From positions 3,410,001 through 3,474,000 of the forward strand of contig NC_073414.1 of the NCBI RefSeq assembly GCF_028641065.1: 64,000 bases of DNA, in the 5' to 3' direction. Positions within the stretch are counted from its first letter, which is position 1. The number at the start of each line of letters is the position of its first letter. The notes beneath the pieces were generated by a model. The model saw only the letters and a list, made by a program, of their open reading frames with translations. It was not told the origin of the DNA and searched no databases. The translations under genes and the position numbers were made by a program. This DNA comes from Leucoraja erinacea. Lineage: Eukaryota. Of this stretch, positions 1 to 64,000 are shown in pieces.

Positions 1-111
1 AGTACGCCGCGTAGTGCAGGGCGTTCATGTTGGTCCATCTGCTGCGGAGCCCGACGTCGGCCCCCAGAGCGATGAGCTGGTTGCAGAGTCGAGCTGCCGC
101 CGCTGGGTCCC
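1..111 (-). CDS. CLIP3: CLIP3 coding exon 4 (partial, ankyrin repeat)
   Basis: TAG acceptor at 114-112; DPAAAARLCNQLIALGADVGLRSRWTNMNALHYAAY; truncated by window edge. Confidence 0.9.
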
Positions 112-3100
112 CTAGACCGGGCGCAGAGACAGCTGGTGACAATACGGACTCTCACCCACCCCCCGCCAACCACACACTCACACGGAACGCCCGCACGCTT
201 CCCGACCTCTCTGGAACAGATCGCGGCTGTGCAGCCCCATCGTAGATTTTCCGGCAACTGTTGGACCGCCGGCACCTCTTCTAATCCAGACAACGTTATG
301 AGCGCGCAGGTGAAATCCCCCCCACTGCTCCCGGAATTTTCCCCCCTCCAGCCCGGCAGAATAACGTTCCCACAGCCGACTTCAAAGGCCGACATTTCAG
401 GCCGATGTCTCGACTCCCCGACGATCTAGGCGGACCGTTCTAGTACGATCTAGTACCGTTAGACTCCTCTCGGAGGCCATGACAGTCAGAACATTTTACC
501 CATAGAGGGGGAAATGTCAAAGACTAAAGGGCACCCACCACCATTCAACCCCCCCCCCCCCCACTTACCCACTCCGTGCGCCCCAGCCTTGCAGGTGTAA
601 TGCAACAGTGTCATGTCCGTCAGCCCGTCGCGATCGTTCACGTGGCAACCTCGCTTCAGAATCTGGATTGGCGGCAAAGGTGGAACGAGACGAGATATTG
701 TCAGTGACGCTGTGCAAACGGAGAGCTGGTTTTAGTTTAGTTTGTGAGATGCAGCGCGGGAACGGGCCCTGCGGCCCACCCAGTCTGCGATCCCCGCGCA
801 CTCCAGGGCCTGTCCCACTTGGGCGACATTTTCGGCGACAACCTGAAGAGAGGTTGTCGCGGCGCGGTTGGGGCGTGACACGTGTAGTGACGCGCGGTGT
901 CTCCCTGGGTGTCTTATCATGACGTGCGCCCTGATCATATTGAATGGCGGTGTAGGCTCGAAGGGCCGAATGGCCTACTCCTGCACCTAATTTCTATGTT
1001 TCTATGTCACACGCTGACGTACGCTGTCCTGCGGGTGACTCCCCGTATATGACACGGGTATATTAAGCGCCAACTTGTCCATTATTGGTCCTTAGATTTA
1101 CTGTAGATCAGTTCATTTCCAATGTGACTATAATACTTTGGTGTAACCATCTTGCGTTGTGAAGGCGGGTGACGCGGGGTATCGTAGCTTGACGTGTCGG
1201 TGACGCAGAGTGTCGTATAACTTGACGGTTTTTAGGGAGTCAGTCGCTGATAAAAATCGCAAAGTGGAACAGGCCCTTAACACCATCCCACACACACTGG
1301 GGATGATTTACAATATTACCAAGGCCAATCAGCCTACAAACCTGTATGTTTTTGGAGTGTGGGAGGAAACCGGAGCTCCTGGAGAAAACCCACATGGTCT
1401 GGGGTAAACTCGGCACAGACAACACCCGTAGTCAGGATTGAACCCGGGTCTCTGGCGCTGTGAGGCAGCAACTCTACCGCTGCACCACCATGTCGCACCA
1501 AGTGTTCAGAGTGGTGAGAATATCCAAATGGTGGAGGTTAGACTGGGAGGTGCTCACCGCCCCACCATGGAGGGAGTCTACAGGAGGCTCTGCCTCCTAA
1601 TCTGCCCAACCTCTGCCCGATAGTTCAGGCCCTCGAGACCCCTTGTAAACCGTCCCTGCACTCATTCCAGCTTAAATGGCAGCAGTGAGATGAGAGTGTG
1701 GCCAGGGTGATGGGTCTTTGATATTGGCTGGCACCTCCAGTGGAGAGACACAAAATGCTGGAGTAACTCAGTGGGTCAGGAAGCATCTCTGGAGAAAGGA
1801 ACAGGTGATGGAACAAGTTCAAGAATAAGGGGTAAGCCATTTAGAACGTAGACGAGGAAACGGAGACACACTCACGACTTTTTCTCCCAGAGAGTGGTGA
1901 GTCTGTGGAATTTTCTGCCTCAGAGGGCAGTGGAGGCAGGTTCTCTGGATGCTTCCACGAGAGAGCAAGATAGGGCTCTTAAAGATAGCGGAGTCAGGGG
2001 ATATGGGGAGAAGGCAGGAACGGGGTACTGATTGTGGATGATCAGCCATGATCACGTTGAATGGCGGTGCTGGCTCGAAGGGCCGAATGGCCTACTCCTG
2101 CACCTAGGTGGAAACAGTAAGACTGGTGGGAAAACTGGGAAGGGGGAGGGGATGGAGAGAGAAAGCAAGGGCTATCTGGAATTAGAGAAGTCAATGTTCA
2201 TACCGCTGGGGTGTAAACTACCCAAGCGAAATATGAGCTGCTGTTCCTCCAATTTGCGCTGGGCCTCACTCTGACAATGGAGGAGGCCCAGGACAGAAAG
2301 GTCAGATTGGGAATGGGAGGTGGAGTTGAAGTGCTGAGCCACCGGGAGATCAGGCTGGTTATTGCAGACTAAGCTGGGGTGTTCAGTGAAACGATCGCCG
2401 AGCCTGCGCTTGGTCTCACCGATGTAGAGACATTGACACCTGGATGGGGGGGGGGGGGGGGTAAAATCAATCACTGGTGCATAGCTAGGCTTGGATTACT
2501 GAATAATGCAGCCTGTGAATCACGTGGATATACCTCTCCAAATCAATACTCCCCTGGGCTTTCTCCACAGATACTCATCATTGCAAGACATTACTTAACC
2601 CCGTCAATGCTTCATAAATAAGCTCTTATTTCACTCCACACATAAGCAGGCAGCTTGATTTATGGGATCCTTCCACCGAGATAAAAAAAAACATGGGCTG
2701 GAGATTTTGACAGATTGATTGAAAGATGCAGCATACAAACAGTAGAGACAAGGAAACGTAGTCTCCAAGTGCTGGAGTAACTCAGCGGGTCAGGCAGCAT
2801 CTCTGGAGGTCACGGTAAGGTGACGTTTTGGGTCGGGACCCTTCATCAGACTGATTTGAGGGGGTTTGAGGAAGAATGGTGGCCGATTGGGAAAGGGGGA
2901 GATGCAGCGAGACCTGGGTGTCATGGTACACCAGTCATTGAAGGTAGGCATGCAGGTGCAGCAGGCAGTAAAGAAAGCGAATGGTATGTTGGCTTTCATA
3001 GCAAGAGGGTTTGAGTATAGGAGCAGGGAGGTTCTACTGCAGTTGTACAGGGTCTTGGTGAGACCACACCTGGAGTATTGCGTGCAGTTTTGGTCTCCAA

Positions 3101-5644
3101 ATCTGAGGATGGACATTATTGCCATAGAGGGAGTGCAGAGAAGGTTCACCAGACTGATTCCTGGGATGTCAGGACTGTCTTATGAAGAAAGACTGGATAG
3201 ACTTGGTTTATACTCTCTAGAATTTAGGAGATTGAGAGGGGATCTTATAGAAACTTACAAAATTCTTAAGGGGTTGAACAGGCTAGATGCAGGAAGATTG
3301 TTCCGGATGTTGGGGAAGTCCAGGAAGGGGTCACAGCTTTAGGATAAGGGGGAAATCCTTTAAAACCGAGATGAGGAGAACTTTTTTTCACACAGAGAGT
3401 GGTGAATCTCTGGAACTCTCTGCCACAGAGGGTAGTTGAGGCCAGTTCATTGGCTATATTTAAGAGGGAGTTAGATGTGGCCCTTGTGGCCAAGGGGATC
3501 AGAGGGTATGGAGAGAAGGCAGGTACGGGATACTGAGTTGGATGATCAGCCATGATCATATTGAATGGCGGTGCAGGCTCGAAGGGCCGAATGGCCTACT
3601 CCTGCACCTAATTTCTATGTTTCTATGTTTCTATGTCTCCAAGTGCTGGAGTAACTCAGCGGGTCAGGCAGCATCTCTGGAGGTCACGGTAAGGTGACGT
3701 TTTGGGTCGGGACCCTTCATCAGACTGATTTGAGGGGGTTTGGGGAAGAATGGTGGAAGAGAGGTAGAGACAGCATAAAGCCTGGCGAGTGATAGGTGGA
3801 TACAGGCAAGGGGGGGGGGGGGGGGGGGGGGGTTTTGATAGGCAGATGGTTGGATTAAGGCCAGGGATATATAGACAGGAGTTGTGAGAGAAAAGGTTTG
3901 AAGAGATGCGACTTGTGACGTTAGAGGAAGGAGAGCAGAAAGTGAGATCACACATAGCAGGTGAACATAAGTGGTGAACGATGGTCGGTATGGACTCGGT
4001 GGGCCGAAGGGCCTGTTTCCATGATTTATCTCTAAACCTAAATTTCCCTCTAGAAGCTGTCTTTGTGAACCGTTGTGAAGGGTGGCACAGCGGTAGAGTT
4101 TCTGCCTTTTAGCGCCAGAGAACCGGGTTCGGTTTCTGACCACGGGTGCTGTCTGTACGGAGTTTGCACGTTCTCCCCGTGACCTGTGTAGTTTTCCCCG
4201 GGAGCTCTGGTTTCCTCCCACACTCCAAAGACATACAGGTTTGTAGGCTAATTGGCTTGGTATAATTGCAAATGGTCCCAAGTGTGTGGAGGATAGTGTT
4301 AATGTGTGGGGATGGCTGGTCAGCGCGGACAAGATGGGCCGAAGGGCCTGCTTCCGCACCAAATCTACAACCAAGAAGCTAAAACCAGAAAGCTAAAAGT
4401 AAACAATGTGTGTAGTTGTCCCACAGTGCGGGAGTTCGGACTGACCAGTCTGTTGGCGCCGACTCACCTCATTGCCGATAGTGTCGATCTTGTGTTGTAC
4501 TTGAGGGACCCACTGTCGGATGATGGCAAAGAGCTCGGACACAGTGGTCTGAGGGTCGAAGAGGATTTCCTGGCAGGCGGGGTCGTTCGGGTCAAAGAAG
4601 GTGAAAGCTGGAGAGAAGAGGAGAGAATGCAAGACAACCCTTGGCCACTGAGTGGAAGGGACTGGCGAGGGGAGGGGGGGGGCGAGGATAGGATAGTGGG
4701 GGCGAAGGTAGGATAGTGGGGGGGAAGGGAGGGAGTGAGGGAGGGGGTGTGAGGTGAGAGGGGGGCGANNNNNNNNNNNNNNNNNNNNNNNNNNNNNNNN
4801 NNNNNNNNNNNNNNNNNNNNNNNNNNNNNNNNNNNNNNNNNNNNNNNNNNNNNNNNNNNNNNNNNNNNNNNNNNNNNNNNNNNNNNNNNNNNNNNNNNNN
4901 NNNNNNNNNNNNNNNNNNNNNNNNNNNNNNNNNNNNNNNNNNNNNNNNNNNNNNNNNNNNNNNNNNNNNNNNNNNNNNNNNNNNNNNNNNNNNNNNNNNN
5001 NNNNNNNNNNNNNNNNNNNNNNNNNNNNNNNNNNNNNNNNNNNNNNNNNNNNNNNNNNNNNNNNNNNNNNNNNNNNNNNNNNNNNNNNNNNNNNNNNNNN
5101 NNNNNNNNNNNNNNNNNNNNNNNNNNNNNNNNNNNNNNNNNNNNNNNNNNNNNNNNNNNNNNNNNNNNNNNNNNNNNNNNNNNNNNNNNNNNNNNNNNNN
5201 NNNNNNNNNNNNNNNNNNNNNNNNNNNNNNNNNNNNNNNNNNNNNNNNNNNNNNNNNNNNNNNNNNNNNNNNNNNNNNNNNNNNNNNNNNNNNNNNNNNN
5301 NNNNNNNNNNNNNNNNNNNNNNNNNNNNNNNNNNNNNNNNNNNNNNNNNNNNNNNNNNNNNNNNNNNNNNNNNNNNNNNNNNNNNNNNNNNNNNNNNNNN
5401 NNNNNNNNNNNNGGGTTGGGGGCGAGGAGTGGGGGGGGGTGAGGGGGGGGGGGGGCCGACTGGTGTGTGAAGCCACACAATGCCGGTTACCGTAATCCTT
5501 GGGCAGGGGTGCGGGGGCCGAGTGGTGAACGAAGGGCTTCTTGCGGCGTTCGGGGAGGGGGCTGTGGAAGCCGGTGGGCAGCAGCTCCTGCTGCTCGAGA
5601 GGACCCTCCTCAGAGGCCACGTCTAGAACATTCTCCTTGGTCAT
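1..5644 (-). CDS. CLIP3: CLIP3 (CAP-Gly domain linker protein 3 / CLIPR-59), 5' part; join complement(5491..5644,4468..4607,569..662,<1..111), continues beyond left edge
   Basis: Spliced translation MTKENVLDV...HHSAPAPLPKDY/AFTFFDPNDPACQEILFDPQTTVSELFAIIRQWVPQVQHKIDTIGNE/ILKRGCHVNDRDGLTDMTLLHYTCKAGAHGVG/DPAAAARLCNQLIALGADVGLRSRWTNMNALHYAAY matches the CLIP3/CLIP4 N-terminus and ankyrin repeats as I recall them; all junctions GT-AG with consistent phases. Confidence 0.9.
569..662 (-). CDS. CLIP3: CLIP3 coding exon 3 (94 nt, ankyrin repeat)
   Basis: ILKRGCHVNDRDGLTDMTLLHYTCKAGAHGV, donor G|GTAAGT. Confidence 0.92.
805..1277. mobile_element. PIF/Harbinger-like MITE nested in a SINE
   Basis: TIRs AGGGCCTGTCCCACTT / AAGTGGAACAGGCCCT followed by TAA; contains a CR1 tail at ~932-1007. 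Confidence 0.65.
2105..2440 (-). mobile_element. Penelope-like element fragment, GIY-YIG endonuclease end
   Basis: ORF 2172..2474: LYIGETKRRLGDRFTEH...PVAQHFN...[21 protein letters not shown], a typical PLE GIY-YIG C-terminus. Confidence 0.85.
2883..3634 (+). mobile_element. CR1-clade LINE, 5'-truncated (RT C-terminus, 3' UTR, (TTCTATGT)n tail)
   Basis: QRDLGVMVH...LYRVLVRPHLEYCVQFWSP...[14 protein letters not shown]; octamer tail. Confidence 0.92.
4081..4370 (+). mobile_element. tRNA-derived V-SINE (HE1-like)
   Basis: A box TGGCACAGCGG, B box-like GGTTCGGTT, V-domain GGAGTTTGCACGTTCTCCCCGTG...CCTCCCACACTCCAAAGAC. Confidence 0.8.
4468..4607 (-). CDS. CLIP3: CLIP3 coding exon 2 (140 nt)
   Basis: pyrimidine tract + CAG acceptor, AFTFFDPNDPACQEIL...IGNE, donor GAG|GTGAGT. 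Confidence 0.92.
4769..5411. other. Assembly gap
   Basis: N run flanked by G-rich tracts. Confidence 1.
5491..5644 (-). CDS. CLIP3: CLIP3 first coding exon (ATG at 5644; acceptor AG at 5660-5659)
   Basis: MTKENVLDVASEEGPLEQQELLPTGFHSPLPERRKKPFVHHSAPAPLPKDY, then donor G|GTAACC. Confidence 0.88.
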
Positions 5645-6146
5645 GGTCACAGCTGTACCTGTGGAACAATGAGAGGGCAAAATGTCAGACCCTGTTCCCA
5701 ACACACTCTCTCTCACTCTGTCTGTAATGTTATAACCACATTATTCAGCTCTCTGCATTGTTCTCTTTGTTTTACCTATTGTATTTATAGATGGTTAGAC
5801 CCTGATCCCAACGCACTCTCTCTCATGCTTTGGCTGCAAGGCATTGGGTGATGGTGGATATTTGAGACTTTGGGATAGGAGCCTGGATATGCAGTGAATG
5901 GAGGGACATTCATCAACTACAGGCACAGGACATTGATTTAACTTGGTCGGGATGCACAGCACAGATATTGTGGGCTGAAGGGCCTGTCCCTATGTTACAC
6001 GGTTCCGAGTTCGATGGCTGGGCGGCACGATGGCGCAGCGGTAGAGCTGCTGGCTTAGAGAGCCAGAGATCCAGGATCGATCCCGACTACGGACGCTGCC
6101 TGTGTGGAGTTTGTACGTTCTCCGGGTGCTTTGGTTTTCTCCCACA

Positions 6147-6509
6147 CAGGGCCGGCCTTAGGAGGTGCAGGGTCCAATTGGGAACAATTTTGGTGAGCCC
6201 CAGGTTCCCAGCCAAGGTCTGCAGAATCATAGAAATACAAATAAAGTCTACTATAGACTTCATATCTCTATGGTTGAATGGAAAGTAATCAAAATGTGCG
6301 CTTGGAACATACCTGTGAGTTAATGGACCAAACAGATCTAAATTACATTTTAATTTAAAATTGCATACATGCAAGCCTATAAGTAACAAACGAAATGTGT
6401 CGATCACCTCTGAAAAGTACATAGAGAGTAGATTACTCTAGCACGGGGCCCCCTTAGGCGCGGGGCCCAATTGGGAGCAATTGATCTAATTGGCTTAAGG
6501 CTGGCCCTG
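6147..6509. mobile_element. hAT-like MITE nested in a V-SINE
   Basis: TIRs CAGGGCCGGCCTTA / TAAGGCTGGCCCTG; the SINE sequence resumes on the other side. Confidence 0.7.
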
Positions 6510-7919
6510 CTCCAAAGACGGGCATGTCTGTAGGTTCATTGGCTTCTGTAAATTGTCCCTAGTGTGTAGGATCGATCTAGTGGACGGGTGACCATTGGTC
6601 CATGCAGACTCGATGGGCTGAAGGGCCTGTTGTCTCTAAACCAACTTAGATAGCATGCAGACAAAGCGTTTAACTATACATCACTTCACATAACACTATT
6701 ACTACAATACATGTTTGTGGGACTGTGCATGTTCCTTTAAATATGCACACAACCTTTAAATATGTTTTATCGTCTGCCAAACAGGTCGGTAAGTTGTGAA
6801 AAAGGTGAAAAACGTCTGGCTATGGAGATAGGTCCAGTGGGCAGAAATAGTGAGTTGTTCTTATAGAAAGCTAGAGCAGAAAAGATGGGCTGAATGGCCT
6901 CATTCTGTGTGGTGACCGATCTACTATTCAATAATATGATGCAAATCCCTCTCTTCCCGGGGAAAGCATTAATCCTGTACCCCTCCCCATTATTACCAAC
7001 TGCAACAAAAAAATCTATTAAAATATTGATTACTCCGCCAATTAAAGGGAATGATTTCTGACTCAAGGCCACTTTGACAGGTTATTAGCTGAATGTACAG
7101 AGAAGATTTATTGTAGAGATGGCAGCAGAAAGCACCCAGTCACTGAGTGCTTTGTCTTGGAATTCATCATCACCGACTTGGGATGAAGAATTAGGACAAA
7201 GGATGATGGAAAGAAAATGTCCATCTTGGACTTTAGACTTTTCGATACAACGCAGAAACAGGCCCTTCAGCTCACGGAGTCCGCGCCGACCAGTGATCCC
7301 CATAAACTAACACTATCCTATGCACTAGGGACAATTTACAATTGTTGCCGAAGCCAATTCATCTACAAACCTGCTGAAGAAAGAACTGCAGATGCTGGAA
7401 AAAATCAAATGTAGACAAAAATGCTGGAGAAACTCAGCGGGTGAGGCAGCATCCATGGAGAGAAGGAATAGGTGACGTTTCGGGTCGAGACCCTTCTTCA
7501 GACTGATGTGTGGGGTGGGGGCAGGGAAACACTTTGTCAGGCCAAAACTGGGGGGAATTATTCAGATGTCAAAATTTGCAGAGTTCCAGAATCCACGCCT
7601 CTACTTCCTCAGGTGGTTGAGGATACTCGACAGATCTCCAATGACTTTTACAACATTTCTACAGATCAGGTCAGGTCGGGGGGAGTTCCCCCAGCCACGG
7701 GTACCATGTAATCCCGTGCTACCTGCTCCATGGTCGGATAGTCGGCGACTAAACAGTCTCCCCCACCTGGTTTGCCAGGTGAGGAGGGGGCTGTGGACCC
7801 CCAGCAGGACCAAAAACAAGACCTGTCAAAGGGCGGATGAGCTCCTAGCGAACCAACGGCCATCCACACTTCAGTAGAAGTTGCGATCACTGTCGTACGT
7901 AACATTGTAAGGAATGATG

Positions 7920-7922
<3 letters not shown>

Positions 7923-7975
<53 letters not shown>
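7923..7975. repeat. (CA)n microsatellite
   Basis: Uninterrupted AC run; others at 35489-35513 (TG) and 51217-51263. Confidence 0.95.
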
Positions 7976-7976
<1 letters not shown>

Positions 7977-10900
7977 CCTATACTTCCAGCGGTGGAAGTC
8001 CGCAGGAACTGGAGGACAGAGATGTGTGGTGCGCCATCACAGTTCCCGTTGGAGATCAGCACCACTGCGTTGCTGATGTTTTCAACGATGATGAATGAAT
8101 GAATCTACTGTCAGGTTACATCACAGTTTGGTTTGGCAACTGCTCTGCCCAGGACTGCACGTTGGTCTTGGCATCATGTTTGGCACAGACATGGTGGGCC
8201 GAAGGGCCTGTTTTTAGTGCTGTGCTGGTCTATATTCAAAGTTCATAGAAAATCCCGATAGTTAGTTTGACTCGGCCTCAAGTGATATACTGGGTGTGAC
8301 CGGACTTCCGACAAGGCTCTGGACCAGTTTAGTCTATTGTCAAAGAAGTGTTCAAGAAGGAACTGCAGATGCTGGAAAATCGAAGGTAGAGAAAATTGCT
8401 GAAGAAACTCAGCGGGTATGGCAGCATCTATGGAGCGAAGGAAATAGGCAAAGTTTCGGGCCGAAACCCTTCTCCAGTCTGAAGAAGGTTTTCGGCCTGA
8501 AACGTTGCCTATTTCCTTCACTCCATAGATGCTGCCTCACCCGCTGAGTTTCTCCAGCAATTTTGTCTACCTTTTAGTTTATTGTCACGTGTACTAAGGC
8601 GTGTACGTGCATGCTATCCAGTCAGCGGAAAGACGACACGTGATTACAATCAAGCCATTGACAATGCTTTACGAATGTTCCTAATCACCTGAACATAATA
8701 CCACCTGACAGTTCCACACCAGCTCAACAATAAGCTTTTTTTTTAAAAAACCTGTCAATGGTGCCTTCTTTACTCAAATTAAAATTTGCACTAATCTTTT
8801 TAATCAAAAAATAAAACAAATCATTTAATGTTGCGGTTTTTCCAACTGGAAAAATATATAAATAAAAATAAAAATATATAACCTGCAAATCCTTCCTTCT
8901 TCAAAAGAACCCCGCTTGGGCAAGTTGGGCTGAAGGGCCTGTTTCTACACTGTATCACTCTGTTATAATGAACCACATGCTGTCCTTAGTTCCAATAAGA
9001 ATTTTTTGATCCTAAAAATAACCTGTCTACCCAAGACACTGATGTTCTAAGCCATAGAACACAGCCTCCCACGCCTTCCAGCAGCAGTATAATGCTTCCT
9101 GTCGTTTTAGCAGCAGAATTATATATTATACCAATATAGGGGTTAATGTTCCTGTCAATTCAAAATAGCCATAAACTATTTTAACACTGGCAAATCTATC
9201 AGTGATAGGGGAATATTAATAAAGGCTGCAAGCTGGGTTTGTGCCAAAGAACCACAGGAGGAGGTGGATCAACACCTGTTATTCGTCACTATGGCTTGTT
9301 CACAACCCCAGCGGGTAGCCCAGTGTCGCAGACAAAATGCATCCCCAAAGAAGGCAAAGGGGGAAGAGCAACTCACAGGTTCAGTGACACCGACAGAAAT
9401 GAGAGGAGACCAGTGGCGCAGTGGGTAGAGCAGGTGTTTCATAGCTCTGAGGAACCAGGTTCAATCCTGACCTCTGCCTGTGTGGAGTTTGCCTGTTCTC
9501 CCTGTGACCTGTTCTCCCCAAAGGTTGGTAGGTTAAATTAGGTTAGTGAGGGAAGTATACAAATACAATTGGATCAGTGTACATTGATGTGCTTGGTGAG
9601 TTGGTCCAGACTTGGATGGCCAAATGACCTGTTACCAAGCCTGTTTTAATGTGATAACTCTGTGCAGGCAAGAGAGAGTGTTATATCAACATTTAGGGGG
9701 AATATGGGGTGTGACTGAAGGCAGACTAGATGAAAGAAGATGGGGAGAGATAAAGGTAAAGGGGAACAGATGAGGAGGAAGGCAATTATGCACACAGTAT
9801 AGAGCTTTAGAATTATTATTTTTCATTTATTTAGCATTGAAATATTGAAGTAACCGTTACTGGAATCACAGCTTGTCAGCGCAAGGCTAAATGCAGAAAG
9901 AAAAATGTGTTAACCCTTTCAATTTCAGTCTTTTAATTAATTGGTCAAAATAAACCATCCAAATCAATAGCAACACATGGTAGCAGCATTTGTGGATGTG
10001 TGAAAACAAAATTTCGAAACAATTAAAAATAAATCCATTGGAAACCATTTTACTGGAGGTTATTTTTTTTTAATTTCGCCTTCTAAATCTTAATGTGGCA
10101 ACACAAACATTCTTGCTTATATTTAACATTAAAACGCAAATCCATTTATTATTATTTTTCTGAGAGTAAAATCAACCATAGAATTGGAGATTTTACCAAC
10201 TGCATTTTTCCCAATAGTATTATATTATATTATTTGGATTTTTTTAATGTTGTATAATCAGTCTCAAGGTCTAAAAAAAAAACACATCTAAAAAGATGAA
10301 AATCCCAGGTACGGTTTTAGCTTAAATATATGGGATAAACAATTCTGATATTTTCGCAGCAATTACTGTTGGAATATTCTTTTTTTAAGAGGAGCTTCGT
10401 CGCTGCTGATTTATCGAAGGCTACTGATTTATTAAACAGCTTTCTTTCTTGTTTTACTGCGTGTTTGTTTTCGGCTCCAGCCGAGGATGCTTTAGACAAT
10501 AGGCACAAGCATCAACAGCCTTGCATGGATTGCAAGCTGCGTCAACAGAATTACACAAGGCTCCTTCGAAAACAAGCATCGAACATCAAATACTACTGAC
10601 ACAGATTGTAATCTCTCTCGTTTTCTTCATTAACGTTAAGCCAGAAGAAGAAACGTCAATCGAAACAGTGTCAAAAACACCATTTTTGTTTAGAATGAAT
10701 GTATCAACTGCACCCTTTTCAACAGCGGATAACGCTGGAGTCACACTTGTTTCAATTTCATATTGATGTATTTTCGCCAATATTGCAACAAAGGAAATCA
10801 CAATGAAATGACATGTAGAAGATTTCAACCCTACCTCGCCTCGCTCTGTGCTGTTCTGCGTTGGTTACAAGTCCTTCAGTGTCTCCACCTACTCTCTCTC

Positions 10901-11559
10901 CCAAGATGTGGCTGCTCTGTCATCGCCTGCGTCAGACCATCTCGGTTCGGTCTGGACCACAAGACTCGTTCATTCATTCACGCGTGTGCAGAAGGTGAGG
11001 CTTGAGATTCTAGAAACCACTTCTATTCAGGTGATCGTGGCTGCATTTGGGGATGGGGAGCAAGTGTGCAAATTATTCAATCAATGAACGGGGAGGAAAT
11101 GCATCCAATAAATCAGAAGACAACAAATGGGCTTTCGAGAAATAAATAGAAAATGTTGGAATCACTCAGCTGATCAAGCAGCATCTATAGAAAGAGAAAC
11201 AGAAGATACTTCAGCTCAAAATCAGATTCCTAGCATCTTTGCAAATTTTAAAAATGATTTTTCATTATATTTTGTTTAAGAAAGAACTACAGATGCTGGA
11301 AAAAAAAATCGAAGGCAGACAAAAATGCTGGAGGAACTCAGCAGGTGAAGCAGCATCTATGGAGAGAAGGAATAGGCAACGTTTTGGGTCGAGACCCTTC
11401 TTCAGTCTGATTATATATAACCTTCCATTATATTTTCCTTATAATATAACCTTCCATTATATTTTAAATTGTTTTGATTTACCAGTAATGTTTTCAACTA
11501 ATTTTACCAGCACAAATATAAAATCCCCTTAAAAACATCTCAGTCATGAATCTACCTTC

Positions 11560-12040
11560 TTTATTCTACATGTTCTCAATCTTAGATGAGGCCCTCGCAT
11601 GTGTCTCCTTAGTACACTGCAGCTCCGCCCTTGCTCCCCCTCCTCCTAGTCCTTAACTTCCACCCCATCAGCCATCGCATATAAAACATAATCCTCTGAC
11701 ATTTTCGCCACCCCCAACGGGATCCCACCACTAGTCACATCTTCCCATTCCACCCCTTTCCACCTTCCGCAAATAACACATGCATTCCCTCTCTCTCCAT
11801 CTCTCCCCCACCCAAGTCACGACAGCTTCTATTGTCACCAAGTGTATTCCATTGTCACCTAGCTACAACTAACAGTGGCCTGCTTCTCTTATCATTGTTA
11901 CTTTTTTGCTTATCTTTCACTCATTTGTTCTTTATCTCTTTACATTATCATCTATATCTCTCGTTTCCCTTTCCCGCGACTCTCAGCCTGAAGAAGGGTT
12001 TCAACCCAAAAGTCACTGATTCTTTCTCTCCAGAGAGAAA
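11560..12040 (+). mobile_element. Degenerate Penelope-like element fragment ending in the terminal repeat
   Basis: Translates as LLVLNFHP...HFRH.QRDPTTSHIFP (PLE RT-endonuclease linker) with stops; ends in CTGAAGAAGGG...CCCAAAAGTC. Confidence 0.65.
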
Positions 12041-12720
12041 CTGGAAGTCAGCATGCAGGTACAGCAGGCAGTGAAGAAAACTAATGGCATGTTGGCCTTC
12101 ATAACAAAAGGAGTTGAGTATAGGAGCAAAGAGATCCTTCTGCAGTTGTACAGGGCCCTAGTGAGACCACACCTGGAGTATTGTGTGCAGTTTTGGTCTC
12201 CAAATTTGAGGAAGGACATTCTTGCTATTGAGGGAGTGCATCATGGGTTCACAAGGTTAATTCCCGGGATGGCGGGGACTGCCATATGTTGAAAGAATGG
12301 AGTGATTGGGCTTGTATACAGTGGAATATAGAAGGATGAGAGGAGATCTTAAACATTAAAAGATTATTAAGGGTTTGGACACGCTAGAGACAGGAAACAT
12401 GTCCCGATGTTGGGGGAGTCCAGAACCAGATGCCACAGTTTAAGAATAAGGGGTTGTCCATTTAGAATGGAGATGAAGAAAAACTTTTTCACCCAGAGAG
12501 TTGTGAATCTGTGGAATTCTCTGCCTCCAATTCAAGAGAGAGTTAGATAGAGCTCTTAAAGATATGAACGTTATGAGTCCATGGATATGAGTCCAGGGAT
12601 ATGGGGAGAAGGCAGGATAGGGTACTGGATGATCAGCCATGATCACAGTGAATGGTGATGTTGGCTCAAAAGGGCCGAATGGCCTACTCCTGAACCTATT
12701 GTCCATTGTCTATTGTCCAA
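12041..12720 (+). mobile_element. CR1-clade LINE fragment
   Basis: VRPHLEYCVQFWSP motif; (CTATTGT)n tail. Confidence 0.88.
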
Positions 12721-14892
12721 GATGCTACCTGGCCTGCTGAATTCTCCTGCATTTTGTGTCAATCTACATATGTATCTAAATATCTTAAATATTAATTGGC
12801 TTTTTGCTTCCTGAGAATCAGTGCACTCAGTCCCAAATTGCAGGAGTAAAGACGAGGGCGAGTTTTGACCTAAATAGGGGGAAAAAACATGGTTAGATGC
12901 CACTAAGTAGATGGCAATGCCTTAACCATTTGTGTGTTGTAAGGCCACTAGGGCCCCTTCCATCCTTATCAAGGGGAGTGCTAACCTTCTCTCCTTTCAT
13001 ACAACACACCATCTTCGATGGCACGAACCATATTTATAGTTCGCAAGCCAGACACATATTTGGGTACAGGTATGGTGTAAGATTGGTCTAACACTACGTT
13101 TTCAATCTCACCTATTTAACAGATATAACTTAGTAAAACATGACAATATTTTATATTGAGCATAAATTCCATTTTTCAAGGCATTTCAACAGCTAAGGTT
13201 TAATTATGCTAATCTAGCAGCGTTTCAGCCAGTTGCTATTCAGTGTGTGTTTTAGTTGCAAGGAAAACCTCAAAGACTGCTCAAATCCAAATGTACAAAG
13301 CCTGTGGTTTATACAGCGTAGCATAAAATGATCTGACTCGACCATGAGTTGAATTAAATGAAGTTTAACAGCAGAACCTCGCCTTGTCATGTGACTTCGA
13401 CCGACAGCGCTGTTTGCGCATGCTCAGCGCTGAGTGTAACAAAGTCGACAACAATAGCCACAAAATAGACACAACCAAAGATCCTATATCTTTGGACACA
13501 AAATGCTGGAGTAACTCAACGAGACAGGCAGCATCTCTGGAGAGAAGGAATGGGTGACGTTTCGGGTCGAGACCCTTCTTCAGAAGAAGTTACTCCAGTT
13601 TTTTGTGTCTATCTTCGGTTTAAACCAAATATACTAGAGGTTTCTAGCTCCTCTAGTATCTTTGGTTTAAACCAGCATCTGCAGTTCCTTCTTACACAAC
13701 AACAACAGCCCTCCTTGCTGCAAGCAGCAATGGAAAGCATATGTGGGGTCACACAGCGAAACAATTAACCGACTTTATCCCAATGCCTTGCTTCAGCTGC
13801 TATTTCCATTATGCATATTAGAGTCAAGAGTGTTTTATTGTTATATTTCCCAGAGAGAACAATGAAATTCTTACTTGCAGCACAACAAAATATTGATTTC
13901 TCTATAACTTCAAATAACTCCGACATTCCCTCTCTCTCCATCCCTCCCCTACCCAACATACAGCTAACAATGTATAGAAAGGAACTGCAGATGCTGGTTT
14001 AAACCGAAGATAGTCACAAAACGCTGGGGTCACTCCGCGGGACAGGAGCAACTCTGGAGAGAAGGAATGGGTGACGTCTCAGACTGAAGAAGGGTCTCAG
14101 CCATAAATGTCACCCATTCCTTCTTTCCAGAGATGCCGCCTGTCCCGCTGAGTTACTCCAGCATATTGTGTCAACCTGTTCCCAAACTAAGCTGTGATGC
14201 AGTATTCAAGGTTTCAAGGTCAGTTTATTGTCACATTTAAGCAGTTAAGGAAATTTGAGTTATCATGCAGCCACACTAAGTGAAAAACAAGTGACACAAC
14301 CACATAAAAGTGAACATAAACATCCTTCACAGTGGATTCCACATTCCTCACTGTGATGGAAGTCAAGTCAAGTCTAGTCAAGTCACTTTTCACATTGGCT
14401 TATTTCTAGTTAGATGTGGCCCTTGTGGCTAAGGGGATCAGGGGGTATGGAAAAGGCAGGTACGGGATACTCTTGGATGATCCCCAAGATGCTTTGAATG
14501 GCGGTGCAGGTCGAACGAATGGCCTACTCCTGCAAGGCATTTCTATGTTTCTATGTTTCTATTTCTATAGCACATTTAAAACAACTCTCGTTGTCTCTGT
14601 ACTGTACACTGACAATGACAATTAAAATTGAATCTGAATCGTTGACCAAAGTGCTTTACATTGGTGGAGGTACTAACGTTATACAGGGAAGGCAATACAG
14701 TTCAATCTTCTTCCTCTTGTTCAAGTACCACAACAGTGAGAGAACCTGAAACCCATTAAATAAGCTTGAGAGCAAGGGAAAACGTAAAAATAAAATTCCA
14801 TATGAATATTTATTTCAAATGTTCAGCAGAGGCTGGAGCAGGGATAGAACACTGACATTGGAGTTACTCCTCTAGTCCATTCATTGAAATCA

Positions 14893-15333
14893 GTGCCGGC
14901 ACTGTGCATGCGTAGTCCCGTTCCGTCAGTCACCAAGAGGAGGTGCCGGCGGCACGCATGCGTTTGATGATCATTCCCTGGGTGCCGGCACTACGCATGC
15001 GTATGATCATCATTTACCAAGGGCGGTGCTGGCATTACGCATGCGTATGATGATCATTCCCCGAGGTGCATGCGGCATTACGCATGCGTATAATGATCAT
15101 TCCCCGGGGTGCCGGCATTACGCATGCGTATAATGATCATTCCCCGGGGTGCCGGCACCACGCATGCGTATGACCATCATTTACCATGGGCGGCGCCGGC
15201 ACCGGCACCGCGCATGCCCACTGCACGGCCTGCCCTCTGATCTCCCGGCCGGCGCCGCGTGTGGAGGCCTGGTCGCTCGGTGTGGAGCCTGGGCTTGGAG
15301 TTGACTCGCTGTCCCCGCCCGGAGATCGCGGCC
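14893..15333 (+). promoter_or_regulatory. EIF3K GC-rich promoter/5' region with a ~40 bp tandem repeat carrying ACGCATGCGT (NRF1-like) motifs
   Basis: CpG-rich; perfect ACGCATGCGT at 14954, 14993, 15037, 15080, 15120, 15160 plus variants at ~14906 and ~15209, directly upstream of the ATG exon. Confidence 0.7.
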
Positions 15334-15392
15334 ATGAGCGCCATCGAGCAGATGCGAGCCAATGTGGGGAAGCTGCTGAAGGGCATCGACCG
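15334..15392 (+). CDS. EIF3K: EIF3K exon 1 (coding part)
   Basis: GCCATG Kozak context, [20 protein letters not shown], donor CG|GTGAGT, GC-rich surroundings. Confidence 0.95.
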
Positions 15393-18300
15393 GTGAGTGT
15401 TAAACCACCCACTCCTTCTCTCCAGAGATGCTGGAGTTACAGCAGTGCAGAGAAGGTTCACCAGACTGATTCCTGGGATGTCAGGACTGTCTTATGAAGA
15501 AAGACTGGATAGACTTGGTTTATACTCTCTAGAATTTAGAAGATTGAGAGGGGATCTTATAGAAACTTACAAAATTCTTAAGGGGTTGGACAGGCTAGAT
15601 GCAGGAAGATTGTTCCCGATGTTAGGGAAGTCCAGAACAAGGGGTCACAGCTTAAGGATAAGGGGGAAATCCTTTAAAACCGAGATGAGAAGAACTTTTT
15701 TCACGCAGAGAGTGGTGAATCTCTGGAACTCTCTGCCACAGAGGGTAGTTGAGGCCAGTTCATTGGCTATATTTAAGAGGGAGTTAGATGTGGCCCTTGT
15801 GGCTAAGGGGATCAGGGGGTATGGAGAGAAGGCAGGTACGGGATACTGAGTTGGATGATCAGCCATGATCATATTGAATGGCGGTGCAGGCTCGAAGGGC
15901 CGAATGGCCTACTCCTGCACCTATTTTCTATGTTTCTATGTTACTCCGGCATTTTGTGTGTGGGATGGGACCGGTCAGGGCGGTCTAGAGCAAAATGTAT
16001 TGGTCACATTCAAGCCAAGTCCCATTTATTTATACAGCACATTTAAAAAACAACTCTCGTTGGCCAAAGTGCTTTACATTTGTTATAAGAATAGCACAAC
16101 AAAACAGACTACATACATATATACATGTAACCCTCACTCAGACGACGTCAGGAAAGGTTTGGGAGTATAGATAAGTCTTTGGACTCTTGACTTAAAAGAG
16201 TCGATGGAGGGGGCAGTTCTGATGGGAAAGGGGATGCTGTTCCACAGTCTAGGGGCTGCAACCGCAAAGGCACGATCGGTTTAATGTTAAATGTCCCAGA
16301 TATATTCGTCCTTGCAACAGCACAACATTCAGTACACTGTAAACAATATAATAATGCATTTTGTTGTCTCTGTACTGTACACTGACAATGACAATTAAAA
16401 TTGAATCTGAATCTGAATAAACGAGAAGAAGAGGTAAAAAGTTCAGTGTATGCATATATGCAAGTATATATACATATGGTACACAAAAAAAGCTGGAGAA
16501 ACTCAGCGGGTGCAGTAGCATCTATGGAGCGAAGGAAATGGGCAACGTTTCGGGCCGAAACCCTTCTTCAGACATATATATACATAAGTATGTGTGCTGA
16601 GGTGGGATTGTGCAGGGTAGTTCATGAACCTGATAGTCAATGGGAGGAAACTGTTCTTGAACCTGGAGGTATCTTTTCTCAGGCTCCTGATAAATCATAT
16701 TCACCACTGCGTGGAGTTAACAAAATGCAAACAACATCTTAATATATATAAGTGTATATATACATATTCATAGACACACATGAAGAAGGGTCTCAACCTG
16801 AAACGTCACCCATTCCTTCTCCAGAGATGCTGCCTGTCCCGCTGATTTACTCCAGCTTTTTGTGTCTCATCTTCAGCCTAAGCGGACCGTTTTGTTACTG
16901 TTCGACTCCTCTCGGAGGCCACGACAAAACGGCAAAGCTCTGGAACCAAGAGTGCTGGAAAATTGATGGCGGTCCTATAACTTCGAAAAGCTGTCAATTC
17001 CAATTCTTGCTTCCCTCCACAGGTATAATCCTGAGAATCTGTCGACTTTAGAACGATACGTGGAGACTCAGGCCAGGGAGAATGCTTATGATCTGGAAGC
17101 CAATCTGGCGGTTCTTAAACTGTAAGTATATCTCTTGTTATCAATGGTCAATGATTTGAAGCATCCTCCCCAAGAAGCCACCTGTTGAATATTTTTCAAT
17201 CTTTGTGTTTTAGCACTAATTTCAGGTGTCTACAATATCATTCTTGTTGCATTAATCCATTTGCTGTCTTTTCCATGCAGGTATCAGTTCAATCCCGCTT
17301 TCTTCCAGTCAACCGTAACTGCACAAATCTTGCTGAAAGCCCTGACGAACCTTCCACACACAGACTTCACCCTCTGCAAATGTATGATCGACCAGACCCA
17401 TGTATCCTTACCCAAGAGGCAGCAATTATCGCTTATTCTAAGTAAACAACACCAAGATAGTGCAAAAACTAAAGTATGTAAAATAACTGCAGTAGGCTGG
17501 AGTGGCTGTGTGCTGAGGTGGGTTTGTGCAGGGTGATTCATGAACCTGACAGTCGATGGGAGGAAACTGTTCTTGAACCTAGATGTATCTATTTTCAGGA
17601 TCCTGATAAATCATATTTACCACTGTGTGGAGTTAATAATCTTCAGTTTCCTCCCACACTCCAAAGACGTACAGGTTTGTAGGTTAATTGGCTTGCTAAA
17701 TGTAAAATTTGTCCCCAGTGGGTGTAGGATAGTGTTAATGTGCGGGGATCGCTGGTCGGCGCAGACCCGGTGGGCCGAAGGGCCTGTTTTCGCGGTGTAT
17801 CTCTAAACTAAACTAAACTAAACCTAGAGCCCTGCTGAAAGTATGGAGACATAGGCTTCCTTAACCAAGCAAACACAGCAAGAGGAGCGGCCAATTCAAC
17901 AAATCCTGAATCTAGGTGACCTCTTGGAGACCTGCCACTTCCAAGACTTCTGGGTGAGTAAGATGTCTTTGGGTTTATTCACCTTTGAGATTCTCCTTTA
18001 GGCATGCTTGATAGTAGTTGTGTGAAACCTGGGAAGCCCTTACCTGGAGTGGCATTGCCTTCGATGACTTTGTGGAATTCAATTCGATGGACAAGCACAG
18101 GGCTTTGTGCTGTAGGTCTCCAGCAATTACATCCTTGCAGAATCATTGTTGCCTGACAGGCAGCATCTGTGGAGAGAGGAACTGAGTTAATGTTCAACGT
18201 TAATATTTCTTCATCAGAACTGGACGACTGTAACAACATTTCCTTATTTCAAACCCAAATCTCTGCAATAATATTATCAAATATTGCCATATTATCCATT

Positions 18301-21300
18301 TGCCCTCTAATCTATTTCCTGCACTTGCTGGCTAAGCATGCATGTCTAAATGTGTAAGAAGGAACTGCAGATGAAGGTTTACTTCAATCCTGATCTTGGT
18401 TGCTGTCTGTGTGGAGTTTGCATGTTCTCCCTCTAACCATATGGGTTTCCTCCGGGTGCTACAGTTTCCTCCCACATCCCGAAGATGTGAGGATTTGTAG
18501 GTTAATTGGCTTCTGTAAAATTGCCCCTGGTGTGTTGGAAGTGAACGAGAAAGTGGAATAACAAGGAACGAGTGTCGTCGTGATTGATGGTCGGTGTGGA
18601 CTCGGGTAGATCGAAGGGCCCGTGTCCATGCTGCATCTAAAGTTCAGATGCCAACCCTCACTGGAACAGAATTCCAGAGATCCACCACCTTCTGAAGAAA
18701 TTCCTACACCTCTCAGGTTTAAATGATCATTCCCTTAACTTTAAACTGTGTGTTCCATGGTCGATAAATATCTTAACATCTACTGTGAGTCCCATTTTAT
18801 TTTGTACTTTTCAATAAGCTCCCCATCCAAACAATACACACCCAGACCGTTTAGATCCTCTTGATACGACAACCCTCTCGCCCTAGGAATTAACCTGATG
18901 AATCTCCTTTTGATTGCCTCCAAAGGCACTATATCCTTTCTTGACCAAAAACTGCATGTACTGTAGATGTCCAGGTGTAGCCTGACGGAAACCCTGTACA
19001 ACTGTAACCATGGTATGGCACGGTGGCGCAGCGGTAGAGTTGCTGCCTTACAGCACCAGAGAACCGGGTTTGATCCCTACTATGGGTGCTGTCTGTACGG
19101 AGTTTGTACGTTCTCCCCTTGACCTTATTAGTATTCTGTACGTTCTCCAGTTTCCTTCCACACTCCAATGAAGTTCAGGTTTATTGGTTAATTGGATTTG
19201 GTAATTGTAAATTATCCCTAGTGTGTGTAGCAGTGGTTGTGGATGGCTAGTCGGCGATGACTCGATGGGCCAAAGGGCCTGTTTCCGCGCTGGATCTCTA
19301 AACTAAACTAAACCTTCCCTGTTTCAAACTCCAATCCCCTTGGAATAAAGGCCAATATGCCCCCTGCCCATTTGTTCTCTTAACTATTTCCTACACTTGC
19401 CTGCTAACTTTGCCTGATTGATGCACAAGAACGCCCAGATCCACCTACATTTCACTGATTTCCAGTCTTTATCCACTTTGATAATTCGCTTTTGATTCTC
19501 TTACCGAAATACATGTCATCACACTTTCCCAGATTAAACTCCACTTGCCAAGATTTCGCCCACTCACTCTATCTATATCCTGTTGCTGAGTCACAATATG
19601 CTCTTCACAACTCGCCCTGCCAACACAGCCTGAGCCAGGGTGAAGAGCACAGTTGTCCAGGTGACACAGTGCTTTTAATGCTACAGATGAACGGCAGGTG
19701 TAGTTGAAATAGCAGTGAGAGTCTGTGGGCTTGCCATGGATATCAGTCTTTAAAGATACAGCGCAGAAACAGGCCCTTCAGTCCGTGCTGACCAGTGTAC
19801 ACTGACCAGTACACTAACACACTAGGGACATTTTATAATTTTTACCGAAGCCAATTAACCTACAAACTTATACATCTTTGGAGTGTGGGAGGAAACCGGA
19901 GAAATCGCACGCGGGTCACAGAGAACGAACAAACTCCATACAGACAGCACCCACAGTCAAGATCGAACACGGATTTCTGGTACTGTAAGTCAGCAACTCT
20001 ACCACCGTGCTGCCCAAAATGAAGATGGAGAAGTAATGGCAAGGAAGAGTCATATATGGATTACAGGCAGACCACTGGTTATTAATGTCCGAGTTACGGC
20101 CACCCCTACATATGAACCCTCGTGGTATTCACAAATTCAAAATCTGACGTACCTACATACGTTTGCTCCTATGACCGGCAGAACTAGTTTCCCCTCTCTC
20201 TCCGCTTTTAGTCATTGTTTTTTCTTTATCAGTTCTCTGTGCTTTTGCTGTCATTCGCTAAAAAACTGTGGGCATGTGGTTATCGTATAGAGTGATTTTG
20301 TGGTTTCTTTCCGACTTGGGGATGAAGTCTGTAAAAATGGAACCTGTTCGTTACCCAGGGATGGCCCTGATGCCAGGGTGGAAATTGGCAAGAAAATTGG
20401 TTGTGACAACATAGATGGAGGCCATTGCCAACAAAGTAGCCAATAAAATCAAGGACCTCTTTCGTCCTGGTCATTCCCTCTTCCCCCCTCTCCCTTCAGG
20501 AGAAGATAAGGTGGAGAATAGCATGGGATTTGCGTGGGTGCTTCATGGTTAGCAGAGACTCATTGGGCCAAATCATTGATACTATTTGCTCCATGATTAA
20601 CTTCTCTTCCCTTCACCATCCAGCGTAATCTCGAAGAAAATGCAGAGCTGATTGATGGAATAACGAGCTTTGAAGATTCAGTGCGTAAATGTGAGTACGT
20701 CATGATCACAAACTCTAGGTTTTACTGGTAAATGGAGAAGAGGGAAGGAGGGGGGGGGGGGGGGGGTAGATCATGGAAGCGATCATGCATATCCCAGACC
20801 CTGTCTTTGGTGTTGTTCTTAGATGGCAACGTCACTACGCAGAAGGAGCAGCAACAGCAGCAGACCTTTGCATAGCACCTTTAAGAGCCCAATGCCTTTC
20901 ACAGCTTAACTATTTACCGGAGAGATGAACCTCTCAGTTGCTAACTATTTTAGCTCTTCTTTCCATTCCCGTGCTGACCTTTCTTGTCCTGGGCCTCCTA
21001 CATTGCCAGTGTGAAGACACATGAAAACTATAGGAACAGCACCTCAGATTCTGCTTGGGCAGCTTACAGTGTGATCTTTGAATTCTCCAATTCTAGGTAA
21101 CTACAAAACCTTCCCCTTCTCACTTCACCCCCCCCAACCAACCCACTCACATCTGCTTTGTGAAAAGGGAGCCCTCACCTTGTCTAGTTTGAATCACATC
21201 TCTATGTGGTTGACTCAAACCCTCTGAAGCCCTGGCTCTAGAAGCAACTGGAGTCACTTTTTGCTACAATTCCTTGGCCATTATAGAGGACCCACAAATG

Positions 21301-23264
21301 TTCATCAATCCTGTGTATCTGCTCAGGAGTAAGTAAAATAATGATCTTTTCCGAGAAAGAGCAACCAGTGATCAGTGTCAATAATCTGGGTTGCAGACTG
21401 CTAATTGTGCGACCTTTTTAACAATAAAGTCGTAATTTTGGGTAGTAGAAGCAAACATCATTGGTTGTGATGAATGGTATTGTGTAAAATCGATGTGCAA
21501 AGGAAGCATTTTGGCTGCAGAGTCGGTGGAGTTGGTGTTACTGCACTTCCAGTAGATAAAAGTAATCTCTCTGGGAAGAAACCATCTGCTTGCCAGAGTT
21601 ATTCTGTCTAGGACATGCCGTAACCTGTTGGAACTCTTCCCACAGTTATCTGTCATGTCGTTGGAATCACGTACCAAACAATAGAGAAATGGCTGCTGGC
21701 TGAAATGTTAGGAGAACTAACAGGTAAGGTTAATGTGGGGTTTTGGGGCAAATGCCCTGGACTATGGTGATAATCTCAGCAGAGAAGTGCTTGGAGACTA
21801 ACTTTAAATCAAATTTTTTTTTTTTGTAAATATTTTTATTAGAAGCAAACATATTATGGTAAAGGATAATTACATAAAAACAGTAAAAACTTTTCATGTA
21901 TATCAATCATACATTATTAAAATGTTCAATTGTGGTTTGATTCTGCTTCTAATTTAAAAAATATATATAGATAGTAAATAAGAGAGAAAGAGAGAAAAAA
22001 AACTTACAAATGTCAAAAATATCAATATATTGTAAATGCCACAAAATATGTCTCATTTAAACCCCTCCCTTCAAGTTCCACGTGATATCCTTGATTTGTT
22101 CCTTCTTTCTAAGGACTTTAAAGACTTTAGAGATACAGCATGAAAACTGGCACTTCAGCCCACCGAGTCTGTGTCAACTAGCAATCACTCCGTACACTAA
22201 CGCTATCCTAAACAATAGCGAAACATTACAATTTTGCCAAAGCCAATAGACCTACAAACCTGTATGTCTTTGTGTGACACATTAATTTTCTCCGGGTGCT
22301 CCGGTTTCCTCCCACTGTCCAAATACGTACAAGTTTGTAAGTTGATTCTAATGCTAAAAATGAAGCTGTACAATAATTGTATAACTGTTATATCGATCGC
22401 CTTATCCCTGTACAATCGCTTCTAATAAAATAAAATAAATAAATAGAAAGTTTGTGGGTTAATTAGACTCGGTAAAAAAAATAGTAAAATGTCCCTAGTG
22501 TGTAGCATAATGTTAGTGAAAGGGGTGATCGCTGTTTGGCGTGGACTCGGTGGGCCGAAGGGCCTGTTTTCGCACGGTATCTAAAGTCTAATGTGTATAG
22601 TCTTACTAAAGTAAAATCTAATTCCACACCTTATTACAACATAGAACAGTGCAGCACAGGGGTCAGGCCCTTCGACGCACAATATCTGTGCCGAACACAA
22701 TACTAATCTCATTGGTAGACAAAAGTGCTGGAGAAACTCAGCGGGTGCAGCAGCATCTATGGAGTGAAGGAAATGGGCAACGTTTCGGGCCGAAACGTTG
22801 CCCATTTCCTTCGCTCCATAGATGCTGCTGCACCCGCTGAGTTTCTCCAGCACTTTTGTCTACCTTCGATTTTCCAGCATATGCAGTTCCTAATCTCATT
22901 GGTACCTCATTGTAGCACATTTAACAATGCATTGGAAAGACGGATTGGCGATCTTCCTGAATAATCCAACATCTCTTTCAATCCACCATAATATCTTCAG
23001 ATTCCCAGTTGCAAGTTTGGATGAGCAAGTACGGCTGGACAGAGTCTGAACCTGAAAAAATCTTTATCTGCAACCAAGAGGAAAGTATCAAGCCCAAAAA
23101 TATTGTGGAGAAGATAGATTTTGACAGTGAGTAAATGGTGTCCTGGGTGGAGCCGATGATATCCTTGAATATGCATGTCTTTTGGATTCAGGCTGAGAAT
23201 GTTTGCTGACTGGTGCTGTTTTCTGGTTTCAGGTGTAGCCAGCATCATGGCCACATCGCATTGA
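15334..23264 (+). CDS. EIF3K: Eukaryotic translation initiation factor 3 subunit K; join(15334..15392,17023..17121,17281..17401,17879..17953,20624..20690,21646..21723,23001..23126,23233..23264), 657 nt, 218 aa
   Basis: Spliced protein [93 protein letters not shown]...[23 protein letters not shown] is recognisably eIF3k; exon lengths sum to an intact frame. Confidence 0.97.
15444..15940 (+). mobile_element. CR1-clade LINE 3' fragment in EIF3K intron 1
   Basis: [11 protein letters not shown]...[14 protein letters not shown]...[14 protein letters not shown]; tail TTCTATGT. Confidence 0.92.
17023..17121 (+). CDS. EIF3K: EIF3K exon 2
   Basis: [33 protein letters not shown]; CAG acceptor, GTAAGT donor. 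Confidence 0.95.
17281..17401 (+). CDS. EIF3K: EIF3K exon 3
   Basis: [40 protein letters not shown]; donor GTATCCTT (U12 type). Confidence 0.95.
17402..17878 (+). other. U12-type (minor spliceosome) GT-AG intron, EIF3K intron 3
   Basis: 5' site GTATCCTTAC; branch point TTCCTTAAC at 17857-17865, 13 nt before the end of the intron; no polypyrimidine tract. Confidence 0.9.
17879..17953 (+). CDS. EIF3K: EIF3K exon 4
   Basis: [25 protein letters not shown]; U12 branch point upstream; GTGAGT donor. Confidence 0.94.
19017..19313 (+). mobile_element. tRNA-derived V-SINE (HE1-like), near full length
   Basis: GGCACGGTGGCGCAGCGGTAGAG head, V-domain, (CTAAA)n tail; related copies near 730-1500, 6024-6640, 17640-17825, 18380-18640, 19750-20012, 22130-22585, 33620-33933, 50740-50910, 52090-52380. 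Confidence 0.85.
20624..20690 (+). CDS. EIF3K: EIF3K exon 5
   Basis: [22 protein letters not shown]; CAG/GTGAGT. Confidence 0.94.
21646..21723 (+). CDS. EIF3K: EIF3K exon 6
   Basis: [25 protein letters not shown]; CAG/GTAAGG. Confidence 0.94.
23001..23126 (+). CDS. EIF3K: EIF3K exon 7
   Basis: [41 protein letters not shown]; CAG/GTGAGT. Confidence 0.95.
23233..23264 (+). CDS. EIF3K: EIF3K exon 8 (coding part, TGA stop)
   Basis: VASIMATSH*; followed by AATAAA about 55 nt later. Confidence 0.92.
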
Positions 23265-23319
23265 TGGAAACACCAAGGCTTCTCAGTTTTGTGTTTGGAA
23301 GAAAATACTCATTATTGCT

Positions 23320-23330
23320 AATAAATTAAA
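23320..23330 (+). terminator. EIF3K polyadenylation signal (AATAAA overlapping ATTAAA)
   Basis: AATAAATTAAA 56 nt after the stop codon. Confidence 0.7.
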
Positions 23331-23899
23331 AACTTGCAAATGCATGCATCGTCTGATATAACAAAATTCACAAATGAAGAAACTGTTGGCGTCAAATAGT
23401 GTGGAAAACTTTCTTCATCTCTTGAATGACTTGTTTTTTGTAACTTGGTTTATTCTTTAAACAATCCTCTTGCTCATTGCTTGCTTGATTGTTATTTGTT
23501 GTGCTTCCGAACGCTTATCTCCTATCTCTGCCCTCTTTGGTGTCTCCTTTTTCAGATATTCCTTTAAGCACATGTCTTTGACCACCAGTGTGAGGAAGGA
23601 ACTACAGATGCTGGTTTATACCGAAGACGGGCACAAAATGCTGGAGTGACTCTGCAGGTCAGGCAGCATCAGTGGAGAAAAGGAATGGACAACGTTTTGA
23701 GTCGGAACCCATGCCGCAGTCTGAAGAAGGGTTCCAACCCAAAATGTCTTGTATTCCTGTTCTCCAGGAATGCTGCCAGACCCGCTGAGTTACTCCAGCA
23801 CCGTGTGTATGTCTTTGACCACTATCTTCATTGACTGGTAGAATCTGGAGCTCGTACGTTAATAAGTTATAGGAACAGAATTAGGCCATTCGGCCCCTT

Positions 23900-24276
23900 A
23901 TTGAAACTTACAAAATTCTTAAGGGGTTGGACAGGCTAGATGCAGGAAGATTGTTCCCGATGTTAGGGAAGTCCAGGACAAGGGGTCACAGCTTAAGGAT
24001 AAGGGGGAAATCCTTTAAAAATGAGATGAGAAGAACTTTTTTCACACAGGTGAATCTCTGGAACTCTCTGCCACAGAGGGTAGTTGAGGCCAGTTCATTG
24101 GCTATATTTAAGAGGGAGTTAGATGTGGCCCTTGTGGCTAAGGGGATCAGGGGGTATGGAGAGAAGGCAGGTACGGGATACTGAGTTGGATGATCAGCCA
24201 TGATCATATTGAATGGCGGTGCAGGCTCGAAGGGCCGAATGGCCTACTCCTGCACCTAATTTCTATGTTTCTATGT
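23900..24276 (+). mobile_element. CR1-clade LINE 3' fragment
   Basis: Near-identical to 15560-15940. Confidence 0.9.
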
Positions 24277-24704
24277 AAGTCTACTCCACCATTCAACCAT
24301 GGCTGGTCTATCTTTCCCTCTCAATCCCCATTCTCCTGCCTTCTCACCGTAACCCCAGACACCCGAACTAATCATGAATCTACCAGCTGGAACTGGGATT
24401 GTAGCTTCTGAAAAAAACTTATTTAGGACTATAAGATAAATTATTTTTTTGCTTGGAGTATGAACCTTTGCAATTCTCTACTGCGGACGGCTGTGTGGTA
24501 GTGCTGCTCGGAATAAAACTGCCAGTCTGCATGAAGCAAAACCCCAGGACTGTGTTAAGGCATGGGATGGGTCGGTGCTGAGATTTTAAATTTCAGTCTT
24601 TCCCTTTCCTACCTCACTCTCTTTCTCTCTCACACACATATGCGCACACACACCTTCACACAAGGCATTCCAACCATCTCGTGGCCTTAAAGCACAGGTC
24701 CTAA

Positions 24705-25092
24705 AAACATAGGAGGAGGCCATTCGGCCCTTTGAGCCAGCACCGCCATTCATTGTGATCATGGCTTATCGTCCCCTATCAATAACCCGTGCCTGCCTTC
24801 TCTTCATATCCCTTGACTCCACTAGCCCCTAGAACTCTATCTAACGCTCTCTTAAATCCATCCAGTGACGGCCTCTGTGGCAGGGAATTCTATAAATTCA
24901 CAACTCTGGGTGAAAAGGTTTTTTCTCACCTCAGTCTTAAATGGCCTCCCTTTTATTCTAAGACTGTGGCCCCTGGTTCCGGACTCGCCCAACATTGGGA
25001 CCATTTTTCCTGTATCTAGCTTGTCCAGTCCTTTTATAATTTTATATGTTTCTATTAGAGCCCCCTCATCCTTCAAAACTCCAGTGAATACA
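24705..25092 (-). mobile_element. CR1-clade LINE 3' fragment
   Basis: [12 protein letters not shown]...TRGHSLRI on the minus strand. Confidence 0.85.
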
Positions 25093-25813
25093 AGAACAGA
25101 ACACAGGAACTGGCCCTTCTGTGCAGAACGTGAAATGTCATGGTGGTCGGCTTGTGTGTGTGGGGTGGGGAATGATGGTCACCGTGAACCAGAGGCTTAA
25201 CTGGACTGACAGCATTAGTCGCCCAGGGACAAGAGTAGATTGGAAGTTACGTTGCCTGTGCGGAAACTAAATTGATTGCCTCAAAGCCCCTGCACATCTA
25301 CAGGGGATGAGATGGAAGAATCTCCTGCTGAACGGACGTGCAGCTGCAACAACCTCCAGGACAAAGCCCCTAGTTGATGGCACACTCACTCCACCCCAGC
25401 TTCCTCCACCTTCAGCATGGTAGGGTTTGCACGTTCTCCCAATGACCACGCGGGTTTCCTCCGGGTGCTCTGGTTTCTCTGACAGAGAATCTCTCTAGCA
25501 CCCTTTCCAACTTAATGACATCCAAATGGCTGGGACCATCTGAGTCTTTGCATTCTCCGAGCCAAACTTGGGGCTACAAATAGTGGTGAGGCTTTCAGGG
25601 TGTCGATCCGAAACGTCACCCATTCCTTCTCTCCAGAGATGCTGCCTGTCCCGCTGAGTTATTTCAGCATTTTGGGTCTATTCGCAGGGCAGGGCAGGCC
25701 TTGGCACATTGGGGAAAAGTTGCTCCACCCTCTCCCTGACGCGTTGCCGCACTTCCTGGTCTCTCTCCCTGCATAGGAAGGTAAGTTGGGAGGACGCTGC
25801 CTTTTGCACCATC

Positions 25814-26044
25814 ATGTACCCTGTGCCCTGGAGCGGTGGCGACCGGAGGCCGGGATTCTACGGCAGCAGCTCGGTGCTGCTGAGAAACGCCAACGTTGTG
25901 CCCATTCCAGCTGGAGCTCCGAGTCCCGGGCCCGGACAAGGACTCTTTGAGGATCTGCACTTCCCTGCTGACAACTCCTCTCTGCATGGCCGCGGGCGTA
26001 CTGCTCGCTTCAACACTCTCATCTCAGGCTGGAAGAGGCCACAG
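25814..26044 (+). CDS. calpain exon 1
   Basis: MYPVPW...[14 protein letters not shown]...ISGWKRPQ; donor CAG|GTAAGT; start codon choice is inferred. Confidence 0.82.
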
Positions 26045-29000
26045 GTAAGTCAGAGACGGTGGGGACTTGCCCATCACCCTTGAAGAAGGCTCCCCCCGAC
26101 CCCCGAAACATCACCTATCCATGTTCTCCAGAGGTACTGCCTCGCCCTCTGAGTTACTCCAGCAAAGATAGACACAAAACGCTGGAGTAACTCAGCGGGG
26201 CAGGCAGCATCTCTAGAGAGGAATATGTGACATTTCGGGTCGTCAGATATAATCGTTAATTGCTTAAAGCAAATACTAAACTTGCTTATTATTACAGACT
26301 CTTGGTCCAGATGGATTTAAGAGAGAGTTAGATAGAGCTCTAGGGGCTGGTGGAATCAAGGGATATGGGGAGAAGGCAGGCACGGGTTATTGATTGGGGA
26401 CGATCAGTCATGATCACATTGAATGGCGGTGCTGGCTCGAAGGGCCGAATGGCCTCCTCCTGCACCTATTTTCTATGTTTCAGATCAAAGACAAGACATT
26501 ACATGGAATAAATTGCATTCTAAAGCACAGTAAATTACTTAAATAAAATGCATTATTGGAGAAAGCGAAGTGTGCCTAACTTTATAATATTTTGGGAACA
26601 GGAAGTGGTAAGGAATGACAAGAAGTTGGAAAGTTGACAATAACTCGAAAACAGGAGGGGGGAAAGATTTGACCATCAATTTACACCATTTTGGGAATAG
26701 GGGTGGGGAGAGCATGGCAGGACTACCAAATAATAACAACTTGGGGACCAGAGGTTGGAAAGTGTAACAACAAGTTATAACAATTTAGGAAGAGGAGGGG
26801 GGATGAACTGGCTACTAATTTATAGCAATTTGATGAGGGGGGTGAGAGCAAGGGTATGACTGCCGATATATAGCAAAACACTCAGCGGGTCAGGCAGCAC
26901 TTGTGGAGGGAATGGACAGGTAACATTTTGGGTTGGGACCCTTCCTTCTGATGGAGTAGTGGGGGTGGGGCAAAGTCCGGTAAGTGATAGGTGGATACAG
27001 GTGAGGCGGAGGCAGACCTCGGTACAAGTGACAATAAACTAAACTGACAAAGGCAGGAGATGAAAGGGTGCCAAATAAGGAGAGAAGAGAAATGTAAAGC
27101 CAGAGGGAGGGATATGGGTGAGGTGGGATGGGACCAGGGGGGAGGGGAAGGGGACGGAGGGGAAAAAGAGGAGGTGGGGGGAGTAAAAAGGAAATATGAG
27201 GTACGAAGAAGGGGACTGGACAAGGTAAGACACAAAGTGTTGGAGTAACTCAACGGTCAGGCAGCATCCTGGAGAACAAGGATAGTTGACGTTTTGGGTC
27301 GGGACCCTACTTCAGGCTTTTCATAGCTTGTATTGCCCCTGACGCAATTGCCAAGAGTCTCAGGCTGTAACATTTTCAAGCTGTACCTATCTTCTTATCA
27401 ACAGGAAATCTGCGGCAGTCCTCAGTTTGTTGTTGATGGGACCACCAGGACGGACATCTGCCAGGGAGCATTGGGTGAGAGCATTGAACTGAGTCAAGTT
27501 GCAGCATTTACCTTGTGAGGATATCATGTTTAAGAAAGAACTGCAGATGCTGGAAAAATCGAAGGTAGACAAAAATTGTGGAGGAACTCAGCGGGCGAGG
27601 CAGCATCTATGGAGAGAAGGAATAGGCGATGTTTCGGGTCGTACAGGTGTGGGGGTTAACGTTCAGGGGTTGGACTGCATGTAGGAAGCTATTTCTGGAT
27701 TTTAACCTCTTTGGTGCCTGGATGTGTTGGAAGAATGGGTGACGAGAGTCATCCTCCTGCTTGCTGCAATAGACAATAGACAATGGGTGCAGGAGTAGGG
27801 CATTCGGCCCTTCGAGCCAGCACTGCCATTCAATGGGATCATGGCTGATCATCCCCAATCAGTTCCCCGTTCCTGCCTTCTCCCCATATCCCGACTCCGC
27901 TATTTTTAAGAGCCCTATCTAGCTCTCTCTTGAAAGCATCCAGAGAAACTGCCTCCACCGCGCTCTGGGGCAGAGAATTCCACAGACTCACCACTCTCTG
28001 TGAGGAAAAAGTGTTTCCTCGTCTCCGTTCTAAATGGCTTACTCCTTATTCTTAAACTGTGGCCCCTGGTTCTGGAGTTCCACTCTTGAGGAGACTGCTA
28101 TTCTGATTGGAGGGGGTGCAATACCACGCAGCAGGTACAGGTCGTCAACTCGTGAGGGTTCGAGACAGCCAGAGATGGTTCTGCATGCTGCGTTTAGCAC
28201 CGGATCCAACTTCTTGCCGTGTGAAGAACGTTCCCAGGCTGGGCAGGCATATTCGGCTGCTGAATAGCATAGTGCAACTTTCCTGGATCTGATCCCCATT
28301 TAGAGTTGGCCACCTTGCTCAGGATGGTGTTTCTGGCTCCTGCCTTTGCTTTTGTCTTGATAACATGGTCTCTGGTCATTAAGGCACAGCCATCTTGTTC
28401 CCAGGTGACTGCTGGTTCTTGTCCGTCATTGCTTGCCTCAGCCTCAACAAAGATGTGATGAAGCAGGTGATCCCCCCAAACCAGGGATTCGGGACAGGCT
28501 ACTCGGGGTATTTCCGCTTCAAGGTACGTTCTTGTCATTCTAAGACCAAAGCCCATAAGACATAGAAGAGTTCAGCCCATTGAATCTGCTCCGCCATTCA
28601 ATCATGGGTGATCTATTTCTCCCTCTCAACACCACAATAGACAATAGGCGCAGGAGTAGGCCTTCGAGCCAGCACCACCATTCATGGCTGATCATCCACA
28701 ATCAGTACCCCGTTCCTGCCTTCTCCCCATATCCCTTGACTCCGCTATCTTTAAGAGCCCTATCTAGCTCTCTCGTGAAAGCATCCAGAGAACCGGCCTC
28801 CACTGCCCTCTGAGGCAGAGAATTCCACAGACTCACAACTCTCTGTGTGAAAAAGTGTTTCCTCATCTCCGTTCTAAATGGACTACCCCTTATTCTTAAA
28901 CTGTGGCCCCTTGGTCTGGACTCCCCCAACATCGAGAACATGTTTCCTGCCTCTAGCGTGTCCAAACCCTTAATAATCTTATAAGTTTCAATAAGATCCC

Positions 29001-32000
29001 CTCTCATCCTTCTAAATTCCAGAGTGTACAAGCCCAGGCGCTCCATTCTCTCAGTATATTCTCCTGCCGTCTCTCTGTCGTAAGCTTTGAAGCACTTTCT
29101 AATCAAGAACCTATCAATCTCCGCTTTAAAAATACCCAATGACTTGGCCTCCACCGCTGTCTGGGGCAATGGATTCCACAGATTCACCACCCTCTAAACA
29201 ATTTCCCCCTCAGCTCCATTGTAAAGGGTATATCCTTTTATTCTGAAGTTGTGCCCTCAGTCCTAGACTCTCCCACTAGTAAAAATGTCCTCTCCACATC
29301 TTAATTGTCATCAATGTACCGGTGTCAACACTAAACTTTAGACACAAAATGCTGGAGTAACTCAGCGGGACAGGCAGTATCTCTGGATAGAAGGAATGGG
29401 TGACGTTTCGGGTCGAGACCCTCCTTCAGACTGAGAGTCGGGGGGGAGAGGAAGTGTAACGTGAAAACGAGACAAAGGGGTGGAGTTCAACGAAAATGTA
29501 GAACACATCCTTGTTAGCTAGGAGAAAGTAATAAACAAAGAAAACAGAGATAAAATGAAATTGGGGACCGTCAGACTCGTAGGAGAACTGGGAAGGGGGA
29601 AGGATGGAGAGAGAGGGAAAGCAAAGGTTAAGTCAATGTTCATACCACTGGGGTGTAAGCTGCCCAATGGAAATATGAGGTCCTGTTCCTCCAATTTGCA
29701 CTGGACCTCACTGACAATGGAGGAGGCCCAGGACGGGAAGGGCAGTGTGGGGTTAGGAGGGAGAGTTCAAGTGTTTACCAAGTGTTTAAGAAGGAACTGC
29801 AGATGCTGGAAAATCGAAGGTAGACAAAAGTGCTGGAGAAACTCAGTGGGTGCAGCAGCATCTGTGGAGCGAAGGAAATAGGCAACGTTTCGGGCCGAAA
29901 CCCTTCTTCAGACTGCAGTTGATGTTGTCTGCAGGAGAAGTTAACATGTTTGCATTATTAAATTGCTTCCCAGGGCAGGAGACGTAGGTTAGAATTCCAT
30001 CCAGGATATAACATGTAGGTTGATGCTGCTGTGTTGCTTGCAGTAGGAATTGTCCTGGGTTGCGCCTGATGTTCTAACACTTTGCTTTGTCTTATTGCTT
30101 GCCCAAGTTCTGGCAGTACGGGCAGTGGGTGGAGGTGATAGTCGACGACCGGCTGCCCACCGTTGACACCAAGTTGGCCTTTCTCTACAGCAAGGACAAC
30201 AATGAGTTCTGGAGCCCGCTCCTGGAGAAAGCTTATGCCAAGTAAGTGGACCCGATGGCCGCGGTGCTGCTGAATGCCCACAACATCAGCCTGGCCATAA
30301 ACTACCTTTAATGTGGCTATAACCAACCCAGACATTCACATCACACACACTAAACTTGACATTGAGTCACAAAGGAAGACATTGAGCTGAGAGAGAATGG
30401 CGGGGAAGCCAGGCGACCCTCTGTGTGCTCGTCACAGAAGTGATTAGTACGGGTGTCAGGGGTTACGGGGATAATGGGATTAGGTGGGAGAGATAGATCA
30501 GCCATGATTGAATGGTGCAGTAGACTTGATGGGCCGAATGGCCTAATTCTCCTCCTATCACTTATGATCTTATGACCTAAGTCAAGGGTTCCCAACCTGT
30601 TGTAAATTTAACCCCAGGGGGTAAATTTGTTGATTGTGGATTTGTAGATATTTTTTCTCATTGACTGACTGTGTTTGGTTCTGGTATACCGGGATCTGTT
30701 CATCATTAGTTGTCCATAAATACGGGAAATAACATTGTTATCTGCTATTAAAGTTGCCAGGGGTAAACGGGACGAACAAGTTTGGGAACCCCTGAGCTAA
30801 GTGGATCTGCAATCACGCATTACATTCACTCCACTCTATGAAACCACTGCTCAAACAGCACTGGACAGTCATTCCCTTTTGTCATGTATCTGTACACTGT
30901 GGACGGCTCGATTGTAATCATGTGTAGTCTATCCACTGACTGGTTAGCACGCAACAAAAGCTTTTCACTGTACCTCAATACATGTGATAATAAACTAACC
31001 TGAACTCAACTTAAGAGAAGTGGTCAGAGAGAGGAGAGAGGAGGGAGGTGTTTACTGAGGGTGATTGAAGAAGTATTGGACACAAAGGGAGGATAATAGT
31101 CCCAGTTTAGTTTAGAGCCACAGCACGGAAACAGACCCTTCGGCCCACCGAGTCCGTGCTGACCAGCGATCCCCGCACTCTAACACTGTCCCACACGCAA
31201 GGGACAATTCTAAAGGCTCTGAAGAAGGGTCTCGACCCAAAACGTCACCCATTCCTTCTCTCCGGAGATGCTGCCTGTCGCGCTGAGTTACTCCAGCATT
31301 TTGTGTCTGTCAGTGCTTATTGCATTACAACGTGCCCCAGTTAACTGAGCCTCTCCTTCCTCTCTCCCCACTGCCCCACAGGCTGAAGGGCTGCTACGAG
31401 TCCCTGTACATCGGTTTCCCTCTGGAGGCCATGGTTGATCTCACGGGGGGAGTGCCAGAGTTGTTTCAGATCGACGAGATGCCCAAGAACCTTTGGAAGT
31501 TCCTGAAGAAACTCCTGGACAAAGGCTCCATCATCTGCTGTGCTAAGCCGGTGACTGCGAACAACATTTAATAAATAGTACGACACGATAGATACAATAC
31601 GATTTATCCCAGGAGGGAAATTAATATGCCAACAGTCATAACACATAAAATACATGAAATTAAAGTGACAAGTGGAAAGGATTAAGGATGCGCAGATTGG
31701 GGAAGGGGGGAGGGGGGAGTCAGTCTCAGTCTACCCCACGACAGAAGGGGGAGTAGTTGTACAGTTTGATAGCCACAGAGGAAGAAGGATCAACTGTGGC
31801 GTTCTGTGCTGCATCTTGGTGGAACAAGTCTGTTGCTGAAGGTGCTCCTCAGGTTGACCAGTGTGTGAACACTGAGTAAGAGTGATTTTCTATTGGGGGA
31901 TCTAGTTAATAGACAATAGACAATAGGTGCAGGAGTAGGCCATTTGGCCCTTCAAGCCAGCACCGCCATTCAATGTGATCATGGCTGATCATCCCCAATC

Positions 32001-35000
32001 AGTGTCCCGTTCCTGCCTTCTCCCCATATCCCCTGCGCTATTTTTAAGAGCCCTATCTAGCTCTCTTGAAAGCATCCAGAGAAGCTGCCTCCACCGTCCT
32101 CTGAGGCAGAGAATTCCACAGACTCACTACTCTCTGTGAGAAAAAGTGTTTCTTCGTCTCCGTTCTAAATGGCCTACTCCTTCTTAAACTGTGTGTGTGG
32201 CCCCTGGTTCTGGACTCGTCCAACATCGGGAACATGTTTCCTGTCTCTAGTGTGTCCAAGCCCTTAACAACAGGCAGAGATAGATAGATTCTTGATTAGT
32301 GCGGGTGTCGGGGGTTATGGGGGGGAAGGCAGGAGAGCGGGGTTCTATCAGACGGGGTGGCGGTTCTACCAATGACTCTATCAGACAGCTGACGTTTGAA
32401 CTCTTTGTTCCCTGTGCAGGGTCCCGTGGGGGTATTGAGTGAACGAGGCATCATCTCTGGGCATGCGTACTCGGTGACAGGTGTTGACCAGGTGAGCCAC
32501 TCCTGTTGCATGGACTGCATTTGTGTTAGTTGCAGAATGACTGCATGGGGGCTCCCTGCATCTTGCACCTGTGATTGAACGATCGAGGAGAGACCCTCTC
32601 ACGTGTAGGAAGGAACTGCGGATGTGGGTTTACACCGAAGATAGACACAAAAGGCTGGAGTAACTCAGCGGGTCAGATTCAGATTCAGATTCAGATTCAA
32701 TTTTAATTGTCATTGTCAGTGTATAGTACAGAGACAACGAAATGCATTTAGCATCTCCCTGGAAGAGCGACATAGCAAACGATTTGAATAAATAATAATA
32801 AGTGTCCGGGGGGGGGGGTGGTGATTGGCAGTCACCGAGGTACGTTGTTGAGTAGAGTGACAGCCGCCGGAAAGAAGCTGTTCCTCGACCTGCTGGTTCG
32901 GCAACGGAGAGACCTGTAGCGCCTCCCGGATGGTAGGAGGGTAAACAGTCCATGGTTGGGGTGAGAGCAGTCCTTGGCGATGCTGAGCGCCCTCCGCAGA
33001 CAGCGCTTGCTTTGGACAGACTCAATGGAGGGGAGCGAGGAACCGGTGATGCGCGTTGGGCAATTTTCACCACCCCCTCTGCAATGCCTTCCGGTCGGAG
33101 ACAGAGCAGTTGCCATACCATACTGTGATGCAGTTGGTAAGGATGCTCTCGATGGTGCAGCGGTAGAAGTTCACCAGGATCTGAGGAGACAGATGGACCT
33201 TCTTCAGTCTCCTCAGGAAGAAGAGACGCTGATGGGCCTTCTTGATCAGAGTAGAGGTATAGTGGGTCCAAGAGAGGGGTCAGGCAGCATCTCTGGAGAG
33301 AAGGAATGGGTGATGTTTCAGGTCGAGTCTGAAGCGTCACCCATTCCTTCTCTCCAGAGATGCTGCTTATCCCGCTGAGTTACTCCAGCATTTTGTGTCT
33401 ACGGTGTAAACCCGCATCTGCAGTTCCTTCCTATACAAGTAGAAACAGGAGGTGGCCATTCTGCCCCTCAAACCCTGTCCACCATTCAACAAGATCCGGG
33501 ATAATTTTCAGCTCAACGGCACAGTCCTGCACCAATCTCGTATCCCTGAATATACGCACCATGTCTGTGTGCAAATGTTACCCATGGAGTCTCTGTTAAA
33601 TATTTCTCCTCTCACTGGAGCAGTACATTGATGCTGCATTACCGTGCCAGAGACCCCTGTTCGGTCCTGACCTCGGGTGCTGTCTTTCTGGAGTTTGCAC
33701 GTTCTCTCTATGACCACGTGTGTTTCCTCTATGGGTGCTCCATTTTCCACCCACATCCCAAAGACGTGCAGGTTGTTAGATGAATTGGCTCTCTGTAAAT
33801 AGCCCCTAATGTGCAGGAAGTGGGTGAGAAAGTGGGATAACATAGAACAAGTGTGAATGGGTGATTAATGGTTGGCATGGACTCGGTGGGCCGAAGGGCC
33901 TGCTTTCATCCTATATCTCTAAACTAAACTAAACGTTAAACCAATGCCCTCCGGTTGTCAACTTCCCTATCCTGGGGAAAAGACGGGAGGTCGCTCCTCA
34001 GCTCCCTACACTCCAGAGAAATAGGTCCCAGAGTGTCCAGCTTCTCCTTATATCACACGCCCTCCGGTCCAGCCAACACTCTGATGTACTCTTGCGTGCA
34101 ACGTGCTTATGTTTGTGACGAGTTTGCGGACTGGTGATTGCCTTTATTTTGCGGCTTCCCAGGTTCAACAGCGGGCAGACCGTGTGGAGCTGGTGCGGGT
34201 CCGAAACCCCTGGGGTAGAGTGGAGTGGAATGGAGCCTGGAGTGACGGGTAAGGAGGGAGAAAGAGAGAGTATCAGAGTGCAAAGGAGAGTGCCCTAAGA
34301 GCTAAATCTAACTCTCTCTTGAATACATCAGAGATTGTGTCATTATGATGCTGTAAATCATGCCGATTGGGCCATAAACATTCTGTTTGTTCTCCTGACA
34401 CAATAGACAATAGGTGCAGGAGGAGGCCATTCGGCCCTTCGAGCCAGCACTGCCATTCATGTGATCATGGCTGATCATCCACAATCAGTGCCCCGTTCCT
34501 TCCTTCTCCCCGTATCCCCTGACTTCGCTATTTTTAAGAGCCCTATCTAGCTCTCTCTTGAAAGCGTCCAGAGAAGGCAGGAATGGGGTACTGATTGGGG
34601 ATGATCAGCCATGATCACATTGATTTGCGGTGCTGGCTCGAAGGGCCAAATGGCCTACTCCTGCACCTATTGTCTATTGTCTATTATTGTCTATCCCATC
34701 TACACTAGTCCCACCAGCCCGCGTGTGGCCCATATCCCTCCAAACCTGTCCCAGCCATGCACCTGTCCAAATGTTTCTTTAACGTTGCAATAGTCCCTGC
34801 CTCAACCACCTCCTCTGGCAGTTTGTTCCATGCACCCACTTATCTTTGTGTGAAAACCCTTTGTATCTGAATGGAAAGATGTTCTTTGTCCCTTCGGCAG
34901 GTCCACAGAGTGGAGCACGGTCTCAGACAAACACCGTCCACAGACCGTACACCTGGAGGATGGAGAGTTTTGGTAAGAACCTCTGCTCGCCTCCCACTAA

Positions 35001-38000
35001 CCATCCTCCCTTCTCCAGCCCCACTCCTTACTAGCTCGTCGCAAACACCACTGAGATCCGAGCTCATTCACTTGGGGATGTGGAGGCAGCTTTGCCAGAT
35101 CTGATCTGATGGTTGGGGGCACAAAGGTTAAACTCACTGATGGACACGAAGAGCTGGAGTAACTCAGCAGGTCAGGCAACATCTCTGAAGTACATGGGTA
35201 GGCGATGTTTTGGGTTGGGACCCTTCTTCACACTGAAGAAGTTGTCTTCCCTTGAGTCTAAAGAGGATCCCGACCTGGAGGGAACGAATGGGTGACGTTT
35301 TGGACCGGACTTCTTCAGACTCCAGAGATGCTGCCTGTACCACTGAGTTACTCAAGCATGTTGTGTCTATTTGAAGTGTCTGCATGTGCATGTGCGGTTC
35401 CGTACTCCTACTGTTGTAGATTGTATGAAAGGTTTGGCGAGCTCATGATATCCTAACTGCAGCGTTTCAGGTCGGGACCCATCTTCACGTGTGTGTGTGT
35501 GTGTGTGTGTGTGTTTTTCCCCTCCCTGACCTTGCCCTCTGTGTCTGCTTTCACAAGGATGTCCGTTGAAGACTTCAAGAGTAACTTTGGCTCTGTGGAG
35601 ATCTGCCACGTGAGCCTGGAGCAGCTCTCCAATGCCGAGGGGAAGCTGAAGCCCTGGGTACAGATGGTTTATGAGGGTCGCTGGGTTCGAGGCTTCTCGG
35701 CTGGAGGCAACCTACGCCACAAAGGTAGGGTGTCTATTTATCTATGTCTCTCTTCTGGTTCTGTGCCGCTGCAGGCTGCATCCATGCTCCTAGCCTCTCC
35801 GCGCGGCGCCCTATCAGCTTAAGCCCCCGGCTGCTACAAAGCTTTTCCCTGTACCTCGGTACAGGTGACCATAAACTAAACTGGACCCCGCGGCCTGTTG
35901 CTTGCAGACAAGTACTACTGGATGAACCCGCAGTTCAAACTCACCCTGTACGAGGAGGACGATGACCCCGATGACTCCGCGGTGAGCTGCACCTTCCTAG
36001 TGGCCCTGGCGCAGAAGCATAGGCGGAGGATGCAGCTGGCGGGAGCCGGCTTCCTGTTCATCGGCTTTGACGTCTTCCAGGTGAGCTCTTCCACTCCACC
36101 TCCCCCTCTCCCCACATGCCACCTAACCCCTCACACCATACTGGCCCTATTTCCTTCCCCCCCCCCCATCCCCACTCCACCTCCCCCGGCTCCCCTACCT
36201 TAAGCCCCCCCCTCTCCTCAAACGCCACCTACCCCCCTACCCATGCCTCCACCTCCCCCCTCCCCCCCCACCACCCCCCCCCTCCCCACTCCACCTCCCC
36301 CCTCCCCCTCTCCTCAAACGCCACCTACCCCCTACCCATGCCTCCCCCTCCCCACTCCACCTCCCCCCTCCCCCCCTCTCCTCAAACGCCACCTACCCCC
36401 CTACCCATGCCTCCACCCCCCCCCTCCCCCCCCTCCCCACTCCACCTCCCCCNNNNNNNNNNNNNNNNNNNNNNNNNNNNNNNNNNNNNNNNNNNNNNNN
36501 NNNNNNNNNNNNNNNNNNNNNNNNNNNNNNNNNNNNNNNNNNNNNNNNNNNNNNNNNNNNNNNNNNNNNNNNNNNNNNNNNNNNNNNNNNNNNNNNNNCC
36601 CCCACCTCCCTCCCCCTCCCCCCTCCCCTACCACCTCCCCCTCTCCTCAACGCCACCTACCCCCTACCCATGCCTCCACCTCCCCCCCGCCCCACCCCCT
36701 CCCCCTCCCCCTCCCCCCCCCCCTCCCCCTACCCCCCCTACCCCCCCCCTCTCCTCAAACGCCACCTACCCCCCTACCCATCCTCCACCTCCCCCCTCCC
36801 CCACCCACCTCCCCCTCCCCACTCCACCTCCCCCCCTCCCCCTCTCCTCAAACGCCCACCTACCCCCTACCCACGTCCCACCCACCTCCCCCCTCCCCCC
36901 CCCCTCCCCACTCCCCACCTCCCCACCTCCCCCCTCCCCCCTCCCCCTACCCCTCCCCTCTCCTCAAACGCCACCTACCCCCCTCCCCATACCTCCCCCC
37001 CCCCCCACCACCTCACCCCTCTCCCCAAACACCACCTACCCCCTCCCCCTCCCCCCTCCACCCACATGCCACCTCCCCCCTCTCCCCACACCCAACCTAA
37101 CCCCTCCCACCACACGACACGATTGTTCCCGATGTTAGGGAAGTCCAGGACAAGGGGTCACAGCTTAAGGATAAAGGGGAAATCCTTTAAAACCGAGATG
37201 AGGAGAACTTTTTTCACACAGAGAGTGGTGAATCTCTGGAACTCTCTGCCACAGAGGGTAGTTGAGGCCACACACAGTTCATTGGCTATATTTAAGAGGG
37301 AGTTAGATGTGGCCCTTGTGGCTAAGGCGATCAGGGGGTATGGAGAGAAGGCAGGTACGGGATACTGAGTTGGATGATCAGCCATGATCATATTGAATGG
37401 CGAATGGTGCAGGCTCGAAGGGCCGAATGGCCTCTACTCCTGCACCTAATTTCTATGTTTCTATGACACCTACCCCCCTACCCTCGCCTCCCCCTCCCCA
37501 CACACGCCACTTCCGCTATCCCCCCCTGCCACCTCCCTCCTACCCACCTCTCTGCCTCTGTCCTGACTGCAGGGAGACCCAGCCAGAGCCTACTTGACGC
37601 AGGAGGATCTGCGGGCAGCAGTGCCGGTGCTGTCCACCAAGGAGCACAAGGACAGCAGTGAAGTGTCCCTGCGCGGCTGCCTCCCCCCGGGCCACTACTT
37701 CATCGTCCCGTCCACCGTCAACCCCAACGAGGAGGGCGAGTTCCTCCTGCGAGTCTTCACCGAGAAGGGGAACCGGGCTGCGTAAGCAAGGGCCTCCTCG
37801 CCCCAGAACTGGGATGCCGAGAATCGCTGGAGGGGTGGGGGGGGAGGGGGGGGAAGAGGAAAAGACTCTCGCCTGGGCTTGAGGAGAGGTTGCACAATCT
37901 GGGGCCTCCTCTTTGGAGACGAAGCTGAGGGGTGAACTTCACCTGGACAGGTGCACGGATAGGACAGGTTTAGAGAGATATGGGCCAAGCAGGCAAGTGG

Positions 38001-41000
38001 GACTAGTGTAGATGGGACATGTTGGTCGGTATGGGCAAGTTGGGCCGAAGGGCCTGTTTCCACACACGTGCCTCTTTCGAGGTGTACAAGGTCGTGAGGG
38101 GCATAGATAAAGTGAACGCTCACAGTCTTTTCCCCAGGGTAGCGCATTCTAAAACTAGAGGGCGTAGACTTATGGTGAAGAGAGATTTAAGAGAGACCTC
38201 AGGAGGGCAGGCCGTATTTGGATTGAGCTGCCAGAGCAAGCTGTGGAAGCAGTTTTATAAGACATTTGGACAGATATACGGATAAGAAGGGTTTGGGGAG
38301 CTGTGGGTCAATGATTTAAAGGGGCAAATTCAAGCAAATGGGGAGAGTCTACTAAGCCAGCTTGGTGGGTATGCTGGAGAAACTCAGCACACGCGCACAC
38401 ACAGCAGTGACTTTAATTCTGACCCATCAGTCAACAAAACATGCACTGGCCTTTCACAAATCAGTATGGAGGTATTAACTTGATCCTTCTGTCTTCTAGA
38501 CCGGTGGAGAGGAATATGCTGGCAACCGACAGCCCACAGGCAAGTGGGGAGATGGATGTTTGTTTATTTGTGTGTGTGTGAATGTGTACCGAGATACAGT
38601 GAAAAACATTTGTTTGCTTCTCTCCAGTCAAATCACATAATACACGAGTACAATCAGGTCGTACACAAGTACAGCAGGGAGCGTAAAGAGATTATACAAA
38701 GAGTCGAGAGTGTTTTATTGTCTCATGTCCCAGATTGAACAATGAAATACTTACCTGCAGAATGCCAGTGTGCAAAGTGTAGTTTTATGGCATTAACAGT
38801 TACAGAGGAAAAGCGCAAGGTCTGATAATGAGGTAGGTTGGAAGATCGGGACGACACCCTAGCTTATGGAAGGACTGTTCAGTAGTCTGATAGTTCAGTA
38901 GTGGGGCAGAAGCTGTTCATGAATCTGGTGGTGTGTGCTTTCAGGTTTGTGTATCTTCTGTCCGATGGGAGTGTGGAGAAGGGGGAATGACCAATGTGAA
39001 AACGTTGATCATCTTTAATCCTCTATCTCCAGGTTGTGCCTGACCTTGCCTACTGTCCACTCCCCTCTGCTGAAGATTCCAGGGACCTGTTTGACAAGTA
39101 TTGTGGGCCGGTGAGTTTGCGTTCATTTGATCCTGTCATTCCCTCTTGCTCTCTTGCGGACTTGCTGCCTTCTACTTCTGCGGACTTGTGATGAAGCCTT
39201 GCTCCTAATCCAAGGTAACAACCAAGGTGGCTGCCCGGCCGGGTGGGGTGGTAGATATCATGTATCAAGGCCTCTGGTAGTCTGTTCATCCAGGGCTGGC
39301 AACCTTTGGAATGGAGGAAAAAATCAAACGATCCAACCGTTTCTGAAATTTATTGCTGCTGGACAGGCCAATCTTCAACATTTAATATTCCAGCATCCGT
39401 TTAATGCAGCTTTCTTCAAGGTGTTACATAGTAGAAAGTTTATACAAGATCATGAAGGGTATAAGTGAAGTGAACACTCACTGTTTTTTGCCCAAGGTAG
39501 ACTATTCTAAAATCAAGAGTGCATCGGCTAAGTGTGAAGGGGGGAGAGATTTTGGAAATGTCACCTATTTTTCTCCAGAGATGCTGCCTGACCTGCTGTT
39601 ACTGCAGCATTTTGTGTCCTCTGTTGGGCCATTTGCATGCCTGATAATTAGTTTCAGTGGGTAGAGATATGTGGATTAATTCTGTGTAAGAAAGAACTGC
39701 AGATGCTGGTGTAAATCGAAGGTAGACACAAAATGCTGGAGTAACTCAGCGGATCAGGCAGCATCTCCGGAGAGAACGAATGGGCGCCGTTTCGTAGTGG
39801 AGTGGACAAAATGTGTAAGAAAGAACTGCAGATGCTGGTTTAAATCGGAGGTATGGAGTGGAGTCGCCCATTCCTTCTCTCCAGATATGCTGCCTCACCC
39901 GCTGAGTTACTCCAGCATTTTGTGTCTACCTGTGTATCAATTGGATGGAGGTCAATCTCATGCATGTCAGAGCTGCATTTTATCATTTCCTGAAGTTCCC
40001 TTGCTGTTCTTGCAGGACGAGGCCATATCAGCGTTGGAGCTGCAGAAACTCCTGCGGGAGATATTGCAGAAAACCGGTAAGCATGCCAGGGGAAACCAAG
40101 CTTACAAGAACACAAGTCTTTCATTTCAGTGAAGTGTTGCAGTCAACTCTTGTCTCCTTTTCTCTCCAGCTCTCAGTGAGAAGTGGGATCACTTTGGCCT
40201 GGATGCCTGCAAGAGCCTCATTACCCTGACAGATGTATCCTTCTGCGGAGTTGGAAGCCCCTGTGTGGTCAGGGCAGGGTGGGATGTTTGGTTTAGTTTA
40301 GAGAGATTTTGTTTAGAGAAACAGGCCCTTTCGGCCCACCGGGTCCGCGCCGACCAGCGATCCCCGCACATTAACACTATCCCATACCCACTAGGGACAA
40401 GTTTTACATTTACCAAGCCAATTAACCTACAAACCTGTGCGTCTTTGGAGTGTGGGAGGAAACCGAAGATTTCAGAGAAAACCCACGCAGGTCACGGGGA
40501 GAACGTACAAACTCCATACAGACAGCACCCGGAGTCAGGATGGAACCCGGGTCTCCGGCGCTGTGAGGCAGCAACTCTACCGCTGCGCCACCGTGCTGCG
40601 GAGACACTGCTGGTGGTAGTGTCCTGTCCTTCCCCCTTTCACCCCCTCTTAGACTGGACCAAGCTTCCTCGAAGATCGCCTGTTGCTTGTGAGCCTGGAT
40701 TTTACAACCGGCCGATCATTTATTCTCAGTTAGAAACAAGGAACCGCAGGCGCTGGTTTGCATGGAAAAAAAGACACCGAGTGCTGGAGTAACTCAGCGG
40801 GTCAGGAAGCATCTCAGGAGAACATGGATAGATGACGTTTCGCGTCAGGTCTGAAGAAGGGTCCCAACCCAAAACGTCACCTATCCATGTTCTCCACAGA
40901 TGCTGCCTGACCTGCTAAATTACTCCAGCACTCTGTGAAATGTCACCTATCCATGTTCCCCACAGATGCTGCCTGACCCGCTGAGTTACTCCAGCACTCT

Positions 41001-44000
41001 GTGAAATGTCACCTATCCATGTTCTCCACAGATGCTGCCTGACCCGCTGAGTTACTCCAGCACTCTGTGAAACGTCACCTATCCATGTTCTCCACAGATG
41101 CTGCCTGACCCGCTGAGTTACTCCAGCACTCTGTGAAACATCACCTATCCATATTCCCCACAGATGCTGCCTGACCCGCTGAGTTATTCCAGCACTCTGT
41201 GAAACGTCACCTATCCATGTTCTCCTAAGATGCTGCCTGACCCGCTGAGTTACTCTAGCACTCTGTGAAACGTCACCTATCCATGTTCTCCACAGATGCT
41301 GCCTGACCCGCTGAGCTACTCCAGCACTCTGTGAAACGTCACCTATCCATGTTCCCCACAGATGCTGCCTGACCCGCTGAGTTACTCCAGCACTCTGTGA
41401 AACATCACCTATCCATGTTCCCCACAGATGCTGCCTGACCCGCTGAGTTACTCCAGCACTCTGTGAAACGTCACCTATCCATGTTCTCCACAGATGCTGC
41501 CTGACCCGCTGAGCTACTCCAGCACTCTGTGAAACGTCACCTATCCATGTTCCCCACAGATGCTGCCTGACCCGCTGAGTTACTCCAGCACTCTGTGAAA
41601 CATCACCTATCCATGTTCCCCACAGATGCTGCCTGACCCGCTGAGTTACTCCAGCACTCTGTGAAACGTCACCTATCCATGTTCTCCTAAGATGCTGCCT
41701 GACCCGCTGAGTTACTCCAGCACTCTGTGAAACGTCACCTATCCATGTTCCCCACAGATGCTGCCTGACCCGCTGACCCGCTGAGTTACTTCAGCACGCT
41801 GTGTCTTTGTTCATTTGCAGGTTTCTACCTTCTAAAAATGCTGGAAGTTAATTGCACAGGAAGACTTCTCCACTGACACTGTCCTTTTAACTGATGAACT
41901 TTTGCTTGCTCTCCAGTCTAGGAATGAAATGCTCTCTCCCTCCCCTTAATGCAAGGTCATCTGCATTAATTAATGCAAATATATGCGACTACATCAAACA
42001 CGGTTGCCTTGCCCACAACAAACATGGCCGACAAGATACTCTAACTGTTCACCACAGAATCCCATTGTATTTAGCTGGTAATCAAACAATTCCTTAACCA
42101 GTATAAACAGATCAATGGGTTTGGAAAAATGAGATTTGAGGGATTCAGTAACCTCTGGAGCAAAATCTGCCATTGGACAGTGAGTATTGGTGAATGATCG
42201 TTACCCTGTTTAATTTCTACTTTTTTCCGAGGTTCTTATCACAGGTCATCAAATGTTAACTGTCTTTCCCTGCGAACAGGCGCTGAATGTTCTGTGTATT
42301 TGCAGCATTTTCTAATGTTTTTTTAATATCAGTCAGAAGGTTCTGTTTTAAGAAGTTGTATTTTGTCTGATATTGAATTATTTTTTCTGATGATGGGCAT
42401 ACAAGAGGGTTTACTTTAGTTTAGTATAGAGATACAGCGCGGAAACAGGCCCTTTTGCCCACCGGGTCTGTGCCGACCAGCGATCCCTATCTAACACTAA
42501 CACTATCCTACAACACAAATTTTACATTTACCAAGTCAGTTAACCTACAAACCTGTATGTCTTTGGAGTGTGGGAGGAAACCGAAGATCTCGGAGAAAAC
42601 CTACGCAGATCATGGGGAGAACGTACAAACTCCATACAGCCAGCACCCGTAGTCGGGATCAAACCCGGGTCTCCGGCGTTGCATTCGCTGTCAGGCAGCA
42701 ACTCTACCGCTGCGCCACCGTGACCGGCCTTAGATTGATTTACAATGATATGGAATACAAACCTATGATCTGCAGCTCATCCCTTAATTTGGGAAATGCT
42801 GGCGGATGATGTAAATTGAGCACTTACCTCTGCAAATTCTGCACGGGTTTATTTATTTGCATTCCTCAAGATGTCACGACATGTCCCAGCCTATTTGTGT
42901 TTATGCTGTTTTCTCCAGCAAGTCTTCAGTCGGTTCGATAAGAATGGATCAGGGACCATGGACAGTCAAGAGATGTTCACAGCCATCCAGGCAGCAGGTG
43001 AGGTGGGAGAGACATCTGTGGTCCTGCTTCATCCCTGCCACCAGATAGAATAGAATAGTTTCTTTATTGTCATTGTAACATGGGCCATGTACAACGAAAT
43101 TTAAAATGTCAGCCAGTCAGTGCAGCATTCAAACATTTCTAAAGCTAACGAAACATCCACGGTAAAATATTAAAGATAAACAACTAAAATAAATATCACG
43201 GACAAAGCAGATACACCATGTTTAGTTTGGTTGCAAGATACAGCATGGAAATAGGCACTTCGGCCCACCGTGTCCACTCTGAATGAATGAATTAATGAAT
43301 GAAAACTTTGTCATTCAGATATACACCTAGACACAGTGCACCTTGAACGAAATTTCGTTGCATCTGACCACAATCACGCAGTTTCGTCCCGAAACGTTGC
43401 CTATTTCCTTCGTCCCATAGATGCTGCTGCACCCGCTGAGTTTCTCCAGCACTTTTGTCTACCTTCGATTTTCCAGCATCTGCAGTTCCTTCTTAAACAC
43501 ATAGATCTCTGGCACGTTGAGGCAGCAGCTTCCCCTTCTGCACCACCAGGAGCTTATACCTAAATTAACAGAACCCCGGCAGTCTTTGTCGGGTGGACGA
43601 GGGGGTGGGGCAAATCCAGAGAGTGTGGGGCACGTCACACTAACGAGCATACACACTGCCAATATTCTAGCCACGCTTTGTCTTCATGTTTGACTATGTT
43701 CCCTAGGATTCCAGGTGGATGAGTTCTTGATGCAGCTTGTTGGCTTGAGGTACGCGGACCCTGATCTCACCCTCAGTTACGTGAACTTTATTTGCTGCCT
43801 GACCAAGCTCGACACCATGATCCGTGAGTAATTTGTACTTTCCCTTCTTATCCAACATAGACTGGGAGCCTCCAAGACCCTAACATGGACTGGTGGCAAC
43901 AATCCAAAGTCACCTGAGCCGCTGTTATATTGTCTTGTGTATCAGTTTAAAGAAGAATGGTGAATTACTTCTTAAAAATACCAATAATACCTGGGTTAGA

Positions 44001-47000
44001 CACTTTGTATCAAAGATCCTACAGCGAGCAAGATCGTCCACTCGACGAAAAAGACGTGGTACGGTCATGGGCAGATTCGCGGGTAATTTTCGGGCCCCAT
44101 TTCCGTAACCGACTTCCGTCTCCGCACCAAAGATCCCGTAGCGGAGCAAAGATACTAGTGCGGAGACGGAAGCCGGTTACGGAAACATCCTCGTAAAAAT
44201 CAAAGTTCTTTGGTAAAAATCTTCCCCTCATTTTCAGAATTATAATTTATTAACACAAACTGTTCCCCCGCAACGTTGATTACACTGCGGGTCGGGTCGG
44301 GTTACTGAAATGGATGAAAAAAAGGCCCGTTGCGTACTACACGTCAGCATATTTAGCAGGAGTGGTCTATCTTGCTCCGCTAAAAGATCTTTGCTTTGTA
44401 TAATGCCTACTATTGTTATGCATACATTGTTTATCAACCACTCATCTCGGCTCCTATGCAGTGCTGTGAGACTGCAGTATTGTAAAAGGTGCTGACTTTT
44501 AGAGGTGTTCAAGAGGGAGCAGACTCTTCAGCCCACTGAATCTGCACGCAAATATCAAAATCAAAGCAGGCAATGCTGAATGGAATGATCAAATCCACCA
44601 TCCTGAGAGAGATCCTTTCATCTACTTACTGACATCGTATGATGCAGGAGGCCATTCAGCCCATCATGTTCACACTGGCCCCAAAAGGACCAATCCTATC
44701 TGTCTAAATCCCATTCCTTGTTTTCCGGTACCATTGCAACTTCTCTTCACCAATATATGTCAAATCCCCTTTGGTTTTCTTGCTGCCCACCACATACCAA
44801 GGGCAATTTACAGAGGGCCAATTAACCTACAAAACCTGCACATCTTTGGGATGTGGTGGGAAACCGGAGCACCCGGAGCAAACGTTTGTGTTTATGCTGT
44901 TTTCTCCAGCAAGTCTTCAGTCGGTTCGATAAGAATGGATCAGGGACCATGGACAGTCAAGAGATGTTCACAGCCATCCAGGCAGCAGGTGAGGTGGGAG
45001 AGACATCTGTGGTCCTGCTTCATCCCTGCCACCAGATACACCATGTTTAGTTTGGTTGCAAGATACAGCATGGAAATAGGCCCTTCGGCCCACCGTGTGC
45101 ACTCTGAACGAATGAATGAATGAATGAAAACTTTGTCATTCAGATATACACCTAGACACAGTGTACCTTGAACAAAATTTCGTTGCATCTGACCACAATC
45201 ACGCAGTTTCGTCCCGAAACGTTGCCTATTTCCTTCGCTCCATAGATGCTGCCTCACCCGCTGAGTTTCTCCAGCATTTTTGTCTACCTTCGATTTTCCA
45301 GCATCTGCAGTTCCTTCTTAAACACATAGATCTCTGGCACGTTGAGGCAGCAGCTTCCCCTTCTGCACCACCAGGAGCTTATACGTAAATTAACAGAACC
45401 CCGGCAGTCTTTGTCGGGTGGACGAGGGGGTGGGGCAAATCCAGAGAGTGTGGGGCACGTCACACTAACGAGCATACACACTGCCAATATTCTAGCCACG
45501 CTTTGTCTTCATGTTTGACTATGTTCCCTAGGATTCCAGGTGGATGAGTTCTTGATGCAGCTTGTTGGCTTGAGGTACGCGGACCCTGATCTCACCCTCA
45601 GTTACGTGAACTTTATTTGCTGCCTGACCAAGCTCGACACCATGATCCGTGAGTAATTTGTACTTTCCCTTCTCATCCAACATAGACTGGGAGCCTCCTA
45701 GACCCTAACATGGACTGGTGGCAACAACCCAAAGTCACCTGAGCCACTGTTATATTGTCTTGTGTATCAGTTTAAAGAAGAATGGTGAATTACTTCTTAA
45801 AAATACCAATAATACCTGGGTTAGACACTTTGTATCAAAGACCCTACAGCGAGCAAGATCGTCCACTCGACGAAAAAGACGTAGTACGGTCATGGGCAGA
45901 TTCGTGGGTCATTTTCGGCCCCATTTCCGTAACCGGCTTCCGTCTCCGCACCAAAGATCCCGTAGCGGAGCAAAGATACTAGTGCGGAGACGGAAGCCGG
46001 TTACGGAAACATCCTCGTAAAAATCAAAGTTCTTTGGTAAAAATCTTCTCCTCATTTTCAGAATTATAATTTATTAACACAAACTGTTCCCCCGCAACGT
46101 TGATTACACTGCGGGTCGGGTCGGGTTACTGAAATGGATGAAAAAAAGGCCCGTTGCGTACTACACGTCAGCCCATTGCAGGAGTGGTCTATCTTGCTCC
46201 GCTAAAAGATCTTTGCTTTGTATAATGCCTACTATTGTTATGCATACATTGTTTATCAACCACTCATCTCGGCTCCTATGCAGTGCTGTGGGACTGCAGT
46301 ATTGTAAAAGGTGCTGACTTTTAGAGGTGTTCAAGAGGGAGCAGACTCTTCAGCCCACTGAATCTGCACGCAAATATCAAAATCAAAGCAGGCAATGCTG
46401 AATGGAATGATCAAATCCACCATCCTGAGAGAGATCCTTTCATCTACTTACTGACATGGTATGATGCAGGAGGCCATTCAGCCCATCATGTTCACACTGG
46501 CCCCAAAAGGACCAATCCTATGTGTCTAAATCCCATTCCTTGTTTTCCTGTACCATTGCAACTTCTCTTCACCAATATCTGTCAAATCCCCTTTGGTTTT
46601 CTTGCTGCCCACCACATACCAAGGGCAATTTACAGAGGGCCAATTAACCTACTAAACCTGCACATCTTTGGGATGTTTGGGAAACCGGAGCACCCGGGGG
46701 TGGTCGCAGGGAGAACGGGGGCGAATTTCACATGGAAAACCGGATCAGGAGCACCCAGGACCCTGGAGACACAAAAAGCAAACGCACTGGAGCATTGTCG
46801 CAGGGAGATCTTGCCAAAATCCGTGGCGAATTTCAAAAAACGGACGGACCATGATTGATCAGGATCAGGAAACCCAGGACATGGGGACAGACACAAAATG
46901 CTGTGATTTTTGGACGCACTTTGTGTGTGGGTCAGGCACAGAATCCTCTGAGCCTCAGGGGAGGAGAACATTGCCATGCCCCTTTCCTGGGTCCCAGCAT

Positions 47001-50000
47001 GGTATCTTGCCAAAATCCGTGTCTGGTTTTCCAGTGTGATTTTTCCAAAAAACCAAAGGGGATTTGACATATATTGGTGAAGAGAAGTTGCAATGGTACA
47101 GGAAAACAAGGAATGGGATTTAGACAGATTTGTGAAAAATCCGCTGTGATTTTTGGACGCATTTGTGTGTGCTTCCTGGACAGACAGAGGCCTCCGTGTG
47201 AGCCTCAGGGGAGTTCACTGAATGAAACTGGCTCCAGTCTTCAGCCTGTGCCCAACTCTGGTCCTGGATCAAAGCATGGACAGTGGCGTGGCTAACAGCA
47301 ACCAGCAGAAGGCAAATGTCTGGCCTAATCGCTGTTTACAATTATAAATGTAATGTGGAACGGAATTTAAGAAGCAGCAAAAGGAGAAATGTGGTTGTGT
47401 TGTAGTATACTCTGTGCCCTGCAGGGGTCAGCAGTGGGTCAGTTTTCAAACATGCCTTGTGTACATGGTGGGAGATTACAGTAACAGTGGCTTCAGTCAA
47501 CCCTCCAGTTCTGAAAGCTCAATATGTATGGGTTGGGCACCAGCATTACTGCAGCTCTATTAGGAACAGATTGTTTAGGGTGATCCCAGTTTGTTCCTTT
47601 TTCAACTCAATTGTCTTTGCTAAAAATAATTTGCAACATGTTTATGGCGTACATGTTGGTTGTTTTTTCTTAAAGCACTAACCACACAATATAGAAAAAT
47701 ACAGCACAGGAACAGGCCCTCCATGGGGCCATAATGATGCCAAGGGCCTGAATCTAATCTCAAAAAAGGAAGACGCAGTGACGTGCTTTTTTCAAGGGTA
47801 ACCTAGTGGGCCCAAGTTCAAGTGAGTTATTGTCAGCAGGACAATTACATCTCTGGCACAACAGAACACGGATAGAGCTGTGAAGCTTTTCGGGTCGAGC
47901 ATCTGCCCTTCTAATCAGACTGATCAGTGTGGAGAGAAGGAGAGCGAGTCAATTTCCTCCTTCAAAGTAATCTTCTCCTGTTCTGAGAGACCACACAAAA
48001 GCCGGAGTCAACTCAGCGGGACACGCTCCAGGCATTCACCCAGGGAATTGAGGCAGCATCTCTGGAGAGAAGGATTTGGGTGACGTTTCATAGAAACATA
48101 GAAAATAGGTGCAGGAGTAGGCCATTTGGCCCTTCGAGCCTGCACCGCCATTCAATATGATCATGGCTGATCATCCAACTCAGTATCCCGTACCTGCCTT
48201 CTCTCCATACCCCGTGATCCCTTTAGCCACAAGGGCCACATCTAACTCCCTCTTAAATATAGCCAATGAACTGTGGCCTCAACTACCTTCTGTGGCAGAG
48301 GATTCCAGAGAACTCTCTGTGTGAAAAATGTTTTTTTCATCTCGGTCCTAAAAGATTTCCCCCTTATCCTTAAACTGTGACCCCTTCAGGTCAAGACCCT
48401 TCTTCAGACTAGTTAGGGATAAGGGAAATGAGGTTAGAGGTTATGTCTGACCTGCTGAGATACTTCAGCTTTTTGTGTCTATCTTTGAAAATATAAAGTT
48501 TGCTCGAGATTTGAGTGGCAATGCTATGTATTGTGCATTGGGAGTTATGCTGATCCAAAAGCCAGCCACACACTGTAGGGCAGGATTCAATTAAGTGCCA
48601 GGAATTTTCCTATTGGGCGGGGTGGGTACAATAGTTTGACATTTCTTCAGTCATTTCTGCCATATATCACAAGGTTTAGAACATAGAACACGTCAGCACA
48701 GGAACAGGCTCTTCGGCCCATCATGTAGTGAACAGGGTACACATGACATTAATAAACTCGGAGCAAACTCAGACTAGATGAAATCCAGAGGATGACAATT
48801 GTTCATCCACACCCAGTGAAGGTGTTCGTCTCCTCCCCTGCATTTTTCACATAGGTATGTAATCTTATCCTGGCAATGAAATCTCCAGTGGTGGTGTTGG
48901 AACTTGTTCCTAACAGGCAGTTCCCACAAGGCGTGTTCACTGTCGATGGAAGAGTTAAGCAGCTAAATCGCCAACTGAAATCTGAGTCGTTCAGAAGTTG
49001 CTTTTAACTTGTTCACCATTAACTATCCCTTGAGAATTTTATTATACGTAAAGTACATGTGCCTAGACTGTCTGAAAAAGGGTCTCGACCCCGAAACGTC
49101 ACCTATTCCATTTCTACAGAGATGTTGTCAGTTTCTCCAGCTTTTTGTGTCTCTCTTAATTATCTTCATTGCTACCCCATTACCACAATGCTGCCTGGAA
49201 TATAGTCTATTAGCTATAAGGAGAGGCTGGACAAACTTGGACTGTTTTCTCTGGAGGGTGCGGGGACTCGTGATATTGGGTTTATAAAGTTGTGAGAGGC
49301 ATAGATTGGGTAAACAACCAGACACCCTGGGAAAGTCTAGGATGAGAGTGTATAGCTTGAGGAACAGCACCTCATAGTTCACTTAGGTAGTTTACACCCC
49401 AGTGGTATGAACATTGACTTCTCTAACTTCAGGTAGCCCTTGCTCTCTCTCTCTTCATCCCCCCCCCCCCCCCCCCCCCCCACCCTTCCCAGTTCTCCCA
49501 CTAGTCCCACTCTCTCCGCCGACATTAGTTCTTTGCCCGACCCCTCCCCCTGACATCAGTCTGAAGAAGGGTCTCGACCCGAAACGTCGCCTTTTCCTTC
49601 TCTCCCGAGATGCTGCCTCACCCACAGAGTTTCTCCAGCATTTTGTGTCTACCTTCGATTTGACCAGCATCTGCAGTTCTTTCTTAAACAAAGCTTAAAG
49701 GAAATGCGTGGTGGAAGATTCTTTACACAGAGGGTGGGGGGTGCTTGAAATGTGCTGTCGGAGGTGGTGGTGGAGGCAGATAAGATAGTGGCATTTAAGC
49801 AGCTTTAAGGTAGACACATGGAGATGGCAGGGGATGGAGGGATATAGATCGCGTGTAGGCAGAGGAGATCAGTATAACTTGGCATCATGTTCAGCACGGA
49901 TATTGTGGGCTGAAGGGTCAGTTCCTGAGCTGTTCCGTGTTTTGTAGAACGAATGAAGTGTGGTCACTCCTGTAATGTAGGAAGCAGTTGGGCACAGATG

Positions 50001-51800
50001 ACTGTGGTCAGTTGCAGTATGGTAGTTGGCTAGGGCACCAATGTTGGCTCAGGCACCATTAAGGTGAGAGGGGAAGATTTAATATGTACCTTAGGGCCAA
50101 CCTTTTCACTCAGATGGTGACGGGTATGTGGAACAAGTTGCCGTAGGAGGTAGTTGAGCCTGCTACTGACTGTACCAGCATTTAAAAAGACCGGTACGTG
50201 GATAGGAAAGGTTTTGAGAAATATGGGCAGGCTCCATATGAAATATGATCAGTCTGAAGAAGGTCTCGACTCAAACCGTCACCCATTCCTTCTCTCCAGA
50301 GATGCTGCCTGTCCCGCTGAGTTACTCCAGCTAACTATGTAGATGGGGCATGTTGGTTGGGATGGGCAAGATGGGCTGAAGGGCCTTTTCCATGCTGTAT
50401 GACTCAATTACTCCTTGACATCAGCACAAACTATACTCTCCTTCAGAGGATTACTGTGGGATACCTTGAATCCATCTGATTAGGACCATGAGTTTAGTTG
50501 TCATTTTGTTGGTAGGCAATGTCTGGGGAACGCACTTCCTTGTCTCTCCAGAGTAGTTCTGCCTCGATTCCCTGTCCTAAGCAAGGCACCAATTGACACA
50601 GGTAGACAAAATTACTGGAGAAAGGTTTTGGCCCGAAACGTTGCCTATTTCCTTCGCTCCATAGATGCTGCCACACCTGCTGAGTTTCTCCAGCACTTTT
50701 GTCTGCCTTCGATTTTGCAGCATCTGCAGTTCCTTCTTGACCAATTGACCTACAAATCTGTATGGCTTTGGAGTGTGGGAAGAAACCGGAGAAAACCCAC
50801 GCAGGTCACGGGGAGAAGGTACAAACTCTGTACAGGCAGCACCCGTAGTCGGGATTGAACCCGGGTCTCTGCCGCTGTGAGACAGTAACTCTACCGCTGC
50901 GACATCGTGTTGTTGCCATCGGCAGATTCCGGTCACTTGCCCTCTGCATGTTTTCAAATTATTTAAACAACCTTTACAAGGTTCACAAAGGAAAAAAGCT
51001 GAATTCCTGCACGTGGGAAGGTTCACGGGAGCTAACATTCCTGTTTACTTTTTTGCAACGTTCCCACAAGCTGGAATGTTGGAAAATCAGTGAGGAACTG
51101 GGGCGACTCGTCCCCTTTTCAGTTGGAATTTCAGCTACGCTGCGTAAGTCTGGCTTGCTGTCATAATTAGGTCCCCGTCATCTCGAGCAAGTGTCAATGT
51201 CACAGGAATCATTGCCACACAGACACACACACACGCACAACCACACACACGCACACACACACAGCCCCACNNNNNNNNNNNNNNNNNNNNNNNNNNNNNN
51301 NNNNNNNNNNNNNNNNNNNNNNNNNNNNNNNNNNNNNNNNNNNNNNNNNNNNNNNNNNNNNNNNNNNNNNNNNNNNNNNNNNNNNNNNNNNNNNNNNNNN
51401 NNNNNNNNNNNNNNNNNNNNNNNNNNNNNNNNNNNNNNNNNNNNNNNNNNNNNNNNNNNNNNNNNNNNNNNNNNNNNNNNNNNNNNNNNNNNNNNNNNNN
51501 NNNNNNNNNNNNNNNNNNNNNNNNNNNNNNNNNNNNNNNNNNNNNNNNNNNNNNNNNNNNNNNNNNNNNNNNNNNNNNNNNNNNNNNNNNNNNNNNNNNN
51601 NNNAGATGGGATGCCAGACATAGCTCGATGTTACGCCCTGTTCATTCTCATTGTTGCGTAAAGAAGGAATGTTTATCTCAGGCTGGAATGAAGGGTCAAG
51701 GACCAAAGTGCGAGATGCTGAGTTAGGAAATTAAGATGAGATAAAGGAGGAAATATCAGTTTTGTTGCTGCCAGTCTAAATATCTACAGCCTTGAGGGAA

Positions 51801-51832
<32 letters not shown>

Positions 51833-54800
51833 AGGGGTTGGTGGGGTAGGGAGATAAATAAGTCAGGTAGCAGGTTACAGTGCAGTGATGTCAGAAAGCC
51901 ATGTGATAGGAGCAGAATTAGGCCATTCGGCCCATCGTCAACTCCACCATTCGATCGTGGCTGATCTATCTGTCCATCCCACCCCCATTCTCTTGCTTTC
52001 TCCCCCACAACCTCTGACACCCGTACTAATCGCGTCCACTTCACGTTTTGGGAAGAAGGCTTTACGAACTTGACGGCTAACTTCTCAGCACAGTGGCGCC
52101 GCTGGAAGAGACGCTGCCCCACAGAGCCAGAGGCCCGAGTTCAATCCTTGCTCCGAATGCCGTCTGTGCGGAGATTGTCCACCCTCACTGTGATGGCTGC
52201 TCCGGTGTCCTCCCACATCCCAAAGACGTGCAGGTTTGTTGGTTAAATCGGCCCTCTGTCAATTGTCCCCTCGTGTGCAGGGAGTGGTTGAGAAAGTGGA
52301 ACAGCTTAGACTTAGTGTGAGATGATCGCTGGTCGGTACAGTGAGGAGAAGGGCCTGTTTCCAAGCTGCATCTTTCAATTCAATCAAGCTGCTCCCAGTT
52401 CTCCTTTATTACTGCTGTAAAACTCGGTCACAGATATTGCCCCTGTCCCACTTAGGAAACCTGAACGGAAACCTCTGGAGACTTTGCGTCCCACCCAAGG
52501 TTTCCGTGCGGTTCCCGGAGGTTGCAGGTGGTTGCCGGAGGTTGCAGGTAGTGGAAGCAGGTGGGGAGACTGACAAAAACCTCCGGGAACCGCACGGAAA
52601 CCTTGGGTGGGGCACAAAGTCTCCCGAGGTTTCCGTTCAGGTTTCCTAAGTGGGACAGGGGCATAAGGGCCTGTCCCACTTGGAGATTTTTTCGGCGACT
52701 GCCGGCGTCATTGACAGACGTATCAGAGTCGGCGAAAGATTTTGATCGTTTCAAAATCTAGCGGCGACAAAAATAATGTTGCGACACTCGAGGAGACACC
52801 GCGCGTCAATAACGTCATCACGCCGCGACTTTTTCGGTGCCCTGATAAGTCAGTCAATGATGCCGACAGTCGCCGAAAAAAATCACCATGTGGGACAAGC
52901 CCTTTACAATTCCTTTCAGATAGGATCCTGGATATGCAAGGAATGCAGTGATATGGATCACGTGCAGACAGAGGTAAGTTTAACTTGGCATCATGTTCAG
53001 CACGGACATTGTGGGCTGAAGGGCCTGTCCCTGTGCATGCCTACTCTATGTTTCATATCGCAGGTGGAAGATTCAGCAACAGATAGTCTGCTGGGTTGTT
53101 TCTCACCAAGTGCATTCTTTACATTTCTAACAATCTGTACATATTCATTCATGGCAATGGAATTTGCTTCTGTTCCAGGAGCTTTCAAAATCATGGACAA
53201 GTTTGGAACTGGAATGGTCAATGTTGGCTACAAAGAGGTAAGTGTTGGCACGCAAATACAAATAGAAAATGCTGGGGGTTGTCAGCAGCTCGGGCAGCAT
53301 CTGTGGAGAGAGAAACCAAGCTACTCTTTCAGGTTAGTTATAGAGGCTCCAATGCTGTGAGGGAGCAGATCGACAGTCACTCTACTGTGCCTCAAAGTTA
53401 GCTGTCGAGCAAGGAAACAGTCAATAGACAATAGGTGCAGGAGTAGGCCATTCGGCCCTTCGAGCTAGCACCGCCATTCAATGTGATCATGGCTGATCAC
53501 CCCCAATCAGTACCCCGTTCCTGCCTTCTCCCCATATCGTTTAAGAAGGAACTGCAGATGCTGGAAAATCGAAGGTAGACAAAAGTGCTGGAGAAACTCA
53601 GCGGGTGCGGCAGCATCTATGGAGCGAAGGAAATAGGCAACGTTTCAGCCTATTTCCTTCGCTCCATAGATGCTGCCGCACCCGCTGAGTTTCTCCAGCA
53701 CTTTTGTCTACCTTCGATTTTCCAGCTACCTTGATTCCACTATCTTTAAGATCTCTATCTAACTCCCTCTTGAAAGTATCCAGAGTACTGGCCTCCACCA
53801 CCCTCTGAGGCAGAGAATTCAACAGAATCACAACTCTCTGTTTGAAAAAGTATTTCCTCGTCTCCGTTCTAAATGGCTTGCCCCTTATTCTTAAACTGTG
53901 GCCCCTGGTTCTGGACTCCCCCAACATGGGGAACATGTTTCCAGCCTCTAGCGTGTCCAAAACCTTAGTAATGTTATGTTTCAATAAGATCCCTTCTCAG
54001 CCTGACTCATCCATGCCGACCAAGATGCCCCATCTACAATAGTCCCTCCTGCCTGCATTTGGCCCATATCCCTCTAAACCTTTGCCTATCCATGTACCAT
54101 GCATGTATGTGCTGCTGGGGGTGGTGATGGAGGCAGATATGATAGTGGCATTTCAGAAACTTATGGATAGGCACATGGGCATGCAGGGAATGAAGGAATA
54201 TGCATTATATGCAGGCAGATAAGAGTCTTGGCATCATGTTCGGCACAGACATAGTGGGCCGAAGGGCCTGTTCGTATGCTGTACTAAGTTTTATGTTCAA
54301 TGAGGGGGCCGTGAATGGTGCTTTAGATATCTTTGCCTTTTATTTGCATCTTTGATGAGGTGAATATGTAAATGTGATGAACGTCTGCCAAATGCAATCT
54401 CTGTGTGGGCATTTGCCGTGAATTACCATGAAGAATTACCATGTTTTAATCTGTACTAAAAACATTGTGGTGTATTGCGAAGTGGCTTTCATTCCCTGCA
54501 ACCTCTCCCTTTCTTAACACTCCCACCCCCACCCCCACGGTGGTTGCAGATGACTATGTCCAGCTAGGGTCCTGTGGACTAGAATGTGGAAGGAGATGAT
54601 GAGGAATTTATCTAGTCAGAGGGTGACGAATCTGTGGAACTCATTGGCACATGAGGCTGTGGAGGACACTGATGGATATTTTTAAGGCAGATACATAGAA
54701 ACATAGAAAATAGGTGCAGGAGGAGGCTATTCGGTCCTTCGAGCCAGCACCACCATTCATTGTGATCATGGCTGATCGTCCCCTATCAATAACCCGTGCC

Positions 54801-56228
54801 TGCCTTCTCCCCATATCCCTTGACTCCACTATCCCCTAGAGCTCTATCTAACTCTCTCTTAAATCCATCCAGTGACTTGGCCTCCACTGCCCTCTGTGGC
54901 AGGGAATTCCATAAATTCACAACTCGCTGGGTGAAAGTTTTTCATTGCCACAGAAGGCTGTGGAGGACACCAATGGATATTTTTAAGGCAGAGATAGATA
55001 GATTCTTGATTAGTACGGGTGTCGGGGGTCACGGGGAGAAGGCAGGAGAATGGAGTTAGAAGGGAGAGATAGATCAGCCATGATTGAATGGTGGTGTAGA
55101 CTTTATGGCCGAATGGCCTAATTCTGTTCCTATCCCTTATGAACTTACGAACATGAGATATTGCCTATAGATTAAAATAATTTCACTATTAGGAGCAGAC
55201 AGGGGCTTTGATTCAATCTAGGAAGCAATTAGAGTTAGGATAACACGACACAGTTAGATGTGGCCCTTGTGGCTAAAGGGTAAGACTTTGGTTAGGCTGC
55301 ATTTGGAGTACTGTGTGCACCTCTGCTTGTCCCATTATGTGGAGGCTTTGGAGAATGTTCAGTAGAGGTTTGCCAGAATACTGCTTGGATTAGAGGGTGT
55401 TAGCTATAAGGAGAGTTGACAGAGTCCTAGAGTGATACAGTGTGGAAACAGGCAATTCGGCCCAACTTGCCCACACCAGCCAACATGTCCCAGCTACACT
55501 AGTCCCACCTACCTGCATTTGGTCCATATCCCTCAAGACTCGTCCTATCCATGTACTTGTCTGTATCTTAAACGATGGGATAGTCCCAGCCTCAACTACC
55601 TCCTCCGGCAGCTTGTTCCATACACCCTTTGTGTGTAAAAGCTACCCATCAGATTCCTATTAAATCTTGTCCCCTTCACCTTAAACCTATGTCCTCTGGT
55701 CCTCGATTCACCTACTCTGGGCAAGAAACTCTGTGCATCTACCCGATCTATTTCTCTCATGATTTTGTACACCTCTATAAGATCACCCCTCATCCTCCGG
55801 CGCTGCAGGGAATAGAGTCCCATCCTACTCAACCTCTCCCTATAGCTCAGATCCAGTAGTCCCGGCAACATTGTTGTAAATCTTCTCTGTACCTTTTCCA
55901 GCTTGACATCTTAAGTAAGTGAGTTTAAGTAAGTAAGTAAATTTATTGGCCATGTATTCACATACAAGGAATTTGCCTTGGTGCTCTGCCCACAAGTAAC
56001 AACATGACAATTACGAATGCCTCAGAAAACACTAAACATTAATAATAATAAAACATTAATGATAAAACACCATTGATCAAGTATGTGATAACATGCCTAT
56101 AACATGGAGAAAATTTGATTTTTTTTTTCTCTTAAAAGTAGGAGGGTGATGGGATTTTTTTTCATTGAATGTAACCTCGCTCTTTCTTAACTCCCATGCA
56201 GTGGCTGCAGATGACTATGTACAGCTAG
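25814..56228 (+). CDS. CAPN12: Classical calpain catalytic subunit, CAPN12-like; 20 visible coding exons, 2097 nt, ~698 aa (CysPc, CBSW/C2-like and penta-EF-hand domains)
   Basis: Motifs [11 protein letters not shown] (Cys), GHAYS (His), RNPWG (Asn), [16 protein letters not shown]-hand [13 protein letters not shown]-terminal EWLQMTMYS*; exon sizes 70/119/134/169/86/65/69/79/117/59 match the classical calpain pattern. Calpain identity is secure; the CAPN12 symbol rests on linkage to EIF3K and needs a phylogeny. Confidence 0.75.
27405..27474 (+). CDS. calpain exon 2
   Basis: [23 protein letters not shown]; 70 nt. Confidence 0.95.
27770..28075 (-). mobile_element. CR1-clade LINE 3' fragment
   Basis: (CAATAGA)n tail on the plus strand and CR1 3' UTR. 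Confidence 0.8.
28081..28370 (-). mobile_element. Vingi/Ingi-like non-LTR retrotransposon RT fragment
   Basis: [18 protein letters not shown] and [14 protein letters not shown]...[12 protein letters not shown]...GIAPPPIR motifs; clade assigned from memory of these motifs. Confidence 0.6.
28405..28523 (+). CDS. calpain exon 3 (catalytic Cys)
   Basis: [40 protein letters not shown]; 119 nt. Confidence 0.95.
28635..29300 (-). mobile_element. Nested CR1-clade LINE fragments
   Basis: ORF 28702..29190: [14 protein letters not shown]...[14 protein letters not shown]. Confidence 0.85.
30108..30241 (+). CDS. calpain exon 4
   Basis: [45 protein letters not shown]; 134 nt, AAG acceptor. Confidence 0.95.
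30583..30794. mobile_element. hAT-Charlie-like MITE
   Basis: TIRs CAAGGGTTCCCAA / TTGGGAACCCCTG, 8 bp TSD ACCTAAGT / AGCTAAGT. Confidence 0.8.
31382..31550 (+). CDS. calpain exon 5
   Basis: [28 protein letters not shown]...GSIICCAKP; 169 nt. Confidence 0.93.
31908..32268 (-). mobile_element. CR1-clade LINE 3' fragment
   Basis: [14 protein letters not shown]; (CAATAGA)n tail. Confidence 0.82.
32420..32491 (+). CDS. calpain exon 6 (catalytic His)
   Basis: [24 protein letters not shown]. Confidence 0.93.
32674..33275 (-). mobile_element. Rex1/Babar-like LINE 3' fragment
   Basis: [42 protein letters not shown]; (GAATCT)n tail; second copy at 59830-60130 (+). Confidence 0.8.
34163..34248 (+). 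CDS. calpain exon 7 (catalytic Asn)
   Basis: [28 protein letters not shown]; 86 nt. Confidence 0.95.
34901..34972 (+). CDS. calpain exon 8
   Basis: [24 protein letters not shown]. Confidence 0.93.
35558..35724 (+). CDS. calpain exon 9
   Basis: [17 protein letters not shown]...[18 protein letters not shown]; AAG acceptor. Confidence 0.92.
35908..36080 (+). CDS. calpain exon 10
   Basis: [40 protein letters not shown]...IGFDVFQ. Confidence 0.94.
36090..37110 (+). repeat. C-rich degenerate minisatellite / low-complexity tract spanning an assembly gap
   Basis: Recurrent CTCTCCTCAAACGCCACCTACCCCCTACCCATGCCTCCACCTCCC units. Confidence 0.85.
36453..36598. other. Assembly gap
   Basis: N run. Confidence 1.
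37121..37465 (+). mobile_element. CR1-clade LINE 3' fragment
   Basis: [15 protein letters not shown]...[10 protein letters not shown]; octamer tail. Confidence 0.88.
37573..37781 (+). CDS. calpain exon 11
   Basis: [13 protein letters not shown]...[38 protein letters not shown]. Confidence 0.92.
38500..38539 (+). CDS. calpain exon 12 (linker, GC donor)
   Basis: TAG acceptor after a pyrimidine tract, [13 protein letters not shown], donor CAG|GCAAGT; bridges phase 2 to phase 0 as required. Confidence 0.75.
39033..39110 (+). CDS. calpain exon 13
   Basis: [26 protein letters not shown]; CAG/GTGAGT. Confidence 0.85.
40016..40076 (+). CDS. calpain exon 14 (EF1)
   Basis: [20 protein letters not shown]. 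Confidence 0.92.
40170..40234 (+). CDS. calpain exon 15
   Basis: [21 protein letters not shown]; 65 nt; donor GTATCCTTC. Confidence 0.92.
40287..40596 (-). mobile_element. V-SINE (HE1-like) inside the calpain U12 intron
   Basis: Reverse complement of the same head, V-domain and tail. Confidence 0.85.
40872..41805 (+). repeat. Minisatellite, 14 copies of a 66 bp unit derived from the Penelope terminal repeat
   Basis: Unit GAAACGTCACCTATCCATGTTCTCCACAGATGCTGCCTGACCCGCTGAGTTACTCCAGCACTCTGT at an exact 66 nt period. Confidence 0.95.
42111..42179 (+). CDS. calpain exon 16
   Basis: [23 protein letters not shown]; 69 nt. Confidence 0.92.
42412..42724 (-). mobile_element. V-SINE (HE1-like)
   Basis: Reverse complement of the same head, V-domain and tail. 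Confidence 0.85.
42919..42997 (+). CDS. calpain exon 17, copy a (EF3)
   Basis: [26 protein letters not shown]; 79 nt. Confidence 0.88.
43707..43823 (+). CDS. calpain exon 18, copy a
   Basis: [38 protein letters not shown]; 117 nt. Confidence 0.88.
44011..44393. mobile_element. Unclassified MITE with ~33 bp imperfect TIRs and an internal hairpin (duplicated at ~45836-46215)
   Basis: CAAAGATCCTACAGCGAGCAAGATCGTCCACTC ... GAGTGGTCTATCTTGCTCCGCTAAAAGATCTTTG. Confidence 0.65.
44910..44988 (+). CDS. calpain exon 17, duplicate copy b
   Basis: Reads identical to 42919..42997 with intact splice sites; lies in a tandem duplication. Confidence 0.6.
45532..45648 (+). CDS. calpain exon 18, duplicate copy b
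   Basis: Reads identical to 43707..43823 with intact splice sites. Confidence 0.6.
48089..48385 (-). mobile_element. CR1-clade LINE 3' fragment
   Basis: CATAGAAA tail and same 3' UTR as other copies. Confidence 0.85.
49350..49690 (+). mobile_element. Penelope-like element 3' end with hammerhead-like core at 49561-49588
   Basis: [22 protein letters not shown] remnant followed by CTGAAGA-AGGGTCTCGACCC-GAAACGTC and the common terminal sequence. Confidence 0.8.
49561..49588 (+). ncRNA. Minimal type I hammerhead ribozyme core (PLE-associated)
   Basis: CUGAAGA, stem II GGGU(CUCG)ACCC, GAAA, palindromic ACGU, GUC cleavage triplet; identical cores on the minus strand at 7474-7501, 13556-13583, 63827-63854; activity untested. 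Confidence 0.65.
51271..51603. other. Assembly gap
   Basis: N run after a CA repeat. Confidence 1.
52438..52903. mobile_element. Two adjacent PIF/Harbinger-like MITEs (52438-52663 with ~80 bp TIRs; 52666-52903)
   Basis: CCTGTCCCACTT ... GTGGGACA termini; TAA/TTA-type flanks. Confidence 0.72.
53179..53237 (+). CDS. calpain exon 19
   Basis: [19 protein letters not shown]; 59 nt; CAG/GTAAGT. Confidence 0.92.
53422..54000 (-). mobile_element. CR1-clade LINE fragment interrupted by a Penelope-derived fold-back
   Basis: [17 protein letters not shown]; insertion at ~53539-53726. Confidence 0.8.
54490..54580 (+). pseudogene. Decayed duplicate of the calpain terminal exon and its acceptor region
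   Basis: TGGTTGCAGATGACTATGTCCAGCTAG (WLQMTMSS*) at 54541-54567; flanks resemble 56161-56245; acceptor reads CGG instead of CAG. Confidence 0.75.
55620..55910 (-). mobile_element. CR1-clade LINE RT fragment (different subfamily)
   Basis: LSYRERL...[15 protein letters not shown]...[10 protein letters not shown]. Confidence 0.82.
56202..56228 (+). CDS. calpain terminal exon (coding part)
   Basis: CAG acceptor then WLQMTMYS* (typical calpain C-terminus). Confidence 0.9.
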   Translation, partial: WLQMTMYS

Positions 56229-58112
56229 TTGGATCCCATGGACTGTTGACTCCCTCAACCCGAAGAGCTTCCGCCACAGCTGCCCACAACCCAGATCCAG
56301 ATAGAGCAAGCAACACACTCCAGAGGCCTCCGCACACCTTGGCTGTGGGATCAGGCAGTTGGCAGTGTTAACATAGCCACATGTCACTCACTCATGTATA
56401 TTCCACCACTCCCAAGCCAGAGCTCCCATCTGCTTTCATTCCCTGTCTTTCTAGCAAGAGTCAAGAGTGGACACAAACTGCTGGAGTAACTCAATGGGTC
56501 AGGCAGTATCTCAGGAGAACTTGGACAGGCAGCATTTTGGGTCAGGACACGTCTTTGCCTATCCATGTTCGACAGAGATGCTGCCTGACCTGTTAAGTCA
56601 CTCCAGCACTTTGTGTCCTTTTGTGTAAACCAGCATCTGCAGTTCCTTGTTTCGAGAAGAATGTTGAATTGCCATATGTGCAGAAACGGAACATTGAAAA
56701 TATTATGTAGCAGCACAAGTTTGTAAGCACAGCACTCAATAGATAGCATACTAGGCAAATTTTTAAAAGTTCAATACGTTAAAAAAAAAACAATATAGGG
56801 TAAAACAAAACAAAAGCCTGATGTCCCGAGTGCTACCAAGACAGTTCATAGTTCAACGTTTAGTTGCTAGACACAAAATGCTGGAATAACTTAGCGGGTC
56901 AGGCAGCATCTCTGGAGAGAAGGAATAGGCAATAGGTGCAGGAGTAGGCCATTTGGCCCTTCGAGCCAGCACCGCCATTCACTGTGATCATGGCTGATGA
57001 TAGGTGATGTTTCAGGTCGAGACCCCTTCTTCAGACCAACAATGGAGGACCCGGCGGGAGGGGGAGGGGGGGAGGAATTTGTAGCTGTGTCAGTGCCTTT
57101 TACATGTCGACTATTTGCATACCTTGGCTATGCAAGCAAAGAATTGCCCTGCGACTTGTCACATGTGAAAATAAAGTATTCCATTCCATTCGTCAGCGAT
57201 GCAGCCTGGCCCTCTCAATTTCGCCAGCATTTTGTGCCAGTCTGTTGTAAACCAGATATGTTGTGAGCCAGCATCTGCGGTGCCTTTCAACACACAATTT
57301 AGTTGCTGTTTGTGGTGTTCAATAGCCTGATGTTTGTTGAGAAGAAGCTGTTCCTGAACCTGGAGTTCATTGGGAAGAAGGTACAGGAGCCTGAAAAGTG
57401 TAACGTCCAGGTTCAGGAACAGCTTCTTCCCTACAACCATCAAGCTATTAAACACAACAACAAATAAGCTCTGAACTACAATAGACTTATTATTATTGCA
57501 CTATATTTGTTATTTATTGAGTATGTGTGCATGTGTATATATACACACACACACTGAACTTTTTTTCCCCCGTTATGTACCATGTTTACATATTCTGTTG
57601 TGCTGCATGCAGCAAGTGAGACTTTAATTGTCCTATCTGGGACACATGACAATCAACTCCTCTTGACTCTTGACTTGAGGAAAGTGTTTTGGGACACAAC
57701 AGAACAATAGAATTGTTGCATTTCTTTTTCAAACCTAAGTCAAGTCAGGTTTATTCGTCACATACACATACGAGATGTGAAGTGGCAATGCTCGTGGACT
57801 TTGTGCAAAAAGACAAACAACCAAACAACCAAACAAACTACAAACAGAATGGAACAGAATCACATATTCTTTTACATATTAAATATTGTGGGCCGAAAGA
57901 AAAAGGGAAAAAAACAGCAATTAAAAAAACAAGCAGTAGAGTGGTACAGTAAAGGTTTACAGATGTAACTGTATATTAAGATGTCTAGCGATGTAGCTGT
58001 ATATTAAGATAAATACTGAGCTATATTAGTAATTATTTGCATTATTGTTATTGTCTTTGCTGTCATTCTGTAATTACACCAAAGAATTAAATTAAAAACA
58101 TAATACTCATGA

Positions 58113-58118
58113 AATAAA
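58113..58118 (+). terminator. Candidate calpain polyadenylation signal
   Basis: AATAAA after an AU-rich non-repetitive stretch and followed by a GU/U-rich tract; other AATAAA-like sites occur earlier, so uncertain. Confidence 0.35.
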
Positions 58119-59829
58119 TTAGGTTTTTGTATTTTGTGCTTTGAGGGAGTTAGATGTGGCCCTTGTGGCTAAGGGGATCAGGGGGTATGGAGAGAAGGCA
58201 GGTACGGGATACTGAGTTGGATGATCAGCCATGATCATATTGAATGGCGGTGCAGGCTCGAAGGGCCGAATGGCCTACTCCTGCACCTAATTTCTATGTT
58301 TCTATGTCTCTGAGTGTAAGAGTTGCAACATCATCTTGCAGTTGCACTAAACAGGGTGGGGGTGGGGATAAATTTAAAATGTAACGGAGCTCTCTGGGGT
58401 AAATTTTTCAACCAGAGGATGGTGAATTTCTGGAACGAGCTGACAAAGGAGGTGGAGGAGCAAGTTGCAATAAGAGACATTTGGACGTTCTTGGATAGGA
58501 AAGGCATGGAGGGAAGCAGGCCTGGCATGGGCAATTGGGATTAGTTTAGTTAGGCATGGATGAGATGGGCCTACCAAATAAGGAGAGGCCTAGATAGATT
58601 GATGTGAATGTTGAGAGGATATGATGGGAGCATCTAGGAAAAGAGGGCAGAGCCTCAGAATAGAATGTACCTTTAAAATGGAGATGGAAAGGAATTTTGT
58701 TAGCCAGAGTGAATCTGTGGAATTCATTCCCACAGACAGTTGTGGAGCCCAGGTCATTGGGAATTTTTAAAGCAGAGATTGATGGGTTTTTGATCAGTAA
58801 GCCCATCAACGTTTATGGAGAGAACACAGGAGAATGGGGTTACGAGGGAAAAGTAGATCTGCCAAGATCGCATGGAGGAGCAGGATCGATTGGAGGTGGA
58901 TTGATGGGCCAAATGGCCCAGTTCTGTTCCTATGTCTCCAAAGGGCCTGTTTCTGTGTTGTATGATTCTCAGGTTGCATGCCAAGTTGAGAGCTGATGCT
59001 GAAACACTTCACAGCAGAGTAGCTGACTAATACATGCAACTCCACTCACACGGAGACAACATATAGAGTGCCTGAGAACTGTAGCATGGAGCAGAACAGA
59101 AAATGGGAACATTGAAGTATGGGAGAGGAAGAGAAACAGCAACATATAGTAAACTTCTTAATAGTTGGGTAACTAAAACACATTTCTATAGTGCCTTGCA
59201 CAATGCCAGGAAAAACATTTCACAACAAGAGAAGTACTTTTGGTATGTTGCAATATATGAATATATAGCAAGCACCCACAAACAGCAGCAGCACTATAAT
59301 ACACTCATTTGTCTTTATATTGGTTGAGACTTCAATATTGGCCAGGATGCAGAGGGAGAAATTGTAGATAGTTTGAAATAGGTCCACCGTTGACTGCAGA
59401 CGGGGGCCTTGAATCAATCTAGAAGCAATCGGAGTCAGGAAGTCATGTTGCAACTCCGTAAGGCTTTGGTTAGGCCGCATTTAATGTATTGCGTTCAATT
59501 CTGGTTGCCCCATTATGTTTGGCGGTCGTTATGTTAATGTGAAGGGATCGCTGGCCAGCGCGGACTGGATGAGCCGAAAGGCCTGTTTCCGCTCTATCTC
59601 TAATTTAAACTAAAAAAAAAATAATAACTAAGGTTGTGGAGGCCTGGAAAAAAAATTGACCAGTATGCTCTGTAGAGCGTATTAGGTGGAGAAAATCCAG
59701 AACATGCTGAGAGACCTGATGAAGTATCTAATAATAGAGGCATAGTTGAGGCAGGGGAGATTGACACTTGGACTGCTTCTCTGGATTAGAGCGTGCACAG
59801 CCCGAGTTGTAAAGTGAAGTGGTGAGAAA

Positions 59830-60130
59830 CGCATCACCGGTTCCTCGCTCCCCTCCATTGAGTCTGTCCAAAGCAAGCGTTGTCTGCGGAGGGCGCTCAG
59901 CATCGCCAAGGACTGCTCTCACCCCAACCATGGACTGTTTACCTTCCTACCATCCGGGAGGCGCTACAGGTCTCTCCGTTGCCGAACCAGCAGGTTGAGG
60001 AACAGCTTCTTCCCGGCGGCTGTCACTCTACTCAACAACGTATCTCGGTGACTGCCAATCACCCCCCCCCCCCCGGATACTTATTATTATTATTTATTCA
60101 AATCATTTGCTATGTAGCTCTTCCAGGGCA
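59830..60130 (+). mobile_element. Rex1/Babar-like LINE 3' fragment
   Basis: Near-identical to the reverse complement of 32755-33052. Confidence 0.8.
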
Positions 60131-60258
60131 GAGGACTAGCAAACGATTTGAATAAATTAAAAGTACAGAGGTACTTGGACTAGTCAGTCTTGAAGTAGCT
60201 GTTCCTCGACCTGCTGGTCGGCACGGAGAGCTGTACTGAAGTTGAATCTGAATCTGAA

Positions 60259-60745
60259 AGGGCCTGTCCCACTTGGGTGACCTAATCCGCGGGTTCTGGC
60301 GAGTTTGCCCTCGACTCATATTCGCAGCATGGTCGACACGAGGTCGTAGGAGGTCTGCGTAACTCTCCTTCATGCTCGAGAGTGGTCTCCGCGTACTCGA
60401 GGCCTCAGCTAGGTCGCGGCGTTTCTTTCAATAGGTTAAAAAATGCCAGTGAGTAAAAAAAGGTTGCCATGGAAAAAATCGATACTTTTTCTAGTCATAG
60501 TAGGTCGGCATGTTAGTCGTAGGTAATCGAGGGTGGTCGAGGGTAGTCGTAGAAAGTCTTCATCATAGTTGAAGGAGATCGAAGGAGGTCATCTTCACTC
60601 TCTACTATTTGGTGACCAATTTTCCCGAAGTTAGTCATAGATAGTCAAAGCTGGTCTTCTATATAGTCGAAGGAGGTCTTCAACATGAAATTTTTTAAAA
60701 CTCTTCTAAACTCGCCAATTAGGTTGCCTAAGTGGGACAGGCCCT
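60259..60745. mobile_element. PIF/Harbinger-like MITE
   Basis: AGGGCCTGTCCCACTTGGGTGACCTAAT ... ATTAGGTTGCCTAAGTGGGACAGGCCCT then TAA. Confidence 0.72.
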
Positions 60746-60769
60746 TAAGACAACTTGTTCTGTTTGATG

Positions 60770-61055
60770 GTACACAAAATTGCTGGAGAAACTCAGCGGG
60801 TGCAGCAGCATCTATGGAGCGAAGAAAATAGGCGACGTTTCGGGCTGAAACCCTTCTTCAGACTGATGGGGGGTGGGAGGGGAGAAGGAAGGAAAAAGGG
60901 GAGGAGGAGGAGCCCGAGGGCAGGGGGATGGGAGGAGACAGCTCGAGGGTTAAAGAAGGGGAGGAGACAGCAAGGGCTAGCAAAATTGGGAGAATTCAAC
61001 ATTCATGCCATCAGGATGCAAGCTGCCCAGGCAGAATATGAGGTGCTGTTCCTCC
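60770..61055 (-). mobile_element. Penelope-like element 3' end
   Basis: EEQHLIFCLGSLHPDGMNVEFS remnant plus terminal repeat with hammerhead-like core. Confidence 0.75.
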
Positions 61056-61824
61056 GTTTGATCTGTTCCTCTGTTTGTGCACGCCAGGTTGATTGCATTC
61101 GTCGAAACAGGGCGGGCCACGTGAAGGTTGCAATCTCCCACACTTGGACTGGTACATGGACAGGAAAGGTTGAGAGGGATATGGGCCAAAGCTAGCAAAT
61201 GAGACTAGTTTGGATGGGGCATCTCGGTCAGCGTGGACAGGTTGGGTCAAAGGGCCTGTTTCTATGCTGTATGACTCTATGAATCCATGAGAAAGCTGCT
61301 GGGGAATTTTTGAAATCACAACTGATTCAGTGAAATCCTTCAAGAAAATGAACCTGGCACTTCTACCCAGCCTGATGCTCCACGTGACTCTAATCCTGCT
61401 CCACTGTTTGAGTTTAATGCCCTCTGATTTGGCCTACTAAGCTACTCAGTTGTAAAAGAATAAAAACAATATTGGCACGAAGCAAGAAGTGCCTCTGTTC
61501 CCCTGCGGGATCGAACGTCCTGCACTCAGAGTAGGACTGCCAGCTTCGGCTGCACCCCAAGGGCAAATAAAAATTTAATACGACCTACAATTTATTTTCA
61601 CGTGGCTTACTTCAGTTGGGGGGGTCGGGGACTTCATGGAGGAATCTGGCAGAATTGTGCCTTCCTCTCACACGGGCTGACATCGCTCCGCACCAACGCA
61701 GCAGAATGAGTGCATTGAAACCAGAACAATTAGTTGAATGCCTGTTGACCTGTGAATGACACAGAAATGTACTGCAGCATTCAGTACAACCACTCCCCTG
61801 AGTGTTGGTAAGGGATAATTTTAA

Positions 61825-62447
61825 AGCACCAAAGGATTTGAGTATAAGAGCAGAGAGGTTCTACTGCAGTTGGACAGGGTCTTGGTGAGACCACACCTGG
61901 AGTATTGCGTACAGTTTTGGTCTCCAAATCTGAGGAAAGACATTCTTGCCATAGAGGGAGTACAGAGAAGGTTCACCAGACTGATTCCTGGGATGGCAGG
62001 ACTTTCATATGAAGAAAGACTGGATAGACTCGGGCTTGTACTCACTAGAATTTAGAAGATTGAGGGGGGATCTTATAGAAACTTACAAAATTCTTCAGGC
62101 TAGATGCAGGAAGATTGTTCCCGATGTTGGGGAAGTCCAGAACAAGGGGTCACAGTTTAAGGATAAGGGGGAAGTCTTTTAGGACCGAGATGAGAAAAAT
62201 TATATTTCACACAGAGAGTGGTGAATCTGTGGAATTCTCTGCCACAGAAAGTAGTTGAGGCCAGTTCATTGGCTATATTTAAGAGGGAGTTAGGTGTGGC
62301 CCTTGTGGCTAAGGGGATCGGGGGGTATGGAGTGAAGGCAGGTACAGGATACTGAGTTGGATGATCAGCCATGGTCATTTTGAATGGCGGTGCAGGCTCA
62401 AAGGGCCGAATGGCCTACTCCTGCACCTATTTTGTATGTTTCTATGT
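61825..62447 (+). mobile_element. CR1-clade LINE 3' fragment
   Basis: [36 protein letters not shown]; tail. Confidence 0.9.
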
Positions 62448-64000
62448 TCCTGTTACCCAGATCACCTTCAGACAACCTTCTCCTCCCTCTACCTAATAAT
62501 TATCCTTCAAGATGTCCATTCTTCATTACAACAAGCCAACTACCATGAGGAACTGAAGTATGCCCTGCCCTGATTTCTGGATGCTGAACTGCCGCGGACT
62601 GATTCAGGGACTAAGCTCCTACTTTCGAACAGCATGAGGAATATTTCTACCTTAGAAACGGGGAACTGCAGATGCTGGTTTACAACAAAAAGGCACAAAA
62701 GTGCTGAAGTAACTCAGCAGGTCAGACAGTATCCCCGGAAAACATGGATAGGTGACATTTCGGGTCCCAAATCAAAATCTATCCGTTCTACAGGGATGCT
62801 GCCTGACCTGCTGAGTTACTTCATCACTGTCTGTCTGTTTCTTCGAAATATATCTTATAGCTTGAGATATCCCATCCCCAATCTTGGCACATCTACCAAG
62901 CCTTTCCACTTGTCACTTTAATTTCATGTTTCATGTATTTTGTTTTTTTTTATTACTGTTGGCAGATCAATCTCTCTCCTGGGATAAATAAAATCCTATC
63001 ATATCGTATCATACCATAATTGCTGCATTCAGGATCAAATTCCAAATACATTCTGGAGTAAGCCACCCTGACACCATAAAAGAATTCCAAGACAAATCCT
63101 TCCCAACATTTTCCTTGCTTAAGAAGACATTTGGACAAAGATATCTGGAAACTACTACCAATGTTGAAGTGTTACTGGTGTGTAATTTGCAATTAGTTCC
63201 AGCTTGTACATATTAATCTGTCTTAATGCAGGCTTAAAGTAACACAGACCAGGATTTGTTATGCTAAATATTTGACTTAACATGTAGTGTAACATTTCTG
63301 CTGTTGAGAGTAACACCAAATGAGCTCCCAACGCACTGTTTATTACACCTGATGCTGTGACCGCTCTCCTCACCACAAATGTTCCAATCGCTGGCACATT
63401 CTGTTACTCCACCATTCATTCATGGCTATCTCTGCCAACTAATCTCATTTGATGCTGTGGGAGACTAAAAATGCTGGAGAAACTCAGCAGGTAAGGCAGC
63501 ATCTATGGAGCGAAGGAAATAGGCGACGTTTCGGGTTGGGATCCTTCGCTACCAACTAATCTCATTTTCCCGCCTTCTCCCCTTTTCCTGCCTTATCTTG
63601 ATAAATTGTAAATGTTTAAGAAGGGAGACAAAAAATTAGGCCATTCTGCCCATCGAGTCTACTCCACCATTCATTCATGGCTGATCTCTGCCAACTAATC
63701 TCATTTTCCTGCCTTCTCCCCTTTTCCTGCCTTATCTTGATAAATTATAAATGTTTAAGAAGGGAGACTAAAAATGCTGGAGAAACTCAGCGGGTGAGGC
63801 AGCATCTATGGAGCGAAGGAATAGGTGACGTTTCGGGTCGAGACCCTTCTTCAGACTTTTTTCAGACTTCTTCTTTCGTGTGGCGTGCACAGCCTAAAGT
63901 TGTAGGATAACTTGTTCTATTTGATCTTCTGTTTGTGCACATGGTCCACCAACACCGCTGCGCTGGTCAAGAAGGCATAGCAATGACTGTTCTTCCTGAG

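Follow-up and report, generated by a model that had tools for sequence, protein, structure and literature searches.

Minimal type I hammerhead ribozymes (min-HHRs) have been described in the pseudo-LTRs (pLTRs) of metazoan Penelope-like elements (PLEs) (Cervera and De la Pena, 2014, PMC4209133), and the motif that recurs in the 64,000-nucleotide stretch of Leucoraja erinacea DNA analyzed here (the window) is of the same kind. Its stem II has 4–5 bp and its stem I 2 bp, compared with 7–8 and 4–5 bp in the Schistosoma consensus of that study and 2 bp in D. virilis; by extrapolation the skate carries ~60,000–90,000 descriptor-grade motifs, against the ~4,000 reported for coelacanth and ~9,000 for Xenopus with differing descriptors. 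With the Neptune-clade EN+ PLEs, as they are presented in PMC8557442 and PMC3846280, the skate element shares a reverse transcriptase (RT), a CX4CxxC linker, a C-terminal GIY-YIG domain and 5' truncation, together with partial tandems, an inverted 5'-truncated copy, a 30–40 bp tail confined to one end, inverted joints with palindromes, solo pLTRs and an Inr-like pLTR motif. It is unlike them in its extreme excess of copies of 95–130 bp whose 5' boundary is fixed and in its long Pro-rich N-terminal region. The anole Poseidon element PAc (Frangieh et al, 2024, PMC11167929) is similar in having two internal RT start sites that bracket the tail, in the cutting and extension of both strands on an uncut RNA template, and in the absence of RNA ends at the hammerhead site from the experiments described there. 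However, PAc belongs to another clade and its ORF starts inside the hammerhead, whereas the skate ORF starts ~35 nt after the tail; its start sites showed no strand preference in vitro, whereas the two ends of one skate insertion use different sites in most cases. Non-LTR retrozymes (PMC7229834; bioRxiv 10.64898/2026.07.22.740005) likewise have a type I hammerhead, PLE kinship and noncoding short copies, but they are described as tandem units, each with a mostly canonical hammerhead, that are processed to circles, whereas the skate copies are dispersed or inverted, their hammerhead is minimal and their tandem arrays contain no ribozyme. Publications already describe minimal hammerheads, tails and inverted ends, and the family is ordinary in kind: the skate adds one more genome to a known arrangement, and the family stands out in that it covers ~6% of the sampled DNA. 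The literature searched, with Repbase and Dfam outside its scope, gave no account of the skate family or of run-off copies, and the supplements of PMC4209133 (fish motif alignments) and of the bioRxiv study may list the family.

We propose, with a probability of about 0.7, that the repeat is a Neptune-type pLTR with a minimal hammerhead and that most of its short copies are run-off cDNAs of an uncut RNA 5' end and not a ribozyme-driven family. In the window, 78 matches to the family profile were found (main features in Table 1). Among the 74 that were scored, C3 was reached in 29, both boxes were present in 9, and 6 combined the boxes with the helix III palindrome, a 4-bp stem II and a 2-bp stem I. 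All four cores that the first-pass annotation had called intact (beginning at 49561, 7474, 13556 and 63827) match exactly, with CTGAAGAAGGGTCTCGACCCGAAACGTC as their reading. Its eight variants divide evenly: the cores at 8479 (+), 16544 (-), 29884 (-) and 60834 (-) retain CUGANGA and GAAA, and those at 31219, 40851 and 50254 (G12>A) and at 49072 (G8>A) are broken. The AGGT/ACCT pairing at 40847-40882, which it had singled out as a good stem I, instead marks where an inverted pair is joined, and the core there is one of the broken ones. An Rfam search of the window (E<=5) listed no hammerhead family; its miRNA matches were rejected, as they coincide with inverted pairs.

Table 1. Repeat copies, element remnants and the host gene in the window.
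Feature	Coordinates	Strand	Details
Longer GIY-YIG remnant, same PLE	2184..2444	-	77% to young ORF
pLTR copy with part of UTR	7377..7526	-	intact core 7474-7501, long tail
Head-to-head pair	8349..8573	.	long arm 8349-8482 (-), short arm 8475-8573 (+) with core 8479-8506 (both boxes, stem II weakened)
Short pLTR copy	13495..13584	-	core 13556-13583: both boxes, stem I 5' strand missing; short end
Head-to-head pair, long + short	13976..14177	.	cores cut or broken
Short pLTR copy	16476..16573	-	intact core 16544-16571 (GUU); flanking duplication 12 bp, TA-rich
Head-to-head pair, short + long	22713..22889	.	joint at stem II palindrome; 15-bp target duplication; without CUGANGA
Head-to-head pair	23595..23813	.	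flank shared over 14 bp; broken cores
Host calpain gene, start approximate	25900..56228	+	extent taken from translated motifs
Calpain exons	near 25946, 30138, 32459, 34202, 34959, 35925, 37741, 43748/45573, 53179-53237, 56202
GIY-YIG remnant + UTR + pLTR	29332..29712	-	remnant 29626-29712; first box broken
Short pLTR copy	29783..29915	-	intact core 29884-29911 (GUU), long tail; antisense in calpain intron
Short copy	31218..31310	+	broken core, G12>A
Head-to-head pair	40772..40937	.	+ arm core at 40851 broken, G12>A
66-bp minisatellite, 13.7 copies	40872..41776	+	derived from pLTR downstream of stem II; lacks CUGANGA, therefore no ribozyme
Short copy	49070..49155	+	broken core, G8>A
5'-truncated PLE end	49356..49690	+	GIY-YIG C-terminal remnant 49356-49430, pyrimidine-rich 3' UTR, intact core 49561-49588 (GUC), long tail
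Short copy	50248..50331	+	broken core: stem II deletion, G12>A
Head-to-head pair	53539..53720	.	cut inside core
5'-truncated PLE end	60756..61060	-	GIY-YIG remnant 60983-61060, UTR, core 60834-60861 (GUC), short 3' end
Short pLTR copy	63759..63857	-	start at AGT before core; intact core 63827-63854; short end

Judged by its sequence, the repeat is the pLTR of an abundant autonomous Neptune-type PLE, and the Penelope origin suggested earlier is borne out by its identity with the pLTR of young elements that encode RT and GIY-YIG. These elements carry RT, a Zn-finger linker and, at the C-terminal end, GIY-YIG in a single ORF; ORFs with YIDD, the CX4CxxC linker and IYIGET are open for up to 1193 codons, and N-terminal RT stretches are 96–98% identical. 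The GIY-YIG domain was found by Pfam in 4/4 cases, with E-values (3e-4 to 2e-3) that do not reach the curated cut-off, and relatives carry PF00078 and PF01541. The linker CNRKRCNTC of two loci (L091, L092) fits the CX2-5CxxC definition of the Zn-finger linker between RT and EN, which PMC8557442 gives for Neptune as shared with Nematis; no tree separated the two clades here. The order endonuclease, UTR, repeat was seen in 21/23 aligned loci (6/23 were excluded from the family profile), and in three partial tandems (L153, L154, L160) the repeat and tail are followed by a common 5' sequence with an ATG ~35 nt on. Both GIY-YIG remnants reported beside the repeat in the window, in the truncated PLE ends at 49356 (+) and 60756 (-), are present as stated, and there are two more (beginning at 2184 and 29626, both on the minus strand). 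Pfam on five window fragments gave Calpain_III as its sole match, in one of the five.

The family is very numerous, as had been claimed: 511 copies were counted per 1.0 Mb of sampled DNA, after removal of 40 of 551 profile matches in which the element body was missing, which extrapolates to ~1.1 million in the 2.19-Gb genome. The profile gave no matches on reversed DNA. A family-independent minimal-hammerhead descriptor matched 43 times in 1.0 Mb of real DNA, always within the family, and 0, 0, 0, 1 and 0 times in five Markov controls. The motif has CUGANGA, GAAA, NUH, the extra nucleotide at 9/10.1, G10.1-C11.1 and a palindromic helix III, in agreement with its earlier description as a minimal type I hammerhead in which an ACGU palindrome replaces helix III. 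Many copies are inactive, also as foreseen: boxes and helix III are retained in 68/511 and the full hammerhead in 33/511. Preferential conservation of the core was confirmed, with polymorphism in 0/10 non-CpG core columns and 0/6 stem II columns compared with 18/55 flank columns (0/16 versus 18/55, Fisher p=0.005; this p-value and the one below are optimistic, as the copies are mutually related); variation is concentrated in loop II, which is polymorphic. Some flank blocks match the core in conservation. Stem covariation is weak, being limited to one-sided U-A to U-G changes (II.4 in 32/239, I.1 in 48/220); double changes in stem II number 5, 2, 6 and 3 or fewer among ~235 copies, and no compensatory covariation was seen among them.

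The fixed ends of the copies likely record the element's copying route. Short-copy 5' ends pile up at TCAGT, three bases before the core: of 288 breakpoints (exact mapping left out one array locus and gapped copies), 79 lie at columns 161–165 and 62 extend further up. Solo copies (n=99) drop to background across columns 163 to 160 (values around the boundary: T.79, G.69, A.58, C.35, T.38), with the steepest drop between A162 and C161, while UTR-linked copies (n=67) stay at.82–.90 over the same columns. The cleavage site (column 193) has 3 breakpoints against a mean of 4.2; six apparent starts there came from profile boundaries and were gone with exact mapping, and a start peak at column 185 was discarded because 23 of its 26 starts come from one array locus. 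Ordinary truncation also acts, given that 158/511 copies begin inside the core (columns 166–188; 23 of these are one array) and others further down. The 3' ends are bimodal, near columns 260 and 290, with copies of ~95 and ~130 nt. Inverted pairs are head-to-head in 83 cases and tail-to-tail in 7, and only 2/166 arms of the short pairs start above column 150. After removal of 19/83 head-to-head pairs with an unclassified tail, 48 of 64 joined a long to a short arm (expected 31.5, p=2e-5), as did 7/7 in the window; the exceptions are 12 short-short (L157 looks short-short) and 4 long-long pairs.

Target duplications of at least 7 bp flank 16/44 solo copies (shuffled 1.3) and 25/46 pairs (shuffled 2.1). 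The arms of pairs agree at 371/448 diagnostic sites compared with 52% when shuffled, and of the 7/62 pairs with discordant arms, as two templates would give, only 1 has a target duplication. Six kilobase-long inverted insertions have duplications of 13–15 bp, four of them exactly 15, which overlap the element ends by a few bases. In alignments of RNA to the tandem junction (two runs from single cells, one from poly(A) RNA, and a contig set), there was no pile-up of molecule starts or ends; 82–96% of the raw reads continue into unlike sequence, the species may differ and caps are not visible in such data.

Run-off copying would proceed as follows. Transcription would start at the A of the initiator-like TCAGT, as the DNA ends suggest, and the element protein would nick both target strands ~15 bp apart. 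Reverse transcription would then be primed inside the RNA at two tail sites, as the anole element has been shown to do in vitro (PMC11167929). Synthesis primed in the first pLTR would run off at the RNA 5' end and leave solo or head-to-head short copies, and synthesis primed in a later pLTR would give longer copies that also contain UTR, endonuclease and RT. Selection would act on the hammerhead in master elements, its cleavage there being probably slow, dimeric and assisted by protein; scattered genomic copies would decay neutrally, with CpG loss of G12, and are predicted to cut no host RNA. A fuller version, which we put forward tentatively, is that the roughly one million insertions record the PLE mechanism at base resolution: a capped mRNA beginning at TCA(+1)GT would have the hammerhead as its initial 31 nt, a dimeric RT-endonuclease would cut with a 15-bp stagger and prime both target ends on uncut RNA, one per tail site, priming in the first pLTR would give strong-stop-like copies (solo and inverted pLTRs), and any cleavage would remove the cap and not make monomers. 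The value of the family would lie in being a natural data set on PLE integration and on the purpose of the hammerhead, where fixed 5' ends, two 3' ends, long + short pairing and 15-bp duplications give sharp predictions for the published in vitro system.

Short copies could instead be a SINE-like derivative that propagates itself, transcribed from an internal Pol II promoter of the pLTR and moved in trans by PLE protein with no ribozyme cleavage. Short copies do exceed endonuclease-linked ones ~tenfold and show target duplications of their own, an internal promoter with Inr and DPE is reported for D. virilis (PMC2377424), and pLTRs are described as sufficient for mobilization in trans in a rotifer (PMC3846280). 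In addition, among 40 sampled copies of subfamily C, 6 are UTR-linked and 0 endonuclease-linked, although the profile may miss a divergent endonuclease. However, all five sequence classes include UTR-linked members, no subfamily consists of short copies alone, short copies have the same long and short ends as the long elements, and PMC11167929 reports that the anole protein needs sequence from the ORF 5' part, located downstream of the pLTR; solo copies lack such sequence. We consider such a derivative improbable. A tRNA-headed SINE was rejected, as only background composition lies upstream of solo copies.

The 5' boundary might also reflect RT stalling at the ribozyme structure, or a splice boundary (a polypyrimidine tract and CAG precede the core), with the pairs formed when a single cDNA folds back and primes itself. 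An intron that ends at helix I is reported for D. virilis (PMC4209133), self-priming at palindromes was proposed earlier (PMC3846280), and fold-back would predict long + short pairs with identical arms as well. Near-perfect fold-back joints were found in 14/83 pairs, 5 of them at the stem II palindrome, but the other 69 are not clean fold-backs. The position of the steepest drop is not after CAG, spliced-like joints were found in 0 of 171 sequences, a structural stall would be expected at the 3' side of the helices, and in young insertions the target duplication overlaps the element at either end. This explanation has little chance of being correct. Slighter still is the chance of the retrozyme-like family put forward in the first-pass annotation, in which hammerheads would cut multimers into monomers or circles for re-insertion and intronic copies could cut host pre-mRNA: the motif does match a minimal hammerhead and is selectively conserved, 66-bp tandem arrays are present and retrozymes are reported as PLE derivatives, including in one cartilaginous fish (bioRxiv 10.64898/2026.07.22.740005), but those arrays lack CUGANGA, tandem units each with a complete hammerhead were not found in 1.0 Mb of 2.19 Gb (rare arrays may lie elsewhere), two core regions occur in 1/46 direct neighbors (one core broken), 6/97 boxed cores have a same-strand boxed neighbor within 1 kb, no ends lie at the cleavage site, all subfamilies include copies that extend up into the PLE 3' UTR, and the repeat is the pLTR of intact young elements.

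Folding also speaks against the retrozyme-like reading. Nearest-neighbor calculations disfavor the active hammerhead fold, with -6 to -7 kcal/mol for the double hammerhead against -21 to -29 kcal/mol for the best dimer fold, and for minimal hammerheads PMC4209133 reports no monomer cleavage and low dimer cleavage (dimer cleavage was studied by Lunse et al., as cited in the review PMC6765202). Cutting of calpain pre-mRNA by several sense intronic cores, as had been suggested, is unlikely on this modeling: the gene has only one intact sense core, at 49561, with no intact sense partner. This argues against treating such intronic motifs as cutters of host RNA. The PLE end that contains this core lies in sense orientation within a calpain intron, and the gene holds 14 sense and 15 antisense copies, the array not counted.

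Judged by its sequence context, the repeat is the pseudo-LTR (pLTR) of a Penelope-like element (PLE), since in 21/23 aligned loci the ORF stop codon leads into a UTR rich in pyrimidines and, beyond it, the repeat, and in three partial tandems the tail passes into one common sequence whose ATG lies about 35 nt further on. This order bears out the Penelope origin proposed in the first-pass annotation. The ORFs contain DKG, YIDD, a CX4CxxC linker and IYIGET, their nearest named protein relatives come from sharks and rays, and their layout agrees with that of Neptune or Nematis elements (PMC8557442). Genome-wide, the endonuclease fragment from the window returned 96,303 first-look candidates and an RT fragment 11,569; an N-terminal RT fragment gave 3,487 candidates, many of them 96–98% identical, with frames open for 750–1,190 codons. 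At three loci (L151:4475-5900, L152, L153), a Pro-rich, internally repetitive N-terminal region of ~500 residues precedes the RT motifs. Over the endonuclease end and UTR (L153:5716-5900), single-cell reads favour one strand by ~4- to 20-fold, a bias whose meaning depends on mate orientation.

Copies were counted with a profile derived from 17 ends linked to the endonuclease. The sample was 100 segments of 10 kb each, placed at round coordinates along contigs C1-C40 rather than in proportion to contig size; it yielded 511 copies with element body, and the reversed DNA none; all 551 matches together make up 5.8% of the sampled DNA. For a genome of 2.19 Gb, the unweighted sampling gives an estimate of ~1.1 million copies (0.9–1.3 million by hand from per-stretch counts). 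Median divergence from the majority sequence is 8% (n = 265). C3 is reached by 257/511 copies, both catalytic boxes (CUGANGA and GAAA) are kept in 97/511 and all tests are passed by 33/511, the most frequent lesion being decay of CpG sites at C11.1-G12 and within the ACGU palindrome. The window itself holds 78 matches, and in 6 of its 74 scored copies the boxes, stem II, the helix III palindrome and a stem I of 2 bp all survive.

In the core, CUGAAGA and one additional A lead into stem II, which reads GGGU/ACCC or GGGU/GCCC and is closed by a 4-nt loop; GAAA and then ACGU, which lacks loop 3, complete the core. Among copies with both boxes, the cleavage triplet is GUC in 50/97 and GUU in 21/97; stem I has two pairs (U-A or U-G, G-C), with a third position paired in 8%. 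This matches the minimal hammerhead consensus (PMC4209133), and the proposed type I identity stands. All four intact cores listed earlier are exact in the sequence, and at 49.4 and 61.0 kb endonuclease remnants do lie upstream of the repeat; the eight listed variants are all present, with a catalytic box broken in four. An Rfam search of the window gave no match for the hammerhead motif. A family-blind descriptor found 43 motifs in 1.0 Mb, all 43 inside the pLTR family (five Markov controls, ≤1). A common second allele is found in 0/16 core and stem II columns but in 18/55 in the flanks; in loop II, both columns outside CpG have one. As core and stem II columns lack such alleles while flank and loop II carry them, the anticipated conservation of the core points to selection in master elements, a reading tempered by the non-independence of copies, by one downstream block that is equally conserved and by the lack of clear compensatory changes. 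Folding of six copies in silico, with tertiary contacts and protein left out, gave probabilities of ≤0.19 for stem II and ≤0.01 for stem I because the purine-rich core pairs with pyrimidines downstream; on the same terms, the double hammerhead reaches −6 to −7 kcal/mol vs −21 to −29 for the best dimer fold. The anole motif is described as cleaving only with protein present (PMC11167929).

In solo copies (lone short copies), homology is lost within TCAGT, in the step from A162 to C161 that lies three bases ahead of the core; copies running up into the PLE 3' UTR keep it across this point. Exact mapping of 288 breakpoints placed 79 at profile columns 161-165, 62 further upstream and 20 at the stem II palindrome, with no pile-up at the cleavage site (3 vs a mean of 4.2). 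We take TCAGT to resemble a Pol II initiator. An Inr-like TCACT is reported for a rotifer pLTR (PMC3846280), and an internal promoter with Inr plus DPE for D. virilis (PMC2377424). The 3' ends form two modes separated by 30 nt, a spacing corresponding to the PLE tail.

Neighbouring inverted copies lie head-to-head in 83 cases and tail-to-tail in 7. A long copy (with tail) is joined to a short one in 48/64 classifiable pairs vs 31.5 expected, in 7/7 within the window, and in 9/9 under a stricter filter demanding an 11–22 bp duplication, which overlooked some known cases. Because target duplications in solos and in pairs far exceed shuffled expectation and the arms of pairs carry the same subfamily letters, each solo and each pair is, on sequence evidence, one insertion. 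Six multi-kilobase inverted insertions show 13–15 bp duplications that run a few bases into the element ends; a seventh (L157) is apparently short-short.

We infer that the mRNA begins at TCAGT, placing a pLTR at its extreme 5' end. RNA reads, in which neither starts nor ends accumulate at any site, carry no information on the transcript's ends. Priming within it would give run-off cDNA of 95 or 130 nt, which could join the far target end (solo copy) or a second cDNA primed at the other nick (inverted pair), and priming in a downstream pLTR would give longer copies. In the anole system (PMC11167929), both target strands are cut and extended, and reverse transcription starts inside uncut template RNA at two sites flanking the tail. 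Inverted pairs might instead arise by fold-back of one cDNA; we favour twin priming because both ends overlap the duplication and 69/83 joints are not clean fold-backs. The literature already describes minimal hammerheads in PLE pLTRs and their spread as truncated remnants, along with inverted ends, tails on one side and palindromes at junctions (PMC4209133, PMC3846280, PMC8557442), so the skate family is a known kind of element and its mechanism a lead, of value for PLE integration (run-off copies, twin priming) if confirmed. Our literature search, repeat databases being outside it, found no account of this skate family or of run-off copies.

The suggestion that the short copies form a retrozyme-like family, retrozymes being tandem units with a hammerhead in each (PMC7229834; bioRxiv 10.64898/2026.07.22.740005), is not supported in the DNA sampled: both partners have core regions in 1/46 direct neighbours, one core being broken, the window's 66-bp array lacks the first box, and every subfamily class includes UTR-linked copies, albeit with no endonuclease-linked member in class C. 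This 66-bp pLTR unit has expanded to minisatellites at several unlinked loci (window 40872-41776; L020:7611-8067; L150), each without that box.

Several sense cores had been placed in the introns of the presumed calpain gene. Sense copies are present (14 vs 15 antisense, array excluded), but only one intact core is sense (49561); another is antisense (29888). Cutting of the pre-mRNA is unlikely given the lack of an intact sense partner, the 2-bp stem I and the unfavourable predicted fold. The tail region (columns 225-275, e.g. window 49615-49675 +) has a CTGAC/CTCAC that we take to resemble a branch point, together with a pyrimidine tract and CAG, and may act as a cryptic 3' splice site where a copy lies sense in an intron. 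A tandem duplication of ~1.8-2.0 kb at ~42900-46700, inside the gene, is either real or an assembly artefact. If the first intron of the putative CLIP3 gene extends as far as 7478 (−), the intact core there would lie sense to that gene. Numerous 3' ends of a presumed CR1-like LINE, bearing short tandem tails, make up the window's other dominant repeat.

Other features of the window
Feature	Position	Strand	Basis
U6atac minor spliceosomal snRNA gene	12881-13007	-	Rfam 133.8 bits
Exons, presumably CLIP3	~10-5700	-	DPNDPAC and ankyrin exons
Gene, presumably calpain	~25.9 to 56.2 kb	+	translated motifs
Two EF-hand exons, duplicated in calpain tandem	43748/45573; 42910/44901		
pLTR copy, duplicated in calpain tandem	43381/45206		
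CR1-like LINE 3' ends	2860-3630, 15500-15940, 24000-24280, 37120-37400, 58000-58310, 62100-62450, others
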